Part shown: in pieces, positions 1-64,000 of the stretch
How the letters are laid out: each line of letters opens with the position of its first letter
How positions within the stretch are numbered: position 1 is the stretch's first letter
Source: an archaeon
GTDB lineage: Archaea; Micrarchaeota; Micrarchaeia; CAILAH01
Direction: 5' to 3'
DNA length: 64,000 nucleotides
Assembly (NCBI GenBank): GCA_024274875.1
Contig: JAJSAH010000017.1
Coordinates: 34,897-98,896 of the forward strand
Made by a program: the position numbers and the translations under genes
The notes under the pieces: model-generated
Seen by the model: the letters and a program-made list of their open reading frames with translations, nothing else
Databases searched by the model: none
What the model was told of the DNA's origin: nothing

Positions 1-209
1 ACCTCGTTGATTGATTGCTGAAACTCCTGCCCAGCATATGGAGAAGTCGAGACATACGTAATTCCGGAACCGCTGACTCCTTTAACTGAGATGTTTATCA
101 TCGTTCCTGAATCAAGATCGCCCACTGCAGGCACTTCGAGATATTGAACTCCTGAAGAATTCGCCGCGATTATCGACGCAAATAAGAGCAATGCAACCAA
201 AAGCCTCAT
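1..209 (-). CDS. Secreted protein, N-terminal part only (open at the left window edge). It weakly resembles a Lon/S16 proteolytic domain.
   Basis: Own minus-strand translation from the ATG at 209-207: MRLLVALLLFASIIAANSSGVQYLEVPAVGDLDSGTMINISVKGVSGSGITYVSTSPYAGQEFQQSINE... The N-terminus is signal-like and hydrophobic. The G-rich beta pattern recalls Lon_C. It is absent from the ORF track because it is edge-truncated. Confidence 0.4.
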   Translation of the reverse strand, partial: MRLLVALLLFASIIAANSSGVQYLEVPAVGDLDSGTMINISVKGVSGSGITYVSTSPYAGQEFQQSINE

Positions 210-300
210 AGGATAAATATATTCAATTAAAATATTATGCTTTCTTTCTCCGACGATAGTAATATAAATATTTGTTCTGAATAGGATTGTATACATCTAT

Positions 301-307
301 GGAGGTG
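301..307 (+). promoter_or_regulatory. Shine-Dalgarno site GGAGGTG, 5 nt upstream of the ATG at 313
   Basis: The sequence reads ctatGGAGGTGttttaATG. It is complementary to the conserved archaeal 16S 3' end. Confidence 0.5.
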
Positions 308-312
308 TTTTA

Positions 313-534
313 ATGGGACGTAAGATAGGTCATGAGAAGATAAAAAGGGAAGATGGCTATCTCTATTATGTTGGTAGAGATGGATATGTTTGGGCTGTTC
401 CAATGAGGCATAACAAGAGAGGCAGAAAGAAAAAGATTGGAACTGAAAAAATAAGCAAAGAACCCGGATTTTTGTATTACGTTGGAAAAGACGGATACGT
501 GTATAAAGCTAAGATGAAGAACTACGGGAGATAA
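313..534 (+). CDS. Small, very basic protein made of two tandem ~30-aa modules; function unknown
   Basis: 73 aa. Module 1 is KIGHEKIKREDGYLYYVGRDGYVWAVPM and module 2 is KIGTEKISKEPGFLYYVGKDGYVYKAKM. A strong SD lies upstream and a T-rich tract follows the stop. Confidence 0.6.
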   Translation: MGRKIGHEKIKREDGYLYYVGRDGYVWAVPMRHNKRGRKKKIGTEKISKEPGFLYYVGKDGYVYKAKMKNYGR

Positions 535-546
535 ACTCCCTCTTTT

Positions 547-1365
547 TTATATTTTTGCTGAAACAGGCTTCCGTTTTCTCACAGCAAGTTTTCTGGGGAG
601 GCCATGCTTAAGTATAAACGCAGTGTTCTCCTTATCAACCGCTTCCTTGCGCTTTGATTTTGGCTTATTCGCAACCGCATCCAGAACAACAGAGTTTGGC
701 ATGGAAATAGATGAGGGATTTGCATGAAAGCGCACAAACTGCATCAAAGGCGCGTATGTTCTGTATTCAATAGATGAAAAATCAAAACAATCATTGAGAA
801 GTTTTATCTTAAATTTAACTTTGTAATATGATCTTCTAACTTTGAGCATACTCTTGCTATACTTTGATATTTTTGACTTATCATCTAAAAACCTGCCCTG
901 TAGATAATCTTCGAGCGACTTTTGAACTTTGCCGTCTATATCATCAAGCAATTCAATCGTATTCATCAACCCTATCTTCAATTTATCTATGCGCTTAAAA
1001 GGGGATTTTGACTTCATAGTATTCATAAGATTGAGCATATTTCCCAAATAAACCTTTCCCAATCGCGAGATGCTTAGCAATGTAACAAGAAATTCTCCAA
1101 TTGATGATGGCTTCTTGGCAGCCCTTGGAGAGAACAAAACTGACAACTCAAACGCTGACCCATGAAGATTATGATATGCACGGTTAAGGACAGCCTTTCT
1201 CTTTGCAGATGATTGCGCTATATGGTCTCTCTCAGCGATGGCGGTATGCTTTACAGTATGGTTGAATTCCTCGTCCATCACAAGTTTATTGCAAATAGTC
1301 TCTGAAAGCATGTACTTCTTGGATTGCATGCCATTTAAATAATTTTCTAATTTATAAAATCCCAT
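547..1365 (-). CDS. Hypothetical protein (lysine-rich, predicted helical)
   Basis: 272-aa ORF with no competing frame. I recognise no motif in it. Confidence 0.45.
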   Translation of the reverse strand: MGFYKLENYLNGMQSKKYMLSETICNKLVMDEEFNHTVKHTAIAERDHIAQSSAKRKAVLNRAYHNLHGSAFELSVLFSPRAAKKPSSIGEFLVTLLSISRLGKVYLGNMLNLMNTMKSKSPFKRIDKLKIGLMNTIELLDDIDGKVQKSLEDYLQGRFLDDKSKISKYSKSMLKVRRSYYKVKFKIKLLNDCFDFSSIEYRTYAPLMQFVRFHANPSSISMPNSVVLDAVANKPKSKRKEAVDKENTAFILKHGLPRKLAVRKRKPVSAKI

Positions 1366-1369
1366 ATTC

Positions 1370-1474
1370 GGGCCCGTAGTCGAGTGGTTAAGACGCTACC
1401 CTTACAAGGTAGAGATCCCCCGTTCGATATGTTTTTTGAAAATTGAAAAAAACACGAATCTCGGGGCGGGCCCA
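1370..1474 (+). tRNA. tRNA-Val (anticodon UAC) with a 32-nt intron at 1429-1460 in the T-loop (position 59/60)
   Basis: Hand fold: acceptor GGGCCCG/CGGGCCC, anticodon arm CTACC-CTTACAA-GGTAG, T-stem CCCCG/CGGGG. The T-loop is TTCGAT|T after removal of atgttttttgaaaattgaaaaaaacacgaatc. Discriminator is A; no CCA is encoded. Confidence 0.85.
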
Positions 1475-1552
1475 TCGATTCGATCTATCCGCACGCCAAA
1501 TCACATTATTTATAAAAGTTCAGAATTAAAATAATAACTAAAAGTGATAATT

Positions 1553-2161
1553 ATGTTTTCGTGGCTAATGAATATAATTAACGGCATGTTTGGCAAGAAA
1601 AAAGATGTCAGCTTAGGGTTGTACGGAGCGCCGAACGCAGGGAAGACTACGCTTGCAAACAAAATATGCGTTGATTGGCTCGGAGAACCGCTCGGTGCAG
1701 TGTCTGAAGTGCCGCACGAAACAAGAGTTGTGCAAAAAAAAGAAAAGGTAAATATGCATGTTAATGGACGCAAGCTGTCCATGAACCTGCTCGACATGCC
1801 CGGGATAGCAACAAAAGTGGATTATAAGGAATTCCTCAGGTATGGAATAAAAAAAGATGAAGCGCGCGCAAGAGCTAAAGAAGCAACGAAAGGAATAATA
1901 GAGGCAATAAAATGGCTTGAGAATGTTGATGCAGCACTGGTTGTGATGGATTCAACGCAGGACCCATACACGCAGGTCAACATAACGATATTGGGAAATC
2001 TTGAAGCAAGGAACATACCAGTTATATTAGTTGCTAACAAAACTGACCTGCCTGGTGCTAATGTTGAAAAAATTAAGGAAGCTTTCCCTCAGTACAGGCT
2101 CGTTGCATTATCGGCAAAGAAAGGAGACAACATAGAGCAGTTATACAGAATCATCTCTTAA
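1553..2161 (+). CDS. Small GTP-binding protein (archaeal GTPase of the GTPase/DUF2073/Zn-ribbon operon)
   Basis: Motifs: P-loop GAPNAGKTT, DMPG and NKTD. The ORF track starts at GTG 1544; the first ATG is at 1553. Confidence 0.8.
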   Translation: MFSWLMNIINGMFGKKKDVSLGLYGAPNAGKTTLANKICVDWLGEPLGAVSEVPHETRVVQKKEKVNMHVNGRKLSMNLLDMPGIATKVDYKEFLRYGIKKDEARARAKEATKGIIEAIKWLENVDAALVVMDSTQDPYTQVNITILGNLEARNIPVILVANKTDLPGANVEKIKEAFPQYRLVALSAKKGDNIEQLYRIIS

Positions 2162-2169
2162 AAGGTGAA

Positions 2170-2535
2170 ATGATGGCGAACATAAAAATGGAATTCGTAT
2201 CATCAAAGGCGCTCAGCAGCATGGAGAGCAGTGCGCGCGTAAAATACCTTCTAAGTGTTATAAGGAAAGGATATATCATAGTTCTTGAAGAAAAACTCGA
2301 CCCAAATGAAGAGCGATTGCTCATAGAAAAGACGATGCAAATTGTTGACAGCAAATTTACTGGCATAGAAATATCAAGCTTGGGAATGCAAACGGAAAGT
2401 TGGAAGAATGCCATAATAAAATTATTGGGGGGAAAAACTAGCGGATTAACAGTTATCGGCCCAGCAAAACTTATAAAAACTATAAAAAACGATCAAGAGA
2501 AGATTAACTTAATGGCAGGGCTTAAAGGTGATTGA
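2170..2535 (+). CDS. DUF2073-like conserved archaeal protein
   Basis: 121 aa. The stretch VKYLLSVIRKGYIIVLEEKLDPNEERLLIEKTMQ...FTGIEISS matches my memory of the DUF2073 family pattern. An AGGTGA SD lies upstream. Confidence 0.7.
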   Translation: MMANIKMEFVSSKALSSMESSARVKYLLSVIRKGYIIVLEEKLDPNEERLLIEKTMQIVDSKFTGIEISSLGMQTESWKNAIIKLLGGKTSGLTVIGPAKLIKTIKNDQEKINLMAGLKGD

Positions 2536-2822
2536 TGTTGGTTGTGTATCACAAATGCATGAAGTGCGGCAAAGAGTACTCTAGCGATGAACTTAGCAAA
2601 TTAAAATCTTGCAAAGTATGCAACGGGAATACATTTATGTTTAAGGCTAAAGCTGTGAAGATTAAGCGCAATGCGCCAACAAAAAATGATACTGATGCGG
2701 ACATTAAAGTGCTTGGAGAGGGCGTGTTTGAAGTAAATGTTGCTGCTGCAGCGCATAGGGAACCCATAATAATAGAAGGTGATGAAGGGGTATTTTTCAT
2801 AAAATTTCCAAAAAAGAGATGA
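2535..2822 (+). CDS. Zn-ribbon protein (DUF2072-like)
   Basis: Carries CMKCG...CKVCNG. The ATG overlaps the upstream TGA (TTGATG), which indicates translational coupling. Confidence 0.65.
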   Translation: MLVVYHKCMKCGKEYSSDELSKLKSCKVCNGNTFMFKAKAVKIKRNAPTKNDTDADIKVLGEGVFEVNVAAAAHREPIIIEGDEGVFFIKFPKKR

Positions 2823-2954
2823 TTGCAAGATATTATAAATGCGAAAATTTGTTTTAAAAAAGGTATTTTTTATTATATAATATTATGCGTGGAAATCCGA
2901 TTGTTTAAAAAAGAATTATGACAGAAATTTTTTGGTTCAATTATTATTGTTTGA

Positions 2955-3509
2955 ATGCATAATAGAAATATGAAACGATTAACTAAGTTTAGGAGGATGC
3001 GCCGCTCTGTAAAAAAGAATTTTGCAGCACTTTTTGCGGGCGTCGCGCTTGTTTTCAGTCCGCTGGTGGAACCTCTCGCGCGCAGTTCAACGCATAACCC
3101 GCACCATATTGAAAGGATAATGGCTAAAGATAAAAAGGGCTCTCTGTTCGGATTAAATCTCAAAATTAGCGATGAAGAGGTGTTGAAAACTGCAAGATTA
3201 TACCTATTGAACAGCAGGATGCATGCAGGAAGCGAACGCGCAGTTCTTTATGGAAATGCAGGACAGCTTTATTCATTCAAGTTTGAAGCACGAGTAAGCA
3301 AAGTGTATCTGCCAAGGCAGGACATAATAGATTTATCCGACCCGCTTACGCTGGATCCTGCGCCAGATACAATTATTCCCATTCTAAAAATCAGCAGGGA
3401 TATAAATATAGGGATAATTAGAAGCCTGCCGCAACCCAACATGCACTGGCCAGTGCCCAGCGATATAAACCTTCCAAGGCCTTTCCTCGGCGCGCAGATA
3501 GAATTCTAA
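2955..3509 (+). CDS. Hypothetical protein with a basic N-terminus and one hydrophobic segment (possibly secreted or anchored)
   Basis: 184-aa ORF containing KKNFAALFAGVALVFSPLV. No motif recognised. Confidence 0.4.
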   Translation: MHNRNMKRLTKFRRMRRSVKKNFAALFAGVALVFSPLVEPLARSSTHNPHHIERIMAKDKKGSLFGLNLKISDEEVLKTARLYLLNSRMHAGSERAVLYGNAGQLYSFKFEARVSKVYLPRQDIIDLSDPLTLDPAPDTIIPILKISRDINIGIIRSLPQPNMHWPVPSDINLPRPFLGAQIEF

Positions 3510-3526
3510 AAACTGAAAAAATAAAA

Positions 3527-5716
3527 TTAATCCATAAAGAAGCTTGGGTTGGGGGGCTCTTCAGGCTCTCCCTTCCTCTTTCTTATCTGCCTGACAACTT
3601 TATCCTGAAGCTCTTTAGGAAGTTTCTCATACCCGTAGTATTCATAGTACCATACAGCACGACCCTGAGTGGTTCCCCTTAGAACATTAGCGAAACCGAA
3701 CATCTCCGAAACAGGAACCTTAGCATTTATGGTAACTAAATCTTCCTCCTGATCAATATTCAGTATTTGCCCTCTCTTTCCTTGAACGCTGTTAATCACG
3801 CTGCTCATATACTCCTGCGGCAGCTGCACAAACAACTTTTGCTTTGGCTCAAGCAAAGTTATGCCCGCTTGAAGCAATGCTGCATAAATGGGACGTTTTA
3901 TTGCAGGTATGATTTGCGCAGGGCCTCGGTGGACTGGATCTTCGTGTATAGATGCATCTATCACAGATACCTTAACGCCAGTAACTTTTTCCTTCGCAAG
4001 CGGACCTTGCGCCATTGCTTCTTCAAATCCCTGAATCAAGAGTTCCATAACCTCATGCATATACTGAACTCCTTTAGTCATATCGAGGAATACATTGCCG
4101 CCAAAAATATCCTTCGCGTTCTTAGCTTCATCCCTGCTCATGCCATGCTCCATCAAAAGCTCCTGCACAGTTTTTCCTCTCACTTTGCCCTCAGGTATAA
4201 GACCTTCTTCAATCGCCTTGTGCACGCTTTCCTCAAGCGGCTCAACAACAACTTGGAATTTAGAATGCTTGTTCGGCGACTTGCCTTCAATAGGCCCAAC
4301 CTTCTTAGTGATGCACTCTTTATACACAACAATCGGCGGAGAGGTCATAATAGGAATGCCTTTCTCATTCTGTATCTTTGTCTCTATGATCTCTAAATGC
4401 AAATCGCCCATGCCATACATTAAGTGCTCACCTGTATCCATATTCAATTCAACTTTAAATGTTGGGTCCTCCTTAGCAATGCCCCTCAAAACATCAATCA
4501 ACTTAACCAAATCCTTTGGATTCTTAGCTTCAATAGATTTAGTAACTACCGGCTGCGAATAATGCTTAATTTGATCAAATGGTTCTATCTCAACTTCGCT
4601 TAATGTCTCTCCAACATACAAATCCTTCAAACCAACCATTGCAACTATGTTCCCCGCAGGCACATTGTCAACATTAACCCTATCAGGACCCATATATATG
4701 CTAACCTGCTGTATTCTGCCCTTCTCCTTCTTAGATATTTGATATACTTCTACGCTTTTCTTGACAGTGCCGCTGAAAACCCTGCATATTGCAACCTCGC
4801 CTGCATGAGGATCGATTGCAACTCCAAACACAACTGCGATGAGTTTCCCATTCGGGTCGCAGTCGCGCATCCACTTGAACGCGTCAGTATCTCTCTCACC
4901 ATGCCAAATCGATCCAATCCTATACTTCTGCGCTTCAAGAGGCGTGGGCAAGTGCTTAATAACCATTTCAAGAACAACTTCATCCAACCCTGCCTTCTCA
5001 GAAAGCTCCTTATTCTTCTCCTCCTTGCAGTAGTTGTATATGTCCTTAAAATTAATATTCAACCTCTGCATAGATGAAAAACTGATTGCCCATTTGTGAA
5101 ACGCCGACCCAAACGCCACATTGCCCTTATCAACCTTTACCTGCCATGATTCCTTAAATTCTGCGGGAGCATTTTGGCTTATGAGTTTATTAACTTTCGT
5201 AATTATCTTAACCAAGCGCTCCTGCATCTGCTCAGCATCAAGCTGAAGCTCATTAATAAGCCGATCAACTTTGTTTATGAACAGCACAGGTCTTGACCTC
5301 TCTTTCATTGCCTGCCTAAGCACAGTTTCCGTTTGAGGCATTACGCCTTCAACCGCATCCACCACCAAAACAACGCCATCAACCGCGCGCATAGCTCTTG
5401 TAACATGACCGCCGAAATCAACATGGCCCGGCGTATCAATCAGATTAACCAAATAATCATTTCCCTCATAAGTGAATCCTAATGAAATGTATGCGGATTT
5501 AATCGTAATTCCTCTCTTCTGCTCAATCTCATCAAAATCCATTACTCTCTGCTCTCCAGCAAGCTCCTTGCTCATAAGACCTGCGCGAGCAACCAAGCTA
5601 TCCGTGAGCGTCGTTTTGCCATGGTCTACATGAGCCACAATAGCGATGTTGCGTATATGCTCAACATCGGACATTAATTTCTGAACCTCTGATGCCATAT
5701 ATTCTTTCCTTGCCAT
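3527..5716 (-). CDS. fusA: Translation elongation factor 2 (aEF-2)
   Basis: 729 aa with AHVDHGKTT, DTPGHVDF and NKVDR. Homology runs the full length. Sits at the operon position after S7. Confidence 0.97.
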   Translation of the reverse strand: MARKEYMASEVQKLMSDVEHIRNIAIVAHVDHGKTTLTDSLVARAGLMSKELAGEQRVMDFDEIEQKRGITIKSAYISLGFTYEGNDYLVNLIDTPGHVDFGGHVTRAMRAVDGVVLVVDAVEGVMPQTETVLRQAMKERSRPVLFINKVDRLINELQLDAEQMQERLVKIITKVNKLISQNAPAEFKESWQVKVDKGNVAFGSAFHKWAISFSSMQRLNINFKDIYNYCKEEKNKELSEKAGLDEVVLEMVIKHLPTPLEAQKYRIGSIWHGERDTDAFKWMRDCDPNGKLIAVVFGVAIDPHAGEVAICRVFSGTVKKSVEVYQISKKEKGRIQQVSIYMGPDRVNVDNVPAGNIVAMVGLKDLYVGETLSEVEIEPFDQIKHYSQPVVTKSIEAKNPKDLVKLIDVLRGIAKEDPTFKVELNMDTGEHLMYGMGDLHLEIIETKIQNEKGIPIMTSPPIVVYKECITKKVGPIEGKSPNKHSKFQVVVEPLEESVHKAIEEGLIPEGKVRGKTVQELLMEHGMSRDEAKNAKDIFGGNVFLDMTKGVQYMHEVMELLIQGFEEAMAQGPLAKEKVTGVKVSVIDASIHEDPVHRGPAQIIPAIKRPIYAALLQAGITLLEPKQKLFVQLPQEYMSSVINSVQGKRGQILNIDQEEDLVTINAKVPVSEMFGFANVLRGTTQGRAVWYYEYYGYEKLPKELQDKVVRQIRKRKGEPEEPPNPSFFMD

Positions 5717-5754
5717 ATTTACCTAACCCCTGCATAAAAGAGAAATATGAAAAA

Positions 5755-6363
5755 CTATCTTGCGCCGCGAGCAATCCTCTCTACATCATCTCTCTTCTTA
5801 ATCGCATAGCTGTTAGCATCACCCTTGCCTGCAAGAATCAACTCATCAGCCAATGCCTCCGCCATAGTCTTCTTCTTCGCAAAAGATTGCATTATCGTAG
5901 CAAGAGCAATGTTGCGCAACGCCATATCAACCCTACGAGATGCAGATACATCAACAGCAACTTGGTATGACACGCCTCCAAATTGAACCCTTGTGATATC
6001 CTCGCGAGGCGCAGAGTTTTTGACTGCATCCACTAAAACTTGTATGGGATTGGATTTTGTGCGTTTGCTGATTATATCAAAAGCATCTTCAACAATCTTG
6101 ATAGCGACTGTCTTCTTGCCCTGCAATTGACCGTGAGTTCTTATAACTTTGCCAGACAATTTTTCACCCGTGCCGCCGCGCATGAGCTTATTGACAAGCC
6201 TCTCAACAATATTCACCTTAATCTTGCTGAACTGCTTCCTCGCATGCCTGCCAAAAGAATGGGGAAAATGCACTGGCTGCACAGAAACATAATTCACCAA
6301 ACCCTTATCATTCACAGATACATCATCCCAACTATATTTGCCAAACAACTTAATATCTGCCAA
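5755..6363 (-). CDS. rps7: 30S ribosomal protein S7 (uS7)
   Basis: 202 aa. Position in the S12-S7-EF2 context and a typical archaeal S7 sequence. Confidence 0.93.
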   Translation of the reverse strand: MADIKLFGKYSWDDVSVNDKGLVNYVSVQPVHFPHSFGRHARKQFSKIKVNIVERLVNKLMRGGTGEKLSGKVIRTHGQLQGKKTVAIKIVEDAFDIISKRTKSNPIQVLVDAVKNSAPREDITRVQFGGVSYQVAVDVSASRRVDMALRNIALATIMQSFAKKKTMAEALADELILAGKGDANSYAIKKRDDVERIARGAR

Positions 6364-6368
6364 AATAT

Positions 6369-6791
6369 CTACCTCTTAGTTTTTTGCTTCTTGCCTTTTC
6401 TGAGCTCTTCTAAAGATATGCCGTTAACAGCAATGACCTTGAATCTAACACCAGAAATTGAACCCATCTGGCCTTTTTGAGAACCCCCAAGCCCAACAAC
6501 TCTCACCAAATCATGCTCATCAATTTGGCTTATAGCTTTGTCGCGAGGCACATGAGCAGTCACAACCCTGCCGTTCTTCCTCAGCTGAACCCTTACGCAT
6601 TTAATCAACCCTGAGTGCGGCTGCTTCTGCTCAATAGCGCGCTTCTCAAGAACGATGCCGTCGCCCATAGGCGCGCCTTCAAGCGCATCGTACCTTTCTC
6701 TGTGCCTCATCACGCTCAGGGATTTCTTTTTATATTTGCGCCTTTTATGCTTCTTCTTCATAAGCCTTGCAGCATATTCTCCTCTTGCCAA
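6369..6791 (-). CDS. rps12: 30S ribosomal protein S12 (uS12)
   Basis: 140 aa containing KCVRVQL.KNGR..TA.VP. Operon context supports the call. Confidence 0.95.
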   Translation of the reverse strand: MARGEYAARLMKKKHKRRKYKKKSLSVMRHRERYDALEGAPMGDGIVLEKRAIEQKQPHSGLIKCVRVQLRKNGRVVTAHVPRDKAISQIDEHDLVRVVGLGGSQKGQMGSISGVRFKVIAVNGISLEELRKGKKQKTKR

Positions 6792-6795
6792 CCAA

Positions 6796-7209
6796 TCACC
6801 TTATCTGAATCTTCATCTCCTTGCCGAAAAGTTTCTTAAAAAACTCTTTGGCAAATGTCAACACAGCGCCCCTTCTCATTGAGTATTTATCAGAGGCGTT
6901 TAATTTAACATAGATAACCTTTTTATTATTTCTTTCATGCTCCTGAGTCATAGGAGCATCCACATTCAGCGATTTTTTTATGAAATCTTCCGCAGAAGAA
7001 GTGCTCTCAAATACATACACGCTCCTGCCAATCTTTCCTCTCAACTTCTTCACATTAGATCCCGCCTTGCCTATTGACCTGCCCATCATTCCTTTGGGAA
7101 CCAAAAAAGCCACGCCGTCTTCGTTAAGCAAGCAGTAATCGGGGGATACGCCAGTTATATTGGAAAAAAGAGTCATGCAGTATATTTCATCATTGGATAA
7201 TTTATGCAC
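6796..7209 (-). CDS. nusA: Archaeal NusA-like transcription termination factor (two KH domains)
   Basis: 137 aa with GRSIGKAGSNVKKL. Conserved position between L30e and S12. Confidence 0.85.
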   Translation of the reverse strand: MHKLSNDEIYCMTLFSNITGVSPDYCLLNEDGVAFLVPKGMMGRSIGKAGSNVKKLRGKIGRSVYVFESTSSAEDFIKKSLNVDAPMTQEHERNNKKVIYVKLNASDKYSMRRGAVLTFAKEFFKKLFGKEMKIQIR

Positions 7210-7222
7210 TAACTCACCTTCA

Positions 7223-7537
7223 TCACTTAGACGGGTTGGAAGAAACTAAAGATAATATATCCGAATCCCCTTCTTCAAGCACCGACATAACAGAAACTGG
7301 ATACGGCTTGCCGCACACGGAACCCAATTCTTTCGAAGTTCCAGCAAACTCATACATCGGAATGCCGCCCATTTTAGCATGTTTGGATATCGCAACCTTC
7401 AGATCAAAAGGTATATTAGAAGAGAACAAGACAATCTTGCTTTTCCCAGACCGAACAGAACGCATGCACTCGTTCTTGCCAAGCAAAACTCTCCCCGTAT
7501 CTACTGCCATTCTTATAGATTTTTGAACATCCATCAT
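7223..7537 (-). CDS. rpl30e: 50S ribosomal protein L30e (eL30)
   Basis: 104 aa. Conserved position downstream of rpoA'' and a typical L30e/L7Ae-fold sequence. Confidence 0.88.
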   Translation of the reverse strand: MMDVQKSIRMAVDTGRVLLGKNECMRSVRSGKSKIVLFSSNIPFDLKVAISKHAKMGGIPMYEFAGTSKELGSVCGKPYPVSVMSVLEEGDSDILSLVSSNPSK

Positions 7538-7538
7538 A

Positions 7539-11083
<3,545 letters not shown>

Positions 11084-11091
11084 ACTAACAC

Positions 11092-12939
11092 CTACCTCTT
11101 ATCACCCGTTCTCAAACGCGGGAATACATTAAGAGACTTAATCTCATCGAGCAATAACTTGAATGCATAACTCATCTCAATCTCATCCATGCGAGTGCCT
11201 TTGCAAATTGGGCAATATTCTCTGCGCTTTGAGTAATCATACACGCCAAGCGAACCGCAGTCCGCGCATACCCTGACAATGGTCTTATCACTCTCTTCAA
11301 GCAACCTATCCTTAATCAACTGCGATGCGCCATAACCAATTAAACAATCCCGCTCCATCTCACCAAATCTCAATCCGCCTTCTCTTGCCTTGCCCTCCGT
11401 CGGCTGATGAGTAAGCAGTTGCACAGGACCCCTGCTTCTAACATGCATCTTGTTGGATACAAGATGATGAAGCCTCTGATAATATATAACGCCTATGAAG
11501 ATTGTTGCTTTATACTTCTCCCCAGTAATCCCATCATACAGAACCTCTTCGCCGCCTTCCTCAAACCCATATTTCTTCAAAACTGCGCGGAGCTCGTCCT
11601 CAGGAGTTCCAGAAAACATCGTGGAATCAACATACTCGCCATCTAATGCAGATGCCTTGCCGCCAAGCATCTCAAGTATATGGCCTGCAGTCATACGGCT
11701 TGGGATAGCGTGGGGATTAATTATTAAATCAGGCACGACACCGCTCTTCGTGAAGGGCAAATCCTCCTGCGGAGCGATATAGCTTATTACGCCTTTCTGG
11801 CCATGCCTGGAAGCGAACTTATCGCCTACCTCAGGCACTTTAAGAGACCTTAATTTTACTTTAACTAACTTGTTGCCTGCTAAACTCTCTGTAAGCATCA
11901 CACTGTCCACAGTAGCATAATCACCACCTTTTGCAGTTACAGAGTTCTCCCTTCGTTTCTCCTCAGTAATGCCAAAAGTGGCAACCTCTTCCATAAAACG
12001 GGGAGGCGATACCTTGCCTATCAGCACATCGCGCGGCTTAACTTCCACCTCGGGCATTATAATGCCGTCCTCATCAAGATTGCGATACAACTCTTCTTCT
12101 CGGTAGCCCATTATGTTTGGGTTGGGAACCATTAACTTGTCCTTCTGACCGCCAGGATACCTGCGCTCCTCAGTTTCATAGGTTTTATAGAAAACTGATC
12201 GCGAAAGAGCGCGTTCAACAGAATTCTTGTTCACAACAACCGCATCGCTCATGTTGTATCCATAGTAACTCATAACAGCAACAACGAAATTCTGGCCTGC
12301 AGGCCTCTTATCATAATTCAACGCGCTGTATGATGCGCTTTGAACTAGAGGAACCTGCGGATAGAATAATATGTGAGCGCGCGAATCAAGCCGGTAGTTG
12401 AAATTAACTGCATACAAACCTAAAGATTGCTTCATCATAGAAGCAGCCATAGTTAATCTAGGTGACGAGTTATGATCTGGGTATGGAATCGTAGATACGA
12501 TTGCGCCTGTTATGCTTGCAGGATTTATCTCAAGATGCGTGTGATCCGAAGTGAGCTCGGATTCATCCATCGCAATATATGAAAGAGAATCCTCTTCCTC
12601 GCTATCTAAATAATCGATAACGCCCTCTGCAACCAAATCATCCCATGTGATTTCACCGCTCTTAAGCTTTTCAAGGTGTTCTTCGGTTAAAAGAGGCTTG
12701 CCATTCTTAACAACTATGTAGGGCCTCCTAAGGCGGCCTCCAGTAGTGTTTAAATGAACTTCTCCGGTTTTCTTGTTGTAAGAAATGTTTAAGTTTGGGG
12801 TGAGCTCGCGAATGCTTCTCTTTTCAAGTATCGATTTAACCAGCTCATCTCCATTATCATGAAAGCCTAAATAAATGCCATTGAGATATACAACCACCCT
12901 TTTGGATTGGCTCCTGGTTTGTTTTGATTTCGACATCAT
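11092..12939 (-). CDS. rpoB1: DNA-directed RNA polymerase subunit B' (Rpo2C)
   Basis: 615 aa with GDKFASRHGQKGV, LRFGEMERDCL and a C-terminal CxxC...CxxC. Confidence 0.97.
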   Translation of the reverse strand: MMSKSKQTRSQSKRVVVYLNGIYLGFHDNGDELVKSILEKRSIRELTPNLNISYNKKTGEVHLNTTGGRLRRPYIVVKNGKPLLTEEHLEKLKSGEITWDDLVAEGVIDYLDSEEEDSLSYIAMDESELTSDHTHLEINPASITGAIVSTIPYPDHNSSPRLTMAASMMKQSLGLYAVNFNYRLDSRAHILFYPQVPLVQSASYSALNYDKRPAGQNFVVAVMSYYGYNMSDAVVVNKNSVERALSRSVFYKTYETEERRYPGGQKDKLMVPNPNIMGYREEELYRNLDEDGIIMPEVEVKPRDVLIGKVSPPRFMEEVATFGITEEKRRENSVTAKGGDYATVDSVMLTESLAGNKLVKVKLRSLKVPEVGDKFASRHGQKGVISYIAPQEDLPFTKSGVVPDLIINPHAIPSRMTAGHILEMLGGKASALDGEYVDSTMFSGTPEDELRAVLKKYGFEEGGEEVLYDGITGEKYKATIFIGVIYYQRLHHLVSNKMHVRSRGPVQLLTHQPTEGKAREGGLRFGEMERDCLIGYGASQLIKDRLLEESDKTIVRVCADCGSLGVYDYSKRREYCPICKGTRMDEIEMSYAFKLLLDEIKSLNVFPRLRTGDKR

Positions 12940-12947
12940 TTCACCTT

Positions 12948-13643
12948 CTACTCTGCAACCTTGCTCTCCCTAAGAAAGCGTATTATCTTGCCGTCATCAG
13001 CAGCAGATGTTGGGAGAGACACCTCAGTCATAAGCGCGAAATTCTTTACAAGAGAACATGAGGGGCCTTCAGGAGTCTCAGCAATGCATACCTTTCCCCA
13101 CTGAGTTCCATGGAGATCGCGCGCCTTGAAATGCGGGTGAGACCTGCTCAAAGGAGAGATTAACCTGCGCATGTGCGAGTTTGTGGAGAAGAAATTCGTG
13201 CGGTCCAACATTTGAGATACACCTGTCTGCCCTGCAATCCAGTTGCCCGTCGCAAGCGCATACCTAATCCTATCAGTGAACGCATCTGGCCGAATCGCTG
13301 TATGCGCAGAAATGCGCCTGCCCCTAGCAACACTGCGCTCCAATTGATATGTTACATCTTTAATCAAGAAATGGAATGCATACCTAAACAGCTCCTGCAT
13401 CAATTCCCCAGCAAGTTTTATACGTTTGTTCATATAATGATCCCTATCGTCCTCAACAATCTTTTTGTTCGCAACATAGATTGTTCGCTCAATCATGCCT
13501 GCTAAGTAATACGCCTTAGCTATGCGGGACTCAGGATCAGTGCCTAGGTGAGGAAGCAAGTATGTGTCCACAAGTATTTCAGCGCGCTTAAGCCTAAATT
13601 CTTTCGCTTGGCCAGGAGCTGCTTTTCTACCCACATAATCCAA
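12948..13643 (-). CDS. rpoB2: RNA polymerase subunit B'' (Rpo2N), C-terminal part, downstream of an in-frame TAA
   Basis: 231 aa with LLPHLG, ATGNW, RTNF..., HGTQWGKVC..ETPEG. It lies in the same frame as 13650..14414. The only nearby in-frame start is TTG 13643-13641, and no SD precedes it. Confidence 0.9.
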   Translation of the reverse strand: MDYVGRKAAPGQAKEFRLKRAEILVDTYLLPHLGTDPESRIAKAYYLAGMIERTIYVANKKIVEDDRDHYMNKRIKLAGELMQELFRYAFHFLIKDVTYQLERSVARGRRISAHTAIRPDAFTDRIRYALATGNWIAGQTGVSQMLDRTNFFSTNSHMRRLISPLSRSHPHFKARDLHGTQWGKVCIAETPEGPSCSLVKNFALMTEVSLPTSAADDGKIIRFLRESKVAE

Positions 13644-13649
13644 TGCATC

Positions 13650-14414
13650 TTAATAGGTTTTGCTCGCATCTATCTCCAAATTGTACAAAATTTCAGACCT
13701 TATGGCAACATCATCTGAAAACGCATTCAAAATCTCTTTGTCAGTCTTCAATCCAAGTATGCGCAAAAAGGGTATGACTGATACTGATGGGGGCGCAGCA
13801 GGAAATGACAGCTGAAGCTTGCCATCCTTTGTCCTATCTATGCTGCACCTTGCCCTAAACCCAAACCTTGTTGAAAACACTTTTGCATTCACAACGCCTT
13901 TCACTTTATCCATGCTGACTATCTTGCGGTTTGGAACCAAATCTTCTAAACTGACAAAAATCTTCTCAGTGCCATTCACAATGAAATACCCGCCCGGATC
14001 CAAGGGATCCTCGCCTAAGTCAAGCAGCTCATTCTTGCCCAAACCATTAAGATGGCAGGGTTTGGATTTAACCATTATGGGCAACTGCCCTATAAAAACT
14101 TCTTCCATATCCCTCTCTATGCCATTAATGGTTGGAAAAATTTCAAGGAAGATGGGAGATGAGTAGGTTAAGTTCCTCATCCTCGCTTCCATAGGAGTGA
14201 TGGATCTTCTTGAGCCATCTGCCTCCTGAACTGTTGGCGGTTCAATGCGCACATTCCCAAGCTTGAACGAATAACCCTCTATGCCTGGTTCGATCACATC
14301 TATGGAACGAACAACCTCACGCATGCCATGCTCGACAAAGCGGTTGAATGAATCAATGTGCTGCTTCGCAGGAGGATTTGACTTAAGATATATAGACATA
14401 AGCTCTTTCTTCAT
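13650..14414 (-). CDS. rpoB2: RNA polymerase subunit B'' (Rpo2N), N-terminal part, ending at an in-frame TAA (13652-13650)
   Basis: 254 aa with QHIDSFN, RNLTYS, GQLPIMVKS and DPGGYFIVNGTEK. Together with the downstream part it totals 486 codons, the normal B'' length. Confidence 0.9.
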   Translation of the reverse strand: MKKELMSIYLKSNPPAKQHIDSFNRFVEHGMREVVRSIDVIEPGIEGYSFKLGNVRIEPPTVQEADGSRRSITPMEARMRNLTYSSPIFLEIFPTINGIERDMEEVFIGQLPIMVKSKPCHLNGLGKNELLDLGEDPLDPGGYFIVNGTEKIFVSLEDLVPNRKIVSMDKVKGVVNAKVFSTRFGFRARCSIDRTKDGKLQLSFPAAPPSVSVIPFLRILGLKTDKEILNAFSDDVAIRSEILYNLEIDASKTY

Positions 14415-14438
14415 GTAATCACCAACAACATCTCAGGG

Positions 14439-14681
14439 TTAAACAACCAAACGGTAGTATATAACTTTACCTGTGGGCTCTTCTCTGTAAATCCTTATCA
14501 CATCGCCTTCCTTAGCACGAATGGCTTTTATCGCAGGATCTGTGCTCAATATCTTCGGAAGATGCTTCTTGGAATCAATTTTAAACTGCTTCAAAACGGA
14601 GTCAACCTCAGAATCAGGCACTATTTCGTGCTTAGGAACCAAAACATGATCTAACACATTAAATTTTCTTCGCTTGCTCAA
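14439..14681 (-). CDS. rpoH: RNA polymerase subunit H (Rpo5)
   Basis: 80 aa with HVLVPKHEIV...LPKI...DP. It is the first gene of the rpo operon. Confidence 0.9.
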   Translation of the reverse strand: MSKRRKFNVLDHVLVPKHEIVPDSEVDSVLKQFKIDSKKHLPKILSTDPAIKAIRAKEGDVIRIYREEPTGKVIYYRLVV

Positions 14682-14764
14682 GCTATACCACCAGAGAGTA
14701 ATATGTTTAATTCAGTTAAAATTAAAATAGTTATGGTGCTTACTGCAAAAACAGGCATAAGCTT

Positions 14765-17149
14765 TTATAACCAATCACCCAAACCCTTCTGCCTCTTCCC
14801 TGTTCTAAGCAGATCCTTCTTATAGCCCAGCTCTCCAAGAATCTTTTCCACAGCAGGAATCACCTGATGATTTATATAGTAATCCGCATCATAATCACCT
14901 TCGCTAACATACTCTGCAAGATCAGCCTTATCTGAAATTGATTTGCCTTCCTTAGTAATGACATAGCTAATCATATACCCTTCTTTTATAGGCACGCCGC
15001 GCTTAATGCCTTTTATAGCAGCAGCAACTTCAGGGCCTTTGGATTTGTATTCGCTTGGGTTCCTGCGCAGGATTGTCCGCATTATTAAATCTTCCTTATT
15101 AACTCTGCCGTGCTTTAACTCTTCAATAACATCGCGCACAATCGAAACTGCCTTATTTATATCGCCTTCCCTAAGTATGGTTTCAAGAACTTTCTTCTGC
15201 GTCTCTTTTGCTATGTTGGACCAATCTCTCCTTACAAGCTCAAACCCTCTTATCTTTATCCTGCCATCCCTGCTCAACAACGCATATTTTTTCTTTGCGC
15301 CAGCTTTGCCTGATTTTTTAGCAACGAACACGCCGCGCGTGTAAACATCTTCAAGCTCCAACTCCATGCCTTTGGGAAGCGAACGGTTAACCTTATTCAT
15401 GAAATGCATCGCTTCATCCTCTGATTTGCCATCAAGAAGAATGAATATTGAATCTGTATCACTGTATAAAACATTAAACCCTTCCTTCTCGGCTTTTGCT
15501 ATCACATCTTTTATATAATACCTCTCCCATGCAGTTGTCGCAGATGCGCATTCCCTGCAATACCATCTTGCGCGGCCATACCGCAACATGCCATAAAAAG
15601 AGTTGGCTATAATCTTGAACGCATACTGCCGCGCATACGCATACCTGTACTCCTCGCTATCCTTATCAAGCGATTTCAACAACTTCTTCAGCGAATACCT
15701 GTGCTTAAGCAATGAAGAAAGCACATCAGAAATAAGGCCTTTCTTTTTTGCGCAAAATCTATGTCCATCAGGGGATATGTGCGCTTCATTATCAGAACAG
15801 CAGGCACAATTCAAGGTTTCAGGAGAAATATTGTGCGAAACAATTATGCTGGGATACAAACTCCTGAAATCAAACACAACTATATTATTGTATATGCCTG
15901 GGGAAGGCATCTTTACATAAGCCCCTTCAATTGATTCAGAAAAGCGCGATGCAACCAAAGTTTCCTTAGGTTTGTTTGGAGCGACAATTCCTTTATCATG
16001 CGAAGATTTGAGCAAAACTGCCTCAACCAACTGCCCTGTAGTGGAGGAGACCGAATCTTCTAAGCGCATATGAGCTATCCGAGAGATCTCAACGAATATT
16101 GGAAGAAGGCGCTCGCCAAGCTCATAAGTGCTCTGCGCATCCGAAAGCGCATACCTGAACAGCAAATCCCTTTCTGAATCGCTCTCCCACATCTTCCAAA
16201 TATCAAGCTTCTGCACAGATATTTTATCAGAACCAAACATTTCTTTGTAAACTTCGCTTAGAGTATATACATTCGTTCTCAAAGCGCCGATCATTGCAAG
16301 AAACCTGGACATGTGGTACACATCTAAATGAAGCCTTCCTGAAATGCTTGCGGTTGAATACATGCCACTCTTTCGCAATCTAAGCGCAGTATTATCTCTG
16401 CCTAAAACAAAATCAGTGCGTAAGCGCTTGGCGCGAGAACGCAAGTACGGAAAATCAAACTCAGATCCATTATATGTATATATTATGTCAGTATTGTTAT
16501 CCCTAATAAGTTTGCAAAACCTGCTTAGGAGACGCCTCTCATCATCAACTACCACTGCATGCCGATTATCAGTTTTCTTATAAGTAATAAATCCCTTCGC
16601 GTTATGAGTTGCATAAGAGAGTATGATAATTGGATCCTTATCAGGTCTTGGAACTCCATAAGGATTGTATGTTTCAATATCAAAAGCAAGCCTGTTAAGC
16701 TTGAAATCGCTTGAAGAACAACTGGAGATTTTCACATAATCTTTATTCTCATTTGTGTAATTAATAACGCTGAAAACTGAAACGCCACTGTCGATCATAA
16801 ACCGCTTAACAAAAGGTATGTCAGCTTCATAGCATCTCCCAAACTTATCAAAGATGCTTCTCAATTTAGGAACATCTGTGGGGTTATAACAAACTACTTT
16901 AATAATGCGTTTTTTCACATTGCCTAATATGCGCGCTACTTTGCGTATTGATTTAATTTGAGGCACATCCTCCAATTCCTTAGGGAAAACGCCATCGTAA
17001 TAAAAATACGGATCAAATTCAACATACCTGAACAAAACCTTGCCATTTGACCTCAAAACAAGCCGAATAACACCTTGTTCTAGTTCATTATCGCCTGATA
17101 TAACTGGACGTTTCACATAGTCAACATCAAGCAAGAAGGCCTTTGGCAT
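14765..17149 (-). CDS. polB: Family B DNA polymerase
   Basis: 794 aa. Exonuclease motif FDIETY; polymerase motifs SLYPSII, KIIANSFYG and YSDTDS. Confidence 0.95.
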   Translation of the reverse strand: MPKAFLLDVDYVKRPVISGDNELEQGVIRLVLRSNGKVLFRYVEFDPYFYYDGVFPKELEDVPQIKSIRKVARILGNVKKRIIKVVCYNPTDVPKLRSIFDKFGRCYEADIPFVKRFMIDSGVSVFSVINYTNENKDYVKISSCSSSDFKLNRLAFDIETYNPYGVPRPDKDPIIILSYATHNAKGFITYKKTDNRHAVVVDDERRLLSRFCKLIRDNNTDIIYTYNGSEFDFPYLRSRAKRLRTDFVLGRDNTALRLRKSGMYSTASISGRLHLDVYHMSRFLAMIGALRTNVYTLSEVYKEMFGSDKISVQKLDIWKMWESDSERDLLFRYALSDAQSTYELGERLLPIFVEISRIAHMRLEDSVSSTTGQLVEAVLLKSSHDKGIVAPNKPKETLVASRFSESIEGAYVKMPSPGIYNNIVVFDFRSLYPSIIVSHNISPETLNCACCSDNEAHISPDGHRFCAKKKGLISDVLSSLLKHRYSLKKLLKSLDKDSEEYRYAYARQYAFKIIANSFYGMLRYGRARWYCRECASATTAWERYYIKDVIAKAEKEGFNVLYSDTDSIFILLDGKSEDEAMHFMNKVNRSLPKGMELELEDVYTRGVFVAKKSGKAGAKKKYALLSRDGRIKIRGFELVRRDWSNIAKETQKKVLETILREGDINKAVSIVRDVIEELKHGRVNKEDLIMRTILRRNPSEYKSKGPEVAAAIKGIKRGVPIKEGYMISYVITKEGKSISDKADLAEYVSEGDYDADYYINHQVIPAVEKILGELGYKKDLLRTGKRQKGLGDWL

Positions 17150-17173
17150 GCATAAAGTTAGGCAGAAAAATAA

Positions 17174-17770
17174 TTATTCTTTCTTGACTATCGCAATATC
17201 CTCTAAGTTCACAACCAACTCCTCGCTCTTAACCTGATGGCGCTTCTCCCTCCTTTCCTTCATCTCTTTCCGTTTGCGGACCTCTGCGCGCTTCTTCTTG
17301 CGCTCTGCACGCAGTTTAATCAGGTTAAGCTTCATTTCATCAAGCTCATTCTTAAGCTGTTCAATCTCAGCATCCAGAGATTTAATTTGCTTAAACAACT
17401 CTGCGCGTTCGCCCTCCCTCTCCTGAGCGCGTTTAATCTCATTATCAAGCTCTTTAATATGTTTCATCAAAGCGCGCTCCTTATCCAACGTTATGGCCTC
17501 TGTGGACACTTTAAACTCAAGGCGCTTCCTTTTGTTCGTTAGTGCGCGAACACTTATGCGGTTCAAATTGCTCAACCGGTCTCTTAATCGTTTAATCTCT
17601 TCAATCTTCTCAAGCAGAAGTTTGCGCTTCTCTCTTATGGAAGAAGTTAGTTCATTAAACACATTCTTCTTCTCAGCGCCAGCATCGTTCTTAACAGGCT
17701 TCTCCTCACCACCAGAAGAGACCTTTGCATTCTTTTCCTCAACGCTCAGTTCTGCCAAGAAATCCACCAT
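17174..17770 (-). CDS. Coiled-coil protein, K/E/R-rich, function unknown
   Basis: 198 aa with heptad-like charged repeats throughout. It is possibly COG1340-like, but that is unverified. Confidence 0.45.
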   Translation of the reverse strand: MVDFLAELSVEEKNAKVSSGGEEKPVKNDAGAEKKNVFNELTSSIREKRKLLLEKIEEIKRLRDRLSNLNRISVRALTNKRKRLEFKVSTEAITLDKERALMKHIKELDNEIKRAQEREGERAELFKQIKSLDAEIEQLKNELDEMKLNLIKLRAERKKKRAEVRKRKEMKERREKRHQVKSEELVVNLEDIAIVKKE

Positions 17771-17804
17771 AGAATTAATTGTGCTAACTTTTTAGAAGAT
17801 AAGC

Positions 17805-17812
17805 TTTTTATA
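17805..17812 (+). promoter_or_regulatory. TATA-like box (tttttata) about 25 nt upstream of the 5S rRNA
   Basis: Called from the spacing to the predicted 5S 5' end at about 17833. Confidence 0.4.
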
Positions 17813-17832
17813 GATTACTTCGTTTAAAACTA

Positions 17833-17949
17833 TGCCAACGGCCATAGGGAAGGGGAAACGCCTGTTCCCATTCCGAACACAGAAGCTAAGCCCTTCCACG
17901 GTGTTGCTGGTACTGCCCTTCGGGCGGGAAGGCGCACTGCTGTTGGCAC
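17833..17949 (+). rRNA. rrf: 5S ribosomal RNA, not linked to 16S/23S within this window
   Basis: Contains GCCAACGGCCATAGGG...CCCATTCCGAACACAGAAGCTAAGCCC...GTTGGCA. The terminal helix closes as GCCAAC/GTTGGC. Confidence 0.9.
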
Positions 17950-17968
17950 TTAAAAAGTGATGCTGGTT

Positions 17969-19075
17969 TTATTGATTGCGCGCATGAACATGCTGCATAA
18001 GCGGTTTATAAAAGGAGAGTATGTTGTCGGAAATACCTAATAATTGCTTAAATTGCCTATTGTAGATGCAATTATGCATCAGAAGGAGATCTGATTGAAC
18101 CTCAAATGCATACTCATCCTTCGTCCTAATGAGTTGATCTGCAAAATAGAACGGCTTATTTACTTGCATGTATTGAACAACAGCATTAAGATTTTGAAGC
18201 ACTTCTGCTCTGCGCGATTCAACAGCATTCTTGTATGTATTCCTAAGCAGATTGACAATGTATCTCTTATTTTTCCTTCGTTTGATCTTCCTGCCTAAAC
18301 TGCATAATTCTGCCAAAAAACGCGAATCATTATCTGAATACATGCGAACCAGTTTCTTTATGCCCATTATATCCGAGCAATCCGCTAAGTATGCATTTAA
18401 AACGGCATATCTGCTCCTCGATTCGAATGCGCGATAAAGTCGAACAATAGAAAGGTAAATATATTCGTCCCTTAAATATCGCGCATGCATCTCCCTCTCC
18501 AAAGCATACCTTATCTTGCCAGAGAACATCTCTTGCCGAGCAGTGAATCTCCTAATTGATGCTAAAACAATTGATATAGCTGGGTTTAGTTTTGAATAAT
18601 AGTCAAACTTTGATGCAGAAGACTTTGCTTTTTCAAGTTTTGAGATGGCATGCAACAATTTCTCATGAGCGATAATTTTGTGCAAAGTTGCTGCATTAGA
18701 TACAGAATCAGCAACGCCCCTTATAATAATAAGCGCTTCGCGGATATCATTTTGCTGCATTAAATCTGCGGCACGCTGCAAATCACGAATGCACTTCAAT
18801 AAGAGAAGATTGTCATCCTCCAAACTTTTGCGCATGTGCTTAAACATGCGAACAGACTTAAACACATCTATATCGAGGGTAATCTTTTTTTGTGGGGGTT
18901 GCCTGCCGTTCAAATAATACCTATTAAGAGTAGATAGGTCCATCCTTTTGAGCATCTTAGCTGATTCGCGCTTCAACCCTACTCTTAAAAAACCCCGCCT
19001 CCTTGCCGGCCGAATCTTAAGATCACGCTGTCTGTTGCGCATAATCAATGCGCCATATTCACTTACCAAAAACAT
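17969..19075 (-). CDS. Hypothetical protein (all-alpha, basic)
   Basis: 368-aa ORF. No motif recognised. Confidence 0.45.
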   Translation of the reverse strand: MFLVSEYGALIMRNRQRDLKIRPARRRGFLRVGLKRESAKMLKRMDLSTLNRYYLNGRQPPQKKITLDIDVFKSVRMFKHMRKSLEDDNLLLLKCIRDLQRAADLMQQNDIREALIIIRGVADSVSNAATLHKIIAHEKLLHAISKLEKAKSSASKFDYYSKLNPAISIVLASIRRFTARQEMFSGKIRYALEREMHARYLRDEYIYLSIVRLYRAFESRSRYAVLNAYLADCSDIMGIKKLVRMYSDNDSRFLAELCSLGRKIKRRKNKRYIVNLLRNTYKNAVESRRAEVLQNLNAVVQYMQVNKPFYFADQLIRTKDEYAFEVQSDLLLMHNCIYNRQFKQLLGISDNILSFYKPLMQHVHARNQ

Positions 19076-19097
19076 GTGAATTATTCAAGAGAGATGG

Positions 19098-19167
19098 TTA
19101 ATAAAATTTTCTGTGCATTACGCTGCTTAATGCATTCCTCTCTTTCTCATGACCTTCCTCAGCTGGA
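19098..19167 (-). pseudogene. Orphan 3'-terminal fragment of a nitroreductase gene, displaced by the AbiE insertion
   Basis: The minus strand reads PAEEGHEKERNALSSVMHRKFY*. The C-terminus of the intact gene at 20586.. reads PAEEGHEKNRMSLNQVLHNEEF*. Confidence 0.65.
19144..19167. repeat. Direct repeat, left copy: ttctcatgaccttcctcagctgga
   Basis: Exact 24/24 match to 20632-20655. Confidence 0.9.
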
Positions 19168-19240
19168 CGTTAAACATAAAACATAATTATTTAAATATTG
19201 TCACCATATTTTAACATATTTGTTAAAAAATAGTGATGTT

Positions 19241-19813
19241 ATGAGATTGGTTGATATGTTTAACAGAATCAAATCATCAGGAAAGTTGGTTTATGGAATA
19301 AATGAACTGAGCAATCTCCTAGGCATCAGAAAAAATGTGCTAAGCATATATGTGAACAGAATGTGCAAACAAGGGCTTGCAAACAGAATCGGTAGGAAAA
19401 TTGTGTTCACGGACAATGATTTTGTAATCGCTTCACAACTCATAGAGCCATCTTATATATCAATTCACAGCGCCTTATACTTGCACAAAGTAATACAACA
19501 AATACCGCAAAAAATCGAATCTGTCAATCCTGCAAACACCTTCAAAATAGATGGATATATATACTATAAAATCAATCCAAAACTATTCTTTGGATATGAA
19601 AAAAAGAGGTTTGCTGAAAGTTATGTGTTTTTGGCAACTCCCGAGAAAGCGGTTTTGGACGGAATTTATCTCTCAAAGATACCTCTAAACATATTGCCGG
19701 AAATAATTGAATACTTAGACAAAAGAGTTCTAAAAAAAACTGCTGAACGGATGAAAAAAACCTCTGTTAGAGGCACAAAAAAAACTTATAAAATCATAGA
19801 GAAGTGGTTATGA
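19241..19813 (+). CDS. abiEi: AbiEi-like antitoxin / transcriptional regulator (type IV TA)
   Basis: About 190 aa, sitting immediately upstream of and overlapping an AbiEii-family gene. The N-terminal region looks like a winged helix. The ORF track starts at TTG 19220. Confidence 0.65.
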   Translation: MRLVDMFNRIKSSGKLVYGINELSNLLGIRKNVLSIYVNRMCKQGLANRIGRKIVFTDNDFVIASQLIEPSYISIHSALYLHKVIQQIPQKIESVNPANTFKIDGYIYYKINPKLFFGYEKKRFAESYVFLATPEKAVLDGIYLSKIPLNILPEIIEYLDKRVLKKTAERMKKTSVRGTKKTYKIIEKWL

Positions 19814-20568
19814 TGCTAACGCGTGATGAACTAATAAGCATTGCAAAACAGTTCGGCAACAAACCATGGCAACAGGAAAAACATTATGTGCAGAGCGCTG
19901 TAATTTACTCCATTGCAGACCTCCCTTTAGTTTTCAAAGGGGGCACATATCTTTGGTTCTTCCATGGACTGCCAAGGTTCTCAGAAGATTTGGATTTTAC
20001 TTCTACCGGTAAGATCTCACTGAAGACCATCGCTGAAAAAGTTAGAAGAGGATTGGGCATGTTCGGAATGCATTCAGAAATCAGTCAATCAAAAACAAAA
20101 GAGAAAAAAAATTCAATGATATTGAGAATCGATGCAAAAGGGCCATTATACGCTAATCATTTATCAAAAACATTCGTCTACATAGAAATTAGCAGAAGAG
20201 AAAAATTGCTGCTCAAACCGATAAATCTGATTCTGAGAATGGATTATTACATGATTCCGCAGAAAGCTGTGTTGGGCATGAACTTATCTGAAGTTGCCGC
20301 AGAGAAAGTCAGAGCAATTTTAACAAGAGATAAGGCAAGAGATGTCTATGACCTGCATTTTCTGGTTAAATATAAGGGCATTAAGTTTGATCCAGACCTT
20401 GTTAATGCAAAACTCTCATATTACGGGTTAAAATATGATAAGAAAAAGTTCATATCTAAATTGAATAAGATTGAAGAATATTATGCTGATGAATTGTCAG
20501 TGCTAACAAACAATCCCATCCCTGATTTCAGCAAGGTAAAGGGTTTGCTGGCTGAATGGGTTGGTTAA
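19810..20568 (+). CDS. abiEii: Nucleotidyltransferase AbiEii/AbiGii-family toxin (DUF1814)
   Basis: Contains EKHYVQ...LVFKGGTYL...RFSEDLDFT, characteristic of AbiEii. The ATGA overlaps the abiEi stop. Confidence 0.82.
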   Translation: MMLTRDELISIAKQFGNKPWQQEKHYVQSAVIYSIADLPLVFKGGTYLWFFHGLPRFSEDLDFTSTGKISLKTIAEKVRRGLGMFGMHSEISQSKTKEKKNSMILRIDAKGPLYANHLSKTFVYIEISRREKLLLKPINLILRMDYYMIPQKAVLGMNLSEVAAEKVRAILTRDKARDVYDLHFLVKYKGIKFDPDLVNAKLSYYGLKYDKKKFISKLNKIEEYYADELSVLTNNPIPDFSKVKGLLAEWVG

Positions 20569-20585
20569 GCGATGCATACAAATAA

Positions 20586-21365
20586 TCAAAACTCTTCATT
20601 ATGCAAAACTTGATTTAAACTCATCCTATTCTTCTCATGACCTTCCTCAGCTGGATACCCTAACGGAAGAACTGCAACTGGCTCGACATAATCCGGCAAT
20701 TTCAGGATTTCTTTAAGCGCGCCGTTATTGAAAGCGCCCACCCAAACGCTTCCTAAACCCCTATCAGCAGCAGCTAACTGAATGTATGCAGAAACTATGC
20801 ATGCATCTGCAACTGCATAGAATTCCTCGCCTCTTTTACCATATTTTGAACCACTCTTCTTTCTGTTAGCGCATACAACAATAACAATTGGAGCTTCCAT
20901 AATAAAATCTTGTTCAAAACATGCGCTTGCAATCTTTTTCTTCCTTTCCGCATTCTTTACCAAAATAAATTCCCATGCCTGCAAATTGCCTGCGCTGGGC
21001 GCTAATATCGAAGTTGAAAGAATATCATTGATAACAGCATCAGAAACATCATCTGGTTTATACGCCCTTATGCTTCTCCTTTTCAGCGCAAGGTCTTTGA
21101 ATGCGCTCTTAAGTGCAATTATTTGATAGCCATATTTATCAACATCATCTTTGGGCCAAAAAGCAATATCCTTGGTCTTTGCCACATAAGTTATTTCTTT
21201 CTCAATAACTCTTCCTGTATATTTCTTTGTTTCAGGATCCCATTCGCGCAAAATTAAAACATCTACTGGCTTGCATTCAAAATCTGCTAACCTAATCTCA
21301 AATGTCTTATCTCCAGAAACAACCTTATCAAAATATTTTGGCCAGATCTTTTTTTCGATTTTCAT
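20586..21365 (-). CDS. Fusion protein: N-terminal DUF3850/ASCH-like domain plus C-terminal nitroreductase domain
   Basis: The N-terminus KIWPKYFDKVVSGDKTFEIRLADF...LREWD...YTGR follows the DUF3850 pattern. The C-terminus RRSIRAY...APSAGNLQAW.F follows the nitroreductase pattern. Confidence 0.78.
   Translation of the reverse strand: MKIEKKIWPKYFDKVVSGDKTFEIRLADFECKPVDVLILREWDPETKKYTGRVIEKEITYVAKTKDIAFWPKDDVDKYGYQIIALKSAFKDLALKRRSIRAYKPDDVSDAVINDILSTSILAPSAGNLQAWEFILVKNAERKKKIASACFEQDFIMEAPIVIVVCANRKKSGSKYGKRGEEFYAVADACIVSAYIQLAAADRGLGSVWVGAFNNGALKEILKLPDYVEPVAVLPLGYPAEEGHEKNRMSLNQVLHNEEF
20632..20655. repeat. Direct repeat, right copy: ttctcatgaccttcctcagctgga
   Basis: Exact match to 19144-19167. 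It lies inside the 3' end of the nitroreductase CDS. Confidence 0.9.
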
Positions 21366-21396
21366 AATTTATATTTATGCGCGATCTTATAAAAAT

Positions 21397-22356
21397 ATGG
21401 AATTGAGAAATAAAACAACTGTTGCAATAAAACCAAAACCTCCTTACAATTTCGATGCTAACTTTCATAAGCCGTCGCATTTCCCGTCATCAGATAACTG
21501 CTGGGAAAAAGGAAAATACTGGATAACTATGGTTTGGAAAGGCAGAGTGTTAGGGTTGAAGTTTGAAAATATGGGGACAATAGGAAAACCTGAAATTAGA
21601 GCAAGCATATACTCAAAGAAAAAATTATCAAAAAAATTTGTTGATGAATTGGTTGAAGAAATTAGGTGGAGGTTTAATTTTGATTCAGATATTTCTGGGT
21701 TTCATAAAAAGTTCGGGAAGAGTGGGCTCTTGGGAAAATTTATAAGAAAATGGAAAGGCATGAAGCCAGTGGCAGCCAATTCTCTGTATGAAACATTAGT
21801 GATATACATAGTTCTTCAAAACGCAACCGTTAGAAGATCAGTGCAAATGCTTGAAAACTTGTTTAAACGGTTCGGAAAGAAAGTAAAATTTGACCGGAAA
21901 ATTATGTCTGCATTCTGGGAGCCGGAAGAGATTGCAAAAGCTGATGAGCAGGAGTTAAGGGATTTGAAGGTTGGGTACAGGGCTAAATTTCTTAAAAGGA
22001 TCTCTGAGCAGTTGGCAAATAATGAAATAGATGAGTTTGCGCTTAGGAAAATGGCAAAGGAAGATGTTAAAAAAGAGATGTTAAAATTATATGGGATTGG
22101 GCCTGCATCAATTGAATACCTGCTTTTTGAGGATTTTTATTTTTATGATGCGCTGGAAACAATACCGCCCTGGGAACAGAAAATATTGTCAAGGTTGATA
22201 TTCAATAGGAAAACAGTTCCTGCTGAAAAAATACTGAAATTTTTTATGAAATTTAAACCATACCAAAAATTAGCATTCCATTATGTTTGGGAAGATTTGT
22301 TCTGGAGAAGGAAGCATCAGCATATTGAATGGCTGGAAAAGGAGATAAGGTTATGA
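21397..22356 (+). CDS. HhH-GPD superfamily DNA glycosylase (AlkA-like)
   Basis: Contains PPYNFDANF at the N-terminus and the helix-hairpin-helix LKLYGIGPASIEYLL. ATG 21397 is preferred over the longer track ORF, which overlaps the divergent gene. Confidence 0.72.
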   Translation: MELRNKTTVAIKPKPPYNFDANFHKPSHFPSSDNCWEKGKYWITMVWKGRVLGLKFENMGTIGKPEIRASIYSKKKLSKKFVDELVEEIRWRFNFDSDISGFHKKFGKSGLLGKFIRKWKGMKPVAANSLYETLVIYIVLQNATVRRSVQMLENLFKRFGKKVKFDRKIMSAFWEPEEIAKADEQELRDLKVGYRAKFLKRISEQLANNEIDEFALRKMAKEDVKKEMLKLYGIGPASIEYLLFEDFYFYDALETIPPWEQKILSRLIFNRKTVPAEKILKFFMKFKPYQKLAFHYVWEDLFWRRKHQHIEWLEKEIRL

Positions 22357-23142
22357 TTCTTCATGATATGCGCATAAAACAATATCCGCGCTTCCATTTG
22401 AAACCTTTATGCCCCTAAAATACTTGCAAACAGAAACATTCTTTACGGCGCATTTGTGCTCATTAGATTTTTCAGCTATATTCCAAGGGCACCTGTCCTG
22501 CTTCCAGCTTATTTTGTTTTCAGATGTTGTTAAATCTATATCCATGTTCGCCCCTTTCAATTCTATTATTTTTTCGTTTTTCTCACCAAGCAAAGACCTA
22601 ACTTTTTTAAGGATTAAATCAAATCTGCAATATCCTGCTTTCTCATTAAAATGGCCTGCATTCTTAACAAGAATTAAATCAACCCCTAAATTATTTGCAA
22701 GATGTTATGCTTTCTCTAAAGGAACATAGGGATCATTATCGGAGTGATACACATAAAATTTCTTACAATTTTGTCTTATCTTAGACCAATCAAAGTTCGG
22801 TTTAATGAAAGATTTATTGATGTTATCAAAATCAGGATTTTCCAGCAGGTCTATAAATCCTGAAACAAAGAAAGCTGCCTTGATTGGTTTGTTCTGCATT
22901 TCAAGAATGTTTAGCAAAAATGCAACTCCTAAACTATGACCAATAATAATAGAATTTTCGTTCAGATATTGTTCATAACCCTTAAAAATTTTGAGCCAAT
23001 TTTGAAGTGATTGATTTGCAGGAGTTGGAAATTTTGGAACAAAAACTCTGCAACCCAATCTTTCAAGCTCGCATTTGAGCCAGGGAAACCAATTTTCACC
23101 AGGATTTCCATACGCACCATGAATAATGAAAATGTTGGGCAT
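22351..23142 (-). pseudogene. RBBP9/YdeN-type serine hydrolase interrupted by an in-frame TAA (22707-22705). The frame stays open into a C-terminal Cys-rich extension.
   Basis: The catalytic Ser (GHSLG) and Asp (SDNDPYVP) come before the stop. The catalytic His (NAGHFN) comes after it, in the same frame (own translation of 22594-22704). There is no in-frame ATG, GTG or TTG before the His. Confidence 0.7.
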
Positions 23143-23192
23143 GGCAGAATATTGCTTGGCAAAATATTTAAGCATAATAGAGAAACAAAATC

Positions 23193-23397
23193 ATGCAACC
23201 AAAAACCATCAAGTTGAATAGAAAATATATCAAACAAATTGCCAAAGTTGATTCAATAAGGATTTGGAAAGATTTGTTTATACACAAACAAAAGAAATAA
23301 GAAAGCGAAATTCTATGAAAAACTTGGATACAAATTAATCAATGAATTCCCTAATTATTATAGTTATGATAAAGAGTGCAGGACAGTTGTTTTATAG
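23193..23397 (+). pseudogene. GNAT acetyltransferase relic, with an internal deletion and a frameshift
   Basis: Frame 0 reads MQPKTIKLNRKYIKQIAKVDSIRIWKDLFIHKQKK*. Frame +1 reads ...KKAKFYEKLGYKLINEFPNYYSYDKECRTVVL*, a typical GNAT C-terminus. The acetyl-CoA-binding core is missing. Confidence 0.55.
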
Positions 23398-23462
23398 GTA
23401 AATGAGATAATTTGCAAGCATTGATCGAAAACTATTTATTCCAACCCCACCTAAAATGCAAA

Positions 23463-23936
23463 ATGCACATACTCAAAAAAATTACACCAAAAAGAAAAGC
23501 TTTAACTAATGAATTCAAAAACTACCTCATAGATTCGGCGGCAGGCACATCATTCTTCACGCCCATATATACGTTTAATGAATTAGTTATTGCTGGAATG
23601 CCGTTAGATGTATGCCTCAAAAGCAGGCTTATGGCAGCAGGGTTCGGGCTTGTCATAAACAGACCTTACGGAATGTTCAGGAATTGGTGGGCTGCGAAAT
23701 GGAAGCTTACCACTCAAAGCTCATTCACAAAAAAATACGCTGTCGAAACTGCTGGCCTTGCAATGTTCCAGGTGCCCATAAGTTCATTCATGTACTATGT
23801 TTCAGGCGCTTCATTAACAGAAGCGCTAATTGCAATACCAAGCGCGCTTGCGTTGGGCGTTATGCTAGGCAGGCCTTTCGGAATATGGATGGATGCAGTT
23901 AGAAAACTCTCCGGTGTAGAGCCAGCAATAAAATAA
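23463..23936 (+). CDS. alaE: AlaE-family L-alanine exporter-like membrane protein
   Basis: 157 aa. RPYGMFRNWW and GRPFGIWMDAVRKLSGV parallel E. coli AlaE WPYGMYRDLF and GAVYGYFLDYCRRLFKV (recalled from memory). Confidence 0.65.
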   Translation: MHILKKITPKRKALTNEFKNYLIDSAAGTSFFTPIYTFNELVIAGMPLDVCLKSRLMAAGFGLVINRPYGMFRNWWAAKWKLTTQSSFTKKYAVETAGLAMFQVPISSFMYYVSGASLTEALIAIPSALALGVMLGRPFGIWMDAVRKLSGVEPAIK

Positions 23937-23965
23937 AAATTTATCCTTCTTAAATGAACTTATAT

Positions 23966-24130
23966 AGCCCCGTCGTCTAGTGGTCAAGGATGGCAGGCTC
24001 TGGACGAATGGCCCCCAGCGCGGCCCTTCGCAACCCACGGCAACCAGCCCTTATGGGGAAACCTGCAGACTGCGGTTCGAAAGAAGGGCGCCGTGCCCTT
24101 AATGAAAAACCGGAAATCCGCACGGGGCTA
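23966..24130 (+). tRNA. tRNA-Gln (anticodon CUG) with two introns: 24004-24060 (canonical 37/38, 57 nt) and 24082-24116 (T-loop 59/60, 35 nt)
   Basis: Hand fold: acceptor AGCCCCG/CGGGGCT, D-arm GTCT-AGTGGTCAA-GGAT, anticodon arm GCAGG-CTCTGG|A-CCTGC, T-arm TGCGG-TTCGAA|T-CCGCA. Discriminator is A. Confidence 0.85.
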
Positions 24131-24132
24131 TG

Positions 24133-25521
24133 CTAATTTTTCTCCATAAATTTCTTGGACGCGCTTAATATGTACCCAACCAATTTTTCCATTGATTTGG
24201 ATTTGTATTCAGTTGTATGCGGATTAACCGACACTACATTATCTCCCTTTTTGTGAGTTATGATTAATATCACATTCATCTTTTTCAACTGGTTTTTAAT
24301 TTTACTAGGTGATTTGCTCGATTGCGGGTTCCTCTTGAAATTTTTCTCAGCAGCACTCAAGGGGAAATATTTATTGCCGACTGCCTGTTTTCTTGAGAAC
24401 AATCTCAAGCCATCAACAAGGAATATAATCATATCCTCAACAAATTCCCTGTCTAATGAGTGCTCTTTCTCAACTGCTGTCAGGTATTTGTCAGGAATTT
24501 TAAAATTGTACTTCTCAACTACAAAACTCTTCTCCTTGGCAGCGGTTGTAGACACATTTTCTTGAATATTTGGTACTGACACAGGAACATGCGAAGTTTT
24601 CTCAGAAGGAAGTGAAGATGCGAACTTATATATCACATCACATAACTGCTCATGGTTTTCCAGCGCAAGCTTGTTCTGCTTAACAAAAGCAAGAAAATCT
24701 TCCCTCTCTTTTGGATCACTGAAGAAATTGTTTACTTCAGCAATCGCATCATATGCCTTCTTCTCTTCCTCACTCTGCTTCGCCTCTAAAGAGCGCGCAT
24801 CATCTTTCAACTTGACCGTGCCTTCGCTTAAAGATGGCTTGCTAGCGCTTTCTTTTAACTCAACTGCCCCTTCACTCAAAGATGGCTTGTTAAAACTTGG
24901 CTTAACATCTTCTTTCAAAGATGGCTTGAATACATCTATAACAACATCCATGTGGAACTCAAGAAAGGAATGAGAGATTAGTTTAGATAATGCGCAAAAT
25001 GTGCCATACTTACCATGATTAGGAAAAGGAATCAATGATTTGCGTATTATCCTTAATATCGTGCGCGCATCCTCCTTATCCATATCTTTTATTATATCTT
25101 TAGTTAGACTTTTACCATAATACTTGATTATCGGAAACCTTGATTTGGTAGGAGGCACATCGTATTTGATGTAAGAAGGAATGCATATAAGATCCTCAGG
25201 GTCGAGGAATGCCAATCTAAGCACAGCCATATCTTGTTTGCTAAGCGAATATTTTCTTGCGATGCGCATGATCTTTTTCTCAGTTATGTCCCCCAACTTA
25301 CTCACTGCTGAATCAACTGCTTCTGAGGAATAATGCTTCTGATCCAGCAAAATTATTGCGGATTTCTCAATGGAAGAAATTGTGCGAGCGGGCGGTTCAA
25401 GAAGAGTTTCAATGTAATTTTTTGCAAAATCCTTCTTAATGCTGCGCATCGTGTCTCTGCTTATGTTGCTGCCCTTCAATGCACTCAGCAATTCCATGAA
25501 TTTCTTGTATTTGGGATTCAT
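24133..25521 (-). CDS. Hypothetical protein with an internal KPSLSEG tandem repeat
   Basis: 462-aa ORF. No motif recognised. Confidence 0.45.
   Translation of the reverse strand: MNPKYKKFMELLSALKGSNISRDTMRSIKKDFAKNYIETLLEPPARTISSIEKSAIILLDQKHYSSEAVDSAVSKLGDITEKKIMRIARKYSLSKQDMAVLRLAFLDPEDLICIPSYIKYDVPPTKSRFPIIKYYGKSLTKDIIKDMDKEDARTILRIIRKSLIPFPNHGKYGTFCALSKLISHSFLEFHMDVVIDVFKPSLKEDVKPSFNKPSLSEGAVELKESASKPSLSEGTVKLKDDARSLEAKQSEEEKKAYDAIAEVNNFFSDPKEREDFLAFVKQNKLALENHEQLCDVIYKFASSLPSEKTSHVPVSVPNIQENVSTTAAKEKSFVVEKYNFKIPDKYLTAVEKEHSLDREFVEDMIIFLVDGLRLFSRKQAVGNKYFPLSAAEKNFKRNPQSSKSPSKIKNQLKKMNVILIITHKKGDNVVSVNPHTTEYKSKSMEKLVGYILSASKKFMEKN
24796..24930. repeat. Imperfect tandem coding repeat (about 48-bp unit, 2.8 copies)
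   Basis: aaagatggctt recurs at about 24830, 24878 and 24918. It encodes KPSLSEGAVELKESAS / KPSLSEGTVKLKDDA / KPSLKEDV. Confidence 0.6.
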
Positions 25522-25555
25522 GCAATAATAAAAAAAAACTAGTTAATAAATTTTT

Positions 25556-25939
25556 CTAAGGTTTATTTTTCCACAATCCATGCACATTGCAATGCTCCCT
25601 AACTAATTTAACATCACCTATCTGCACTGAAAATGACGCCTCAGGTAAAATTCCTGGATGCAAATATTTTCGGTATACCCTTCCATCAGTAAACACCTCG
25701 ATCCACTCAATGTAATGATTGTCTTCCATAGGATGGGGCACTGAACCAACCTTAACCACAATTCCCTCATCTGATTTCTCGACTACGGGAACATGCTTCT
25801 CTAATCCTTGTTCAGAAGTTTTTTCATGCAATATTTCCATTTCTTTCCCGCAACACACCAACCTGCCTTTACCGCCAACAAGCACTTCAACAATGTTCCC
25901 GCAAACACTGCATTTGTATATTTCATTGCGCTTGGCCAT
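25556..25939 (-). CDS. dfx: Desulfoferrodoxin (2Fe superoxide reductase)
   Basis: 127 aa. The N-terminus has CSVCGN...CCG (desulforedoxin-like). The C-terminus has the SOR centre ligands H..H...C..H ([18 protein letters not shown]). Confidence 0.9.
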
Positions 25940-25948
25940 GAAAACACC

Positions 25949-26515
25949 CTATATTTTTCCCACTAAATCCAAGGCTGGCTTGAGCGTTTCTTTTCCGGGC
26001 TCCCAACTCGCAGGGCATACCTCTCCATTATGCTCTGCAACATACTTTGAGGCTTGCAGCTTTCTGAGTATTTCATGAGCGCTTCTGCCTATGCTGTTGT
26101 CATGAATTTCAATTGATTTTAGCACCCAATTCGGATCGATTATGAAAGTTGCTCTCAACGAAACGCCTTCTTCATCTATGTATGTTCCAAACTGCCGGCA
26201 TATCTTTCCCGAAGGGTCGGCAAGCATTGGATAGCGTATCTTTCCTATCGTGCTCGAATCATCATGCCAAGCTTTATGCACATACGCAGTATCAGTGCTT
26301 ATGCTTAAAATCTCTGCACCTTCTTTCTGAAATATCTCATAATGATCAGCAAGCTCGCCTAATTCAGTAGGGCACACAAATGTGAAATCTGCTGGGTAGA
26401 AAGCCAAAACAACCCACTTGCCCCTGTAATCCGAGAGTTTTACTCTCTTAATTTCATCATTTATGTATGCGTCTGTCTCAAAATCTTCAACAACATGTCC
26501 AATTTTTACATTCAT
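25949..26515 (-). CDS. Peroxiredoxin (AhpC/TSA family)
   Basis: Contains FYPADFTFVCPTE and EVCPASW. The ATG at 26515 gives the normal length; the track ORF carries an implausible N-terminal extension. Confidence 0.9.
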   Translation of the reverse strand: MNVKIGHVVEDFETDAYINDEIKRVKLSDYRGKWVVLAFYPADFTFVCPTELGELADHYEIFQKEGAEILSISTDTAYVHKAWHDDSSTIGKIRYPMLADPSGKICRQFGTYIDEEGVSLRATFIIDPNWVLKSIEIHDNSIGRSAHEILRKLQASKYVAEHNGEVCPASWEPGKETLKPALDLVGKI

Positions 26516-26575
26516 GCAATCACCATAGGTATTTAGTGCGAAAAGAATATATATTTTATTGAATATAGTATATGT

Positions 26576-26998
26576 ATGGTTCGAATTTCGGATATGCAAA
26601 TATTAGATATTCTTAGGAATAATGCGAAAATGAAAAATACAGAGATTGCGAGGAAGCTGGGTGTGAGCGAAGCTGCTGTTAGGAAGAGAATTGAGAGGAT
26701 GGAGAAAGCAGGCATAATAAAAGGATATTATGCGGAAATAGATGTTAAAAAAATCGGGTTTAAAATAAAGGCAGTTATAGGAGTGGATGCAACTCCTGAA
26801 AGATACACTGAAGTGATAGAAAAATTAAGAAATGAGGATGCAGTTAAAAGCATGCACATATCAAGCGGAGACCATATGATTATGATTGAATGCTGGTTCA
26901 AAAACCAAAAAGAGCTCTCGAATTATGTCAGAAATATAAATAGGATGCGCGGGATCACAAAAACATGCCCCGCAATAATAATTGACAGAATAAAATAA
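26576..26998 (+). CDS. lrp: Lrp/AsnC-family transcriptional regulator
   Basis: Contains ILDILRNNAKMKNTEIARKLGVSEAAVRKRIERMEKAGIIKGY. It is divergent from prx across a 60-bp AT-rich spacer. Confidence 0.85.
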   Translation: MVRISDMQILDILRNNAKMKNTEIARKLGVSEAAVRKRIERMEKAGIIKGYYAEIDVKKIGFKIKAVIGVDATPERYTEVIEKLRNEDAVKSMHISSGDHMIMIECWFKNQKELSNYVRNINRMRGITKTCPAIIIDRIK

Positions 26999-27667
26999 TC
27001 AGAGCTTCCACTCCCCTTTAAAGGAGATGGCTTTTATGCCATAAGGTTTTATATCACGCGCAATTAACCCAAGCGCAGAAAGGTCCCTTGCCCTGTCGTT
27101 ATTATACTCCGTGCTCCCATAATCTGCTTCGACCTTATCACCTTCAACTTTTGCACTGCATTTTACTTTGTATTTGTCAAATACAAGATTTACCTTTTCA
27201 TCGTTCGTTTTTGCATCTTTCAGAATTTTTACCTTATATTTAAGAGTAACTCCCGCTAAAGGATGGTTGAAATCCGTCACAACTCTTCCACTGTTCACCG
27301 CCTTAATAACAGCATGAGTGTTATCTATATTCACTACTTGGCCTGGAACTGGATTTATGCCTGCCTGCCTGAACTGTTTGAGCGGGATTATTCGCACAAG
27401 GTCTTCATTTCTCTGCCCAAACCCTTTTTCCGGTTCAACATCAAACTCTTTTTCATCGTTTTCGTTCATTCCGACAAGCATCTCATCAACGCCTTTCAGA
27501 ACCTGATTTTCACCAACAGTGATTATGGCAGGACCATACGACTTCTTTGGATCGTATATGCCTGCTTTTTTGGCCTCTTCCTCATCAGTTGTATCAACAA
27601 TCTGGCCGCTGCTCTTTATATAAGCAGAATACTCAAACTTGACTAAATCGCCTTTTTCAATAGACAT
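26999..27667 (-). CDS. FKBP-type peptidyl-prolyl cis-trans isomerase (SlyD-like, with an insert-in-flap region)
   Basis: Contains GDLVKFEYSAY...GENQVLKGVDEMLVGM...DFNHPLAG. Confidence 0.85.
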   Translation of the reverse strand: MSIEKGDLVKFEYSAYIKSSGQIVDTTDEEEAKKAGIYDPKKSYGPAIITVGENQVLKGVDEMLVGMNENDEKEFDVEPEKGFGQRNEDLVRIIPLKQFRQAGINPVPGQVVNIDNTHAVIKAVNSGRVVTDFNHPLAGVTLKYKVKILKDAKTNDEKVNLVFDKYKVKCSAKVEGDKVEADYGSTEYNNDRARDLSALGLIARDIKPYGIKAISFKGEWKL

Positions 27668-27729
27668 AATAATCCCTCAACGTATTTCAGCACATAAACA
27701 CTTTAAACTTTTTTCTCCTATTTTCACAC

Positions 27730-28968
27730 ATGGAGTTTAACTTTACAAGAGAGCAAATTATACGGGCTATAGTTATAATCACGGCAATAACATTTGTGCT
27801 GTCAAGCATGGGCATATGGTTTAAGTCAGGAAACAATGCGCCTTCCGGAATCACGCAATCCCAAAACGAAAACATAGAGCAAAATATCACCATGGGAGTT
27901 GGAAATGTTGAGTTGATTATCGACTCATACTCTGCGGTGATAAGATTGGGCAAAGTAAATAATGAAACGCAAAAATACCTGCAGCAGATGCAAGCAGATG
28001 GAACCGCATTGTATGTTGATGCATCAAACCCTGCAAGAATCACTGTTGCGCTTTCCGACCCAGAAGACACTTACTATGTCGCTAAGCATATAATTAACTT
28101 GGACCCTTCCGTGCACATGGAACTTGAAGCATTTGTGCACAGCGATGAGGAATTTGAATTTTCAACGCAGCAGGGAACGATTAAAGCAAAGATTCCTGCG
28201 AGCAAAATCACCCTAACTAACCCTTATGAGATAGGAGATTCTATCGCATTCAAGGCGCTCGTGCAGTTCGTTGATGGAAAGATTGTTGGCGCTAAGCTCA
28301 CGCCAACAGCTAGGAAAGCCACTGTTGAATTGAAGGTGCTTCCAACAAAACTGCACAATAAATATTATGTGCGGATGTTCTTTTACTGGCATGACAGAGT
28401 AGGCGTTGATGAATCAAAAGATGCGTTGAACAATACGCTTGCTGAATTAGGCGCGCGCAATGTAATAATGAATTATATAAGAGATGATACAGTTTATGCG
28501 AGCAGGAGCCTTACAAGCAAGGAGAGCAAAGCGCTGCGGGAAAAAATGCCGGGCGTTAAAACCGTACAGTTCAATAAGGTTGTGTTTTACAGCAATTACA
28601 CATACACTGAAGATGAAATCGCAGATGCATTAAGCAGCATAACAAATAACAGCGTTGAGGTGTCATTTTCCCCCCCTATGCTGGAACTGCTGTTCTTGTA
28701 TGATGGGAATGCATCTAATATCACGGAAGCTGTGAATTCTTTCAGTTATGCGCCCATCTCCAAAGAGATGTATGTGCTCGCGGATGTGTCCTTGGGCGGC
28801 GAAGATGTTGAGATTGATGGAAAAACATACGCTGTAAATGAAATGAATAAAACTGCATATGTGCCAATAGGTTCAGAATTGAATATGCCGACGTATGCAA
28901 AGTTTGATGTATCAATAGTTGGCAAGAGGATTGTTAATGCTGAACAAAACCTTAGACCGGATATTTAA
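27730..28968 (+). CDS. Hypothetical N-terminally membrane-anchored extracellular protein
   Basis: 412 aa with a single N-terminal TM segment (IVIITAITFVLSSMGIW). No motif recognised. Confidence 0.45.
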   Translation: MEFNFTREQIIRAIVIITAITFVLSSMGIWFKSGNNAPSGITQSQNENIEQNITMGVGNVELIIDSYSAVIRLGKVNNETQKYLQQMQADGTALYVDASNPARITVALSDPEDTYYVAKHIINLDPSVHMELEAFVHSDEEFEFSTQQGTIKAKIPASKITLTNPYEIGDSIAFKALVQFVDGKIVGAKLTPTARKATVELKVLPTKLHNKYYVRMFFYWHDRVGVDESKDALNNTLAELGARNVIMNYIRDDTVYASRSLTSKESKALREKMPGVKTVQFNKVVFYSNYTYTEDEIADALSSITNNSVEVSFSPPMLELLFLYDGNASNITEAVNSFSYAPISKEMYVLADVSLGGEDVEIDGKTYAVNEMNKTAYVPIGSELNMPTYAKFDVSIVGKRIVNAEQNLRPDI

Positions 28969-28970
28969 TC

Positions 28971-29351
28971 ATGAAACGGAAGAATATGTATTTGAAAGGC
29001 GCTCGGTTTGAAAGAGAGCTTGCAAACTATTTAGTTGAGAAAGGGTTTATGGTTGTTAGGTCAGCGGGCTCAGGAGTTTATAGGACTGCTCCTGACCTCC
29101 TCGCATTCAAGAAACATGAGCATTATGCATTTGAATGCAAAGCTTGGAGCAGCGATCGCTTAAGCTTGAAGAAGGATCAGTATGATTTATTGAAAGAATG
29201 GGAGGAGAACACAGGAATATCTGTGTATATTGCATGGAAGATTCCTAAGGCCGGATGGAGATTCATCAAACCGTGCGAGCTCAACCAAAGCCGCGCGATA
29301 GCATTGAAAGATGCATTATTGATTAACAGAACTGTTGATGAGCTGGTGTGA
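28971..29351 (+). CDS. hjc: Holliday junction resolvase Hjc
   Basis: 126 aa containing KGARFERELANYL...VVRSAGSG...DLLAF...FECK. Confidence 0.85.
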   Translation: MKRKNMYLKGARFERELANYLVEKGFMVVRSAGSGVYRTAPDLLAFKKHEHYAFECKAWSSDRLSLKKDQYDLLKEWEENTGISVYIAWKIPKAGWRFIKPCELNQSRAIALKDALLINRTVDELV

Positions 29352-29353
29352 GA

Positions 29354-30349
29354 ATGCTTGCAGTAAAAGTTTTGCCTAAATTTGCTGAGAGTGTTAGGAG
29401 GCAACTTGCTGAAAAAGGCCTGATCAACAACAATTATGAGATAAAGAAAGAGAATGGGTATATATTCATTCCGCTTATTGAAACTGCCCAGGACATTCGC
29501 ATTTCCCACGGAAGCATAGTTAATGCAGTATTTTCAAGGAGAAGGATATTTCCGAAAAAACTTTCTGAAGCGGTGGGGATTAAAGGGTTGAGAGCATTCG
29601 ATGTTGTTGGCGATATTGCAATCATCGAGGTGCCTGAAAAGTACAGGAATCTTGAAGAAAAGATTGGGGAAGCGATACTAAACCTTCATAAAAATATTAA
29701 GACAGTGGTTGCTAAGGGGAGTTGCGTGCATGGAGAGTATAGAGTAAGAGAGGTTAGGCATATTGCTGGGGATAGGAAAACCATAACATATCATAAAGAG
29801 CACGGATGCGTATTCAAAATAGATGTGTCAAAGATTTATTTTTCACCCCGGCTTTCGCACGAACGGCTGCGCATAGCAAATCAGGTGAAAGATGGGGAAC
29901 ATATCCTTGCGCTGTTTGCGGGCGTAGCCCCTTTTCCCATTATAATTGCAAAACGAAAGAATGTTATTGCATATTCAATCGAGCTAAATCCTTTAGGTCA
30001 CGAATACGCAATCGAAAACATAAAAATGAATAAGGTTTCTGGCAGAGTGATTGCTGTTAAAGGCGATGTAAAAGAAATTCTGAAAGATGAGAAATTTAAC
30101 AGATGGGCTGACAGAATAATCATGCCCTTGCCAAAAGATGCAGTGAACTTCATTCCCTATGTTATCCATGCCGCAAAAAGCGGATGCATTATGCATATAT
30201 ATTTGTTCTGCCGCAGAGATGGGATTGAACGCATGGAATCCAAGGTGCTGGAATTAATAGGCAGGCCTGCAAAAGTGATTGGAATGCGAAAAGTGAGAAC
30301 ATACTCTCCTGAGAAGGACCAGTATGTGATGGATGTTAAAATCTCTTGA
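29354..30349 (+). CDS. trm5: tRNA (guanine37-N1)-methyltransferase Trm5/Taw22 family (Met-10+ like)
   Basis: Contains FDVVGDIAIIEVPE, YFSPRLSHERLRIA and FAGVAPF. The start could instead be GTG 29348, which overlaps the hjc stop. Confidence 0.8.
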   Translation: MLAVKVLPKFAESVRRQLAEKGLINNNYEIKKENGYIFIPLIETAQDIRISHGSIVNAVFSRRRIFPKKLSEAVGIKGLRAFDVVGDIAIIEVPEKYRNLEEKIGEAILNLHKNIKTVVAKGSCVHGEYRVREVRHIAGDRKTITYHKEHGCVFKIDVSKIYFSPRLSHERLRIANQVKDGEHILALFAGVAPFPIIIAKRKNVIAYSIELNPLGHEYAIENIKMNKVSGRVIAVKGDVKEILKDEKFNRWADRIIMPLPKDAVNFIPYVIHAAKSGCIMHIYLFCRRDGIERMESKVLELIGRPAKVIGMRKVRTYSPEKDQYVMDVKIS

Positions 30350-30779
30350 TGCCTGATATGTTAGAGCGAGCAGATGAGAGAATTGCATCTGCCGTGTTTT
30401 GCATGTCCATAACAGCTTTTTCATACATCTTCTTTTTTCTGTCAAGGTTTACGTTCGATGCGTATATGCTTTCCAGCTCAAGCAGAGAAGTTTTGTATGC
30501 AAGATCAAGATCGTTGAGAGATGATGCAACTATTTTGCTAACCTGCGGATTTCTTGAGCTTGAATAAATATCCTGCAGTTCAGACGATGATGCGAAATAA
30601 ATGTTATCGAGTTTCTTGCGGGTGTTTCGCTTTATTCCCGTCTCGCTGAAAATGTCTCCTATTGCTTTAAACCCACGCATAATCAACGAGTAAACGCTGC
30701 TGACCTTCCTTTCCTCTTTTATGAGCTCCTCAGCCTGCTCTTTGGCTCTGATATCATCTTTTTTGACAATCTTATTCAT
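30336..30779 (-). CDS. Hypothetical helical protein
   Basis: 147-aa ORF. No motif recognised. Confidence 0.4.
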   Translation of the reverse strand: MNKIVKKDDIRAKEQAEELIKEERKVSSVYSLIMRGFKAIGDIFSETGIKRNTRKKLDNIYFASSSELQDIYSSSRNPQVSKIVASSLNDLDLAYKTSLLELESIYASNVNLDRKKKMYEKAVMDMQNTADAILSSARSNISGIKRF

Positions 30780-30809
30780 ACAAAACAGTATCTCAAAAAT
30801 GTTTTTTAA

Positions 30810-31928
30810 ATGTATATTCCTAACAAACTTATGGAAGTTGCCGACTTAGAGTATTATTATTTAGCAAAGGAAATGAATGAGAAGCTGAGCGGTTGCAGGA
30901 TTAAAAAAGTGTTCCAGATTTCTGAGAATGCGTTCAAGATTAATGTTGCGGGGGCTAATGGAAAGCATGAGATGCTCATAAAACTGCCTGAATACGCTAC
31001 ATTGACTTCTAGAGAAATTGCTGCTCCAAAAACACCATCAAATTTCTCTATGCTGTTAAGAAAGCAGTTATCCAATGGAATAATTGCCTGCGTCAAGCAG
31101 CACGATTTTGAGAGGATAATTGAGATTGAGGTGGGAGCAGGAGAGATGATGCGCAAACTTATACTTGAGCTGTTCTCCAAAGGAAATATCATAATATGCA
31201 ATGATAAGGAAATAATTACTGCGCTGTATAGGAAGGAGGAATGGAAAAGCAGGGTTATAAGAAAAGGAATAAAGTATGAATATCCGCCTGCAAAAATTTC
31301 CCCTTTCGATGCAAAACCTGAACACTTGGGCTTAAACTCAAAAAACACAATTATGGCTGGCGTGCTGTCCCAAGTATCGCTTGGCCCAAAATACCTAGAA
31401 GAAGCATTCGCGCGCGTTGGAATCAATCCTGCGATGAAGGTTGAGCTGTCTGATAACGAAAAGCAATGCCTGCATCAAGCAATTTTAGAAGTGTGCAGCG
31501 AGGGAACATTCATTATGTATTTAAAGGATGGCGCGCCCACAGATTATGCTGTGTGCAACCTGTCAAAGTACAAAAATTATGAACATAAAATATTCGATTC
31601 AGCCGCTGAATTGATTGATGCATTCTATTCGCCTGCGGAAACCAGTGCTTCAGATGAAACCTCTGAAAAAAAAGATGAAATCATTGCGCATCAATTTGCT
31701 GAGAGATTAAACGCGCTCAAATTCGAGGCGCAGTTATCCAGAGCTAAGGGAGATTGCATATATGAGCACTTTTCTGAGATTGAGGAGTTAGTTGAGGAGA
31801 TAAGAGCGCTCAGAAAAAAAGGCATGAATGATACGGAGATAAACAAACTGATTGATAAAAAGTTTCCAGGCATGCGCGCAATTATTAAAGGAAACACGCT
31901 GAAAATTAAGATGAAAGCGCGAGAGTGA
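30810..31928 (+). CDS. NFACT-N (FbpA/Rqc2-NEMF-like) protein lacking the NFACT-R/DUF814 region
   Basis: The N-terminus L..E...L.G.RI.KVFQ...F.I followed by an HhH-like segment follows the NFACT-N pattern. At 372 aa it is much shorter than the ~650 aa I recall for typical archaeal homologues. Confidence 0.65.
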   Translation: MYIPNKLMEVADLEYYYLAKEMNEKLSGCRIKKVFQISENAFKINVAGANGKHEMLIKLPEYATLTSREIAAPKTPSNFSMLLRKQLSNGIIACVKQHDFERIIEIEVGAGEMMRKLILELFSKGNIIICNDKEIITALYRKEEWKSRVIRKGIKYEYPPAKISPFDAKPEHLGLNSKNTIMAGVLSQVSLGPKYLEEAFARVGINPAMKVELSDNEKQCLHQAILEVCSEGTFIMYLKDGAPTDYAVCNLSKYKNYEHKIFDSAAELIDAFYSPAETSASDETSEKKDEIIAHQFAERLNALKFEAQLSRAKGDCIYEHFSEIEELVEEIRALRKKGMNDTEINKLIDKKFPGMRAIIKGNTLKIKMKARE

Positions 31929-31932
31929 GAAT

Positions 31933-33564
31933 ATGGTTAGGTACCTGATTACTGCAGCATTGCCCTATGCAAACGGTCCTTTGCACCTTGGGCATTTGAG
32001 GAGCACATATCTTCCAGCAGATATATATACGCGGTTTTTAAGGATGAATGGCGAGGATGTTTTGTTCGTATGCGCAACTGATGAGCACGGCACGCCCATT
32101 GTTGTAAATGCGGAGAAGGCTGGCAAAACCCCAAAGGAAATTGTTGATTATTATCATAAATATGATAAGGAACTGTTCGAGAGGTTAGGGTTTTCGTTCG
32201 ATTCATTCCACAGGACATCAAGCGAGGAGAATGCCAGAATGACTCAGCATTTTTTTAAAAGAATGAAAGAGAACGGATTTGTTGAAGAGAGGAGTGTTGA
32301 GCAGTTATACTGCGAAAAATGCGGTCGCGCGCTTCCTGACAGATTGGTTATTGGGGCTTGCCCGCATTGCAATGCTGGGAACCAGTACGGAGACCAATGC
32401 GAGAAATGCGGGCATGTGTTAAAAGGAAGCTCGCTCATCAACCCGCAATGCTCCGCATGCGGTTCAAAGCCTGCAATTAAAACATCAAGGCATTATTTCT
32501 TTGCGTTGCATAAATTCAGCGGGAAACTTAAGGAATGGATCGAGAAAAATGAGGCATTTCAAAAAGAGGTTAAAAATTATGTAATTAACTGGATAGAATC
32601 CGGACTTCATGATTGGGATATAACAAGAAATTTAGACTGGGGAATAAAAGTGCCTGGCGCTGAAAACCTTGTGTTTTATGTATGGTTCGATGCTCCTATC
32701 GGATACATAAGCTCAACCGTTGCGCGCACAAAAGAATGGGAGAAATACTGGAAAGATGAAGGATCGCGGGTAGTGCATTTTATTGGTAAGGATATCAGCT
32801 ACCACCATTACTTATTCTGGCCTGCAATGCTTATGAGCGTTGAGGAGGGGTTTGTTCTCCCGCATGCGATACCTGTGCGCGGATATTTAAACTTAGAGGG
32901 AAAAAAATTCTCTAAAAGCAGAGGATGGTATGTATCAGTTGAGGAGTTTTTATCCATGTTTCCTGCTGACTACCTAAGATTTTATGAGACTATGATTACC
33001 CCGTATACTACTGCTGATGCAGATTTTTACTGGAAAGATTTTATGTCAAGAATCAACAATGAGTTGGTTGCAAATGTGGGCAATTTTATGTACCGCACGC
33101 TATCTCTGATAAAAAGAAGCTATGATGTTCCGATGAATTTTGGGCATGTTGATGAAAACATAATGAAAAGAGTTAAGGAACGAAGCGATGAGATTTCAGG
33201 CAAAATGCACGCATTCCAACTGAAAGAATCGCTTGATTCAATTCTTGCATTATCATCTGAGTTGAATGCGTATCTCAGCGCCAACGAACCGTGGAAAAAG
33301 GATGGTGAGGAGAAACTGCGCATACTTTCAACTGCATTGTATGGCGCATATTCGTTATCTATCATGCTTTACCCTTTCATTCCCCACGCTTCAGAAGAGA
33401 TATGGAAACAGCTTGGGGTGCGCAAATTGATGTGGAAGGATTTATGCAAAACTCCAAAGGAAGCAGGAATAAAAGAAGTTGTCGAGGTCAAACCCATATT
33501 CTCAAAAATCGACAGCAAATTGATTGAGCAGCTTGAAATAAAACTGCGCAAAGGGCAGATTTAA
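31933..33564 (+). CDS. metG: Methionyl-tRNA synthetase
   Basis: HIGH-type motif PYANGPLHLGH, a KMSKS variant KFSKS, and a Zn knuckle CPHC...CEKC. Confidence 0.95.
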   Translation: MVRYLITAALPYANGPLHLGHLRSTYLPADIYTRFLRMNGEDVLFVCATDEHGTPIVVNAEKAGKTPKEIVDYYHKYDKELFERLGFSFDSFHRTSSEENARMTQHFFKRMKENGFVEERSVEQLYCEKCGRALPDRLVIGACPHCNAGNQYGDQCEKCGHVLKGSSLINPQCSACGSKPAIKTSRHYFFALHKFSGKLKEWIEKNEAFQKEVKNYVINWIESGLHDWDITRNLDWGIKVPGAENLVFYVWFDAPIGYISSTVARTKEWEKYWKDEGSRVVHFIGKDISYHHYLFWPAMLMSVEEGFVLPHAIPVRGYLNLEGKKFSKSRGWYVSVEEFLSMFPADYLRFYETMITPYTTADADFYWKDFMSRINNELVANVGNFMYRTLSLIKRSYDVPMNFGHVDENIMKRVKERSDEISGKMHAFQLKESLDSILALSSELNAYLSANEPWKKDGEEKLRILSTALYGAYSLSIMLYPFIPHASEEIWKQLGVRKLMWKDLCKTPKEAGIKEVVEVKPIFSKIDSKLIEQLEIKLRKGQI

Positions 33565-33613
33565 ATATATTTCCTCCAATATGTTATGTGTATAATCAAT
33601 ATGTGGTGATGGT

Positions 33614-33874
33614 ATGCCTAAGTATGTAATTGCAAAGCAGCTTGCGGGGAAGAAGATCATAACCAGTGATGGTGAAGATGTTGGAAGGCTTGTGGATATA
33701 AAGATTGCTGAGACGGGGGGAAGGTTGCAGACGCTGGTTCTTGAGCCTAATTATGACAGCCCTATCGCATCTAAGTTGGAGAAGGATGAGCAGGGCCATT
33801 CATTGCTGCCTTACGATGCAGTCATGGCGGTATCTGATTTTATTATTGTCGATAAGAAAACCCTCTCAGTTTGA
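33614..33874 (+). CDS. PRC-barrel domain protein
   Basis: 86 aa containing GKKIITSDGEDVGRLVDIKIAETGG.L..LVLEP. Confidence 0.6.
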   Translation: MPKYVIAKQLAGKKIITSDGEDVGRLVDIKIAETGGRLQTLVLEPNYDSPIASKLEKDEQGHSLLPYDAVMAVSDFIIVDKKTLSV

Positions 33875-33879
33875 TTTTT

Positions 33880-34518
33880 ATGATTGCAGGCATCGATGAA
33901 GCTGGCAGGGGGGCGGTTCTCGGTCCCCTATGCATAGCATTGGTTTGCGGGGAAGAGGAGGATTTTAAATCGCTCGAGCTTGCGGATTCAAAGTTGCTCA
34001 CTAGGAGTGAGAGGGAGGAGCTGTATCCTGAAATACGAAAAAAATTCTATGCTGCGCACGTGCTCATACATGCACCAGAGTTGAATGAATTAATGAAAAG
34101 GTTCTCGCTCAATGAGATCGAAGCGATGAAAGCCGCATATTTAGTTAATGAAATGCCATCCGCCCCAGAACTAATCTATGTTGACTCGCCTGATCCGCAT
34201 GCGGACAGTTTTAGGTTGCGGATGCTTAGGCATATGTCAAGAGATATGAATATCTGCGCAGAGCATAAAGCAGATTTCAACTACCCAGTTGTAAGCGCGG
34301 CATCAATCGTAGCAAAAGTTTTGAGAGACTGGGAGATAGATAAAATACGTGATGAGATTGGTGTTGATTTTTCATCAGGTTATCCGTCGGATAATAGCAC
34401 AATCGCTGCTGTGAAGCACATGCTGAAAACTGAAGATGGAAAAAAGTATGTTCGCATGAGATGGAGCACGGTTGAAAGGATAATGGCAAACCAAAAGAAA
34501 TTGCAGGATTATTTTTGA
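33880..34518 (+). CDS. rnhB: Ribonuclease HII
   Basis: Contains GIDEAGRGAVLGPL and DSKLL. The track ORF begins at TTG 33871, which overlaps the upstream stop. Confidence 0.9.
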   Translation: MIAGIDEAGRGAVLGPLCIALVCGEEEDFKSLELADSKLLTRSEREELYPEIRKKFYAAHVLIHAPELNELMKRFSLNEIEAMKAAYLVNEMPSAPELIYVDSPDPHADSFRLRMLRHMSRDMNICAEHKADFNYPVVSAASIVAKVLRDWEIDKIRDEIGVDFSSGYPSDNSTIAAVKHMLKTEDGKKYVRMRWSTVERIMANQKKLQDYF

Positions 34519-35846
34519 ACTTGGTTGCGCACGGCCTCTCCAAAAACGCGCAAAAATTGATTGAGTTTATCTGGCTCAATCGTTGCGCCGGCTGCAATGT
34601 CATGCCCCCCACCTACGCCTATCCCTGCGCTGCACGATTCAGACAACGCTTTTCCTAAATCAAGCCCGTTGTCTATTAGGGATTTTGTGCCTCGCGCGCT
34701 CACTTTTATCATGCCTTCCTTATCTAACGCAATCGCGAGTATGGGTTTGGTTCGGTCAACACTTGAGTACAACATGCCTGCCACAACGCCTATTACTCCA
34801 TCATCAATCACGCCGCGCGCATCAAGAAAATAAAATATGCCAAAATCAGCAACCTTATTCAGCGCATACTCAATCCCTTCCCTAAGCACTTTCCTATGGT
34901 ATTCCAGCATTGATTTTGCACGTTCATATGCGCCCTGCCGCATTAATAGAGTGTTAACCCCAACATCAGGTTTGTCATGCCTGCCGCACGCGTTCAGAAG
35001 CGTTGAAAATTCGCTTGCATCCCTTAACTCTGTGCGTTCGGGAAAATTCAACAATTCATACACTTCAGATATTATGTGCTCTGCATCATATCTCCTTCCT
35101 CTATTGTATAGATATGCTACAAGAGCGCTCCTCAAGGTCCTCTTTTCATATTCAGAAAGATCGCTGTATGCTCTCCATTCATCTCCATTCTTTAATTCTA
35201 TACCTATCTCGTTGTAGAATGCGATCACATTCTGCTCATTGTTTGTGAGTCCAGGGAAGTATGGATCAACAGAATACGTAAGAAAAGGCACCAAAGTCCT
35301 GCTTACGCGCCCAAATATGTTCAAATCATTGTATGCTCTAAGAACACCTGCCTCTTCGCCATCTTTAAGCATGCGCCTATTCCATCCTATCAACGGAAAC
35401 TGCATATCGCCAACTGAACCAACTACTCCGTAAGGCGCGAACTCCTTCACATTAAAAACAAAATATGCAGCCGATGCGCTGCACATCTCATGCGAGCCAT
35501 CTATGCCATGCATGCGCGGGTTTACTTCAAGAATGGATGACTGCTCTCCCTGATGATGATCTATTATTACAAATGTTTTATCCATTCTTTCAAGCGATTC
35601 CGTTTGAGCTGAACCCAAATCCACAAGTATAACATTCTTTTCCTTCCTGCCTGCAATCAATTCCAGTTCTTTATCCGCAAGCTTGCGAACGCAAATCCTG
35701 CTATAACTTTTGCCCATTCTTTCGAGCGCAGCCGCAGTCAGCGCGCCGCTGCTCAACCCATCCGCGTCATAATGATGCACCAAAAGATAATTATCGCGCG
35801 AGCTTATATGCTCCCTTGCCTCTTTGCACGCGTCAAGAAATGACAT
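34509..35846 (-). CDS. DHH/DHHA1 phosphoesterase, archaeal RecJ/GAN-like
   Basis: Contains HHYDADGLSS, DLG, IIDHH and GGGHDIAAG. Confidence 0.8.
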   Translation of the reverse strand: MSFLDACKEAREHISSRDNYLLVHHYDADGLSSGALTAAALERMGKSYSRICVRKLADKELELIAGRKEKNVILVDLGSAQTESLERMDKTFVIIDHHQGEQSSILEVNPRMHGIDGSHEMCSASAAYFVFNVKEFAPYGVVGSVGDMQFPLIGWNRRMLKDGEEAGVLRAYNDLNIFGRVSRTLVPFLTYSVDPYFPGLTNNEQNVIAFYNEIGIELKNGDEWRAYSDLSEYEKRTLRSALVAYLYNRGRRYDAEHIISEVYELLNFPERTELRDASEFSTLLNACGRHDKPDVGVNTLLMRQGAYERAKSMLEYHRKVLREGIEYALNKVADFGIFYFLDARGVIDDGVIGVVAGMLYSSVDRTKPILAIALDKEGMIKVSARGTKSLIDNGLDLGKALSESCSAGIGVGGGHDIAAGATIEPDKLNQFLRVFGEAVRNQVQK

Positions 35847-35899
35847 AAATATGAATATGTTGATTTAATTAATAATTGTTTTTGCAGAAATGCTCCTGT

Positions 35900-36535
35900 A
35901 TGAGGATTGACTGGAAAGCCGCATACCTGCTGTATCTGTTGTTTGCTGGTTCGCTGCTTGCGCCTGCTATATTGGCTCCCGTGTTTGCAACTGCTGGAGT
36001 CGATTATTTTGCAGCAGTTATATATAACTTCACAAAACCTTTATGCCACCAATACATATACAGATCCTATTGCATTTTCAACAGCAACGGAACGCTGAGC
36101 GTGGAAGAATGCATCCCGAAAAGCGAAGAGAATGCAAGCTTTGTGCAGACAAAATTTTCCGGAAGGGTTTCCAACCTAAGCAAGTTTGTGTACAGGAGAG
36201 AAGATGTTGGAGTGAATAGAAGCGAGTATGTGGAAAGATACGGCAAGCGAGGATATAAGTTCGCAGTTTGCGCAAGAGACCTTTTTCAGTATGCAGGTTT
36301 GTTGGTCGCTGCAATTGCATACATTCCATTAAGGAAACATGTTAAGTCGCTTCCATCAACGCTGTACATCGTGATTGCAGTTATTCCGCTTGCGATCGAT
36401 GGAACAGGGCAGATGATTGGGTTATGGGAAAGTTTGAATGTTATGAGAGCGATAACTGGGTTCATCGCAGGAACAGTGCTGGGATATTACATACTGTTCC
36501 TTCTTGCAGACATATTCGAAAACCTAAAATTCTAG
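35900..36535 (+). CDS. DUF2085-like integral membrane protein
   Basis: Contains the CHQ..YRS motif (KPLCHQYIYRSY) and several TM segments. Confidence 0.6.
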   Translation: MRIDWKAAYLLYLLFAGSLLAPAILAPVFATAGVDYFAAVIYNFTKPLCHQYIYRSYCIFNSNGTLSVEECIPKSEENASFVQTKFSGRVSNLSKFVYRREDVGVNRSEYVERYGKRGYKFAVCARDLFQYAGLLVAAIAYIPLRKHVKSLPSTLYIVIAVIPLAIDGTGQMIGLWESLNVMRAITGFIAGTVLGYYILFLLADIFENLKF

Positions 36536-36570
36536 AATCATTTTTAAATATTAATGGTTCTAATCCACTT

Positions 36571-37989
36571 ATGGATTATTTGAGTTTCGGCACTACCGCC
36601 GAAATAAAAGTTCCTAAGAATCCATTAGAGCAAGTTATAGGGCAGGAGCATGTGCTTGAGATTGCTCACATAGTTGCGAGGCAGAAGCGCCATCTGTTGT
36701 TGGTTGGGCCTCCAGGAACTGGGAAAAGTTTTATTGCGGGCGCGATTGCATCGCTCATCCCGCCGCCTACTCAGCAGATTGCAGTGGTCAGCAATGAAGA
36801 CAACCCCGACAGGCCGATTTTGGAGATTAAAACACGGGAACTGATTGAGAAAGAAAAGCGCGAGATGAGGCGCGCTAAATTGGTTGACCCGCGTGATGTT
36901 CCGTATTATGTTTCAGAAAGGTTGGGGTTCAGATGCAGGAAATGCGGGACAATCAGTGATCCTGAATCAAACATATGTTTATATTGCGGTGCTGAAAAAT
37001 ACCGAAAAACCAAGAATATTGAGGATATGTTCTCTGATATGCCGCGCATAACCCGCGATGATAAAGTGTTCATGAAGCGCAGAAATGGAAAAAGTGGTGA
37101 AGAGGAATATATATATGAGCGCAGGGGAAACAAGGTTAAGGTATACAAAAGCAAGCTCATGGATATTTATGAACAGCAAAGAAAGGTTATAGTGCCTATA
37201 GATAGGAAAACATTCGTGCAAGCGACTGGTGCAAGCGAAGCTGAATTGCTTGGTGATGTGAGGCATGATCCGTATGGAGGGCATCCTGAGATAGGGATAC
37301 CGCCTCATGAGCGCGTAATTCCCGGCGCAATACACGAAGCGCATGAAGGCGTGCTTTTTATAGATGAGTTGTCAACGCTCGGCGAACTGCAAAGATATCT
37401 TCTAACAGCTATGCAAGAAAAGAAATTTCCCATACTCGGCAGGAACACGACAAGCACAGGAGCAGTTGTTAGAGTGGATAATGTGCCATGCGATTTTGTG
37501 CTCGTTGGCGCAATAAACATAAATGATGTAGGTTCAATACTTCCGCCGCTTAGATCGCGAATTATCGGTTCGGGTTATGAGGTATTGCTGAACACTGTTA
37601 TGGAGGACTGCGATGAAAACCGTATGAAACTCGTGCAGTTCACTGCACAAGAGATAAGCAAAGATAAGAGGATACCTCACGCAACTGCTGATGCATGCGA
37701 ACAAATAATAAGGGAGGCGCAGTTAAGGGCAAGGCAGATTGATGGGAAGGATGGCCTGACCTTGCGATTGAGAGATTTAAGCGGAATTATTAAGATGGCA
37801 GGCGATATAGCAATTGTAGAGAGCTCAGAAACAATAGATAAAAATCATGTGCGCAAAGCAATACAAAGGGCAAGGTCTATTGAAGAACAGCTTTTGGATA
37901 GTTATGGAAGCGCATGGAAAGCAGGAATGAGCGATTATGCTACGCTCAGAAGGAAAAAGAGAGATGGATTCACAAGCGAGATTATATAA
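36571..37989 (+). CDS. LonB-like AAA+ ATPase without a protease domain. A Zn-ribbon insert sits where LonB has its TM hairpin.
   Basis: Contains VIGQEHV...LLLVGPPGTGKSF (Walker A), VLFIDEL (Walker B) and the CRKCG...CLYCG insert. The protein ends about 25 aa after the AAA+ lid, and I could find no Ser-Lys protease region. Confidence 0.72.
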   Translation: MDYLSFGTTAEIKVPKNPLEQVIGQEHVLEIAHIVARQKRHLLLVGPPGTGKSFIAGAIASLIPPPTQQIAVVSNEDNPDRPILEIKTRELIEKEKREMRRAKLVDPRDVPYYVSERLGFRCRKCGTISDPESNICLYCGAEKYRKTKNIEDMFSDMPRITRDDKVFMKRRNGKSGEEEYIYERRGNKVKVYKSKLMDIYEQQRKVIVPIDRKTFVQATGASEAELLGDVRHDPYGGHPEIGIPPHERVIPGAIHEAHEGVLFIDELSTLGELQRYLLTAMQEKKFPILGRNTTSTGAVVRVDNVPCDFVLVGAININDVGSILPPLRSRIIGSGYEVLLNTVMEDCDENRMKLVQFTAQEISKDKRIPHATADACEQIIREAQLRARQIDGKDGLTLRLRDLSGIIKMAGDIAIVESSETIDKNHVRKAIQRARSIEEQLLDSYGSAWKAGMSDYATLRRKKRDGFTSEII

Positions 37990-39171
37990 TTAAGAAAACA
38001 TTTTTTCGATTATTTCCTTAATTTTGCGCGCATCGTATGTTAGCTTAATGAATCTTGTCTGGCCTCGCGTGCCTTTGCCCGATGATGAGAGCGTAATCAA
38101 GCCAAGCATGTCTAAATCGTGCAAATATTCCGAAAACCATCTTGCGCTCCGCGGAGAAACATTGAGCGATTTGCACGCGTTTGAATAACTCTCATAAACT
38201 TCACCAGACATGAATACATCTTTCCCGTCATCGCCAAGGCGCTTGTATGAACTGCCTTTCAGTTGCAGCAAGGATATGCCATACAGCGCAATTTGCTCAT
38301 GCTGCGGAAGCGTGGCGATTGCCTCCACAACCAAATCTTCATCAACACTGCGCCTAGCCTGCTCAACATGGCCTTCAGTAACCTTGGCATCGCAATTATC
38401 ATTCGCAAGCATACCTGCTTTATGGATCAGCTTTAAAGCGTATCTTGCATCGCCAGTCTCCCTTGCAGCAAGCGCGGCAGCCATGCGGAGCGCCGCCTGG
38501 TCGCAGGTTCCCTTCTTAAACGCGTTTTCAGCGCGCTGCTTTATGATTTCATACAATTGCGTAGCGTTGTACGGGCGGAACACAATCTCCTTCTCATATA
38601 GGGCGCTTTTGCTGCGCGGATCAAGCTTATCTTTAAAATGCAGCCTGTTAGATATGCCAATTATGGAAATGCTTCCCTGCTCAAGCTCATCATTAATGCG
38701 GGTTAAAGTGTAAACTAAATCATCAACATCCCTAACCATATCCACTTCATCGAGCACTACCACCAAATGCATGTTATTTTCTTCAACCCATTCCAACATC
38801 GATTCATACAACTTCGATAAGGGGTAGCCGATCTTTGCTTCATACCTGCATATCTCGCTCACAACTTTAAACACAATTTTATAGCGAGAATCATAAATCC
38901 TGCAGTTCATGTATTTCATCAAAGCATTCTTCTTCATCTGATTAAACTTATCCATAACGCTTTTTGAACAGCAGGTTTTCCCTGTGCCCGTTTTGCCGTA
39001 CAAAAACATGTTTTTTGGTTTGGTGTTCTTGAGCGCAGGCATAACCGTTTTCATTATAGATTCAATTTCTTTCTCTCTGTGAGGCAGCACCTCTGGAACA
39101 TAATGCGGCGATAGGACATTCATATCGTTGAAAATTCCACTCTGTTGCATGAGATCTTCAAACGTTAACAT
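37990..39171 (-). CDS. cdc6: Orc1/Cdc6 replication initiator
   Basis: Contains LYGKTGTGKT (Walker A), VVLDEVD (Walker B) and a C-terminal winged helix. ATG 39171 is preferred. Confidence 0.92.
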   Translation of the reverse strand: MLTFEDLMQQSGIFNDMNVLSPHYVPEVLPHREKEIESIMKTVMPALKNTKPKNMFLYGKTGTGKTCCSKSVMDKFNQMKKNALMKYMNCRIYDSRYKIVFKVVSEICRYEAKIGYPLSKLYESMLEWVEENNMHLVVVLDEVDMVRDVDDLVYTLTRINDELEQGSISIIGISNRLHFKDKLDPRSKSALYEKEIVFRPYNATQLYEIIKQRAENAFKKGTCDQAALRMAAALAARETGDARYALKLIHKAGMLANDNCDAKVTEGHVEQARRSVDEDLVVEAIATLPQHEQIALYGISLLQLKGSSYKRLGDDGKDVFMSGEVYESYSNACKSLNVSPRSARWFSEYLHDLDMLGLITLSSSGKGTRGQTRFIKLTYDARKIKEIIEKMFS

Positions 39172-39305
39172 GGATACCCTCCAAAAAGCCGTGAGTATTT
39201 TAGAGCAGTAAAACAATATATACTTAATTCGCCTTAGCGAAACGCTGCGCGAGAAGGCATTACATCTTTATATTCTTTATTGTTCCAATATAATACGGTG
39301 GTATC

Positions 39306-39671
39306 ATGGGAATGTTGCAAAAGTTTTCTGACGCTTTAGGGCTCGGCGGAAAAGAAATGAATGTGCAAGAATATCTTGATGGGGAGGATTTGGAGAACCT
39401 TGAGGATGAAGAGGAGGAAGCGCTTGCGTATGTGAAGCCTGTGGCGCTTGAAAGTCCTAATGTGATTCCTGAAATTAAGAATTAATTGCAGTCAGGCAAC
39501 CTGATTTTGTTGAACATCACACCTATGCTCAAAGATGAAAGAATGCTTTCAGATATCATCGATTCGCTGAAAACTTACATTAACTCAATAAAGGGAGATA
39601 TAGCAAGAATAGATAATGAGAAAATACTATTAACGCCTTCTAGAATGAAGATTGTTAAAAGAAGAAGATAA
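39306..39671 (+). CDS. sepF: Cell-division protein SepF homologue interrupted by an in-frame TAA at 39483-39485
   Basis: The sequence MGMLQKFSDALGLGG...AYVKPVALESPNVIPEIKN*LQSGNLILLNITPM...GDIARIDNEKILLTPSRMKI aligns across the stop to archaeal SepF (recalled Haloferax DVIAIKDAVYDGNLVIADIT...GDIV...ITP). It is 121 codons in total. Confidence 0.75.
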
Positions 39672-40352
39672 TCTTTTTTCCACTTCTTTAAGCACGCACA
39701 CAATTGATCTGGCTTCCTCAATGTTTAGTTTGCTTCTTGATAGCATATTATTGAATGCTTTTTTGCATTTTGATGGGTTTTTGAGCTGACCTTTTGGAAT
39801 CAGGCCAACGATGTTTGAAAAATATGATTTAAGCGCGCGCATAGTGCCTGGATCTGCTTCAATATTGTTGCCGCGCCTCTCCATGCCCATATTCCGCAGC
39901 TCGTGCAGAAAAACAGCAACTGCATTTGAGAGATTCATAGATGGATAGGCATCAGTAGTTTGTATGTAAGAACAAATATCACATCTGTTAAGCAAGGATT
40001 TAGGCAGGCCGTTGTCCTCTCTTCCAAAAACAATTGCTGCATTTTCAATAGACGCAACAACTTCGCGAAGGTCTGACAAAGGGATCGCTTTATTCAGATC
40101 GCGCCTCCCCTTGCTCAGCGAAGAAGTAGTGCCTATAACTGGATAGCAATCTGCAATCGCCTCATCAAACGAACTATGTATGGAGGCATTCCTAATGAGA
40201 GATGAGGCATGCTTTGCATACTTCGCAGCTTCAGGGCCGAGTTTTGCAATTGGATTAACTATCCGCAGGTCGTCATACCCAAAATTTTGCATAACTCTGC
40301 ATATCTTTCCAACATTCATGTCATACATTGGCTCTATCAAAATAACTCGCAA
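39630..40352 (-). CDS. SpoU/TrmH-family RNA 2'-O-methyltransferase (TrmJ-like)
   Basis: Contains RVILIEP..D.NVGKICRVMQNFG...LRIVNP. A probable TTG start at 40352 lies 4 nt after the upstream stop. The track's longer ORF overlaps that upstream gene. Confidence 0.72.
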   Translation of the reverse strand: MRVILIEPMYDMNVGKICRVMQNFGYDDLRIVNPIAKLGPEAAKYAKHASSLIRNASIHSSFDEAIADCYPVIGTTSSLSKGRRDLNKAIPLSDLREVVASIENAAIVFGREDNGLPKSLLNRCDICSYIQTTDAYPSMNLSNAVAVFLHELRNMGMERRGNNIEADPGTMRALKSYFSNIVGLIPKGQLKNPSKCKKAFNNMLSRSKLNIEEARSIVCVLKEVEKRLSSSFNNLHSRRR

Positions 40353-40356
40353 CGCA

Positions 40357-40878
40357 TCACCTACGTTCCAGCTGAACCAAATGCAACTGCTCAAAAAACA
40401 TGCGCTCTGTGCGCAGCAACTTCCATGAATATCCCAATGATTCAGCATGCGCCTTGTATTCATCATATCCTCGATCGGAAAGCACCATTAAAATCTTGCC
40501 GTTGGGAGATAAGAACTGCTTTGCATCGCAAAGAAACCTGCGTATTACATCCGCGCCATTTTGCATATAGGTCCATGCAATATCCTGCGGTTCTTCATCA
40601 TCTAAATAGGGCGTGTTAAACGCAATCAAGTCATATCTTCCATTTATATTCGAGAAAAGGTCAGATACTATGAATTTTGCATTTGGATGCCCAACATTTT
40701 TCATCGCGAAATCTACTGCATTTTTATTGATATCTGCGCATACGATCTCTTTCGCGCGTGCAATGCTGTTCGCCTGAATGCCCGTGCCGCAACCCATATC
40801 AAGGAATCTCGCGCACCTCCTCTTGCTCAACTCAGAGCTAAGCAGGTATGAATCATCGGACGGCTCATACACATACAT
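40357..40878 (-). CDS. HemK-related class I methyltransferase (archaeal Mtq2-like)
   Basis: Contains VYEPSDDSYLL, DMGCGTGI (SAM motif I) and NTPY in place of NPPY. Confidence 0.72.
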   Translation of the reverse strand: MYVYEPSDDSYLLSSELSKRRCARFLDMGCGTGIQANSIARAKEIVCADINKNAVDFAMKNVGHPNAKFIVSDLFSNINGRYDLIAFNTPYLDDEEPQDIAWTYMQNGADVIRRFLCDAKQFLSPNGKILMVLSDRGYDEYKAHAESLGYSWKLLRTERMFFEQLHLVQLERR

Positions 40879-40928
40879 GCGCGTATTACGCTGAAAAAAT
40901 TTATATTATAGAATTCGCTTATATATGC

Positions 40929-41285
40929 ATGAAACAGAAATCGAGCAAGATTAGAGATATAGAAAAAAAATACATGAATAAGATGAAATCATTCAATGTA
41001 AAAGTCGAGCAAATAATATGCTCGGGAGATTTGGATAAAATTGCATCAAAAGTGAATGCACGCATTTTGAAAGCATTGCTGTATGAAGAGGAGTCTGCGT
41101 TGATAATATTCAAAGAAATCAAACTTGCCTCAAAACAGGAAAGCATTAGGTTGGAGGAGGTGTTGCAAACAACTACTGCGAGCTTTATGGAAAGAGTATG
41201 CTCCTTGATATCATTATCGACATTCAGCGATGATGAAGAGGTTAAGGATATTGCAGATTCAGCAATCGAAAATATGAAAACATAA
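40929..41285 (+). CDS. Hypothetical helical protein, tandem paralogue A
   Basis: About 45% identical by eye to the next gene (KYMNKMKSFNVKVEQI... versus RYINKMKSFNVKVEEI...). Confidence 0.5.
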   Translation: MKQKSSKIRDIEKKYMNKMKSFNVKVEQIICSGDLDKIASKVNARILKALLYEEESALIIFKEIKLASKQESIRLEEVLQTTTASFMERVCSLISLSTFSDDEEVKDIADSAIENMKT

Positions 41286-41320
41286 CAAGAATTTAAATTT
41301 TGCAATGCATGTGTTTAAAC

Positions 41321-41689
41321 ATGCAGCATAATATGTCAAGGTTCAAGAGTCTCGAGAAGAGATACATAAATAAAATGAAATCGTTCAATGTAAAAGTTGA
41401 AGAAATACTTCGCCCAGTTAAAATTGATGAATGCTTGCATAAAATCAACCCTGAAATTTTGAGGAGATTGTTGTATGATGAAGAAGATGCGGTCAATATA
41501 TATAATGAGATAAGGAGAGTATCCTTGCAGGATAGAGTTGATCTAGCTAACGGTTGCTTGCATGCAGCCACAGTTAAATTTATTGAGCGAATTTGCACAT
41601 TATTGTCAATATCATTATTCAGTAAGAATGAGGAAATCAGAAAGATCGCTGATGAGGCGATTAGGAATTTAAGTGAAAGAATGAATTAA
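41321..41689 (+). CDS. Hypothetical helical protein, tandem paralogue B
   Basis: Paralogue of 40929..41285. The start is uncertain (ATG at 41300, 41321 or 41333). Confidence 0.5.
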   Translation: MQHNMSRFKSLEKRYINKMKSFNVKVEEILRPVKIDECLHKINPEILRRLLYDEEDAVNIYNEIRRVSLQDRVDLANGCLHAATVKFIERICTLLSISLFSKNEEIRKIADEAIRNLSERMN

Positions 41690-41722
41690 TTAATTTTACA
41701 TATTATAATTGTCTGAGCGGAA

Positions 41723-42841
41723 ATGGTAAAGATTGCTGTTTTAGGAGATTTTCATCTTGGATATGGAAGGTTTTATGATGACAGTTTTACGCAGGCAAAA
41801 ACTGCGCTTATGAGCGCGCAGGAGCGTGCTGACCTGCTTATTATCGCTGGCGATATATTCGACTCGCGCGTGCCGAAGCCAGAAGTTATTGAGAGAGCGT
41901 TTGAGGTGTTCTCAAAAGTGAGAAAAAAAGTGTTCGTAATACACGGAACGCATGAGCGCAGGCCAAAAGGATTCACAACGCCTGTGGATCTGCTGTGCAA
42001 GGCAGGGTTTGCCGAATCTTGCCATAATAATCCTCTCGTATTTGAGAAAGATGGGAGAAGAGTGCGTGTTGTTGGGATAGGGGGAGTTCCAGAGGAGTAT
42101 GCATCTGCGGCAATGCAGAAACTCTCGCCAAAACCTATTGAAGGAATGTTCAACGTACTGGTGTTTCATCAAAATATCAAGGAATTAATGCCTATGGTTA
42201 AGGATGGAATCAGCATGGAAGACCTGCCTGAAGGGTTTGATTTGTACATAGATGGGCACCTGCACAAGAACTATGAGCTGCGGAAAGGTGAAAAACTGCT
42301 TATAATACCTGGCAGCACAGTGATAACCCAGCTTAGAAAGGAAGAGAGCAAGAAAGGGTATTATTTGTTTGACACTGAAACAAAAACTGTTGAGTTTGTT
42401 GAAATTAACGCACGGCCGTTCATACATGTCTCAATTGAGCCGAAAGCAGATATTGATATCAAGCAAACCGTTAAGGAAAAGTTGTCTGAAATCGATTTTT
42501 CTGCAAAACCTATAATACGGCTCGATATAATCAACAATACTGGAAATGACATCAGCCATGAGGATATGAATTATATTAAGGCGATGTATTCAGAAAAAGC
42601 CCACTTATTCATAAATGCATCCAGCCATGAGGCAGATTTATCACCGGAAGAAATAGGTGTCCAAGTGAAGACAGAATCTATAAGAGAGAGGGGAATCGCC
42701 ATACTCAAACAGATTGCCACATCTAAAAACCTGGCTTTCAAGAATGTTGAGGAAGTGTTTGATATGAGCTGTGAAGCAAGCGATGATGAATTGTTCGACT
42801 ATTTCAAAAGGATTTACTCAAACAGAAGTGATGGTGGATGA
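41723..42841 (+). CDS. mre11: Mre11-type DNA double-strand-break repair nuclease
   Basis: Phosphoesterase motifs GDFHLG, AGDIFD, IHGTHE, VFHQ and DGHLH. Confidence 0.85.
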   Translation: MVKIAVLGDFHLGYGRFYDDSFTQAKTALMSAQERADLLIIAGDIFDSRVPKPEVIERAFEVFSKVRKKVFVIHGTHERRPKGFTTPVDLLCKAGFAESCHNNPLVFEKDGRRVRVVGIGGVPEEYASAAMQKLSPKPIEGMFNVLVFHQNIKELMPMVKDGISMEDLPEGFDLYIDGHLHKNYELRKGEKLLIIPGSTVITQLRKEESKKGYYLFDTETKTVEFVEINARPFIHVSIEPKADIDIKQTVKEKLSEIDFSAKPIIRLDIINNTGNDISHEDMNYIKAMYSEKAHLFINASSHEADLSPEEIGVQVKTESIRERGIAILKQIATSKNLAFKNVEEVFDMSCEASDDELFDYFKRIYSNRSDGG

Positions 42842-43515
42842 GGAAAGATAAGGAATCGTTCATAAATAAGTTAAAGAGGGATGTTGAGGAAGGGTATTCG
42901 ACTGTATCTGAAGCAGTGCTAAGCGGGATCAACCTAACGAAATCGCGCTTGGTCCTTCTCACGAAATATGCGGTGTTGACAATAATACTTGCATTGCTGT
43001 ATTCAGCAGTTTTTCAGCAATCAGAATACGCTGCATACACTATCTTCGTTCCTGTAGGAGTGCTCATACTCTACTTCTACCACGAAGTTCTTGAAGTGAA
43101 AGTGAAAAATCTGAAACGATTTGCGATAAACGCGCTGTTTCTTGGGATGCTGCTGCTTGCTATAGCGGTTCTATTCAGCGCTACTACATACGAAAACAAT
43201 TCATCATCACCGTTATCAATAATCGCATCATCAGCCGCAATATTCATGTTTGCTGTGTTCATGTTCGCCCCAATATATATTGCGAAGGCTGGCGCAAGCC
43301 CCATATCAAGCATAAAAAGCGCGTTCAAATTCATAACAAGCAATGCTATGAAAACCATGTTTTACATATTTATGCTCGTGCTAACAATCTCCATCGCATC
43401 TTCACTGCCTGCATTGGCAGGAATGATGATATTGAGCCCAATAGTGTTTTTCTACATGTCATACGCTGCATTCATATTTATAATTGTTTTCTGGAGCGCT
43501 TGCAAAAAAGCTTAA
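42838..43515 (+). CDS. Hypothetical polytopic membrane protein
   Basis: 225 aa with about 5 hydrophobic segments. The ATGA overlaps the mre11 stop. Confidence 0.5.
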   Translation: MRKDKESFINKLKRDVEEGYSTVSEAVLSGINLTKSRLVLLTKYAVLTIILALLYSAVFQQSEYAAYTIFVPVGVLILYFYHEVLEVKVKNLKRFAINALFLGMLLLAIAVLFSATTYENNSSSPLSIIASSAAIFMFAVFMFAPIYIAKAGASPISSIKSAFKFITSNAMKTMFYIFMLVLTISIASSLPALAGMMILSPIVFFYMSYAAFIFIIVFWSACKKA

Positions 43516-43548
43516 ATTAATGCATGTTCACTTTTATGCGGTGTAACT

Positions 43549-43962
43549 ATGAGTTATGTAAAGAGTGCTCTTATTGGATTGGGAGTGGGAATAGTGCTGG
43601 GAGTAGTCGGTCTTATTCCCTTTATTGGTGCTGTAAATTGCATCCTGTCTCCTTTGCTGGCGTTAGCGGCAGGGTATTTCATAGTGGATATGTGCAAGAT
43701 ACGAAAAGAAGATTGGGGCGCGCTGGCGATTAACAGCGCAGTATTCTCGATCGTAGCTGCTATAGTGGGAGCTGTGTTTGGCTTGTTGTCAATGATGTTT
43801 GGTATAGGCATAAGCGCGATTGGAGGCGGTGATGCAGGAGATATGATGATTGGGGCAGGCTTAGGAATTGCTGCGCTTGTGATGGGAGTGGTATTCGGAT
43901 TTATACAAGGTCTTGTTCTGGCTATTATAGGTGGGGCAATTAAGATGTTCACCTCCAAATAA
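43549..43962 (+). CDS. Gly/Ala/Ile-rich small membrane protein
   Basis: 137 aa with 4 hydrophobic segments. The equally long antisense ORF is a compositional shadow. Confidence 0.45.
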   Translation: MSYVKSALIGLGVGIVLGVVGLIPFIGAVNCILSPLLALAAGYFIVDMCKIRKEDWGALAINSAVFSIVAAIVGAVFGLLSMMFGIGISAIGGGDAGDMMIGAGLGIAALVMGVVFGFIQGLVLAIIGGAIKMFTSK

Positions 43963-43996
43963 CTAATTTTTTATTATTTATTATGCATTCTTTGTT

Positions 43997-44335
43997 ATGG
44001 CTAATAATAAGCTGTTCTATGGGTTAGTCAACTTGTGTCTTGGAGGCACGCTCTATTTTGTAACTTCTATGATAGTGCCTAATTTGCTCTCTTTGCTCAA
44101 TATTGCGTGCACAGATGACTGGATTATCAGTTGCTTGGGATTGCTAGAACTCATTAAGATAATATCAATCATAATAGTTGTTGTTGGAGTGCTTGAAATT
44201 GCGTACTGGTACTTTTTTGAGCGAAAGAAAATGCAGTCGGCGGGAGGCATGGAAAATTACAAAATATGCCCTGAATGTAAAACCATCAACGATAAGAATG
44301 CAAAATTCTGCAAAGAGTGCGGCTATAAATTCTAA
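43997..44335 (+). CDS. Small membrane protein with a C-terminal zinc ribbon
   Basis: Two TM segments followed by CPECK...CKECG. Confidence 0.5.
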   Translation: MANNKLFYGLVNLCLGGTLYFVTSMIVPNLLSLLNIACTDDWIISCLGLLELIKIISIIIVVVGVLEIAYWYFFERKKMQSAGGMENYKICPECKTINDKNAKFCKECGYKF

Positions 44336-44348
44336 AAAAAAGATAAGA

Positions 44349-44756
44349 TTAGAAATCAGGCAGCAACGCCTTTTCACCTTTAGTTATCTTGTAAAGGTCA
44401 TACACAACTGCCAGGTTGAACAACAAAGGCAGTATGAACACAGGGAAACAGATTGCGCCTATTCCAAATGTAACAAACGATATTCCTAAATATGCTACAA
44501 ACACTAAGCCCCATACAATTAAGGACGCTGCGCAATACACTAGCCCCTTGCGAGTCATCCCCATGTAAATATGGCCTATGCCTGGAAGAACACCAAACAA
44601 AACTGCACCTACAAGAGCAAGTATTAAGGCAATGTTCGGATCTTTTTTCTTGAGCAAATCATCCAGCTGAGATTGCTGTTTTGCAGAGTTGCCTACTGCT
44701 TGCTTCTTACCAGCAATAAGCTTCCTTTTAACAGGAGGTTTCTTTTGTTCAGGCAT
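44349..44756 (-). CDS. Small membrane protein (TM2-domain-like)
   Basis: A basic N-terminus followed by PGIGHIYMG..RKG, which resembles the TM2 motif. The resemblance is weak. Confidence 0.4.
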   Translation of the reverse strand: MPEQKKPPVKRKLIAGKKQAVGNSAKQQSQLDDLLKKKDPNIALILALVGAVLFGVLPGIGHIYMGMTRKGLVYCAASLIVWGLVFVAYLGISFVTFGIGAICFPVFILPLLFNLAVVYDLYKITKGEKALLPDF

Positions 44757-44764
44757 TATATCAC

Positions 44765-45760
44765 CTATTCATATTTTGCAAACAACTCTTTTAATAGTTC
44801 CGTGGCATATGAACCTTTCTGAAGGGAAAACGCAATATGCACTAAACCATTATCATGCTGTTCAATCTCTAACCCAACAACGCGCGCGTGCAGTGTGCGC
44901 CAACCGCCTTTTATATCTAAATTTCTAAAATCATCAAGCGAGATTTTATATGAATCTAGGAGCAATCGTTTGTATGAATTCAACTCGGCCGTTCTGTATC
45001 CTATTAAAGGAGTTACAACAAAATCTGAGCCTTCTGAATTGATATCTGCAAACCCATATCTATCATCTCCGCACATGTACTCGCCATCAAGAACCCCTAA
45101 CTCGCCGTCTTTTAATCTCATGCTAAGCTCTTCATTGAATAGTTTGGATTGAAAGGCATGCACGCAAAACTTAAACAATCGCCAATTGGTTTTTATCCAG
45201 CGTTCAGGAGAATCTGCTCTGCAACCGTAATATTCCTTAAATGCTTCAGCATGCTTGCCTTTCAGCACGAGTTCTCCTACGCGCGCAGTATTGCCTTTCA
45301 CGCTCCCAAACCTTTGCTCTCCGAAGAAATTGGGAAATCGAGATATAGGTTCAGGAAAAACATTGCAATCCCTAACAGTAATCTTAAACCGGTTTCCTAT
45401 AATGTCATCGCTCCTGATCCATCTGTTCTTGCGCCATGCGCATGAAACTGAGACGTTCTTAATTGCTGAAATCACATCAACAACCTGTTCAGCATCCATA
45501 TCTGTGCGCATCGAGAAAACCTGGTACGCAATCGCTATTTTATCTTTGATGCCTGCATAATTAACGCGTTTTCTCGAAATGCCTAAGCGTTCGGCAATGA
45601 TGTTTGCAAGATCTATAGTGTTCCAACCGACCTTTCTCACTGAAACCCATACATATGCGCCTGAACCCCCCTCCATGCGCAACTTTGATGCAACTTGCCC
45701 ATCGTTGAGCATCTCATCGACAATAAAATCTTCCGGGCAGGATTTAATCTGATACGCCAT
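44765..45760 (-). CDS. truD: tRNA pseudouridine(13) synthase TruD
   Basis: Contains PEDFIVDE, NYAGIKDK (catalytic Asp) and NFFGEQRFG. Confidence 0.85.
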   Translation of the reverse strand: MAYQIKSCPEDFIVDEMLNDGQVASKLRMEGGSGAYVWVSVRKVGWNTIDLANIIAERLGISRKRVNYAGIKDKIAIAYQVFSMRTDMDAEQVVDVISAIKNVSVSCAWRKNRWIRSDDIIGNRFKITVRDCNVFPEPISRFPNFFGEQRFGSVKGNTARVGELVLKGKHAEAFKEYYGCRADSPERWIKTNWRLFKFCVHAFQSKLFNEELSMRLKDGELGVLDGEYMCGDDRYGFADINSEGSDFVVTPLIGYRTAELNSYKRLLLDSYKISLDDFRNLDIKGGWRTLHARVVGLEIEQHDNGLVHIAFSLQKGSYATELLKELFAKYE

Positions 45761-46841
45761 TAAACATCATCTCTCGCACAAATTTCATCTTCCTGCGCAG
45801 CTCATTCCTCTCAAATAAATCCGAGCTGTGCAGCACATCATCCATAAAAGAAACCGTATCATCATAAAGCTTTCGGTCCACTGGATAAGGTATCCCATCC
45901 TTGCCTCCATGCGCAAATGAATATTTTACAGGATCTTTCCAGGTAAGCTCAGCGCCATACACTAAATCAGCTGCAAGCGCAAGCGCGCGGAGTTTTTTCG
46001 GTCCCATCCCTTTTATCAAAACCAGCTCTTCATAGTTGCGCGGTTGGAGTTCATACGCGCGATTAAGTATCTCCTTGTCCTTTTTATTTAAATCAATGCC
46101 TCTTATGTAATGATCTCTCTTAAATGTGGCATCAACATACCCAGTTATGCGCAACTGCCCCTCAAAATACTTGTATATGCGCTCAGGGTTATCATTTATC
46201 ATATCAACTGATAATTTGCGCGCCTTGTGATTATGAGAATTGGTTAAGTCAAGAACATCGCGCTCAATAGTGCCGCACACCCCCTCATGAGGTTCATTAA
46301 CAAAATCTTTAATGTCGAATGATAGCCAGTGATACCTGCGCGCATATCCATTTTTATTGCACAATCCTTGTTGCACCACTGCATAATTGCCATGAGAATC
46401 AAAAAATATTGAATGATGGTATAAAGAATAGCCATCTTGCACCGCTGAATTATCAATTTTTGCGATCAACCTGCTCGCATATGACAAATTATCCGAAACA
46501 CGCGCAGGCAATCCAAATCCATCAATATCCTGCAAAGTGTTCAGAGCCAGCTTTCCCTTCCCACCAGCAACATGCAAACCTAAATCATTATCCAATAAAT
46601 ATTGTTTGAGAGCTGCGCAGGTAGTTGTTGTTAATCCTGAAGAATGCCAATCAAACCCAATCACGCATCCTAAACTTTGAAAAAATAATGGGTTTGAGAT
46701 GCGCCTTAAAAATTCGGCATGCCCATATTCATCGATTATGAGTTCTGCAATCCTCCCGCTTAGTTCAACCATCCTCTTAAAAAGCCATCGCGGAGCTTTT
46801 CCGGGATGGAGAGGCAGGTTGGCTTGGCCTGATTTGAACAT
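45744..46841 (-). CDS. DUF763-family protein
   Basis: The N-terminus NLPLHPGKAPRWLFKRM...GFDWHSSGLTTT matches my recollection of DUF763. Confidence 0.65.
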   Translation of the reverse strand: MFKSGQANLPLHPGKAPRWLFKRMVELSGRIAELIIDEYGHAEFLRRISNPLFFQSLGCVIGFDWHSSGLTTTTCAALKQYLLDNDLGLHVAGGKGKLALNTLQDIDGFGLPARVSDNLSYASRLIAKIDNSAVQDGYSLYHHSIFFDSHGNYAVVQQGLCNKNGYARRYHWLSFDIKDFVNEPHEGVCGTIERDVLDLTNSHNHKARKLSVDMINDNPERIYKYFEGQLRITGYVDATFKRDHYIRGIDLNKKDKEILNRAYELQPRNYEELVLIKGMGPKKLRALALAADLVYGAELTWKDPVKYSFAHGGKDGIPYPVDRKLYDDTVSFMDDVLHSSDLFERNELRRKMKFVREMMFNGVSD

Positions 46842-46850
46842 GCATTATGT

Positions 46851-47846
46851 TCACGCATCCCCTATGCCTTCCTCAGTTACTGCAAACACTGCTTCGCCTT
46901 CCGGCAGGCTTGGTGAATCAACTAATCTTGCAATTCGTTTGCTTGCTTTGCCTTTTCTGAGATATATGCGGAATGTAGCATTATGCGCAAGAACATGCCC
47001 CCCGATAGGCGCTGTGGGATCGCCAAATAGAATATCCGGCCTATCCATAACTTGATTCGTGATGTACACAGCTATATTGTACATGTCAGCAAGCTTCTGC
47101 AACTGATGCAGATGTTTGTTTAATTTTTGCTGCCTTTCTCCAATAGCTCCTCTGCCCATATAATCGCTCCTGAACTGAGACATCATTGAATCGACCACAA
47201 TAAGTTTTATGTTCTTCTCCTCAATGAGTTCAGATGCCTTCTCAGCAAGCAGAATTTGATGATCCGAATTCATTGCGCGCGCAACATATATGTTCTTTAG
47301 AACCTGCTGAGGATCCATATTCTTTGCTTCAGCCATCTGCACTATCCTTTCCGGCCTGAATGTGGATTCGGTGTCTATGAATAAACATGCTCCTCCAAGC
47401 CCGCCTTCTTCCTTAGGAAGCTGCACATTAACTGAAAGCTGAAAACCTACCTGGGATTTTCCGCTCGAAAACTTTCCATAAAACTCAGTGATTGCCTGAG
47501 TTTCTATACCGCCGCCCAGCAATGAGTCTAATTGAGGCGAGCCAGTAGTTATTTTCTCAATGGTTTTTCTCCTCTCAAATATGCGGTCAGCGCTTTCGAA
47601 GCCCATGTTAAGAGCTTCGCGCGCAGCCGCTATCGTTTTTGAAGCGGTGCCCTCGCCAATATCTGCAACTGCGCTGAGCTCTTTTGCAGATGAAGCAGCA
47701 ATTTTTTGAAAATCGGTGTATCCTGCTTTCCTTAATTTTTCAGCCGTCGCCTTTCCAACTCCAGGCAAATCTTCCAATTTCTTAGGAATGTCGTTCTCCT
47801 CTTGAGATTCAAACTCCTCCTCCATCTCAACAATTTCTTCTGCCAT
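46851..47846 (-). CDS. radA: DNA repair and recombination protein RadA
   Basis: N-terminal HhH ([15 protein letters not shown]), Walker [10 protein letters not shown], Walker B LIVVDS. Confidence 0.95.
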
Positions 47847-47913
47847 GCAAACACCAGTATGATTAGTTTGTTTAGTATTTAAAAAGTTTCCACAGCAATT
47901 TTCCAGAATTCCG

Positions 47914-48600
47914 TTATTTAACCACTGTGCCACTATGCCTCCCGCCTCTTATTGCATTCTCAACATCTTTCAAATTATTGCCTGCAACAAAATGCGCCTC
48001 TATCTTCGACCTTTCAAGAAGTTTGCAGGCAAGCATATCGAATATAAAATTTTCGCCAGCCCTTCTGCTGTCGTTTTCAGCGGCCATCGAGCTTAACTCT
48101 CTAAAACTCATTCTGCTTATCTTCCTTGCATCTTTGCTTTTCTTAGGATTGCTTGTGTATATTCCATCTACATTGCTTATGTTAATAAGGCGCTTTGACC
48201 CAAGCCGTTCTGCAAGAAGCACAGCATCAGTATCTGTTGTTATGCCTGGCAAAAACCCTCCAAGAACCACTGCATCATTCGAGCGCATTGCTTCAGCAGC
48301 TTCATCGAAAGTCTTTGGGATAGATGAATATGCTATGCTGTCAAGCGCTGCGCGCATCAGCATGGCGTTTTGCTGCGTGCTGAGTATAGCAGTTTGGTCT
48401 GCAAGAAATTCATTGCATATAATCTTGCGCACTGCGCGTGCATACACGCGCGCATCGTTTCCCCCGCCAACAACCACAGCAAACTTGTATTTATTGCTTA
48501 ACCTAACAAGCAAAGATGAGATGCGCTTTATGCATTGCACATCAGGTTTATCTGGAACAATCACGCTCCCGCCTATTGACAATGTAATTATTTGCTTCAT
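47914..48600 (-). CDS. pyrH: Uridylate kinase, archaeal type
   Basis: Contains [25 protein letters not shown] and [10 protein letters not shown]. Confidence 0.8.
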
Positions 48601-48643
48601 GTGCATACATTCCTGTAAAAAATAATAAATTGAACATTCAAGG

Positions 48644-49108
48644 TCAAAGCCCATGGAGTTTAAGCAATTCTATCATATTGCGATTGTTGGAATGATATGC
48701 AAGCGTCATCAATGTTAAACCATCTAAGCAGGATTCAAGCTTCGCATGGTTCAGAATAAGGTGTTCTGCTACTTCAACACTGCCGCGAAAGCATGCATGC
48801 ATCAGCGCTGTCCATCCATAGTTGCTAACTGCATTCACAAAAACGCCATTTTCAACTAAGAACTTCACTGCATCGAGATTTCCATGAATGCTGAACCACA
48901 TCAATGGAGTAGCGCCTATGCCATCGCTCGCATTAATCTCTGCTCCTAAAGACAGCGCAACTTTTGCCAAGCGCAGGTCATTGTACCAGCCAGATTCAAA
49001 ATATTTTTGATTCAAGAATTCCAGAGTTTTCGAGTTGGGCTTTTTGAATCCAATTACTCTGAAAGCCCTCCTGCAAGTACCTGTTTTTCGGGCATGCTCA
49101 AAAACCAT
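48644..49108 (-). CDS. Ankyrin-repeat protein (about 3 repeats)
   Basis: Contains G.TPLMWFSIHGNLDAVKFLVENG and GWTALMHACFRGSVEVAEHLI. Confidence 0.8.
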   Translation of the reverse strand: MVFEHARKTGTCRRAFRVIGFKKPNSKTLEFLNQKYFESGWYNDLRLAKVALSLGAEINASDGIGATPLMWFSIHGNLDAVKFLVENGVFVNAVSNYGWTALMHACFRGSVEVAEHLILNHAKLESCLDGLTLMTLAYHSNNRNMIELLKLHGL

Positions 49109-49137
49109 AGAACATTTTTCACTGATAAAATTAAAAA

Positions 49138-50082
49138 TTATTCCTTAAGTATAATTTCGCTGGCCCTCTTGGCAAGCATGACTTGATCAACAACTTCTTT
49201 AAGAGAATCATACCCTTTCTCATTTATTACATCTATGGCGCTTATGCCGTCTCCATCTTTTTTGCGAGGGTCTGCGCCGTGCAATATTAAGAAATTTGCT
49301 ATCTCTATCCTGCCTCTAAGCAAGGCAAACAGTAATGGAGTTCTTCCTTCAATATTTGAAACATTCACATCTGCATTGTTTAGCACAAGAAACTTAACAA
49401 TATGCAAATGATTCTTCCAACAAGCATACATCAACGCAGTATCGCCATACTGGTTTGCATAATTCAAATCAGCGCCTCTTTTTGCAAGAACCTCAACAGC
49501 CCCGCCGCTGCCTTCCCAACATGCAGCCATGAGCGGTGTGGAACGCGTGCTATTCTCTAAATCAAGGATTGCGCCATTATCCAAAAGCAGATGAATTAAT
49601 GGCGTATCATTAGCTATGCATGAGATATGAAGCGGCGTATTTCCTTCTAAATTGGCCAGATTAACATCTGCATGCGCGCTAACCAAAATTTCAGCTGCCT
49701 CATAATGCCTGTTCTCGCACGCAACATGAAGCGCAGCATTTCCCATAATATTTTGATGGTTCACATCTGCATCATGGTTAACAAGAACGCGAACTATCCT
49801 CGCAAACCCTCTGCTGCTCGATTCAATCAGCGGAGTGTTTTTGTATGAATTCATCGTGTCAACATCAGCGCCTCTGAGAATGCTCTGCACAACTCTTTCA
49901 TAATTCCCATATACTGCGCTCATGTGCAATTGTTCATTAACGACCCTTTTATCCTCGCTTTTAGACATAATTCTCGATTTTATCTCATCACCATGCATCT
50001 TAGAAAAATCGTGCTCTGCAACTGGCTGCTTTTTCTTTTTAGTGAGCACAATTATTGCGCCTTTGCCAGATTTCTCTTTCAT
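49138..50082 (-). CDS. Ankyrin-repeat protein (about 7 repeats)
   Basis: Reiterated G.T.L..A......iv..Ll..gAdvN units throughout. Confidence 0.85.
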   Translation of the reverse strand: MKEKSGKGAIIVLTKKKKQPVAEHDFSKMHGDEIKSRIMSKSEDKRVVNEQLHMSAVYGNYERVVQSILRGADVDTMNSYKNTPLIESSSRGFARIVRVLVNHDADVNHQNIMGNAALHVACENRHYEAAEILVSAHADVNLANLEGNTPLHISCIANDTPLIHLLLDNGAILDLENSTRSTPLMAACWEGSGGAVEVLAKRGADLNYANQYGDTALMYACWKNHLHIVKFLVLNNADVNVSNIEGRTPLLFALLRGRIEIANFLILHGADPRKKDGDGISAIDVINEKGYDSLKEVVDQVMLAKRASEIILKE

Positions 50083-50120
50083 ATTCGTATCTTAAAAATT
50101 AAGGTATATATAGTTTTTGA

Positions 50121-51350
50121 TTATTGCAAGAGAATGGTTGCAAGGCCAAGGAACAGGAAAAAACCGAGCACATCTGTGAGCGTTGTCATGAACACCGTCG
50201 CTGAAGAGGTTGGGTCCTTGCCGTATTTGTCCAGTATAAGAGGAATCACAACGCCTGCAATCCCAGCGATTACAAGGTTGCCCACAAGCGCAAGGAATGC
50301 AACCACACCAAGCATTGCATTTTGATTTAACAAATACGCAACCATGCCTACTATTAACCCTGTCACAGCTCCATTCAAGACGCCGCTTATCACTTCATTC
50401 GCAAGAATCCCGTAAACATTCGAAAATGATACTTCTCCTAATGTAAGGCCGCGTATCATCACGCCAAGCGTTTGAGTGGCTGCATTGCCTCCCATGCCAG
50501 CAATGATTGGCATGTACGCAGCGAGAATCACATTCCTCGCAATCGTATTCTCAAATAACGCAACTGTGGAGGCCGCAAGGAATGCTGTTGCAAGATTGAT
50601 AACCAACCAAACCACTCTGTGCCTGAATTTAGATTGAAATCCATCAAGAGCATCTTCATCAGAACTTAAACCAAACAATGAATACAGGCGCGAGAACATG
50701 ATGTCTTCATTAGGCCTGAAGACATCTTCTGCATGAACAATTCCAAGAATACTTCCATCCTTATTGAGCACAGCTATCCTGGAATGCGGATATAATTTGA
50801 ACAGCGCAAAAACTCTCTCAGAACTTTCATCATACCGTATCGTTGGAATTTTTGTTATGTGGCTTGTAACCTTCTCGCCTCCCCCGTGCAGGACTAGTTT
50901 GTGCAACGGGAGCTCGCCTTTAAGTGCGCCATCTCTTACAACGAGCACAACAGGCGCTTTGCTGCGCTTGCGCATGTGGTTCTTTATCTGCTTTGCAACG
51001 TCAGCAAATGTTGCGTTTTGATCGATCAGCACATAATCAAGATTCATCATGCCTGCAGCAATAGATTGATTATACTTCATAAGCGTAGTTATCTCATCGC
51101 TCAAATCATTGACCAGTTTCTCTTGGCGCTTTCTGCCAAGGAGTTGAAGCAGGTCGACTATCTCATCATTATCCATATAATGGAATACCTTAAGAAGAGA
51201 TTCATCTTCAACTGAATTCATTAATTTTACTCTGTAGTATTTAGATACTGTCCTTAATATAGTGGCTTGTTCTGGAGGCAGGACTGACTTGAAGAATAGG
51301 ATTTTGTCATCTGAATTATAAAAATTATTCAGAAGTTGCCTCATATTCAC
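50121..51350 (-). CDS. mgtE: Magnesium transporter MgtE
   Basis: N-terminal domain, CBS pair, and a TM domain with PIIAGMGGNAATQT and D..G. Confidence 0.9.
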   Translation of the reverse strand: MNMRQLLNNFYNSDDKILFFKSVLPPEQATILRTVSKYYRVKLMNSVEDESLLKVFHYMDNDEIVDLLQLLGRKRQEKLVNDLSDEITTLMKYNQSIAAGMMNLDYVLIDQNATFADVAKQIKNHMRKRSKAPVVLVVRDGALKGELPLHKLVLHGGGEKVTSHITKIPTIRYDESSERVFALFKLYPHSRIAVLNKDGSILGIVHAEDVFRPNEDIMFSRLYSLFGLSSDEDALDGFQSKFRHRVVWLVINLATAFLAASTVALFENTIARNVILAAYMPIIAGMGGNAATQTLGVMIRGLTLGEVSFSNVYGILANEVISGVLNGAVTGLIVGMVAYLLNQNAMLGVVAFLALVGNLVIAGIAGVVIPLILDKYGKDPTSSATVFMTTLTDVLGFFLFLGLATILLQ

Positions 51351-51407
51351 ATATCTGCATTAATGTTTATATGCCTAACAATCGTAATTATTATGCTGGT
51401 GAGTTGA

Positions 51408-54053
51408 ATGAATCTTCCTGAGCGGATTATTAAGAGGGATGGAAGAACCGTTCCTTTTGATGCTGACCGCATCAAACGATCAATTGGAAAGGCAATGATA
51501 GCAAAGAATAAGTTTGATGAAAAGCTCCTTGAAGATATATTGAATGATGTCAGATCAAGAGTTTCGGAAGTATTTAAGGATAAAACTCCCTCTGTTGAAG
51601 AGGTTCAGGACATTATTGAAGTTGAACTTATGAAAAATAATTTGTATGATGTTGCCAAGGCATACATATTATACAGGCACAAAAAAAGCGAGGTGCGGGA
51701 AGAGAAGAAAAAGATACTTAATAAGGAAAAACTTGATGAGGTTGACAAATCATTCAGCATAAATTCGCTCAAGCTGCTTGCAGCAAGGTATCTCATTAAA
51801 GATAAGGAGGGGATGCCTGCTGAAAGCCCAAAACAACTGTTTCAGAGAGTTGCCGTTGCGATGGCTATTCCCGAAATATTGCATGATGAACGCGTGCATG
51901 ATAAAGATGGAAAAAGTGAGATAAATTGTTCCACGGAGAAGTATGAAAACCTGGATGAGTTTGACTGTAAATACGCGCTCAATGGATGGGAGATAAACAA
52001 ATGGCATTTTGAACGCATGGTCGCGCTGTACAAGGAATTAACCGCCGAACGCAAAATGAAGGTTGGATTTGATGTAATTTTGGATATGCTCGAAAGAGGA
52101 GAATTCAAGGCTGCGGAAGAGATTGCTAAAAAAGCGTACAATTTTATGACGCGCAGAGATTTTCTCCCAAATACACCCACGCTCGTTAATGCCGGAAGAA
52201 GATTGGGCATGCTTTCAGCATGCTTTACGCTGGATGTTGAAGACAACATGGAATCAATCATGAAGCTTGCAAGAGATTGCGCGATAATACATAAAAGCGG
52301 AGGCGGTACGGGAGTCAACTTTTCAAAAATCAGGCCAGAGGGAGATATTGTTGCATCAACTACAGGAGTTGCAAGCGGGCCTGTAAGCTTCATGAAACTG
52401 ATAGATGCAGTGTCTAATGTAATAAAGCAAGGAGGCGTGAGGAGAGCTGCAAACATGGGGATACTTGAGATATGGCATCCTGATATACATACATTCATAA
52501 ATGCGAAACTGCAGGAAAACACGCTGGAAAACTTCAACATATCTGTAGGTGTTGGCTCTGATTTCTGGGATTGTTATATGAATGATTCAGAATACCCTTT
52601 GAAACATCCTGCAACTGGCGAGATTGTTAAGAATGTTAATGCGAGAAAGCTGTTCAGAGAGATTGCATACAGCGCTTGGGAGATTGCGGATCCAGGAGTT
52701 CTGTATTTGGATAACATCAACAAAAGAAATGTTATGAAAAAATGGAGAGGCGAGGTTAAGGTTACAAATCCATGCGGTGAGGAGCCGCTGTATCCTTACG
52801 AATCGTGCAATCTTGCAAGCATAAACCTGTCAAACTTTGTGGTTGTTGAGGAGGATGGCAGCGCTGCATTTGATTGGGAAAGGTTCAACAGCGCAGTTAG
52901 GTTTGTTGCGCGAATGTTGGATAACATAATAAGTATGAACAAGTACCCGCTTGAAATCATCAATAAAGAGACGAAGAAAACAAGAAGGATTGGGCTTGGA
53001 GTGATGGGTTTAGGAGATGCGCTGTATAAGTTGGGGATAAGGTATAACAGCGATGAAGGGTTCGAGTTTATGAAAAAGGTTGCAGAGCATCTTACATACT
53101 ATGCATTTGAGGAGTCCGCTGCGCTTGCTGAGGAAAGAGGCCCGTTCAAAATCTATGACAAAACTGATTATCCAAAAGGGGAGCTCCCTGTTGAGGGCTA
53201 TTACAGAAAAGGCGAATGGACATTGGATTGGGATGCCCTGGTTGAAAAGATAAAGAGAAAAAAGCTTAGGAATGCTATGGTAACTACAGCGCCTCCTACT
53301 GGATCGATAGGGATGATTGCAGATGCAAGCACAGGCATAGAGCCGGTGTTTTCGCTTGCGTTTGAAAAGCGGGTGACTGTTGGGTCATTTGAATACATTA
53401 ACCAAATCTTCAAAGATGCGCTGAAAAAGCGCAACGCATATTCTGATGAATTGATAAAGGAAGTTATAGAGAATTACGGATCTGTGCAGGGCATGGATGA
53501 TGAAAAGGTGCCTAAGGAAATTAGAGATGTGTTCGTAACAGCGATGGATATACATTGGGCGGATCATCTAATGGCGCAGGCGGTGATGCAGTTATGGATA
53601 ACAGACAGCATAAGCAAGACAATCAATATGAGAAGCGATGCAAGCGTGGAGGAGGTTGAGCAGGCATACATTCTTGCTCATAGGTTGGGATGCAAAGGCA
53701 TCACAGTATACAGAGATTTATCGAAAAAGGGGCAGGTTCTCAATATTAATAGAGAAGAAAAACTGCCGAACAAACCTGCGTTAAGCCCATACGCGCTGTC
53801 AGCAATACAGCAGTTATCTGAGGATTATGAATACATAAATCTAGATGTAGTGGTTGGGGAGATAAACGCTGCAGAACAATCCGAAGATGCAAATGATGAA
53901 AAATGCGAAATGATGGCGCCAATAGTTAAAGGAATTAAAGCGGGAAGCAACATGGCGCAAATTTGCCCTAACTGCGAAAGCATGAATATAATAAGCGAAT
54001 CTGGGTGCTTGAGCTGCCTCGATTGCGGATGGAGCGCATGCACAAGCTCATAG
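51408..54053 (+). CDS. nrdJ: Class II (adenosylcobalamin-dependent) ribonucleotide reductase with an N-terminal ATP-cone and a C-terminal Zn ribbon
   Basis: ATP-cone IIKRDGRTVPFD, active site TNPCGEEPL..YESCNL, and a C-terminal CPNC...CLDCG. Confidence 0.92.
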   Translation: MNLPERIIKRDGRTVPFDADRIKRSIGKAMIAKNKFDEKLLEDILNDVRSRVSEVFKDKTPSVEEVQDIIEVELMKNNLYDVAKAYILYRHKKSEVREEKKKILNKEKLDEVDKSFSINSLKLLAARYLIKDKEGMPAESPKQLFQRVAVAMAIPEILHDERVHDKDGKSEINCSTEKYENLDEFDCKYALNGWEINKWHFERMVALYKELTAERKMKVGFDVILDMLERGEFKAAEEIAKKAYNFMTRRDFLPNTPTLVNAGRRLGMLSACFTLDVEDNMESIMKLARDCAIIHKSGGGTGVNFSKIRPEGDIVASTTGVASGPVSFMKLIDAVSNVIKQGGVRRAANMGILEIWHPDIHTFINAKLQENTLENFNISVGVGSDFWDCYMNDSEYPLKHPATGEIVKNVNARKLFREIAYSAWEIADPGVLYLDNINKRNVMKKWRGEVKVTNPCGEEPLYPYESCNLASINLSNFVVVEEDGSAAFDWERFNSAVRFVARMLDNIISMNKYPLEIINKETKKTRRIGLGVMGLGDALYKLGIRYNSDEGFEFMKKVAEHLTYYAFEESAALAEERGPFKIYDKTDYPKGELPVEGYYRKGEWTLDWDALVEKIKRKKLRNAMVTTAPPTGSIGMIADASTGIEPVFSLAFEKRVTVGSFEYINQIFKDALKKRNAYSDELIKEVIENYGSVQGMDDEKVPKEIRDVFVTAMDIHWADHLMAQAVMQLWITDSISKTINMRSDASVEEVEQAYILAHRLGCKGITVYRDLSKKGQVLNINREEKLPNKPALSPYALSAIQQLSEDYEYINLDVVVGEINAAEQSEDANDEKCEMMAPIVKGIKAGSNMAQICPNCESMNIISESGCLSCLDCGWSACTSS

Positions 54054-54125
54054 AACTGGAAAACTGGAAAATTGCATGCAAAAGCGCAATATATATATTT
54101 GCTGATTTTAGTTTGGTGATTATGC

Positions 54126-54230
54126 ATGAAGTTTGGAGTGGAAGGAATAAGGATGAGGGATTTAGAAAGAATGGTGTCAAACATGGATGTGGCGCTTGAA
54201 AGAAAAGAGAGGGTGATTGCAGTAGTATAG
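54126..54230 (+). CDS. Possible 34-aa small protein
   Basis: Own translation: MKFGVEGIRMRDLERMVSNMDVALERKERVIAVV*. A GGTGAT SD lies 5 nt upstream and an AT-rich TATA-like tract about 30 nt upstream. No homology recognised. Confidence 0.3.
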   Translation: MKFGVEGIRMRDLERMVSNMDVALERKERVIAVV

Positions 54231-54260
54231 GCTTTTATAACTTCTTTCTATTCTTGTAAT

Positions 54261-54731
54261 ATGTCAAACGCGCTGGGCCATTCCATTTTTGCTGCCATCA
54301 TAACTATATTTTTCATTTCAATTTTAAACGCGAGCATGGAAGTGAAAATAACTGCAGGAATAATCGCTTTCGGGTTTGCATTCCTTCCAGATATAGATCA
54401 TCCTAAAGCAGTTGCAAGAAAGGCATACAGAGAATTTGGCACTATAATAGTTGCGCTTGTTCTGTTCGCAATGCTATGGATTTACGGGAAGATGGAAGTG
54501 GTTCTTGCGATTGCATTAAGCGCGCTGCTTGCAATAGCATTCATAAAAATCAGCGAAAAGTTCATGCCTAAGCACAGGGGGATAACGCATAAGTTTGCAT
54601 TTGCTGGAATGCTTGCAGTTGCTATGTACATAATCATGGCTGTTATTGGAAATAAGCATGCAGCAATATATGCGATTAGCGGGCTAATTGGGTATTGCTC
54701 CCACATAATCTTGGATAGAATGCCCATATAA
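54261..54731 (+). CDS. Membrane-bound metal-dependent hydrolase, YdjM/DUF457-like
   Basis: Contains PDIDHP, RGITH and HIILD within 4 TM segments. Confidence 0.6.
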   Translation: MSNALGHSIFAAIITIFFISILNASMEVKITAGIIAFGFAFLPDIDHPKAVARKAYREFGTIIVALVLFAMLWIYGKMEVVLAIALSALLAIAFIKISEKFMPKHRGITHKFAFAGMLAVAMYIIMAVIGNKHAAIYAISGLIGYCSHIILDRMPI

Positions 54732-54735
54732 AATA

Positions 54736-56472
54736 TTAGTAAATATAATATTCTCCCCTGCTTCTTTGCTCTCTGTCCAACACAGACCCTTTCTTATTTA
54801 TCTTTGGTCTTCCAGTATCCTTATCCCTTCGCAGCGTAACATCCAACTCTTTAAGGAATTCATTCATCGATACTTCCTTCTCAGAAGGTGAATATGCATG
54901 GCCTTCGACAGACGGATTCCCGCTTATTCTAATCAACCTGCTGGATATCGAATCTATGAAAACAACATCATGGTCAACAACAAACGCTGATTTATCGTTA
55001 TCATATACATGCCTCTTAAGAATAGTTGACAATCTCATTCGCTGCTCAATGTCGAGGAACGCCGAGGGCTCATCGAGCAAATATATATCCGCATCTTCTG
55101 AAATCGCTGAAGCTACAGCAACCCTTTGCAGTTCGCCGCCGCTTAGATTGCCTACATTCTTGTGCATGAGATGCTCTAACTCAAATTCAGTTATGCAAAC
55201 TTGAGAAATGTTTTTGATTCTAGCATACTCCCCTACAGTACCCTCGAAACCAAGGTTTATGTATTGAGGTTTGTATGAAACCTTAACTTCAGATAGCTTA
55301 TCGCCAACATCGGGCGATTCTGTGCCTGCAATAAGCTTTATGAATGTAGATTTTCCAATTGCATTCGGGCCAACTATGCCAATCACCTCTCCTTTGCGCA
55401 CATTTCCTTCATCAACTTTTAGCGTAAACCGATCATATTTCTTTTCCATATTTCCGTACTCAAAGAATATGTCTTTCTTTGATTCCTGTTCAGAGTGCGC
55501 TTCAAACTTAAGCACGTAATCCCTGAATCTTACATTCTCCTCTTTAAGATATCCATCCACAAATTCATTTATGCCTGTCCGCGCGTGTTTAATGCCGCTT
55601 ACTACGCCATAAGCCCCTGAAACTCCATACAAAATATATGCATAATCTGATAAATAGTCAAGAATTGCAAGATCATGCTCAACCACCATCACCATTTTAT
55701 CTTTTGATAGGCTGGATATCTCGCGTGCGACTCGCATTCTCTCATAGATATCAAGGTATGTTGATGGCTCATCAAAGAAGTACAGGTCGCAATCTCTCAA
55801 GAACACTATGGAAATCGCCAGTTTTTGGAGTTCTCCTCCGCTGAGAGAGCTCAGCTTTGAATCGATAAACTTCCCAAGCCCAAATTTTTGCACAACATTC
55901 GGCTTCATCCCATTCTCATCAAATTCATCAAGCAAATCTCCTGCACTTTTTCCCGGAGCTAGTTTTGCAAGTTGTTCAACATTCTGTATCTTATACCCAA
56001 ATTTAGATGATTTGTGCTGCGAAAAATAGTTGCTTAAATCCCTGTTCCTTATCTTAGAGATTACTTCATCCCATGTAAGTTGTTTTGAGTAGTCAAACAT
56101 ATTTGGCACAAGCTTCCTTGAGAGTATGTTAAGAAGAGTAGTTTTCCCTATTCCATTCCTCCCAACCAGCGCCACAACAGCTCCAGTTTTAGGAAGGGCA
56201 AAGTTGTACAGCCTAAACATGTTCACTCCGTATTGGTGAATAGGCATCCCGGATTCGCCAGCAAGGTTTATGACCTTTATGGCATCTACAGGGCATTTCT
56301 TAACGCACAAACCGCAACCCGTGCATAAATTTTCATCTATAACAGGCCAGCCAGCATCATCAATAACTATCGCATCTATGCCCATTCTAACGGGAGGGCA
56401 TACATTCTTGCACACGTATCCGCACTTATCGCGTATGCATCTCTTCCTATCCAGAACTGCTATTCGCTTCAT
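54736..56472 (-). CDS. abce1: ABCE1 / RNase L inhibitor-type ribosome-recycling ATPase
   Basis: An N-terminal 2x[4Fe-4S] domain (C..C..CPP; CTGCGLCVKKCP) and two ABC cassettes (GRNGIGKTT, GPNAIGKST, LSGGELQ x2). Confidence 0.95.
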   Translation of the reverse strand: MKRIAVLDRKRCIRDKCGYVCKNVCPPVRMGIDAIVIDDAGWPVIDENLCTGCGLCVKKCPVDAIKVINLAGESGMPIHQYGVNMFRLYNFALPKTGAVVALVGRNGIGKTTLLNILSRKLVPNMFDYSKQLTWDEVISKIRNRDLSNYFSQHKSSKFGYKIQNVEQLAKLAPGKSAGDLLDEFDENGMKPNVVQKFGLGKFIDSKLSSLSGGELQKLAISIVFLRDCDLYFFDEPSTYLDIYERMRVAREISSLSKDKMVMVVEHDLAILDYLSDYAYILYGVSGAYGVVSGIKHARTGINEFVDGYLKEENVRFRDYVLKFEAHSEQESKKDIFFEYGNMEKKYDRFTLKVDEGNVRKGEVIGIVGPNAIGKSTFIKLIAGTESPDVGDKLSEVKVSYKPQYINLGFEGTVGEYARIKNISQVCITEFELEHLMHKNVGNLSGGELQRVAVASAISEDADIYLLDEPSAFLDIEQRMRLSTILKRHVYDNDKSAFVVDHDVVFIDSISSRLIRISGNPSVEGHAYSPSEKEVSMNEFLKELDVTLRRDKDTGRPKINKKGSVLDREQRSRGEYYIY

Positions 56473-56536
56473 TGCCTATATTTTTGCAAAACTTATTATT
56501 AAGTTTGCTCAGTATTAAGATACGAGCAGTGATTGC

Positions 56537-57562
56537 ATGCGCGCGCAGATTAACAGAAAAGATAATGAGGTAAAATTTACTGCTGAGACATTCGAAGATT
56601 TGTGGAATATGTACAAGCTCATTACGCCTGGGTGCAGAGTAAAATCAAGAACTACGCGAAAATACAAACCTCCTGGAAGCAATAAAGAAGAGAGGATTTC
56701 TGTGTATGCAATCATAAATGCAGAGAAGGTGGAACTTCACAAGCACTCAAACAGAATCAGAATCACGGGCAAGATTGAATACATAAGGCCAGAGTATATT
56801 GCGCCGCTCGGCTCATACCATACAATAGATGTCGGCATAGGAAATGAAATTATTGTAGAAAAAGAATGGAAGAATTATGAATTTGATAGGATTAATGAGG
56901 CAATTAAATCCAGCAGAAGACGGCTTGTTTCCATTGTTCTAGTGGATTATGATACTGCAACATTTGCAGCGCTAAGGCAGTATGGAATAGATTTTGGATT
57001 GGAATTGCATAATAGAGCGAAAAAGAAGGATAAAAATGTTGAACTTGGAGAGTTTTTCAAGGAGATTGCTGATGAGATGAAAAAAATCGATGGATTGATA
57101 TTGCTAGGCGGACCAGGGTTTGTTAAGGAGATGCTGCGCAAATATGTGCAGGAGAATCTCCCCGAAATTGCAAAACGCATCAAAGTAGTGAATGCATCAA
57201 ACGCTGAGAGGAGCGGAGTGTATGAACTCGTGAAAAGCGATGAGATGCAAAAAATCATGGAGCGCGAACATATGCATGCAGTGTTCAGGGATGTTGAAAC
57301 ATTCTTAAAATGCGTTGCGAAAGGGGATGGATTGTGCGCATATGGAATCGAACAACTGAATAAAGCAGTTGAGTATGGAGCAATAGATGTGTTGATTATA
57401 ATAGATAAGCTAATTAGAGAGAATGAAAGGTTTGAGCGCATGCTTGAAAATGTCAAAGCAAAAGGTGGAAGGATAAGCATAGTTCCATATGAAAGCCAGA
57501 TCGCAGAACAGATTAATGCGTTCGGAGGAGCGATTGCGCTCTTAAGATTTAGAATAGAATAA
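56537..57562 (+). CDS. pelA: Pelota (aPelota / Dom34 homologue)
   Basis: 341 aa with an eRF1-like three-domain layout and the central GGPGF motif. It is divergent from abce1. Confidence 0.88.
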   Translation: MRAQINRKDNEVKFTAETFEDLWNMYKLITPGCRVKSRTTRKYKPPGSNKEERISVYAIINAEKVELHKHSNRIRITGKIEYIRPEYIAPLGSYHTIDVGIGNEIIVEKEWKNYEFDRINEAIKSSRRRLVSIVLVDYDTATFAALRQYGIDFGLELHNRAKKKDKNVELGEFFKEIADEMKKIDGLILLGGPGFVKEMLRKYVQENLPEIAKRIKVVNASNAERSGVYELVKSDEMQKIMEREHMHAVFRDVETFLKCVAKGDGLCAYGIEQLNKAVEYGAIDVLIIIDKLIRENERFERMLENVKAKGGRISIVPYESQIAEQINAFGGAIALLRFRIE

Positions 57563-57563
57563 T

Positions 57564-58187
57564 CTATTCATCGAAATGCGCGGCGCGGTTAAAATACAGG
57601 CGCAGAACTAAGCGGGATAATGAATCAGCAAGCTCTTGCATATACGGATCAGAGTAATCGACAGACGATGGATCATAAATGAATTCATTGAATTTTTTAA
57701 GCAGATCGTCCTCGTCTGCTTCTGGAAGATTGTGAGAACTTCTTCTCTTGTTCACATCAAAAAACAATTTAGAAAACAGCTCTTTCTTTAGAAATTCGCG
57801 CGAACCCACCCCATCAACATCTAATTGCACAGGCTCCGCACCAGTTAATTCATCAAGAACTGCATAAAAAAAGTAACTCTTCAGGAGTTTTATGGTGTTG
57901 TCATCAATCTCGCTGATGGGCATCTTTTTTCCAATCCACTCAACAAGCTCTTTTGCGGTCGGTTCAACTCTGCTTTTATCTGAACGCTTGCCTAAGAATG
58001 CATCTCTAATCTTATTAAGATCATCCATTACCTTAGAATTCACAACAAATGATTCATTCTTAACCTCGCGCATAAGCTCATCAATATCTATGCCGTGTTC
58101 TTTTTTCAGAAGTTCGAACTGGCGAACACGGCTTTTTTGAGGAACAACCCTGAACTTTGGAAAATAATGCTTAATCTTCTTCTGCAT
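57564..58187 (-). CDS. Hypothetical protein
   Basis: 207-aa ORF. No motif recognised. Confidence 0.4.
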   Translation of the reverse strand: MQKKIKHYFPKFRVVPQKSRVRQFELLKKEHGIDIDELMREVKNESFVVNSKVMDDLNKIRDAFLGKRSDKSRVEPTAKELVEWIGKKMPISEIDDNTIKLLKSYFFYAVLDELTGAEPVQLDVDGVGSREFLKKELFSKLFFDVNKRRSSHNLPEADEDDLLKKFNEFIYDPSSVDYSDPYMQELADSLSRLVLRLYFNRAAHFDE

Positions 58188-58188
58188 C

Positions 58189-59595
58189 TTACCACATCCT
58201 TCCCAGCATTTGCTTGATGCTAGTCATAACTTCCAACTTCTTTTCTCTTTTCTGCTTAATATACTTTTTTGTTATCGTTCTGAGCTTTGCAGCCATCTCA
58301 ACATCGGAGAATTTTTGGATGCAGTTCCTGTATTCATTCCCTGGATCGCCAGCAGCCCTTTCATATCCGAGTATGAGGTCAACATACCTGCGATGCAGCC
58401 CGCATTCCTCAACAGGAAGAAGCATTCCTATGGATTCGTCCGCCACGATCTCGCGTATTCCGCCTACATCGCTTGCAAGCAGGTATGCTCCTGATGCGAC
58501 CGCCTCAACAATCGCAAGGCCAAATGCCTCAGATTTGGACGGTTGAACAGCTATGTCCGCAAGCCTCTGCACAGGAGTGGCGATCACGCCGCCAAACATC
58601 CTGCCATACATGGATTTTAGAGAATTTGCATCATTGCCAAACACAATGTTTAGAATCCTTGAGTAGATCTCATAAGAAACGCTGTCTCCGCGCGCATATT
58701 TAGATATGTCAAGCACGAATTTCAATCTGTCCTCGGATATCAGCCTGTTAAAGCTCTTAAGTTTTTTGAATGCTGACGGCAGGTTTATTTCATTGCACAT
58801 TATGGAAGGGGTGGCGATCACAAACCCTACTTCTTTCGCCCTCTTATCAACAGATTTATTGAATGAGTTAAGTATTTCTTGAAGAGTGCCAATGCCTTTT
58901 TCGCGGGATAGCCTGCCGGAAAAGCAAACAACTTTCTTTACTTTATCGCTCATGCCTATATCTGCAAGCATGCCCATGCGTTCATCTTCAGTCGAAGGAA
59001 CATATATGTCCATATCTATGCCGTTCGGAACCACATCTATTTCACCAACCATGCCAGTGAAATCATTTGCAACTGCATTGCTTATGCAGATGCTCAAATC
59101 AACCGCGCCATTGAGCAGTCCAGATGCCTGTTTAAGCTTTTTCTTGCTATACATGTCTGAAAGAGTGTGAATGTATGGTGTTATAAGCATCCTGTCATCA
59201 ATTCCTCTTGACCTTGCCCACATGGAGAGGTTGCGCATAAACTTTGCGCTGGCGAGGCCTATGGGATAATGGTGCAATATAATTGGGGTTATGCCTACAT
59301 CCACAAAATGCTCGATTTTTGCAATAAACTTTTCAGAGGGATCATCGCCGTTTGCATACCCTTCCTCAAGCTCCGTTTTATACTGCATATGCACTGCCAT
59401 ACGCGAGAAATTCATATATTCATCAATCAACTGTTCAGGTATGGGCGGCCTGTTCGCGCACCATACCTGGCTGAAGCTAACCTCCGGATAATCGACCATT
59501 TTCCTAAGCAAAGAGCTTATTACGAAAGTCTGTCCAAAAAATGCAGACGTAACTGGGAACGGATGTGTTGACAAGTGTATGTAAGCGCAATTCAT
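58189..59595 (-). CDS. Glycosyltransferase, GT4-like (GT-B fold)
   Basis: C-terminal EAFGLAIVEAVASG (E-x7-E). Confidence 0.72.
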   Translation of the reverse strand: MNCAYIHLSTHPFPVTSAFFGQTFVISSLLRKMVDYPEVSFSQVWCANRPPIPEQLIDEYMNFSRMAVHMQYKTELEEGYANGDDPSEKFIAKIEHFVDVGITPIILHHYPIGLASAKFMRNLSMWARSRGIDDRMLITPYIHTLSDMYSKKKLKQASGLLNGAVDLSICISNAVANDFTGMVGEIDVVPNGIDMDIYVPSTEDERMGMLADIGMSDKVKKVVCFSGRLSREKGIGTLQEILNSFNKSVDKRAKEVGFVIATPSIMCNEINLPSAFKKLKSFNRLISEDRLKFVLDISKYARGDSVSYEIYSRILNIVFGNDANSLKSMYGRMFGGVIATPVQRLADIAVQPSKSEAFGLAIVEAVASGAYLLASDVGGIREIVADESIGMLLPVEECGLHRRYVDLILGYERAAGDPGNEYRNCIQKFSDVEMAAKLRTITKKYIKQKREKKLEVMTSIKQMLGRMW

Positions 59596-59645
59596 AACAA
59601 GTTATAGCAATACGAGTATATAAATTTTTCCAAACATATTGAATC

Positions 59646-60689
59646 ATGCGCATTCACTTCATGATCAATGGCATTGGGTTGGGGCACTTACACAGAGACC
59701 TTCCAGTCATGAGGGAGCTCAGCAAAAGGCATGATGTAAGCGCATCATCATTCGGACTTCCGCATGATGTATTAAAAAAGGATGGGGAATTTGACTGCAC
59801 CGCGCTCCCAAAGATTGGGGACCTTTCGCTGAACGAGGAAAAAATAGATGTTAAAATGAGCATCATCGATAACATGCTTAGGTTAAAGCCGCTTGCAATA
59901 AGAACAATCAATGATGTGCTGAATGAATTCAACCCAGAGTTAATCGTTGTGGATGGATACTTGCTTGGGGCATTTGTAGCAAAAACGCGAAATATAAGAA
60001 TAATAAGCATAACCAACTGCACAAATGTGTGGAATGTGTTTCCCAAATTCAATCCAATCTTCGAGAAAGGATCAAACATGATATCGAAAAGCATTATCGA
60101 TATAAGCGAAAAACTTATCGTGCCTGATTTCGCCCCACCTTACACAATTTCCAGCAGAAATATAGTGTATTTTGGCAATGAGCATAAATTTGCATATGTC
60201 GGTCCAACTGAAGTAATAAAAAACAAGCGGAAAGGCAGTGAAGTTCCTATTTGCATGGGGGGCAGCGATGTTAAAGGGAATGGGTTCAGTGAATTGAAAA
60301 ATTGCATAGAAAAAATGGGATATTCGGCTCTATTGTGCAACGGAAAAATAGATAAGGCGCAAGTTGAGCATCTGATTGAGCATGCGCCGTTCGTTGTATG
60401 CCACGGGGGGCACACAACTATCATGAATGCGCTGAGCGCGGGGTCTCCGGTCATCTCCATGCCTATGCAGGACTACACTGAAAGAGTGAATAATTCAATT
60501 GGTGCGATAGAAGCAGGGTGCGGCGAAATGCTGAGCCAAAGATGGATATGCGAGCACGCAGTGCAAATCGCAATCGGAAATGCTGTGAGCAGGCGCACTG
60601 CTGAGAGAGCTAAAAATATGTCAAGGGCAGCGCACGCTGCAAAAGGGCACCTAACTGCTGCTAGAATTATTGAATCTCCAAACCCATAG
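59646..60689 (+). CDS. Glycosyltransferase, MurG/GT28-GT1-like
   Basis: N-terminal NGIGLGHLHR and C-terminal CHGGHTTIMNALSAGSPVISMP. Confidence 0.6.
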   Translation: MRIHFMINGIGLGHLHRDLPVMRELSKRHDVSASSFGLPHDVLKKDGEFDCTALPKIGDLSLNEEKIDVKMSIIDNMLRLKPLAIRTINDVLNEFNPELIVVDGYLLGAFVAKTRNIRIISITNCTNVWNVFPKFNPIFEKGSNMISKSIIDISEKLIVPDFAPPYTISSRNIVYFGNEHKFAYVGPTEVIKNKRKGSEVPICMGGSDVKGNGFSELKNCIEKMGYSALLCNGKIDKAQVEHLIEHAPFVVCHGGHTTIMNALSAGSPVISMPMQDYTERVNNSIGAIEAGCGEMLSQRWICEHAVQIAIGNAVSRRTAERAKNMSRAAHAAKGHLTAARIIESPNP

Positions 60690-61811
60690 CGCAACTGCTG
60701 ACGCAAACGCAACTAACCCCCCAAACAAGAACGCGTATGCTGGGGAGAACGCGCTCCACAAATAACCAGCAATAATGCTCGATGGGAGAGCCGCCAACCC
60801 CGTGCAAGTATGAAATGCGCCTATTGCTGTCGCGCGCATATCAGATGGCGAGATGTCTGATACATAAGCGCGTTGTATGCCAATTATCGCAGCATTCGCA
60901 ACTCCATAAAGCATGAACAGGATAATTAAGCTTTGCAATGACTCAAATTGGTAAAAGCCAATGCATACAATGCTGAATAAGATATATCCGCCAATCAGTA
61001 TCTTGCGTTTTCCGATTTTATCTGAATATTTCCCAAGAGGGTATGAAAACGCTGCGTACATTATATTAAATACCACATACAGCAATATAGGAATTATTAT
61101 CCCTCCATCAACAGCCCGCATTATAAAAAACATATAGCTGAAATTAGCAAGCGCGAAAAGCGAAGCAATTCCGGTAAATACCAATACATTTTTAGGAAGA
61201 GATGTTAGCGCAATCCTGAATTTAGAATGTCTCATCGGATTAAATGCGGGCTCTTTAACAAAATACAACGGAATTATTGACAGAAAGGATATTGTCGCAG
61301 CGATTAAGATTATCTGATCAAGCGTTAAGTAAAGAAACATGAGAATTAGGGCTACCGCAACCGACCCCAATATCGCCCCTCCTGTATCAAGCATTCTGTG
61401 CAGCCCAAACGCCGCGCCTGTCCTAGTTGGCATAAATTGGCTTATCATAGCGTCGCGCGGCGCGTCCCGCATCCCTTTTCCAATTCTCTCAAACGATGCT
61501 GAGAGCACTGCAGCCATAGAATTCGATGAAATTGCAAGGAAAAGCTTAAACAACGCTGAGAATGCATACCCTCCATACAGGAACGGCTTCCTCTTTGCAT
61601 ACTTGTCCGACAAATACCCAAACGCTACTTTAAAGATGCTAGTAAGCGAATCTCTCAATCCTCCAACCACTCCTATGAGAACTGGTGATGCGCCCAGAGA
61701 AGTTAAGAAAAAGGGCAGTATGGGAAGAATCATCTCACTGCTGAAATCATTAAGAAAACTTGTTATGCCAAGAATGACAACATTCTTTTTGCCGTCATCT
61801 TTCGAACTCAT
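60651..61811 (-). CDS. MFS transporter
   Basis: 386 aa with about 12 TM segments and an MFS-like loop motif (GYLSDKYAKRKP). Confidence 0.8.
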   Translation of the reverse strand: MSSKDDGKKNVVILGITSFLNDFSSEMILPILPFFLTSLGASPVLIGVVGGLRDSLTSIFKVAFGYLSDKYAKRKPFLYGGYAFSALFKLFLAISSNSMAAVLSASFERIGKGMRDAPRDAMISQFMPTRTGAAFGLHRMLDTGGAILGSVAVALILMFLYLTLDQIILIAATISFLSIIPLYFVKEPAFNPMRHSKFRIALTSLPKNVLVFTGIASLFALANFSYMFFIMRAVDGGIIIPILLYVVFNIMYAAFSYPLGKYSDKIGKRKILIGGYILFSIVCIGFYQFESLQSLIILFMLYGVANAAIIGIQRAYVSDISPSDMRATAIGAFHTCTGLAALPSSIIAGYLWSAFSPAYAFLFGGLVAFASAVALWVWRFNNSSSS

Positions 61812-61832
61812 TTGAATATAGTGCGCAGCAAC

Positions 61833-61842
61833 ATATTTAAAT
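61833..61842 (+). promoter_or_regulatory. TATA-like box (atatttaaat) about 25 nt upstream of the RNase P RNA
   Basis: Called from the spacing to the P1 5' strand at about 61863. Confidence 0.4.
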
Positions 61843-61862
61843 TGAAATGAACCATAAGATAT

Positions 61863-62133
61863 GCGAGCGGTTGGCGGCAGCTAACGGCGCCGCATTTTTG
61901 CGTGCGCTGAGGAAGGTCCGCCCACGCAGAGCTGAAACTTCCGTAAAGGAAGGGAAGGGAACAGAAACGAAACTGCCTTTGCCATACGGGATGAAGTTAT
62001 TCTGACATCGGCAATGGTTAGGTGAAACGGCCCTTCCGGATGCTGTGAGCGTGCAAGCCTTTGCGGCGCTTAGATTAATGCTGCGGGAACAAATTCCCTA
62101 AAAAAACAGAAGGCGGCCTATGCCAGCCGCTCT
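61863..62133 (+). ncRNA. rnpB: RNase P RNA (archaeal type A-like, about 270 nt)
   Basis: P1 pairs GAGCGGTTGGC (61865-75) with GCCAGCCGCTC (62122-32). CR-I is GAGGAAGGTCCGCCC, CR-V is ACAGAAGGCGGCCTA, and GGTGAAACGGC is internal. Confidence 0.8.
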
Positions 62134-62680
62134 AATAACCCATGCTGATTTCCCAAGAAGTCAAACCTCCAGCAGAACGAAGGATAGCAATGCCTTCCTT
62201 CCAACCATGATCTATTGCATAGTCAAGCGCAGTTTTTCCGTGCAAATCAACCAAATTTACATCCGCACCGCGGTCTATTAACAACTCTAAAGCATTTTTG
62301 CTGCGATACAGCACCGTGAATATGAGAGCTGTCCTCCCATAAAGATCTTTAAGATCTTTATCAGCGCCGCGGTCTAATAACAGGCGAACCATATTGACAT
62401 CATCTCCAACCACTGCGTGAGAAAGCATCGTTCCTCCTAAATCAAATATGCCATCTGCGTTTGCACCCCTAATTATGCAACGCCTCGCTTTATTCAAATC
62501 GCCTCTGCGTATGGCATTTAGAAGCTCCTTATTCAGCTCATAGATCTGTTCGCTAGAGAGGTCTCTTTCAAACTTAATTACTCTGAACTGCGAGGCATCC
62601 CTATCGCGAACAGTTCGGTCTCTTTTCGCAGCCCTCCTGCATCTGCTAAACGGAATTATTTTACCCATAAGCATATTCAA
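62132..62680 (-). CDS. Ankyrin-repeat protein (about 4 repeats)
   Basis: Contains GGTMLSHAVVGDDVNMVRLLLDRGADKD, GRTALIFTV... and GKTALDYAIDHG. Confidence 0.8.
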   Translation of the reverse strand: MNMLMGKIIPFSRCRRAAKRDRTVRDRDASQFRVIKFERDLSSEQIYELNKELLNAIRRGDLNKARRCIIRGANADGIFDLGGTMLSHAVVGDDVNMVRLLLDRGADKDLKDLYGRTALIFTVLYRSKNALELLIDRGADVNLVDLHGKTALDYAIDHGWKEGIAILRSAGGLTSWEISMGY

Positions 62681-62693
62681 AAGTTAACGATAT

Positions 62694-64000
62694 TTAAGCA
62701 TTTCTATGCGCGGATAAATGCATTATCAATTCCACGACTAAAGACACTCCTGAACCTGTAGCGCCAAACTCCACCGGAGGAATATTCTTGGTTCTCCAAG
62801 CCGTGCCGGCAATATCAAAATGCACCCACTTAGCCTTTGATACAAAGTTTGAGAGAAATGCTGCTGCGGTTATCGTGCCGGCTTCATGCGTTCCAGAGAT
62901 ATTTTTTATGTCAGCAATCTTGCTCTTCATCATCTCTTTATACTCAGGCCATAATGGAAGCCTCCATGCTTCATCTAAACTGCGCGAACTCGCATCAATA
63001 ACTTCGCGCGCAAGCTCATCATCATTCGACAGCATGCCCATCGCATAACTTCCCAATGCAACCACGCAAGCGCCGGTCAATGTTGCGAGATCTATGATAT
63101 AATTCGGCTTGTAATGTTTCTCTGCGTATGCAATTGCATCTGCAAGAATCAGCCTGCCCTCAGCATCAGTGTTAAGAATCTCAATCGTCTTTCCGTTGCA
63201 AGCTTTAACTACATCTCCTGGTTTGGTTGCTCTGCCGCCGGGCATATTTTCAGCGCACGGGAGAAGCCCAATAACTCTTGCATTAGGTTTAAGCTGAGCA
63301 ACAGATTTCATTATTCCAAGAACTGCGCAAGCGCCACTCTTATCGAACTTCATCTCATCCATGCCTTTGCTCGGCTTCAAAGAGATGCCGCCGCTATCGA
63401 ATGTAATCCCCTTCCCAACAACAGCAATAGTTATGTTTGCGCGTTTATTGCGCGGCAAGTATTCAATAATGGGGAGCACTGGATCGCGGGCGCTTCCGTA
63501 TGAAACAGATAACAACGCATTCATGCCAAGCTTTCTCATCATCTTCTTATCTATTAATGAATATTTCAATCCGTGCTTTTTTGCAAGCGATTTTGCTTCA
63601 GCAGCCATAAACTGCGGCGTAGCTATATTAGCAGGATTATTGTCTATATCCCGCGCATAATTAATCGACGATGCTATGCGCCCGGCATGCATCGCGATGC
63701 TATTCTGTCCATTACTGCATAAAAGATGCACATCGAGCTTTTTTGAAGAATTGCCAGATGATTTGAAATTAGTCGTTTCATGCAAATGCACATGAAGCGA
63801 AATCACCGCATTATACAGAGAAACATCATCAAGCATTCTCAAATCATACGATGCATGCTCAATGCGCAGGTTTTCCGCAAAATTAAAAGATGACACCACA
63901 TGTTTTCTGATGAACCTTGGGAGGTATGACTTCTTATTTCCCAAACCCACAAAAATTATGCCATCTGCATAAAGAATCTCTCCTTCATCGCCCTTAAATT
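62694..64000 (-). CDS. pepA: Leucyl aminopeptidase (M17), with the 5' end beyond the right window edge
   Basis: Contains VGKGITFDSGGISLKP and NTDAEGRL. My translation upstream of the track's GTG start stays open (..FKGDEGEILYADGIIFVGLGNK) to position 64000. Confidence 0.9.
   Translation of the reverse strand, partial: FKGDEGEILYADGIIFVGLGNKKSYLPRFIRKHVVSSFNFAENLRIEHASYDLRMLDDVSLYNAVISLHVHLHETTNFKSSGNSSKKLDVHLLCSNGQNSIAMHAGRIASSINYARDIDNNPANIATPQFMAAEAKSLAKKHGLKYSLIDKKMMRKLGMNALLSVSYGSARDPVLPIIEYLPRNKRANITIAVVGKGITFDSGGISLKPSKGMDEMKFDKSGACAVLGIMKSVAQLKPNARVIGLLPCAENMPGGRATKPGDVVKACNGKTIEILNTDAEGRLILADAIAYAEKHYKPNYIIDLATLTGACVVALGSYAMGMLSNDDELAREVIDASSRSLDEAWRLPLWPEYKEMMKSKIADIKNISGTHEAGTITAAAFLSNFVSKAKWVHFDIAGTAWRTKNIPPVEFGATGSGVSLVVELIMHLSAHRNA

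Follow-up and report, generated by a model that had tools for sequence, protein, structure and literature searches.

In-frame TAA codons at glutamate-compatible positions of three conserved genes in a micrarchaeal genome segment

How are conserved genes to be read when each is broken by a single in-frame TAA, in a stretch of DNA in which TAA is also the main terminator? This question is raised by 64,000 nucleotides of archaeal DNA (GCA_024274875.1, JAJSAH010000017.1:34897-98896), analysed here as a whole and called the window, whose source organism is a Micrarchaeote, i.e., a tiny symbiotic archaeon (Micrarchaeota). The 69 genes of the window with 20,470 codons revealed three in-frame stops, all of them TAA and one per affected gene; no in-frame TAG or TGA was found in the window genes, and none of the 69 genes displayed a second internal stop or an apparent frameshift. 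In 164 other DPANN loci, 3 in-frame stops were counted in 337,225 aligned codons, i.e., the window carries about 16-fold more (Fisher p=0.003), and its density of in-frame stops exceeds chance expectation.

In the search for more in-frame stops, every same-frame ORF pair in the window was examined. The pair 547-1365 / 310-546 is non-coding on that strand, 17174-17770 and PolB as well as 42838-43515 and 43549-43962 are separate genes in sister genomes, and 17792-17968 is 5S rRNA. 43997-44335 ends with an ordinary terminator, and the aminopeptidase at 62694-63950 runs off the end of the window.

Three conserved genes with one in-frame TAA each

A preliminary description of this DNA had placed in-frame TAA codons in rpoB'' (13650-13652), a hydrolase (22705-22707) and sepF (39483-39485), with homology continuing in the same frame behind each of them. 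Translation confirmed coordinates and frames, and homology is indeed unbroken past every TAA, with Pfam domains and close homologues aligning across all three. The named features of the affected genes span positions 12948 to 39671 of the window on mixed strands (rpoB'' and hydrolase on the minus strand, sepF on the plus strand).

The gene for RNA polymerase subunit B'' (rpoB'', 12948-14414, minus strand) comprises 488 codons by translation, ends with TAG, lies in its canonical operon position and is broken at codon 255 (TAA at 13650-13652). The product could be aligned over its full 488 aa with 120 intact homologues (484-523 aa), of which the best shares 94% identity and possesses the domains PF04563, PF04561, and PF04565. 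It also aligned with residues 21-491 of Thermococcus kodakarensis RpoB (4qiw_B), where the stop column is occupied by E. Among the homologues this column (...SKTY[E]DALDYVGR, with TAA as [E]) revealed E34, A31, D21, Q14, and K13, with D or E in the closest relatives; the closest one (L001) carries GAT and other relatives have E. The TAA adjoins an indel-prone loop inside the region matched by Rpb2 domain families. Synonymous and non-synonymous codon differences amounted to 121/20 upstream of the stop versus 118/9 downstream.

The cell-division gene sepF (39306-39671, plus strand) has 121 codons, ends with TAA and is syntenic with the sister loci. It is broken at codon 60 (39483-39485), in the folded core, since PF04472 (E=6.7e-12) covers residues 43-116 and spans the stop. 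All 56 homologues, mostly of 119-123 aa (a few up to 153) and with up to 85% identity, carry E in this column (...EIKN[E]LQSGNLILLNITPMLK, TAA as [E]), and so do the SepF-like structures 3zig and 3zie at the aligned site. The codon is GAA in the closest relative (L087) and GAG in three others, and codon differences were again similar on both sides (23/9 upstream versus 23/8 downstream, synonymous/non-synonymous).

The third gene is an accessory one and encodes a serine hydrolase of the RBBP9/YdeN type (22588-23175, minus strand; PF06821, E=3e-21, residues 16-190 across the stop) with intact Ser, Asp, and His motifs in translation. Its TAA (22705-22707) is codon 157 counted from the ATG at 23175, though translation probably begins at the second ATG (23142), and it lies upstream of the catalytic His in a column with E52 and K50 (...VPLEKA[E]HLANNLGVDLILVK, TAA as [E]). 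The nearest homologue (L168) carries GAA at this site. The closest homologue is non-syntenic, and those homologues that carry a name are spread over several lineages of DPANN and Patescibacteria; the homologues have 185 aa and end with ..LL. A truncated 156-aa product (P0177) is present in an NCBI-derived protein set and, therefore, the hydrolase TAA is in the deposited assembly.

The hydrolase gene lacks an own stop codon: past the TAA its frame stays open and coding for another 117 codons and runs, without an intervening stop, into an in-frame 80-codon Cys-rich small-protein module (22351-22593, minus strand). The TTG start of this module is the penultimate Leu codon of the hydrolase, and its coding score is 0.33, with 0 stops in that frame only. 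Its 78 homologues, mostly stand-alone proteins of 45-110 aa with the motif GANMDIDL..CPWN..HKCA.K, are sometimes fused to GNAT or PhyH enzymes. The idea that the hydrolase is a decayed pseudogene for want of its own stop is thus weakened, since the downstream module belongs to a genuine family of small proteins, with fusions to other enzymes in other genomes.

TAA as terminator and the glutamate pattern

TAA terminates 36 of the 69 genes (52%). As had been claimed for EF-2, PolB, RpoH, MetRS, and pelota, it does so at the expected lengths: the ends of EF-2, RpoH, and PolB coincide with those of the sister loci, MetRS matches the 543 aa of a sister, and pelota agrees with its family profile over the full length. 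Cdc6 also ends at the C-terminus of the sisters. Among orthologous gene ends, TAA was used in 14/31 in the window compared with 25/66 in the sisters, so that there is no avoidance of this codon, and no enrichment of tandem stops was seen. The view that a simple codon reassignment does not apply here is borne out, since TAA is still the main terminator at conserved C-termini; reassignment can be ruled out, as TAA ends 36/69 genes without avoidance, affects only 3/69, and is not clade-wide as an in-frame codon. The code is the standard one, with TAA as main terminator.

Comparison with sister orthologues, which had been proposed as a check, revealed sense codons at all three sites (GAT in rpoB'', GAA in the hydrolase, GAA or GAG in sepF), which speaks against a conserved recoding signal. 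The stops are absent from all homologues (120 for RpoB'', 56 for SepF, and 120 for the hydrolase, all with a sense residue), and the orthologous genes of the sister loci have no internal stops. The bases at +4 after the three TAAs are G, C, and T; neither these nor tandem stops differed significantly from the genuine TAA terminators, and the 100 nt downstream showed no stimulatory RNA structure against shuffled sequences (z = 0.85, -0.78, and 0.48). Conserved programmed readthrough is thereby ruled out, given the sense codons of the relatives and the lack of a common 3' context or structure. ARAGORN and Rfam detected no tRNA gene in the window, which also contains no aRF1, the sole protein with an eRF1 fold being pelota (TIGR00111).

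All three TAAs stand on Glu-compatible columns, with GAT (rpoB''), GAA (hydrolase), and GAA (sepF) in the nearest relatives, and this placement is non-random, which narrows the readthrough idea to Glu-inserting ochre suppression. In-frame stops that align with one specific amino acid are thus found here, at three sites only. Under the lineage's own substitution spectrum, the probability of three GAA>TAA changes out of three is about 4e-4 to 1e-3, and it reaches only 0.02 on the assumption that all errors are G>T/C>A. Constraint on the downstream halves equals that on the upstream halves, with a synonymous/non-synonymous ratio that is equal or better downstream, and lineage-specific residue changes are not raised behind the stops; therefore, the changes are either very recent or exist only in silico.

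Explanations for the three stops

Four explanations had been left open by the preliminary description, namely readthrough, gene splitting with reinitiation, nonsense alleles of a decaying genome, and consensus or assembly errors. This list is partly supported and could be narrowed: an artefact (or dead alleles) and suppression remain, the former being slightly more likely than Glu-inserting ochre suppression.

Our tentative preference is that consensus base errors or very young dead alleles lie behind the TAAs, which would then not be decoded codons. The three TAAs are recent lineage-specific GAA>TAA substitutions (G>T on the coding strand), and apart from them the genes are intact and kept under purifying selection. 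They would be without function, either as base errors that became fixed in the one consensus deposited for this metagenome-assembled genome or as very young non-functional alleles that by chance formed the majority in the sampled population. We prefer this reading because the TAAs of sepF and the hydrolase are each one G>T step away from the GAA of relatives, the rpoB'' TAA being one step from a codon interchangeable between D and E (GAT in L001, E in others), and because the stops are absent from relatives, TAA terminates normally, no structure was found, and sporadic stops occur in other DPANN assemblies. The latter were identified in RNA polymerase genes at non-Glu positions, with two TAAs, in rpoB' and rpoA', in L069, a complete Woesearchaeote chromosome (CP070803.1), and one TAG in L038.

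Independent sequence for the window was scarce. Six window proteins were found by cluster look-up, each on a single NCBI contig (118 kb) that includes a truncated RpoB'' fragment, four proteins tried by exact-protein look-up in a contig collection gave no hit, and no same-species DNA was found in GTDB representatives or JGI metagenomes; as the window proteins are on one NCBI contig only, no independent assembly backs the T. At conserved columns, 16 odd residues were counted in the window and 17 and 17 in the sisters, a comparison of low power, and G>T/C>A made up 41/569 (7%) of lineage-specific changes in the window compared with 35/352 (10%), likewise at low power, since the signal expected in both error-signature tests (conserved columns and polarised substitution spectrum) is only about 1-5 events. 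No signs of an error-prone assembly, which had been considered, were found in the form of frameshifts, other stops, odd residues or a G>T excess, the last two tests being low-powered.

There are also points against base errors or dead alleles. To produce three stops in 64 kb, an error process would have to make roughly 30-65 substitutions, but no frameshift or other stop was found in the 69 genes, and a three-of-three GAA>TAA outcome is improbable under both spectra given above. Moreover, two of the affected genes are essential, so that real dead alleles could not be in the majority unless rescued. Oxidative G>T library artefacts normally occur at low allele fraction (PMC3616734) and should not reach the consensus at normal coverage.

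Possible, if rather unlikely, is Glu-inserting ochre suppression, by which the TAAs would be real and decoded with some efficiency into full-length RpoB'', SepF, and hydrolase fusion protein. The suppressor might in the simplest case be a tRNA-Glu variant with anticodon UUA, conceivably combined with a weakened aRF1; GAA>TAA changes might then be tolerated and accumulate by drift in a small symbiont population, and UAA could perhaps act as main terminator and occasional Glu codon, i.e., as an early 'ambiguous intermediate'. Suppression accounts for stops that are all TAA and all in Glu-compatible columns including the invariant Glu of SepF, a pattern improbable under neutral or G>T-only input, and it is the sole model in which all three proteins are functional. 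Full purifying selection on the downstream halves, the lack of frameshifts and of in-frame TAG or TGA, an in-frame stop rate 16 times the DPANN background, and a hydrolase frame that stays open and coding past its TAA also speak for it. However, efficient suppression would extend half of the proteome, as TAA ends 52% of genes, is not avoided and has no tandem backup; only 3 of about 1,410 Glu positions in the window are hit, and the stops are absent from the relative with the 94%-identical RpoB''. To our knowledge, archaea also lack the poly(A)-based cue that is thought to separate sense from stop in eukaryotic ambiguous codes. In the literature searched, we met no account of in-frame stops or recoded UAA from Micrarchaeota or DPANN, and none of a sense meaning for UAA in any bacterium or archaeon; a screen of 250,000 genomes revealed only UGA stop reassignments, though its authors describe it as blind to dual-meaning stops (PMC8629427).

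As a side observation, the two in-frame TAAs in the RNA polymerase genes of L069 hint at a possibly wider leakiness of UAA in DPANN.

Gene splitting is improbable. Ribosomes would stop at the TAA and restart at a nearby TTG, the two polypeptides would assemble, and the break in rpoB'' would amount, with equally little likelihood, to a further split of an already split RNA polymerase subunit. In many archaea rpoB occurs naturally as two genes, B' and B'', and split genes occur in DPANN genomes, both of which offer a precedent, and the rpoB'' site adjoins an indel-prone loop. Candidate reinitiation codons had been pointed out 0-2 codons after the TAA in two genes, and we recovered both, an in-frame TTG two codons past the TAA of rpoB'' (13641-13643, minus strand) and another directly after that of sepF (39486-39488, plus strand). 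Neither has an upstream Shine-Dalgarno (SD) motif, nor does any downstream half, as the preliminary description had stated; its remark that SD sites are common here applies only in part, as SD 5-mers precede 13/69 genes (3% background). Between the TAA of the hydrolase and its catalytic His there is, again as claimed, no ATG, GTG or TTG, so that reinitiation cannot rescue this enzyme, and for SepF it is structurally implausible, with a break in the folded core (PF04472) at an invariant Glu and off any domain boundary. Besides, the split is absent from all relatives, and the Glu-only pattern would be left unexplained.

Similarly doubtful are true pseudogenes in a decaying or complemented genome, with function supplied by paralogues, by other copies in a polyploid cell, or by the host. 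DPANN archaea are reduced episymbionts, which fits this view, as do the accessory nature of the hydrolase, its non-syntenic closest homologue, its scattered phylogenetic distribution, and its frame without an own stop. Decay of the genome is, however, not supported, since selection constrains the downstream halves no less than the upstream ones; there is no frameshift or second lesion in 69 genes, the catalytic motifs are intact, rpoB'' and sepF keep operon position and synteny, and nonsense alleles of two essential single-copy genes should not reach the majority. Altogether, the TAAs are not a conserved recoding site, a codon reassignment or a sign of general decay.

Relation to known systems and meaning

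Bacterial ochre suppressors, both laboratory and natural ones, arise by one anticodon change, read UAA at low efficiency, and rescue essential nonsense alleles with termination largely kept. The rescue of essential genes proposed here would be alike, but the residue inserted by the classical ochre suppressors of E. coli is Gln, Tyr or Lys and not Glu, and we know of no ochre suppressor tRNA described in a wild archaeon; nor was a suppressor gene seen here. Archaeal UAG/pyrrolysine and UGA/selenocysteine recoding likewise give a stop codon a sense meaning, but they concern other codons and depend on dedicated tRNAs and enzymes or cis elements at conserved sites, none of which was seen here. The natural split of rpoB into B'' and B' and the split genes of Nanoarchaeum and other DPANN have a subunit in consecutive same-strand pieces as well; those splits are conserved across lineages, lie at domain boundaries and have proper starts, in contrast to the single in-frame stop of one genome found in this study.

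A likeness in codon usage is found in eukaryotes. In Blastocrithidia nonstop, UAA means both glutamate and stop, and this code and the UAR=Glu code of peritrich ciliates share with the window in-frame UAA at the Glu positions of homologues and UAA as a terminator (PMC12153298). However, these nuclear codes come with cognate tRNA-Glu genes and an altered eRF1, and most genes carry in-frame stops, whereas here only 3/69 genes are affected and the trait is not common to close relatives. Internal stops of metagenome-assembled genomes, which are either consensus errors or real nonsense alleles and mostly end up annotated as pseudogenes, are similarly isolated, located in conserved genes and absent from relatives, as in L069 and L038, though the window differs from them by a density about 16 times the average, the lack of frameshifts and stops that are all of the GAA>TAA type.

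If the TAAs are artefacts or dead alleles, deposited DPANN genomes can hold isolated nonsense codons in core genes that truncate annotations; RpoB'' and the hydrolase were annotated in truncated form, whereas for SepF not even a fragment has been recorded. Since the Glu-only pattern comes with intact downstream constraint and no other lesion, artefact versus suppression would be cheap to test. Should the TAAs prove real and be decoded, they would give the first example of UAA standing for an amino acid in any archaeon or bacterium and, if true, the first prokaryotic dual-meaning UAA, with a rare glimpse of the ambiguous-intermediate stage postulated by theories of code evolution, in a small-population lineage with a reduced genome.

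Position of the in-frame TAA codons and condition of the genes

The window (G+C content of about 41%), which derives from a Micrarchaeote (DPANN), is gene-dense, with about 69 genes. Translation in frame revealed one internal TAA each in rpoB'' (13652-13650, minus strand, codon 255), in a hydrolase gene of the RBBP9/YdeN type (22707-22705, minus strand, codon 157), and in sepF (39483-39485, codon 60), exactly where the preliminary description had located them. Its claim that homology continues in the same frame past each stop was also borne out, as RpoB'' homologues and the Pfam domains PF06821 (hydrolase residues 16-190) and PF04472 (SepF residues 43-116) all span the stop. With X at the stop, RpoB'' matched 120 intact homologues (about 488 aa), the top ones being 94%, 84%, and 80% identical and those with a name belonging to Micrarchaeota or Micrarchaeia.

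Each gene with a sister orthologue was compared with it and most others were searched against Pfam or NCBIfam, and no further internal stops or signs of frameshifts were found in the surveyed window genes. Same-frame ORF pairs split by one stop, considered as extra cases, were in every instance resolved as two separate genes, as an RNA gene, or as non-coding sequence. Constraint on the downstream halves is equal to that on the upstream halves: compared to the closest relative, synonymous/non-synonymous codon differences were 121/20 upstream and 118/9 downstream of the stop in rpoB'', and 23/9 and 23/8, respectively, in sepF. Lineage-specific residue changes did not rise downstream of the stops, and the Ser, Asp, and His motifs of the hydrolase are intact.

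Hydrolase homologues comprise 185 aa and end in ..LL, where the window frame has no stop and runs for 78 more codons. This tail displays coding-type codon usage, is stop-free in this frame alone, and can be assigned to an uncharacterised family of small Cys-rich proteins without a Pfam match (motif GANMDIDL..CPWN..HKCA.K..S.C), of whose 78 representatives most have 45-110 aa. Elsewhere, such modules are sometimes joined to enzymes of the GNAT or PhyH type. Judged from its sequence, the gene is therefore probably a hydrolase-module fusion broken by the TAA, with the module (22351-22593, minus strand, 80 codons) fused in frame; alternatively, the module may be made alone from a TTG at 22593. Another fusion, of a DUF3850/ASCH and a nitroreductase domain, forms one 259-aa protein at 20586-21365 (minus strand). 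An AbiEii-type nucleotidyltransferase toxin (PF08843) is encoded at 19804-20568 (plus strand), and the 197-aa ORF upstream of and overlapping it (19220-19813), which had no Pfam match, probably encodes the matching antitoxin; the sister loci have nothing equivalent to this stretch.

sepF directly adjoins cdc6, as in all sister loci, and overlaps at its 3' end by 42 nt (39630-39671) with a convergent SpoU methyltransferase gene on the minus strand, the two genes being separated by 7-19 nt in sister genomes. Genes for the origin-associated OapB and OapC and for Orc1/Cdc6 lie at 2170-2822 (plus strand) and 37990-39216 (minus strand). We also identified a stand-alone 5S rRNA gene (17834-17948, plus strand) between the upstream neighbour of PolB and a 368-aa ORF, an archaeal RNase P RNA (61865-62132, plus strand), and three ankyrin-repeat proteins of 154, 314, and 182 aa (48644-50082 and 62132-62680, minus strand), possibly host-interaction factors.

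Stop sites in relatives and the deposited sequence

Sister genomes carry sense codons at all three sites, and no relative compared shares any of the TAAs. The SepF column is Glu in 56/56 homologues, the codon being GAA in the nearest relative, which is 85% identical, and GAG in a further three; Glu likewise occupies the aligned position of the SepF-like structures 3zig and 3zie. The hydrolase column revealed 52 Glu and 50 Lys, with GAA in the nearest homologue. For RpoB'', the column is mixed (34 Glu, 31 Ala, 21 Asp, 14 Gln, and 13 Lys), with Asp or Glu in the 13 closest homologues, GAT in the 94%-identical relative, and Glu in Thermococcus kodakarensis RpoB. Thus, each of the three stops could have arisen from GAA by a G>T change of the first base (GAA>TAA).

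A truncated 254-aa RpoB'' fragment and a truncated 156-aa hydrolase are present in a 15-billion-protein collection, so the stops were present in the deposited assembly. In this collection, the window proteins derive from only one NCBI contig (118,373 bp), with no independent assembly carrying them. Same-species DNA was found neither in GTDB representative genomes (best RpoB'' identity 80%) nor in JGI metagenomes (62%). The closest relative is known solely from Logan contigs of ERR14788039 and ERR14856888 (L001, L169, L170), and the sister loci L002, L016, L081, L082, and L084 are syntenic with the window at 2.5-17.8 kb and 30.8-45.8 kb. One sister species is represented by two assemblies, L084 and L085, of which L084 has an additional 75-aa fragment of RNase HII (4190-4417) past the full gene; it may stem from a local duplication or from the assembly.

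Signs of an error-prone consensus were sought at columns at least 95% conserved in RpoA', RpoA'', RpoB', RpoB'', S7, S12, and RpoH, where the window deviated 16 times and two sister MAGs 17 times each. Seemingly private RpoB'' deviations turned out to be shared with relatives. Nor was there an excess of G>T/C>A among window-specific single-base changes (41/569 vs 35/352 in a sister). As an excess of only about 1-5 events would be expected under the error model, both tests have too little power to exclude it.

TAA as terminator and signals for restart

Gene ends in the window comprise 36 TAA, 19 TGA, and 14 TAG. EF-2, RpoH, PolB, a DHH phosphoesterase, an AAA ATPase, Cdc6, and SepF end in TAA at the C-terminal position of sister genomes, MetRS (543 aa) does so at the length found in a sister, and pelota with a full-length profile match, in agreement with the clean termination described earlier. 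TAA closes 14/31 orthologous genes in the window and 25/66 in sisters, and the next in-frame stop is no closer after TAA than after other stops. This normal use of TAA rules out codon reassignment, as had been concluded before, and argues against efficient readthrough; conserved programmed readthrough was also rejected, the stops being absent from relatives and the 100 nt 3' of each TAA showing no stronger folding than shuffled controls. At +4, the three sites differ (G, C, and T). No tRNA gene was found in the 64 kb, and aRF1 is absent from the window, pelota being its sole eRF1-fold protein. Pelota and the ribosome recycling ATPase ABCE1, its only termination- or rescue-related factors, adjoin divergently (54736-57562).

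A TTG lies two codons past the rpoB'' TAA and directly past that of sepF, and the hydrolase has no start codon between its TAA and the catalytic His, all as previously observed. Shine-Dalgarno sites are indeed missing before the downstream halves, but that they are common in the window holds only in part, SD-like 5-mers preceding 13/69 genes (background 3%).

Frequency and possible origin of the stops

The observation of three TAAs is real and statistically unusual. While 337,225 codons of 164 other DPANN loci aligned to window proteins contained three confident in-frame stops, the same number falls within the 20,470 codons of the window, a 16-fold higher rate (Fisher p=0.003). Two of the former are TAAs in L069, the Woesearchaeota bin1342 chromosome (CP070803.1), in rpoB' and rpoA' (12744-12746 and 15244-15246), where other loci have Y/F/I/H and Q/S/A/E/K, respectively; neither frameshifts nor any in-frame TAG or TGA occur in this 21-kb locus. 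The third is an rpoB' TAG in a groundwater Woesearchaeota MAG (L038, JACQMU010000106.1, 12943-12945), where 70/74 loci have Leu. By window codon usage, a random nonsense change yields TAA with P 0.40 and GAA>TAA with P 0.088 (0.27 with G>T/C>A changes alone). Under the lineage's polarised substitution spectrum, the latter is 0.074 and three-of-three has P ~4e-4 (1e-3 if the hydrolase ancestor was possibly Lys), with P 0.005 for three stops from any one common source; the uncertain RpoB'' ancestral residue, Asp or Glu, softens these GAA>TAA values.

We tentatively favour, at somewhat under even odds, a recent G>T that would have turned the Glu codon GAA into TAA without function, as a consensus-level base error or a very young dead allele. 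Its nearest analogue is the ordinary internal stop of metagenome-assembled genomes; it is simple and agrees with the lack of conservation, the usual role of TAA, and comparable sporadic stops in other DPANN assemblies. It needs, however, a substitution-only process and an improbable three-for-three GAA>TAA, and oxidative G>T artefacts as a rule have low allele fractions (PMC3616734). A less probable explanation is that the TAAs are real and rescued by a Glu-inserting ochre suppressor, which alone would account for the Glu pattern, for stops of one type only, for the undiminished constraint, and for the involvement of essential genes. Yet many TAA-terminated proteins would be extended, and we found no prokaryotic precedent in the literature; among stop codons, PMC8629427 lists reassignments of UGA only, by a screen blind to dual-meaning stops. 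The nearest functional analogue is the Blastocrithidia nonstop code, in which UAA means both Glu and stop (PMC12153298), and the classical ochre suppressors of bacteria come near as well. What defines these classes is an abundance of in-frame stops together with a cognate tRNA and a release factor that has changed; three stops in about 69 genes fall short of such abundance.

Reinitiation after the TAA is improbable: it agrees with the two TTGs, but would not rescue the hydrolase, would split SepF at an invariant Glu inside the folded core, and leaves recency and the Glu pattern unexplained. True pseudogenes are about as doubtful, since a single lesion type, unrelaxed constraint, and two essential genes in canonical operon or synteny positions do not support general decay.

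Altogether, the three TAAs are most likely ordinary, either nonsense substitutions of recent date or errors in the consensus. The less likely alternative, archaeal suppression of UAA by insertion of Glu, is specific, can be tested at low cost, and would be important if true.

Follow-up and report, generated by a model that had tools for sequence, protein, structure and literature searches.

The division of the second-largest RNA polymerase subunit into separate B'' and B' chains is common to many archaeal lineages (PMC3655853). In a 64,000-nucleotide stretch of an archaeal contig (GCA_024274875.1 JAJSAH010000017.1:34897-98896; hereafter the window), the gene for B'' is itself interrupted by an in-frame TAA. 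An earlier note on this DNA offered two readings, namely that RpoB is assembled from three polypeptides or that the stop codon is read through to give a functional polymerase. The question addressed here is which of these holds, or whether the stop is a private, recent change in an otherwise normal gene.

The interrupted gene and its operon

The stop codon is found at window positions 13652..13650 on the minus strand and is codon 255 of rpoB''; the strand reads AGC AAA ACC TAT TAA GAT GCA TTG GAT TAT GTG. The ORF listing gives two ORFs in the same frame, one at 13650..14414 (254 aa, starting with ATG) and one at 12948..13643 (231 aa, starting with TTG). Re-reading of the strand together with this listing confirmed the sequence, the TAA, and the in-frame pair of 254 and 231 aa as first described. 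Read through the stop, rpoB'' comprises 488 codons and one internal stop, which agrees with the earlier statement that the two pieces add up to the normal B'' length of about 490 aa (homologues have 481–523 aa). The features of the locus are as follows.

7539-8552, minus strand: rpoA'', intact; rpoA' and rpoA'' together (7539..11083) carry Pfam Rpb1 domains 1–5
8549-11083, minus strand: rpoA', intact, sharing Pfam Rpb1 domains 1–5 with rpoA''
11092..12939, minus strand: rpoB' (Rpo2C), 615 aa, intact, with Pfam Rpb2 domains 4–7
12937..12947, minus strand: canonical B''/B' junction, made up of the 8-nt spacer AAGGTGAA (Shine-Dalgarno sequence, AGGTGA inside) and the ATG of rpoB'
12950..12948, minus strand: natural stop of rpoB'', TAG
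12948..13649, minus strand: C-terminal part of rpoB'' (second half of the lobe, end of the protrusion, fork), matching Pfam Rpb2_2 (profile positions 104-190 of 190), Rpb2_1 (153-199), and Rpb2_3
13643..13641 and 13634..13632, minus strand: possible restart codons TTG and GTG, 6 and 15 nt after the TAA
13650..13652, minus strand: in-frame TAA, aligned to E/D/A/Q/K in 120 homologues
13653..14414, minus strand: N-terminal ORF of rpoB'', 254 aa (protrusion part 1 and first half of the lobe), matching Pfam RNA_pol_Rpb2_1 (E=1e-44), with a GGTGAT Shine-Dalgarno sequence before its ATG
14439..14681, minus strand: rpoH (Rpo5), the first gene of the operon, matching Pfam RNA_pol_Rpb5_C

A phmmer comparison with RpoB of Thermococcus kodakarensis (4qiw_B) gave a single alignment that covers residues 6–467 and spans the stop (E=1e-160). 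The residue aligned to the stop is E271 in T. kodakarensis, Q in Pyrococcus, and D in Sulfolobus. Because the homology is unbroken across the TAA, the pair of 254 and 231 aa is no chance arrangement of ORFs. In a public collection of about 15 billion proteins, both pieces have been called, as proteins of 254 aa and 228 aa (the latter with a GTG start), from an NCBI-sourced contig of 118,373 bp. Hence, the stop exists in the deposited assembly, and gene callers divide the gene there. The two fragments, B', and RpoH are singleton clusters or singletons in this collection, all from the one NCBI contig.

The gene neighborhood is the classical archaeal cluster of PolB, rpoH, B'', B', A', A'', L30e, NusA, S12, S7, and EF-2. 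The canonical split places Pfam Rpb2 domains 1–3 in B'' and domains 4–7 in B', which has its own start codon and Shine-Dalgarno sequence. At this junction, the TAG at 12950..12948 is followed by AAGGTGAA and then by the ATG at 12939, in a different frame. The internal stop is therefore, as the earlier note had maintained, a break additional to and distinct from the ordinary junction at 12948/12939. The relatives keep the canonical split: the 120 homologues (481–523 aa) are annotated as B'', and the protein ends near residue 488 in 80 GTDB loci. With respect to the canonical archaeal split, then, the window has the same gene and operon order (rpoH-B''-B'-A'-A'') and is divided as its relatives are. 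The canonical break falls between Rpb2 domain 3 (fork) and domain 4 and is equipped with its own ATG and GGTG, whereas the TAA at 13652 lies within the lobe, is unique, and lacks initiation signals.

To map the break, which the earlier note had proposed to do on a solved polymerase, Pfam domains were combined with an AlphaFold model, built of the intact protein of the closest relative and not of the broken protein. Pfam assigns Rpb2 domain 1 (protrusion) to the N-terminal piece, whereas the C-terminal piece carries domain 3 (fork) along with the last stretch of domain 1 and the latter half of domain 2. The global fold of the model is poor (pTM 0.48; the top Foldseek matches are still solved archaeal RNAP B chains, at TM 0.40), and local pLDDT is about 90 across residues 200–320. 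In the model, a helix (236–248) is followed by a loop (249–253) and a second helix (254–265); residue 255 sits in the first turn of this second helix, just after a loop of variable length, and is predicted to be probably exposed. The outcome of the mapping is mixed. With the poor global model in mind, the break coincides with a variable column at a loop-to-helix boundary, a permissive setting, yet it lies in the middle of the lobe (Pfam domain 2) and not between domains, and domain 1 is divided between the pieces; the mapping is not compelling in either direction. Since the protrusion is common to both pieces and the lobe is bisected, the fragments would need to co-fold intimately.

Relatives and selection on the two halves

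The best matches are all B'' proteins of Micrarchaeota/Micrarchaeia (DPANN), 481–523 aa in length, and the window belongs to a Micrarchaeota genome bin. The same break, which the earlier note advised looking for in related genomes, did not turn up in any of them: none of the 120 best homologues is interrupted, and no stop stands at residue 255 in any of the 81 Micrarchaeota loci or, overall, of the 161 loci compared. The closest relative, P0001 from a Logan contig, shares 94% amino-acid and 79% nucleotide identity and has an intact protein of 488 aa with GAT at codon 255. A search of JGI metagenomes found no DNA of the same species, the best match having 72% identity, and the source genome did not come up among the GTDB representatives scanned. 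Among the sequences compared, the TAA is unique to this assembly. The column of the stop is variable in the 120 homologues (E35, A31, D20, Q14, and K13), and the codons at this position in 156 related loci include GAA (41), GAG (40), GAC (18), and GAT (16). Since relatives have GAA here more often than any other codon, the TAA is most simply derived from it by one G>T change on the coding strand.

Compared with the locus of the nearest relative (L001), rpoB'' has 240 synonymous versus 30 nonsynonymous codon differences. The N-terminal ORF accounts for 121 versus 20 of these and the C-terminal part for 118 versus 9, the half behind the stop thus being the more constrained. Moreover, B'' deviates at only 3 of 183 strongly conserved columns, each time in a way common to relatives, and for B' the count is 5 of 217 conserved columns, with 4 of these deviations common to relatives. 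These codon comparisons indicate that both halves are under strong purifying selection. Signs of decay were lacking in rpoB'', with no frameshift, no further stop, intact conserved columns, and no relaxed constraint. A decaying pseudogene was rejected on these grounds, that is, the ratio of 240 to 30 differences, the lack of added lesions, and the conserved columns that were kept. The lack of decay entails that the lesion is either very recent or not biological.

Initiation signals, decoding, and a second in-frame TAA

Each of rpoH, B'', B', A', and A'' has a Shine-Dalgarno sequence of the GGTG/GGTGAT type 3–8 nt before its start. Before the TTG at 13643 and the GTG at 13634, the preceding sequence being aacctattaagatgcattggattat, neither GGTG nor GGAGG is present, and there is no ATG either. 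ATG, GTG, or TTG occurs by chance within residues 256–262 in 36% of relatives, and in the window TTG and GTG make up 26% of Leu codons and 26% of Val codons, respectively. At such frequencies, in relatives and in the codon usage of the window, we rejected the idea that the TTG and GTG are evolved start codons.

Decoding of the TAA as sense was likewise assessed. Folding of the 100 nt after the stop was no better than that of shuffled sequences (z=+0.85), giving no indication of a stimulatory RNA structure. In terms of what is expected of programmed readthrough, the stop is not conserved among orthologues and has no structure downstream. TAA is the main terminator in the window, where it ends 35 of 68 ORFs, and 93% of the sequence is coding when the standard code (code 11) is applied; reassignment of TAA was rejected on these two counts. 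ARAGORN found no suppressor tRNA in the 64-kb window, and the sole tRNA is a tRNA-Gln(CUG). This tRNA gene, at about 23976-24137 on the plus strand, fills a GC-rich gap, was missed by ARAGORN and Rfam, and is interrupted by two introns, the first behind position 37 and the second in the T-loop; removal of both inserts in silico leaves a clean cloverleaf of 73 nt. Two other GC-rich stretches inspected in the tRNA search are protein-coding.

The window was scanned for further in-frame lesions by considering every pair of ORFs in one frame and every extension of 30 or more codons past a stop. The scan of same-frame ORF pairs revealed one further case.

22705..22707, minus strand: second in-frame TAA, in a serine-hydrolase (PF06821) gene (22354-23175); the Pfam match spans the stop

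This TAA lies upstream of the catalytic-His motif AGHFN. In 119 serine-hydrolase homologues (185 aa), the TAA column mostly holds E (55) or K (49), and the nearest relative has GAA at this position. The gene in the window also has no stop at the site usual for the homologues, the frame staying open for 78 further codons that encode a Cys/His-rich tail. The homologues of 185 aa (proteins P0126-P0244), with 62–79% identity, belong to Aenigmatarchaeota, Micrarchaeota, Nanoarchaeota, and Patescibacteria/Woesebacteria (CPR), a distribution which suggests that this hydrolase was recently transferred between domains among ultra-small symbionts.

The window thus has two TAA lesions in 64 kb, on the same strand and both compatible with GAA>TAA. 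G>T changes are the characteristic mark left by 8-oxoguanine damage, in cells as well as in sequencing libraries. Two lesions of this GAA-like>TAA type point to errors or mutations biased toward G>T and not to a designed feature of rpoB''. The two sites have no context in common (TAA-GAT versus TAA-CAT). A joint motif, as might accompany a methylation-linked error, was also sought and rejected; only the 6-mer AAGATG is found close to the two TAAs, with an offset that differs between the sites and in opposite orientation, and was judged coincidental.

No other broken or frameshifted conserved gene was found in Pfam scans of more than 60 ORFs. A pair of membrane-protein genes that could be taken for one broken gene consists of separate genes with their own Shine-Dalgarno sequences. 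The same is true of the genes for peroxiredoxin (AhpC/TSA) and desulfoferrodoxin, which lie in one frame at 25556-26515 on the minus strand and are separated by a TAG and 9 nt containing a Shine-Dalgarno sequence; these form a compact oxidative-stress pair, not a broken fusion. The other post-stop extension candidates turned out to be 5S rRNA, a tRNA, AT-rich intergenic sequence after the gene for OapC, and an intact methylase. An apparent stop in B' of one relative (L044) was dismissed, the tblastn alignment having extended upstream of the true start.

The same inventory of the window includes a stand-alone 5S rRNA (17834-17948, plus strand) and the archaeal RNase P RNA (61865-62132, plus strand), both above the Rfam gathering score. 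A Cdc6/Orc1 gene (37990-39171, minus strand) has a 458-nt noncoding stretch upstream (39172-39629), a candidate replication origin in which no clear ORB-type repeats were found. The genes for the origin-associated proteins OapB and OapC (2170-2822, plus strand) are about 35 kb from Cdc6/Orc1, and an AAA+ protein (Mg-chelatase/MCM-like; 36424-37989, plus strand) has an insert of about 140–180 aa between its Walker A segment (68–120) and its core (from about 258). An AbiEii-type nucleotidyltransferase toxin gene (19241-20568, plus strand) overlaps by 4 nt with an upstream ORF of 190 aa that has no Pfam match, and the two probably constitute a type IV toxin–antitoxin pair. Two neighboring ankyrin-repeat proteins (48644-50082, minus strand) are of a kind unusual in archaea and typical of host-associated microbes. 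A protein of 372 aa with an NFACT_N domain (Rqc2-like; 30810-31928, plus strand), directly followed by MetRS, covers positions 8–365 of the 456 in the Pfam NFACT_N profile and appears, by this comparison, to be C-terminally truncated.

In-frame stops in rpoB'' are also found elsewhere. Two unrelated metagenome contigs have them at invariant B'' residues (L084, S413*, nt 1895; L140, G268*, nt 1356). Both contigs are short, the stop is in each case about 100 nt or less from the end, and these two stops are probable assembly-end errors. Isolated nonsense codons in assembled rpoB'' occur at a level of roughly 1%, and the two cases demonstrate that such lesions do turn up in assemblies. The lesion studied here belongs to the same class, being isolated and nonconserved, and differs in lying deep inside a 118-kb contig instead of close to the end of a short one.

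Weighing the explanations

The observations themselves are clear: the stop exists and is private to this assembly, the gene is conserved on either side of it, signals for restart or recoding are missing, and TAA is the normal terminator. From these we infer that the change is artefactual or not fixed. We consider it moderately likely that the TAA is a private and very recent single-base nonsense change, present as an artefact or as an unrepresentative minority allele in a gene that is otherwise normal. The path would be from GAA (Glu) to TAA by a G>T change on the coding strand, and it may have entered through an error of consensus or assembly, possibly as an artefact of the oxidative-damage type, or else with a deleterious variant picked by the assembler. 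The organism would then make an ordinary two-part RpoB, with a B'' of 488 aa and B', as its relatives do. The artefact reading is weakened by the position of the stop in the middle of a 118-kb contig. It is also weakened by the apparent accuracy of the assembly, judged from the lack of other frameshifts or broken conserved genes in more than 60 ORFs and from the clean conserved-column tests. Moreover, if both nonsense codons were errors, the 64 kb should contain some 40 substitution errors by a rough estimate, a high number for a short-read assembly with good coverage. A real mutation would have to be bypassed by reinitiation or leaky readthrough for a working polymerase to be made. That functional genes of this organism contain genuine in-frame TAAs (two or more within the 64 kb, both of those found being at Glu/Lys-type positions and followed by conserved sequence), which are expressed through ochre suppression or leaky termination or, for rpoB'', through a restart at the TTG or GTG, seems to us rather unlikely.

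We rate as unlikely the specific case of a real and fixed nonsense mutation with reinitiation at the TTG (+6 nt) or GTG (+15 nt), in which fragments of 254 aa and about 228–231 aa would co-assemble into a three-polypeptide RpoB, a nascent gene split. The downstream half is fully conserved, the break is at a variable and, in the model, probably exposed column at a loop-to-helix boundary with local pLDDT of about 90, and start-like codons are available in frame 6 and 15 nt past the stop. According to Severinov and colleagues, E. coli β can reportedly be split into fragments within the lobe-associated dispensable region I. This region (β-i4, in the β2/lobe domain) tolerates insertions and deletions (PMC2939025). 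The lobe of a second-largest subunit can thus be discontinuous with basic activity kept, although the tolerance in E. coli concerns a lineage-specific insert that is absent from archaeal B'', whereas the break described here is in conserved lobe sequence. The distances of 6 and 15 nt are within the range measured for termination–reinitiation in Haloferax by Huber et al. (PMC6728339, PMC10666635), where coupling still works at +5 nt, retains 40–60% efficiency at 13–14 nt (PMC10666635), and depends on the Shine-Dalgarno sequence to an extent that differs between genes (PMC6728339). Most native coupled pairs, however, are overlapping (−4 or −1 nt), and the TTG and GTG here, being without a Shine-Dalgarno sequence, are candidates for restart only. 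Lineage-specific split genes build up in DPANN archaea and are known from Nanoarchaeota (PMC3655853), and the parallels with these are a DPANN genome, an essential information-processing gene, and conceivably co-assembling fragments. Established split genes, on the other hand, are found in more than one genome or are separated with independent expression signals, and here the pieces are contiguous, in frame, one base from intact, and unshared. It also counts against a split that the site has neither a Shine-Dalgarno sequence nor an ATG, unlike every real junction in the operon; that start-like codons are there by chance in 36% of relatives; that fragments with a bisected lobe and a divided protrusion must co-fold intimately; and that an unrelated gene is broken by a TAA as well, which suggests mutation or error and not selection for a split. 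With the break in no relative and no initiation signals for the downstream piece, the proposal of a three-part RpoB was not borne out.

Partial readthrough of real TAAs, whether through leaky termination or with the help of an ochre suppressor encoded elsewhere in the genome (a tRNA for Glu, Lys, or Gln that has a UUA anticodon), so that full-length B'' and hydrolase are made, strikes us as improbable. Suppression would account for both TAAs at once, since both are at columns with Glu, Lys, or Gln in homologues, and the downstream parts are conserved in both genes, including the catalytic His motif of the hydrolase; a tRNA with two introns was overlooked here by ARAGORN and Rfam, so unusual tRNAs are easily missed in this lineage. 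Nevertheless, TAA is the commonest genuine terminator at a coding density of 93%, the rpoB'' stop occurs in no relative and has no stimulatory RNA structure, the two sites share no context, and the window encodes no tRNA other than tRNA-Gln(CUG). We know of no natural UAA suppression in archaea. As a case of recoding, then, readthrough of a stop that orthologues do not share and that has no recoding signal was not upheld. We regard as similarly improbable a real inactivating mutation, compensated by a second intact rpoB'' outside the window or carried by a nonviable or transient subpopulation whose allele dominated the assembly. The serine hydrolase does resemble a genuine young pseudogene, with a premature TAA and the normal stop lost, and only 64 kb of the genome were inspected; against this, a tblastn search of the 64-kb window found no second B'' copy (single match), and the C-terminal half is not under relaxed constraint. 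To our knowledge, rpoB is single-copy in archaea. An alternative genetic code with TAA assigned to an amino acid has next to no chance of being correct: it would fit two in-frame TAAs at conserved positions and is effectively refuted by terminator usage in the window, where the ORFs that end at TAA have sensible boundaries, usually with the next Shine-Dalgarno sequence and start within a few nucleotides, and EF-2, PolB, and MetRS end at TAA with complete Pfam domain coverage. The choice that the earlier note posed between three polypeptides and readthrough thus stands as a logical possibility but found no support for either branch, and it leaves out the private, recent change or assembly error that we favor.

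The practical consequence concerns data quality: a lone nonsense codon in an essential single-copy marker of a bin should be verified in the reads before it is interpreted or the marker is used in phylogenomics. The paired GAA-like>TAA lesions suggest a possible G>T-specific error or mutation process in this assembly. If the TAA were real and fixed, one possibility would be the first RNA polymerase with a three-chain second-largest subunit, with the break in the lobe, and thereby gene splitting caught in progress in a DPANN symbiont; the other would be natural UAA suppression, of which this would be the first sign in archaea.

Follow-up and report, generated by a model that had tools for sequence, protein, structure and literature searches.

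Introduction

The bacterial classics for integration at the 3' end of a gene are e14 and phage 21, which are found in icd. Toxin-antitoxin (TA) genes are also known as gene cassettes in chromosomal integrons, archaeal integrons included. Cis-mobilisable elements (CIMEs) reportedly occupy the 3' end of fda in Streptococcus thermophilus; they derive by deletion from identifiable ICEs, with which they share the att site and the integrase. Among archaea, Krupovic et al. (2019; PMC6563490) have described mobile elements integrated in protein-coding genes, with the 3'-distal region as their target, and the lengths of archaeal att sites include the range of 22–24 nt (PMC6563490). Nobusato et al. (2000) and Furuta et al. 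(2010; PMC2853133) have reported the insertion with long target duplication of RM modules, a pattern resembling insertion-duplication, although no archaeal case survived the screen of Furuta et al. (PMC2853133). TA and other small defence modules reach many unrelated chromosomal sites although they show no genes for mobility, and mobile elements are hardly known in Micrarchaeota and other DPANN archaea.

This report describes an AbiE pair of 1.5 kb in the chromosome of a Micrarchaeota-like archaeon, where it is inserted among the final codons of a nitroreductase gene. The evidence at the locus comes from one assembled contig of 118 kb, of which 64 kb was analysed (the window, in what follows, is this whole stretch). 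The locus is an unusually clean record of such an event, as it preserves both junctions and both alleles of the gene end and has an empty counterpart in a relative. Coordinates of its features are given in Table 1.

Table 1. Features of the AbiE insertion and its flanks (positions in the window)
Feature	Position	Strand	Details
5S rRNA gene, synteny anchor	17834..17948	+	Rfam RF00001, 71.7 bits
368-aa gene, native flank on the downstream side; protein family uncharacterised	17969..19075	-	Homologue P0242 in the same position in L056
Spacer from orphan stop to start of next gene	19076..19097	.	22 nt; equivalent in L056 41 nt
Orphan, apparently displaced nitroreductase 3' end	19098..19143	-	14 codons (ERNALSSVMHRKFY) + TAA
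Left 24-nt copy, attR-like core	19144..19167	-	Gene homology breaks off abruptly on the 5' side
Cassette leader	19168..19240	+	73 nt; AT-rich, TATA-like stretch, palindrome
AbiEi antitoxin / winged-helix regulator	19241..19813	+	PADLOC AbiEi 3.1e-24
AbiEii toxin, DUF1814 nucleotidyltransferase	19810..20568	+	Pfam PF08843 2e-26; PADLOC AbiEii 1e-63
Spacer between convergent AbiEii and nitroreductase stops	20569..20585	.	17 nt
Replacement 3' end, insert-supplied	20586..20631	-	Third base of the K codon + 14 codons (NRMSLNQVLHNEEF) + TGA
Right 24-nt copy, attL-like core	20632..20655	-	In frame; codons P-A-E-E-G-H-E + two bases of K
Target gene, 259-aa DUF3850/ASCH + nitroreductase fusion	20586..21365	-	Pfam; last 23 codons are the recombination region

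The Repeat Pair and Its Junctions

The exact 24-mer TTCTCATGACCTTCCTCAGCTGGA occurs twice in the window with a spacing of 1,488 bp, at both positions where the first-pass annotation had placed it. Exactly two copies are present and a third was not found in the window even when 3 mismatches were allowed, which speaks against the 24-mer being a widespread genomic repeat. No such pair was expected by chance (0 in 100 shuffles). A repeat search lengthened the match to 32 nt (91% identical), and the duplicated unit as a whole measures 70 nt, of which 24 nt are identical. On the minus strand the right copy reads ..PAEEGHEK.. in frame and is followed by NRMSLNQVLHNEEF*, that is, by the end of the 259-aa gene, as had been proposed. 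The left copy reads R-PAEEGHEK-ERNALSSVMHRKFY*, and one codon upstream of this core the frame is closed by a stop. Direct repeats are thus present at both ends of the unit, one of them within the target gene, as is characteristic of integrative elements.

Identity between the two copies is very uneven. The core agrees in 24/24 positions and the tail in about 22/46 (~48%; Fisher p ~6e-6), which points to a crossover within the core between two different alleles and not to the decay of a duplication. Uniform decay could not produce so uneven a pattern, which a crossover at the sole long block of identity between the alleles can. Among relatives the core is only 71–83% identical at the nucleotide level (hand count), so the 24/24 match goes beyond what conservation alone explains. 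Two homologous gene ends in the same orientation could also have come from a tandem duplication of the nitroreductase gene in which the downstream copy was mostly lost and AbiE came to lie between the copies by chance. Such a history is extremely improbable, as an exact stretch of 24 nt beside a 48%-identical tail is no pattern of decay, the homology stops abruptly at the core, one codon after the stop codon, and two copies of the gene were present in no relative examined.

Two 3' Ends of the Nitroreductase Gene

The 259-aa protein matches the Pfam families Nitroreductase (3.6e-32), DUF3850 (1.4e-18), and ASCH (2.6e-6). Its closest homologues are 60–62% identical and belong to Micrarchaeia, and none of them is fused. 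The nitroreductase is equidistant from all relatives (55–62%) whereas PolB is not, so the history of the locus is more complex than a single event.

The orphan tail retains the family pattern R..L..V.H together with the position of the stop codon. This agrees with the earlier description of a diverged C-terminus behind the left copy, as does its end 22 bp before the next gene (stop at 19098–19100, ATG of the 368-aa gene at 19075). A position matrix built from 90 homologues ranked the orphan second among 2,489 stop-terminated 14-mers of the six-frame translation of the window, and the sole 14-mer that ranked higher was the real in-frame tail. The in-frame tail scored 21.6, within the usual range of real tails; the orphan scored lower than 90/90 real tails. 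Judged by its sequence, the orphan reads as a genuine nitroreductase C-terminus. It was unexpected that over the 14 codons compared the insert-supplied, in-frame tail is closer to the tails of relatives than the orphan is. Nucleotide identity to the tail in the closest relative, L056, is about 69% for the insert-supplied tail and 40% for the orphan (hand count). The more native look of the insert-borne tail, together with the low score of the orphan, runs counter to the simplest view, which takes the orphan to be the recent native end.

The AbiE Cassette

Apart from the leader, AbiEi and AbiEii, nothing of any size was found in the 1,464 nt between the repeats. Open reading frames, Pfam and PADLOC bear out the original observation that these 1.49 kb hold only two TA genes and no integrase. 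The unit is tight, with a 73-nt leader, a 17-nt trailer and no pseudogene debris. The toxin belongs to the AbiEii/DUF1814 family, and the PADLOC match spans residues 1–250 of 251 aa. Its motifs GGT..RFSEDLDF, EKVRAILTR, and RDVYDL are readable, and the GG..., DLD, K..R, and D..D motifs are invariant in the alignment of homologues. A search for its nearest relatives, as the first-pass annotation had advised, returned a top homologue 52% identical, and roughly 900 AbiEii loci are present in DPANN archaea. The AbiEi gene lies immediately upstream in the same operon, as is usual for AbiE, and its stop codon is overlapped by the ATG of AbiEii by 4 nt (ATGA). The match of AbiEi to NCBIfam TAA_AbiEi is weak, and the AbiEi models of Pfam gave no match to the gene, which has only sub-threshold wHTH matches there.

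The leader contains the palindrome TTTTAACA-TATT-TGTTAAAA at 19209–19228, and homologous palindromes (TATAACAATATAGTTATA) occur upstream of AbiEi at three other AbiE loci (L057, L060, and L066). From these sequences the palindrome is probably the operator of AbiEi. The composition of the cassette is foreign. Its GC content is 34.6%, against 41.7 ± 2.8% for the genes of the window, a comparison that had also been called for, and AbiEi has the second lowest GC content among 55 window genes.

The Empty Site in Relatives

An empty site, in which the nitroreductase gene is followed directly by the 368-aa gene, had been predicted and is present in the closest relative found. In this sister lineage (L056; PolB 78% and DUF7121 79% identical) the gene order is nitroreductase, a gap of 41 bp, the 368-aa homologue, 5S rRNA, DUF7121, and PolB, with no AbiE. 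AbiE is absent from L001 and L002 as well, and the 5S rRNA gene has the same position in L001, L002, and L056. All three therefore display the empty site, at genus or family distance (PolB 78% or lower). No relatives of the nitroreductase above 44% identity were found in JGI metagenomes.

The 368-aa protein has 27 relatives by HMMER, while a word-index search returned no homologue and no match was found in Pfam, PDB, PHROG, or NCBIfam. Its AlphaFold model, built with an alignment, has a pLDDT of 95 and gave no fold match in PDB. The suspicion that this neighbour might be a hidden integrase or a part of the insert was rejected, as its syntenic homologue in L056 marks it as native flank. A tandem integration that left a third, older tail beside the 5S rRNA gene was likewise rejected, as the C-terminus of the 368-aa gene is ~36% identical at the nucleotide level (hand count), which is chance level.

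Searches for a Recombinase and for the Core

No integrase, transposase, or resolvase was found by Pfam among about 55 ORFs of the window, and PHROGs and NCBIfam revealed no recombinase among the unannotated ones. An integrase is thus absent both from the element, where AbiEi and AbiEii stand alone between the repeats, and from the 64-kb window. The first-pass annotation had also looked to integrases beside further copies of the 24-mer. The search gave no other copy in the window and 0 exact matches in JGI metagenome contigs. A degenerate PAEEGHEK pattern had 0 matches in viral contigs and 24 in genome contigs, all of them bacterial chance matches. Relatives of AbiEii in plasmids, phages, and IMG/VR were at most 34% identical, and no integrase-bearing DPANN element was among them. 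A parent element sharing the att site or core was found in none of the genome, metagenome, viral, plasmid, or phage collections searched.

Several known kinds of element were considered and rejected. A split integrase of the SSV type across att does not fit, as the stop one codon upstream of the left core leaves no ORF across the reconstituted attP. An integron cassette was rejected because there is no attC, no IntI, and no inverted repeat in the 17-nt trailer and gene-tail coding sequence. A transposon or casposon was rejected because no terminal inverted repeats are present at the inner ends and no transposase is present in the window; moreover, an insert that carries a homologous gene end is unlike the product of target-site duplication by such elements.

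Other AbiE Loci in DPANN Archaea

The same two-gene AbiE module was found in eight different neighbourhoods on DPANN contigs. A flanking repeat is absent in 5/8 of these contexts, and in 1/8 it is a dispersed palindrome. At L072 a target duplication was rejected because the flanking repeat is such a dispersed palindromic repeat, and at L060 a 12-nt repeat was rejected as being at chance level. Locus L057 is a second Micrarchaeota AbiE cassette at another site. It was taken from an NCBI genome independent of the window, and the right-hand part of L057 is present again in a further, independent run (L058). The spacing of its repeats is 1,503 nt, as compared to 1,488 nt in the window. The L057 direct repeat is 52 nt long with 47/52 positions identical and the central 22 exact, is unrelated to the 24-mer of the window, and spans a divergent intergenic region, covering the gene starts. 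In E. coli the minimal length for efficient homologous recombination is about 23–27 bp, and the perfectly matching stretches at the two loci (24 and 22 nt) are close to this minimum. The unrelated, locus-derived repeat of L057 fits an insertion-duplication reading at least as well as it fits site-specific integration.

These loci bear on three other explanations. The first-pass annotation had suggested the remnant of a larger integrated element. Such an element, whether a provirus, a plasmid, or something ICE-like, would have used its own integrase to enter at a 24-nt att core and would since have been reduced by deletion to its addiction module, as happens with CIMEs. An attL/attR arrangement in which the gene end is replaced is canonical for such an element, TA modules resist loss and hence may be the last survivors, and no integrase is present. 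However, each nucleotide between the repeats belongs to leader, operon, or trailer and no debris is present; the near-equal size of L057 between unrelated repeats would require two equally clean and independent decays; and in 8/8 contexts closely related AbiE modules are found by themselves, surrounded by housekeeping genes. A remnant is therefore unlikely, and the tight unit and the cassette of the same size elsewhere lead us to disfavour it.

A strict form of insertion with long target duplication, in which a long staggered break duplicated ~70 nt across the stop codon and the identical copies then diverged, is known for bacterial recombinase-less RM modules, whose repeats often span start or stop codons (PMC2853133). 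The 70-nt unit of the window does span the stop codon, and the L057 repeat (47/52) resembles such a duplication. As in the cases accepted by Furuta et al. (2010; PMC2853133), the inserted unit lacks mobility genes and is below 20 kb. Their near-identical duplication of >30 bp is not seen in the window, where 24 nt are exact and the other 46 nt are ~48% identical, while the L057 repeat would satisfy this near-identity (PMC2853133). The divergence in the window is uneven (0/24 in the core vs about 24/46 in the tail; p = 6e-6), even though an orphan copy free of selection should carry mutations in the core too, and published repeats are near-identical, e.g. 417/423 and 388/397 (PMC2853133). For the window this origin is quite improbable.

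An assembly artefact, in which the assembler would have worked a small molecule (circular or foreign) with the same 24-mer into the path of the chromosome, is very improbable. The 24-nt repeat is near small k-mer sizes, the locus is on a single contig, and its exact sequences are not on record elsewhere. Nevertheless, two joins at the same 24-mer would be required, and the threaded molecule would have to carry the core and a nitroreductase tail beside AbiE, which is the excised form of the cassette and leaves the biology unchanged. The same architecture in the independent genome of L057, with its right part again in L058, also speaks against an artefact.

A Proposed Mechanism of Insertion

The locus is probably best explained by a minimal, recombinase-less cassette that, as a circle with a carried gene end, was inserted Campbell-style by one crossover. 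Before insertion, AbiEi and AbiEii with their leader and 17-nt trailer would have made up a self-contained cassette of ~1.42 kb on a circle that bore its own 70-nt copy of a nitroreductase gene end. One reciprocal crossover in the 24-nt stretch identical between circle and chromosome would give the order gene body, core, insert-borne tail, AbiE, core, original tail (the orphan), and next gene. The nitroreductase would be left intact, as the cassette replaces the 14 codons that it displaces. After insertion the TA operon, if active, may hold its position by addiction, by phage defence, or by both. Against this explanation stands that the searches turned up neither a circular form nor a strain-level empty site nor a further copy of the core. 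The AbiE contexts without a flanking repeat, the equidistance of the nitroreductase from its relatives, the native look of the insert-borne tail, and the reliance on a single contig weigh against it as well.

As the cassette has no recombinase, the joining would have been done in trans. We lean slightly, and tentatively, toward the cell's own homologous recombination acting on the short carried homology, i.e. insertion-duplication. A helper integrase, or one since lost, with the 24-mer as its att core, is possible but somewhat doubtful. The first-pass annotation had read the locus as site-specific integration into the 3' end of a protein gene. Insertion at the 3' end with replacement of the last 14 codons, the old end being left behind, withstood the analysis; the term 'site-specific' is not established, because a single homologous crossover of a circle with a short copy of the target gives the same architecture.

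If host recombination on short carried homology was responsible, defence cassettes could spread between related genomes without dedicated machinery, and 'insertion with long target duplication' would gain a concrete, testable mechanism. If a helper integrase was responsible, the 24-mer would be a handle toward the first integrative elements of these archaea. A wider and more speculative possibility is that AbiE modules, perhaps along with further modules of addiction or defence, make up a class of mobile cassettes in DPANN archaea that carry no recombinase. Each would carry a copy of 50–70 nt of its insertion site and would re-insert at the orthologous site in another genome by one crossover in an exact block of ~22–24 nt, rebuilding the gene end or promoter. 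Such a class would be the archaeal TA counterpart of the 'insertion with long target duplication' of bacterial RM modules, and with the mosaic repeats the workings of that process would be traced directly for the first time.

Comparison with Known Systems

Integron TA cassettes share with this unit a promoter-bearing TA operon in a small cassette without a recombinase of its own, but here there is no attC hairpin, array, or IntI, the left repeat is adjoined by no more than a single GTTAAAC heptamer, and the trailer carries coding sequence for a gene end of the opposite strand. Like CIMEs, the unit is bounded by att-like repeats, lacks integrase and transfer genes, and occupies the 3' end of a protein gene with a housekeeping role; in contrast to CIMEs, no parent element or shared core was found for it, and it is far smaller and tighter. 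The archaeal integrated elements (PMC6563490) resemble it in their bounding direct repeats, in the use of the last codons as target, in a substitute end that keeps the gene functional, and in the empty site of a relative, and the 24-nt repeat is within the range of archaeal att sites. Those elements are several kb or longer and have an integrase or casposase, whereas this one is a TA operon of 1.49 kb without a recombinase. The published cases of long target duplication (PMC2853133) differ in being bacterial RM genes with repeats of >30 bp in almost identical copies. They agree with it in consisting of an addiction or defence module without a mobility gene between long direct repeats derived from the target, and in repeats that span a stop codon, as in the window, or gene starts, as at L057, so that the neighbouring genes survive the insertion.

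Repeat Pair and Displaced Gene End

The first-pass annotation had described an exact 24-nt direct repeat around an AbiE toxin-antitoxin cassette, with the right copy near the C-terminus of a DUF3850-nitroreductase gene and a diverged, orphan version of that C-terminus at the left copy. All of these features were recovered. The repeat, TTCTCATGACCTTCCTCAGCTGGA, occurs at two sites only in the window with up to three mismatches allowed, and it did not occur in shuffled sequence. A repeat search lengthened the matching region to 32 nt (91% identity). The right copy is in frame on the minus strand of the 259-aa gene, which ends in ..LPLGYPAEEGHEK-NRMSLNQVLHNEEF* (asterisk, stop), and the left copy reads R-PAEEGHEK-ERNALSSVMHRKFY* on the same strand; one codon before its core there is a stop. 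The orphan stop lies 22 nt before the ATG (19075) of the adjoining 368-aa gene, the distance previously proposed. In an alignment of the two repeat regions the core is identical at 24/24 positions and the next 46 nt at about 22/46; sequence 5' of the core is dissimilar. Both tails match the family C-terminal pattern R..L..V.H.E.[FWY]*, and their stops fall in the same place. Stop-terminated 14-mers from the six-frame translation of the window were scored with a position matrix built from 90 homologues; the orphan tail ranked second of 2,489, below the real tail alone.

Features of the window and of related AbiE loci
Sequence	Feature	Coordinates	Strand	Description
Window	RNA polymerase subunit B ORFs	13650-14414, 12948-13643	-	254 and 231 aa; separated by TAA at 13650-13652 (..SKTY*DALDYVG..)
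Window	368-aa gene	17969-19075	-	Downstream flank
Window	24-nt repeat, left copy	19144-19167		Precedes orphan tail
Window	Palindrome in leader	19209-19228		TTTTAACA-N4-TGTTAAAA; leader AT-rich, 73 nt
Window	AbiEi	19241-19813		PADLOC E = 3e-24
Window	AbiEii	19810-20568		Pfam 2e-26; PADLOC 1e-63, full length
Window	Trailer			17 nt, between AbiEii and the convergent nitroreductase stop codon
Window	Nitroreductase gene	20586-21365	-	259 aa; N-terminal DUF3850/ASCH domain, then nitroreductase domain
Window	24-nt repeat, right copy	20632-20655		In frame in nitroreductase gene
Window	Inverted repeat, perfect, 17 nt	21222-21238, 22857-22873		Arms in DUF3850 domain and serine hydrolase gene
Window	Low-GC variable segment	21366-24132		HhH-GPD glycosylase, 80-aa ORF, serine hydrolase, AlaE exporter
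Window	Ankyrin-repeat proteins	49138-50082, 62132-62680
L057	AbiE cassette	5441-6780
L057	Direct repeat, 52 nt	5307-5358, 6810-6861		47/52 identical, central 22 nt exact
L072	Dispersed palindromic repeat	841-863, 2310-2332, 3792-3814, about 4340-4390		GAGATGTGCCCGGCGCACATCTT and variants
L004	Direct repeat, 42 nt	2149-2190, 3140-3181		90% identical
L003	Same 42-nt repeat	5595-5636, 6586-6627
L099	Imperfect direct repeat, 48 nt	1916-1963, 3496-3543		Also in L097 and L098 (IMG/VR)

Cassette and Host Chromosome

The interval between the two repeat copies (1,464 nt) comprises the leader, AbiEi, AbiEii and the trailer, with no further genes or pseudogene debris, as expected from the earlier description of two toxin-antitoxin genes alone. 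The AbiEii start overlaps the AbiEi stop (ATGA), and the AbiEii nucleotidyltransferase motifs are intact. Palindromes comparable to that of the leader precede AbiEi at other loci, and it is therefore probably the operator of the AbiE operon. The GC comparison of cassette and flanks suggested by the first-pass annotation shows the insert to be foreign by composition (34.6% versus 41.7 +/- 2.8% for window genes), with AbiEi the second lowest of 55 genes.

The surrounding window is core archaeal chromosome. It encodes RNA polymerase subunits, ribosomal proteins S7 and S12, EF-2, PolB, RadA, Hjc, Cdc6, ribonucleotide reductase, RNase P RNA and a lone 5S rRNA remote from any 16S/23S genes, and its proteins are closest to those of Micrarchaeia/Micrarchaeota. 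The reported lack of an integrase in the insert extends to the whole 64 kb, a single assembled contig: Pfam identified no integrase, transposase or resolvase among about 55 ORFs, and neither PHROGs nor NCBIfam placed a recombinase among those without a Pfam match. ARAGORN found no tRNA genes in the window, and two ankyrin-repeat proteins are present. The N-terminal part of RNA polymerase subunit B is divided by an in-frame TAA, which could be a sequencing error, a true split or a recoded stop; a related contig (L001) encodes a single 488-aa protein.

Empty Site in Relatives

Three related contigs retain the order nitroreductase, 5S rRNA (opposite strand), DUF7121, PolB, Rpb5 and RpoB. The nearest, L056 (Logan ERR14788039), has PolB and DUF7121 78% and 79% identical to those of the window, compared with about 56-61% in L001 and L002; no relative closer than 78% (PolB) was found in the collections searched. 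In L056 the nitroreductase is followed after 41 bp by a 363-aa homologue of the 368-aa gene, then after 8 bp by the 5S rRNA, DUF7121 and PolB, which is the empty site that had been predicted. Neither AbiE nor a second gene end is present at the orthologous locus in any of the three. The core is absent from JGI metagenome contigs and viral contigs, and a search of genome_contigs gave bacterial chance matches only.

Full HMMER found 27 relatives of the 368-aa protein; this sparse family is uncharacterised, and its conserved motifs include AVRxxKHIRExYE and NKPFYIAxQLEKTxDxY. The protein had no match in Pfam, PDB sequence or PDB fold searches, and AlphaFold with an alignment predicts a small beta domain followed by long helices (pLDDT 95). 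In both the window and L056 its gene separates the nitroreductase from the 5S rRNA; L001 and L002 lack it.

Origin of the Mosaic Repeat

Simple decay of a 70-nt duplication does not fit, since an unselected orphan should change equally in core and tail and the two differ significantly in identity (Fisher p = 6e-6). The core is identical to the three relatives at 17-20 of 24 nt (hand count) and so is not unusually conserved. Because of these two observations, the copies are best read as distinct alleles of this gene end that were joined through the one long block they share exactly, a pattern that would be the footprint of a reciprocal crossover within the core. By topology, the tail beside the gene body must be insert-borne and that beside the 368-aa gene resident. 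This would amount to Campbell-type insertion, with the core, the insert-supplied tail, trailer, AbiE and leader making up the circle.

Other AbiE Loci

Related AbiEii loci (44-52% identical) were compared in eight distinct neighbourhoods, and in all of them AbiE is the same two-gene unit among unrelated housekeeping genes. In L057 (Micrarchaeota GCA_028866715.1, JAGWHO010000002.1) the cassette lies between the copies of a 52-nt direct repeat, spaced 1,503 nt apart and found at those two sites of the locus only. The repeat covers a divergent intergenic region: it takes in the first 8 nt of an 85-aa gene on one side and stops just short of an M50 peptidase start on the other. It is unrelated in sequence to the window 24-mer and derives from the local target. 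The unit inside the repeat is 1,450 nt, versus 1,418 nt in the window. Five contexts have no flanking repeats. In L072 two repeat copies 1,482 nt apart flank the cassette, but the repeat is dispersed and merely resembles a target duplication.

Two further arrangements were observed. In L004 and L003 a 42-nt repeat brackets a glycosyltransferase-2 gene adjoining another AbiE cassette, and its upstream copy is an orphan gene end (EKNYTIKKIYK* versus KKTYTIRKIYK*), a displaced 3' end on a DPANN-like contig. In L099 a 48-nt repeat flanks a distant, bacterial-type AbiE operon (28% identical) and consists of the operon's own promoter and ribosome-binding region, present again downstream of AbiEii.

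Mechanism of Insertion

Two readings fit the insertion. The first-pass annotation had favoured site-specific integration into the gene 3' end; insertion with a replacement end stands, but host homologous recombination on short carried homology (insertion-duplication) fits as well as a site-specific event. Integration at the 24-mer core would account for a canonical architecture, and archaeal elements are known to insert 3'-distally in protein genes, as 14 of 68 thaumarchaeal elements do, with att sites of 8 to 69 bp (PMC6563490). However, no integrase is present and the unit is too clean for an obvious deletion remnant. The outcome expected of host recombination is the "insertion with long target duplication" pattern of recombinase-less restriction-modification modules in bacteria, whose repeats often lie across start or stop codons and for which no archaeal case was reported (PMC2853133). 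The contexts bearing on it are few, and they include the five without a repeat and L072. Host recombination is nevertheless slightly preferred because the window and L057 units are clean and equal-sized, each with a different, locus-derived repeat, as carried homology would predict; two decayed elements, or clients of one integrase, would hardly explain them. Of the two origins proposed earlier, a remnant of a larger element is disfavoured by the lack of debris and the similar size of the L057 unit, which makes it more likely that the cassette was joined in trans, by host recombination or by a helper or since-lost integrase.

Gene Flux at the Locus

Some observations sit awkwardly with a single, simple insertion. 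The insert-borne tail resembles relatives more than the orphan does: it is 69% identical to L056 in nucleotides versus 40% for the orphan (hand count), and matches a relative's protein (P0003) at 7/14 versus 5/14 residues. All 90 real tails outscore the orphan, those of the Micrarchaeal clade being the next lowest. Since the core of the orphan is untouched, its divergence is older than the insertion; this points either to an atypical tail in this lineage or to a more complex history. Nitroreductase identities are even among all four genomes (55-62%), whereas by PolB and DUF7121 the window clearly groups with L056. Its DUF3850 fusion (residues 1-85) is found in the window only among the four, and in none of the best 120 homologues. 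GC is low throughout 19.1-23.2 kb, and L056 lacks the genes of 21.4-24.1 kb. From these anomalies the locus is a hot spot for gene flux, and more than one exchange may lie behind its present structure. The low-GC segment next to the nitroreductase is a second variable segment, adjoining the AbiE insert; it separates the nitroreductase from a 462-aa gene, and these two genes are 229 bp apart in L056. The arms of a 17-nt inverted repeat flank its glycosylase gene.

Comparison with Known Systems

Overall, the locus records a genuine and well-preserved insertion in which a minimal AbiE cassette lacking a recombinase entered a gene end, with a replacement end supplied and the original end orphaned. 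Integration at gene 3' ends, att-bounded elements lacking an integrase and insertion with long target duplication are already known. New here are a 1.49-kb unit of toxin-antitoxin genes only, its occurrence in a DPANN archaeon, the mosaic repeats and a second instance elsewhere.

Follow-up and report, generated by a model that had tools for sequence, protein, structure and literature searches.

The gene at positions 39306..39671 of the 64-kb window, by which we mean the whole 64,000-nt stretch of DNA analysed here, is a genuine, orthodox sepF of a Micrarchaeota (DPANN) archaeon, and we confirm that its reading frame contains a real in-frame stop in the sequence. An isolated in-frame TAA also interrupts rpoB'' and a gene for a Ser_hydrolase, so that at least three genes in the window are affected. 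On balance, and without great confidence, we favour the inference that the three TAAs are base-level consensus errors or non-viable alleles that would be untrue of the working genome. The sepF lesion is most likely of an ordinary kind; it is most likely neither a designed split nor a new type of split gene. The initial annotation described the stop in sepF and missed those in rpoB'' and the hydrolase gene, and with these the question shifts from the biology of SepF to the history of the sequence.

The sequence is exactly as the initial annotation claimed: sepF is cut mid-domain by a TAA with a TTG directly next to it, and the junction reads GAA ATT AAG AAT TAA TTG CAG TCA GGC AAC. The parts of the gene are as follows.

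39297..39301, + strand: Shine-Dalgarno-like GGTGG, 5 nt 5ʹ of the sepF ATG, read directly from the sequence
39306..39671, + strand: sepF, with its ATG at 39306, 59 sense codons, TAA at 39483-39485, TTG at 39486, 61 codons and a terminal TAA at 39669-39671
39306..39482, + strand: sepF codons 1-59, with the conserved N-terminal motif MG(M/I)LQKF..ALGL, an acidic linker, β1 (residues 43-47) and α1 (residues 51-58)
39483..39485, + strand: sepF codon 60, a TAA that replaces an invariant Glu codon
39486..39671, + strand: sepF codons 61-121 (β2, α2, β3, β4 and a basic tail) and the natural TAA terminator

The N-terminal 59 and C-terminal 61 codons were proposed to equal one normal archaeal SepF. Indeed, the joined length of 59 + 1 + 61 = 121 aa is the modal length of Micrarchaeota SepF relatives. 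With X at the stop, residues 43-116 of the joined sequence match the Pfam SepF profile (PF04472) over positions 1-72 of 72 with a score of 45.9 bits (cut-off 27 bits), such that the profile bridges the stop. The C-terminal half alone matches only profile positions 20-72, and the N-terminal half alone gives no match to PF04472. When compared with a profile made from the relatives, the two pieces match at positions 1-58 (E = 2.8e-24) and 60-120 (E = 5.5e-29). Hence, the two pieces are more than chance ORF noise. A second, intact sepF had been named as an observation that would speak against a broken gene; the profile built from the relatives detects none elsewhere in the window.

Structural comparisons also join the two halves. 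The joined sequence aligns through the stop to PDB entries 3zig (E = 5.6e-9) and 3zie (E = 2.1e-8). An AlphaFold model of the joined product, built with 24 sequences, has block-mean pLDDT values of 88-93 over residues 41-110, and its elements are β1 (43-47), α1 (51-58), β2 (66-70), α2 (78-94), β3 (98-101) and β4 (106-110). The best Foldseek matches of the model are 3ZIE and 3ZIG, with target-normalised TM scores of 0.87-0.90 and rmsd of 0.9-1.3 Å (TM 0.90 and rmsd 1.0 Å on 3ZIG_A). In the model, the stop falls directly after helix α1 and parts β1-α1 from β2-α2-β3-β4, which bears out the suggestion that the cut severs the conserved fold. At the N-terminus of the aligned relatives, M1 and G2 are invariant and L4, A10, L11 and G12 nearly so; residues 5-10 are predicted, with low confidence, to form a short helix, which is followed by an acidic linker of low pLDDT.

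The window's gene thus shares its domain and fold with archaeal SepF (PF04472), as represented by the structures from P. furiosus (3ZIG), A. fulgidus (3ZIE) and M. smithii (7AL1), and its length of 121 aa and N-terminal motif with the 56 Micrarchaeota SepF relatives. Unlike archaeal SepF, its frame is broken at Glu60, and, as written, the putative membrane motif and the elements for binding FtsZ are never joined in one polypeptide. SepF of M. smithii has been solved together with FtsZ: the tail of FtsZ lies in a groove between α2, β3 and the η1 turn, and dimerization is via the β-sheets (PMC8178401). Read literally, the window's sepF uncouples the putative anchor, which lies before the stop, from the ligand site, all of which lies after it.

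Position 60 shows no variation among the relatives checked. Database searches gave 56 SepF relatives, all of them Micrarchaeota (DPANN) SepF by annotation or typing, mostly 119-123 aa long and covering the whole query. SepF is uninterrupted in all 56 of these proteins and in 79/79 genomic orthologues. Residue 60 is Glu in 23/23 aligned proteins, codon 60 specifies Glu at each of 63 loci (GAG 48, GAA 15), and Glu also occupies the aligned position in 3zig and 3zie. In the closest relative, L082 (85% amino-acid identity), codon 60 is GAA. Together with the invariance of Glu60, this means that the sepF stop corresponds to a single G→T change. The natural terminator of the gene, itself a TAA, coincides with the end point of its relatives. 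The adjacent codon 61 specifies an invariant Leu, for which the 63 loci use CTG (24), CTC (20), TTG (8), CTT (7), TTA (3) and CTA (1). Judged from this alignment, the TTG after the stop is the ordinary Leu61 codon, and its adjacency to the stop is a coincidence. There is no Shine-Dalgarno-like motif 5ʹ of this TTG or of the next in-frame ATG, unlike the true ATG with its GGTGG; Shine-Dalgarno-like 4-mers precede 20/65 gene starts in the window, compared with a background of 9%.

The initial annotation also placed sepF divergently from orc1/cdc6, and this is correct. The two genes that flank it are intact:

37990..39216, − strand: orc1/cdc6, with Cdc6_lid and Cdc6_C domains, divergent from sepF, likely start ATG at 39171
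39630..40466, − strand: SpoU-family RNA methyltransferase gene, convergent with sepF and overlapping its 3ʹ end

There are 57 full-length orthologues of orc1/cdc6, with conserved synteny, and the gene order dhh-DUF2085-lon-like-orc1-sepF-spoU-methyltransferase-mre11-like is kept in relatives. Two tandem paralogous ORFs (40848..41285 and 41300..41689, + strand), 45% identical and with no Pfam match, lie between the methyltransferase gene and the mre11-like gene. They are absent from otherwise syntenic relatives, which indicates a lineage-specific insertion or duplication. A LonB-like AAA+ ATPase (36424..37989, + strand) combines a LonB_AAA-LID, a Mg_chelatase-type P-loop and a zinc ribbon, with 66-78% identity in relatives; no Lon protease domain was detected in it. 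Located 5.4 kb 5ʹ of sepF is an intact gene for a PRC-barrel protein of 86 aa (33614..33874, + strand), a type of protein reported in archaea as an FtsZ/SepF-associated division factor. For FtsZ itself, the 64-kb window contains neither a GGGTG[STA]G tubulin signature nor a Pfam match. At 1544..2822 (+ strand), a gene for a GTPase is followed by genes for the origin-associated proteins OapB and OapC, 35 kb away from orc1/cdc6; OapC matches profile positions 2-44 of 133 only.

Several further features of the window are recorded here as separate observations. Three ankyrin-repeat proteins (48644..49108, 49138..50082 and 62132..62680, − strand) are unusual for archaea and recall host-interaction proteins of symbionts. 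An AbiEii-type nucleotidyltransferase toxin gene (19804..20568, + strand) is overlapped by a preceding ORF of 197 aa with no Pfam match, and the pair (19220..20568, + strand) is likely a type IV toxin-antitoxin system. GC-rich stretches that appear intergenic include genes for a stand-alone 5S rRNA (17834..17948, + strand) and an archaeal RNase P RNA (61865..62132, + strand), both with Rfam matches above gathering scores. The gene for an NFACT_N protein of only 372 aa (30810..31928, + strand) stops 4 nt short of that for MetRS. The protein matches the profile from 8 to 365 (of 456 positions), has no sign of the usual C-terminal NFACT-R part and is either truncated or a short variant of the DPANN archaea.

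The two other genes with an internal TAA are both on the reverse strand:

12948..14414, − strand: rpoB'' (RNA polymerase subunit B''), 488 codons, in-frame TAA at codon 255 (13650-13652), within Rpb2 domain 2
22606..23175, − strand: Ser_hydrolase (PF06821) α/β-hydrolase gene, in-frame TAA at codon 157 (22705-22707)

The RpoB'' sequence around its stop is ...EIDASKTY*DALDYVGRKAAPGQ... Pfam Rpb2 domains 1 and 2 both bridge the stop, and PDB 4qiw_B aligns through it with residues 6-467. There are at least 120 relatives of RpoB'', and every listed one is intact at ~488 aa, the length of the joined product. In the closest relatives among the matches listed, codon 255 alternates between Asp and Glu, and the nearest has GAT. 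At columns invariant in the 120 relatives listed, the window's RpoB'' has no private substitution. A TTG is located two codons 3ʹ of the stop, with no Shine-Dalgarno-like motif 5ʹ of it. The window also has the usual B''/B' pair.

The hydrolase reads ...PLEKA*HLANNLGVDLILVKNAGHFN... around its stop. The joined product matches PF06821 at profile positions 2-168 of 172 with 76.5 bits, compared with 43.4 bits and positions 2-134 for the N-terminal part alone. S81, D148 and H175 are invariant in an alignment with 24 relatives of ~185 aa, and the catalytic His (in AGHFN) is downstream of the stop, so it is lost from the literal product. The column that holds the stop is variable among relatives, with Glu the commonest residue, and is a sense codon in 24/24. 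No ATG, GTG or TTG occurs within 30 codons after the stop. The frame of this gene runs on to 22351, with a Cys-rich tail of 64 codons (22351..22545, − strand) that starts MDIDL, has no Pfam match and is absent from the ~185-aa relatives. Adjoining the hydrolase gene is one for a protein of the HhH-GPD base-excision glycosylase family (21271..22356, + strand; 361 aa, partial domain match), which may be relevant to the handling of G→T (8-oxoG) mutations.

How unusual are three such genes in one window? We screened for split genes using all same-frame neighbour pairs in which both segments had at least 45 codons, together with Pfam annotation of the window. This screen found no gene in the window interrupted by TAG, TGA or a frameshift. 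Three internal stops in ~19,800 codons of the window compare with no true internal stop in ~79,000 orthologous codons of relatives, sampled as 299 full-length orthologue alignments from related genomes. This excess is significant (Fisher p = 0.013, spoU excluded); four apparent internal stops in the relatives proved to be spoU terminators overrun by the alignment. Under uniform single-base mutation with the codon usage of the window, 4.6% of changes are nonsense, 40% of those create TAA, and GAA→TAA by itself makes up 8.9%. The probability that all three stops are TAA would then be ~0.06, and the all-TAA pattern hints at a specific process. We found no methylation-type or error motif common to the three sites beyond W-[G/T]AA. 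Other candidates from the screen were rejected as split genes: the run upstream of PolB consists of separate genes and the 5S rRNA, peroxiredoxin and desulfoferrodoxin are distinct genes, and memA/memB (42838..43962; same-frame pair 42838/43549) are separate and in different frames in L003 and L004.

Synonymous differences far exceed nonsynonymous differences on both sides of the stop in sepF and rpoB''. Relative to L082, sepF has 23 synonymous and 9 nonsynonymous codon differences in the N-terminal half, and 23 and 8 in the C-terminal half. For rpoB'' and its nearest relative, these counts are 121 and 20 in the N-terminal half, and 118 and 9 in the C-terminal half. Hence, the two genes show purifying selection and no decay. 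We observed neither relaxed selection nor any further lesion in sepF or rpoB''; each has a single lesion and preserves its full length. From these comparisons, the stops in sepF and rpoB'' would be either very recent or never events in the organism.

How would such stops have come to be in the sequence? In sepF, the TAA differs by a single G→T substitution from the GAA that L082 has for the invariant Glu60. For rpoB'' and the hydrolase gene we infer the same G→T / C→A class of change, with both stops compatible with G→T on the coding strand. The literal sepF product would be a peptide of 59 residues that keeps the putative membrane motif and has lost β2, α2 and β3. Such a peptide, with no FtsZ-binding groove elements and without most of the β-sheet dimer interface, would be predicted to be inactive. 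The TAAs would have reached the assembled consensus as substitution errors or as rare alleles that are not viable, and the organism itself would then have a normal full-length SepF. Genes with isolated internal stops are found in draft and metagenome-assembled genomes, where they are annotated as pseudogenes and arise by error or recent nonsense mutation. As in the window, those cases involve a single-base change with no other damage and conserved flanks, several unrelated genes per contig are affected, and no relative has the same stop. Unlike those cases, the window has substitutions but no frameshifts, and each of its three stops is a TAA. The absence of frameshifts counts against error as the source, since a substitution-only error profile is needed, and so does the all-TAA pattern. 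Furthermore, a model of random substitution error predicts ~20 other substitutions per nonsense change. We saw no excess of odd residues, in a comparison of low power: RpoB'' has 0 private substitutions at invariant columns where ~0.3-0.5 are expected, and the metagenome scan covered 12 loci only. The junction pattern, with N at the first base of the stop, was not found in the genome and metagenome collections we searched for the same locus in other assemblies. There is also no database record of either half of the window's sepF, or of its Orc1 or MetRS.

Could the window itself provide a means of reading UAA? The sole tRNA found in it cannot do so:

23966..24130, + strand: tRNA-Gln(CUG), missed by ARAGORN and Rfam, with a 57-nt anticodon-loop intron and a 35-nt T-loop insertion

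This tRNA has a perfect acceptor stem with A1-U72, and splicing in silico yields a clean 73-nt tRNA. The GC-rich gap at 23937..24132, which was considered as a possible suppressor tRNA gene, is this two-intron tRNA-Gln(CUG). ARAGORN gives an alternative register with anticodon CTA, for which there is no plausible bulge-helix-bulge, and CTA reads TAG rather than TAA. Tracing multi-intron tRNAs of this kind implies that scans blind to introns under-count the tRNAs of this genome. A protein with an eRF1 domain (56537..57562) was considered as an altered release factor; it has neither GGQ nor NIKS and is encoded beside ABCE1, which identifies it as Pelota.

An alternative explanation is that the three TAAs are real and recently fixed, with sepF a fresh pseudogene in a decaying, host-dependent DPANN archaeon, possibly under a G:C→T:A bias. 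We consider this unlikely. The stops are present in the sequence, internal stops are significantly more frequent in the window than in its relatives, the sepF change is one transversion from the GAA of L082, and the hydrolase is plausibly dispensable. However, this explanation requires an indispensable RNA polymerase B'' to be cut within a domain, the stop in sepF is uncompensated by any second copy in the window, and sepF and rpoB'' have no second lesion or relaxed selection. Archaeal SepF is described as the FtsZ anchor and co-occurs systematically with FtsZ (PMC8178401); a work cited there describes SepF, in its title, as essential in Haloferax. Moreover, a cultivated Micrarchaeota archaeon retains ftsZ, sepF and minD (PMC8784108). 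A different possibility is that sepF and rpoB'' are functional splits, in which translation terminates at the TAA and reinitiates at the nearby TTG, and the polypeptides reassemble. DPANN archaea are known to have split genes, and in archaea rpoB naturally consists of two separate genes, for B'' and B'. Like those natural splits, the pieces described here are adjacent, on the same strand and sum to one protein, and a TTG lies directly after the sepF stop and two codons after the rpoB'' stop. Evolved splits, however, are shared among relatives, lie between domains and come with start signals of their own, whereas the cuts in the window are unique, intra-domain and without Shine-Dalgarno-like motifs. 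The initial annotation suggested that the TAA-TTG junction could support termination-reinitiation. This is not supported: the TTG encodes the invariant Leu61, it is not preceded by a Shine-Dalgarno-like motif, and 0/56 proteins and 0/79 orthologues are split. There is likewise no split relative of rpoB'' among the matches listed. The cut in sepF would part the putative membrane motif from the FtsZ-binding groove and break the β-sheet. Since none of the 30 codons that follow the stop in the hydrolase gene is of start type, one mechanism of restart cannot cover all three genes. The lack of conservation largely refutes functional splits, and we regard them as highly improbable.

We also considered whether TAA is partly read as sense, by an ochre-suppressor tRNA or through leaky termination, such that full-length SepF, RpoB'' and hydrolase are still made. 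All three interruptions are TAA, and two of them are in essential genes with purifying selection on both sides of the stop; a suppressor could be encoded elsewhere, since intron-containing tRNA genes are missed by standard scans. Even so, this is improbable, and its more specific form, an ambiguous intermediate of UAA reassignment (through an ochre suppressor or weakened recognition by aRF1) with the three genes as its first visible casualties, is quite improbable. Genome-wide reassignment of TAA to sense is ruled out, because no other true stop codon is as frequent in the window: roughly one in two ordinary genes finishes with TAA, as does sepF, at the C-terminus that its relatives share. Back-up stops are no closer after genes that end in TAA (median 13 codons) than after those that end in TAG or TGA (6.5 codons). 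The three stops share no common context (AAT TAA TTG, TAT TAA GAT and GCA TAA CAT), and the 120 nt after each show no RNA structure relative to shuffled sequences (z = +0.94, +1.00 and -0.56). They occur in no relative: the position is a sense codon in 63/63 sepF loci, 120/120 listed RpoB'' sequences and 24/24 hydrolases. In the literature searched, we found no earlier case of UAA recoding in archaea, and nothing relevant for Micrarchaeota or DPANN archaea on read-through, in-frame stops or split genes. Programmed recoding, as in UGA-selenocysteine, UAG-pyrrolysine and suppressor tRNAs, also involves in-frame stops in conserved genes under selection. In contrast, the codon in the window is UAA, which is still the main terminator, relatives do not have stops at these positions, no RNA element lies downstream, and no cognate tRNA was found in the window. 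Together, the indispensability of rpoB'', the presence of three lone TAAs and the lack of restart or recoding signals favour a defect at the level of the sequence.

What do these stops mean for the organism? If the sepF stop were real and unsuppressed, this would be an FtsZ-type archaeon without the only known membrane anchor for FtsZ, and with a broken RNA polymerase B''. Such a cell is very unlikely to be alive, and hence the three stops together argue against taking any one of them at face value. A slight chance that this archaeon reads through UAA remains and, if true, would be of real interest. To take the TAA-TTG junction as a designed restart would mislead. Annotation pipelines would label sepF, rpoB'' and the hydrolase gene as pseudogenes, and comparative studies could wrongly score a DPANN lineage as lacking SepF.
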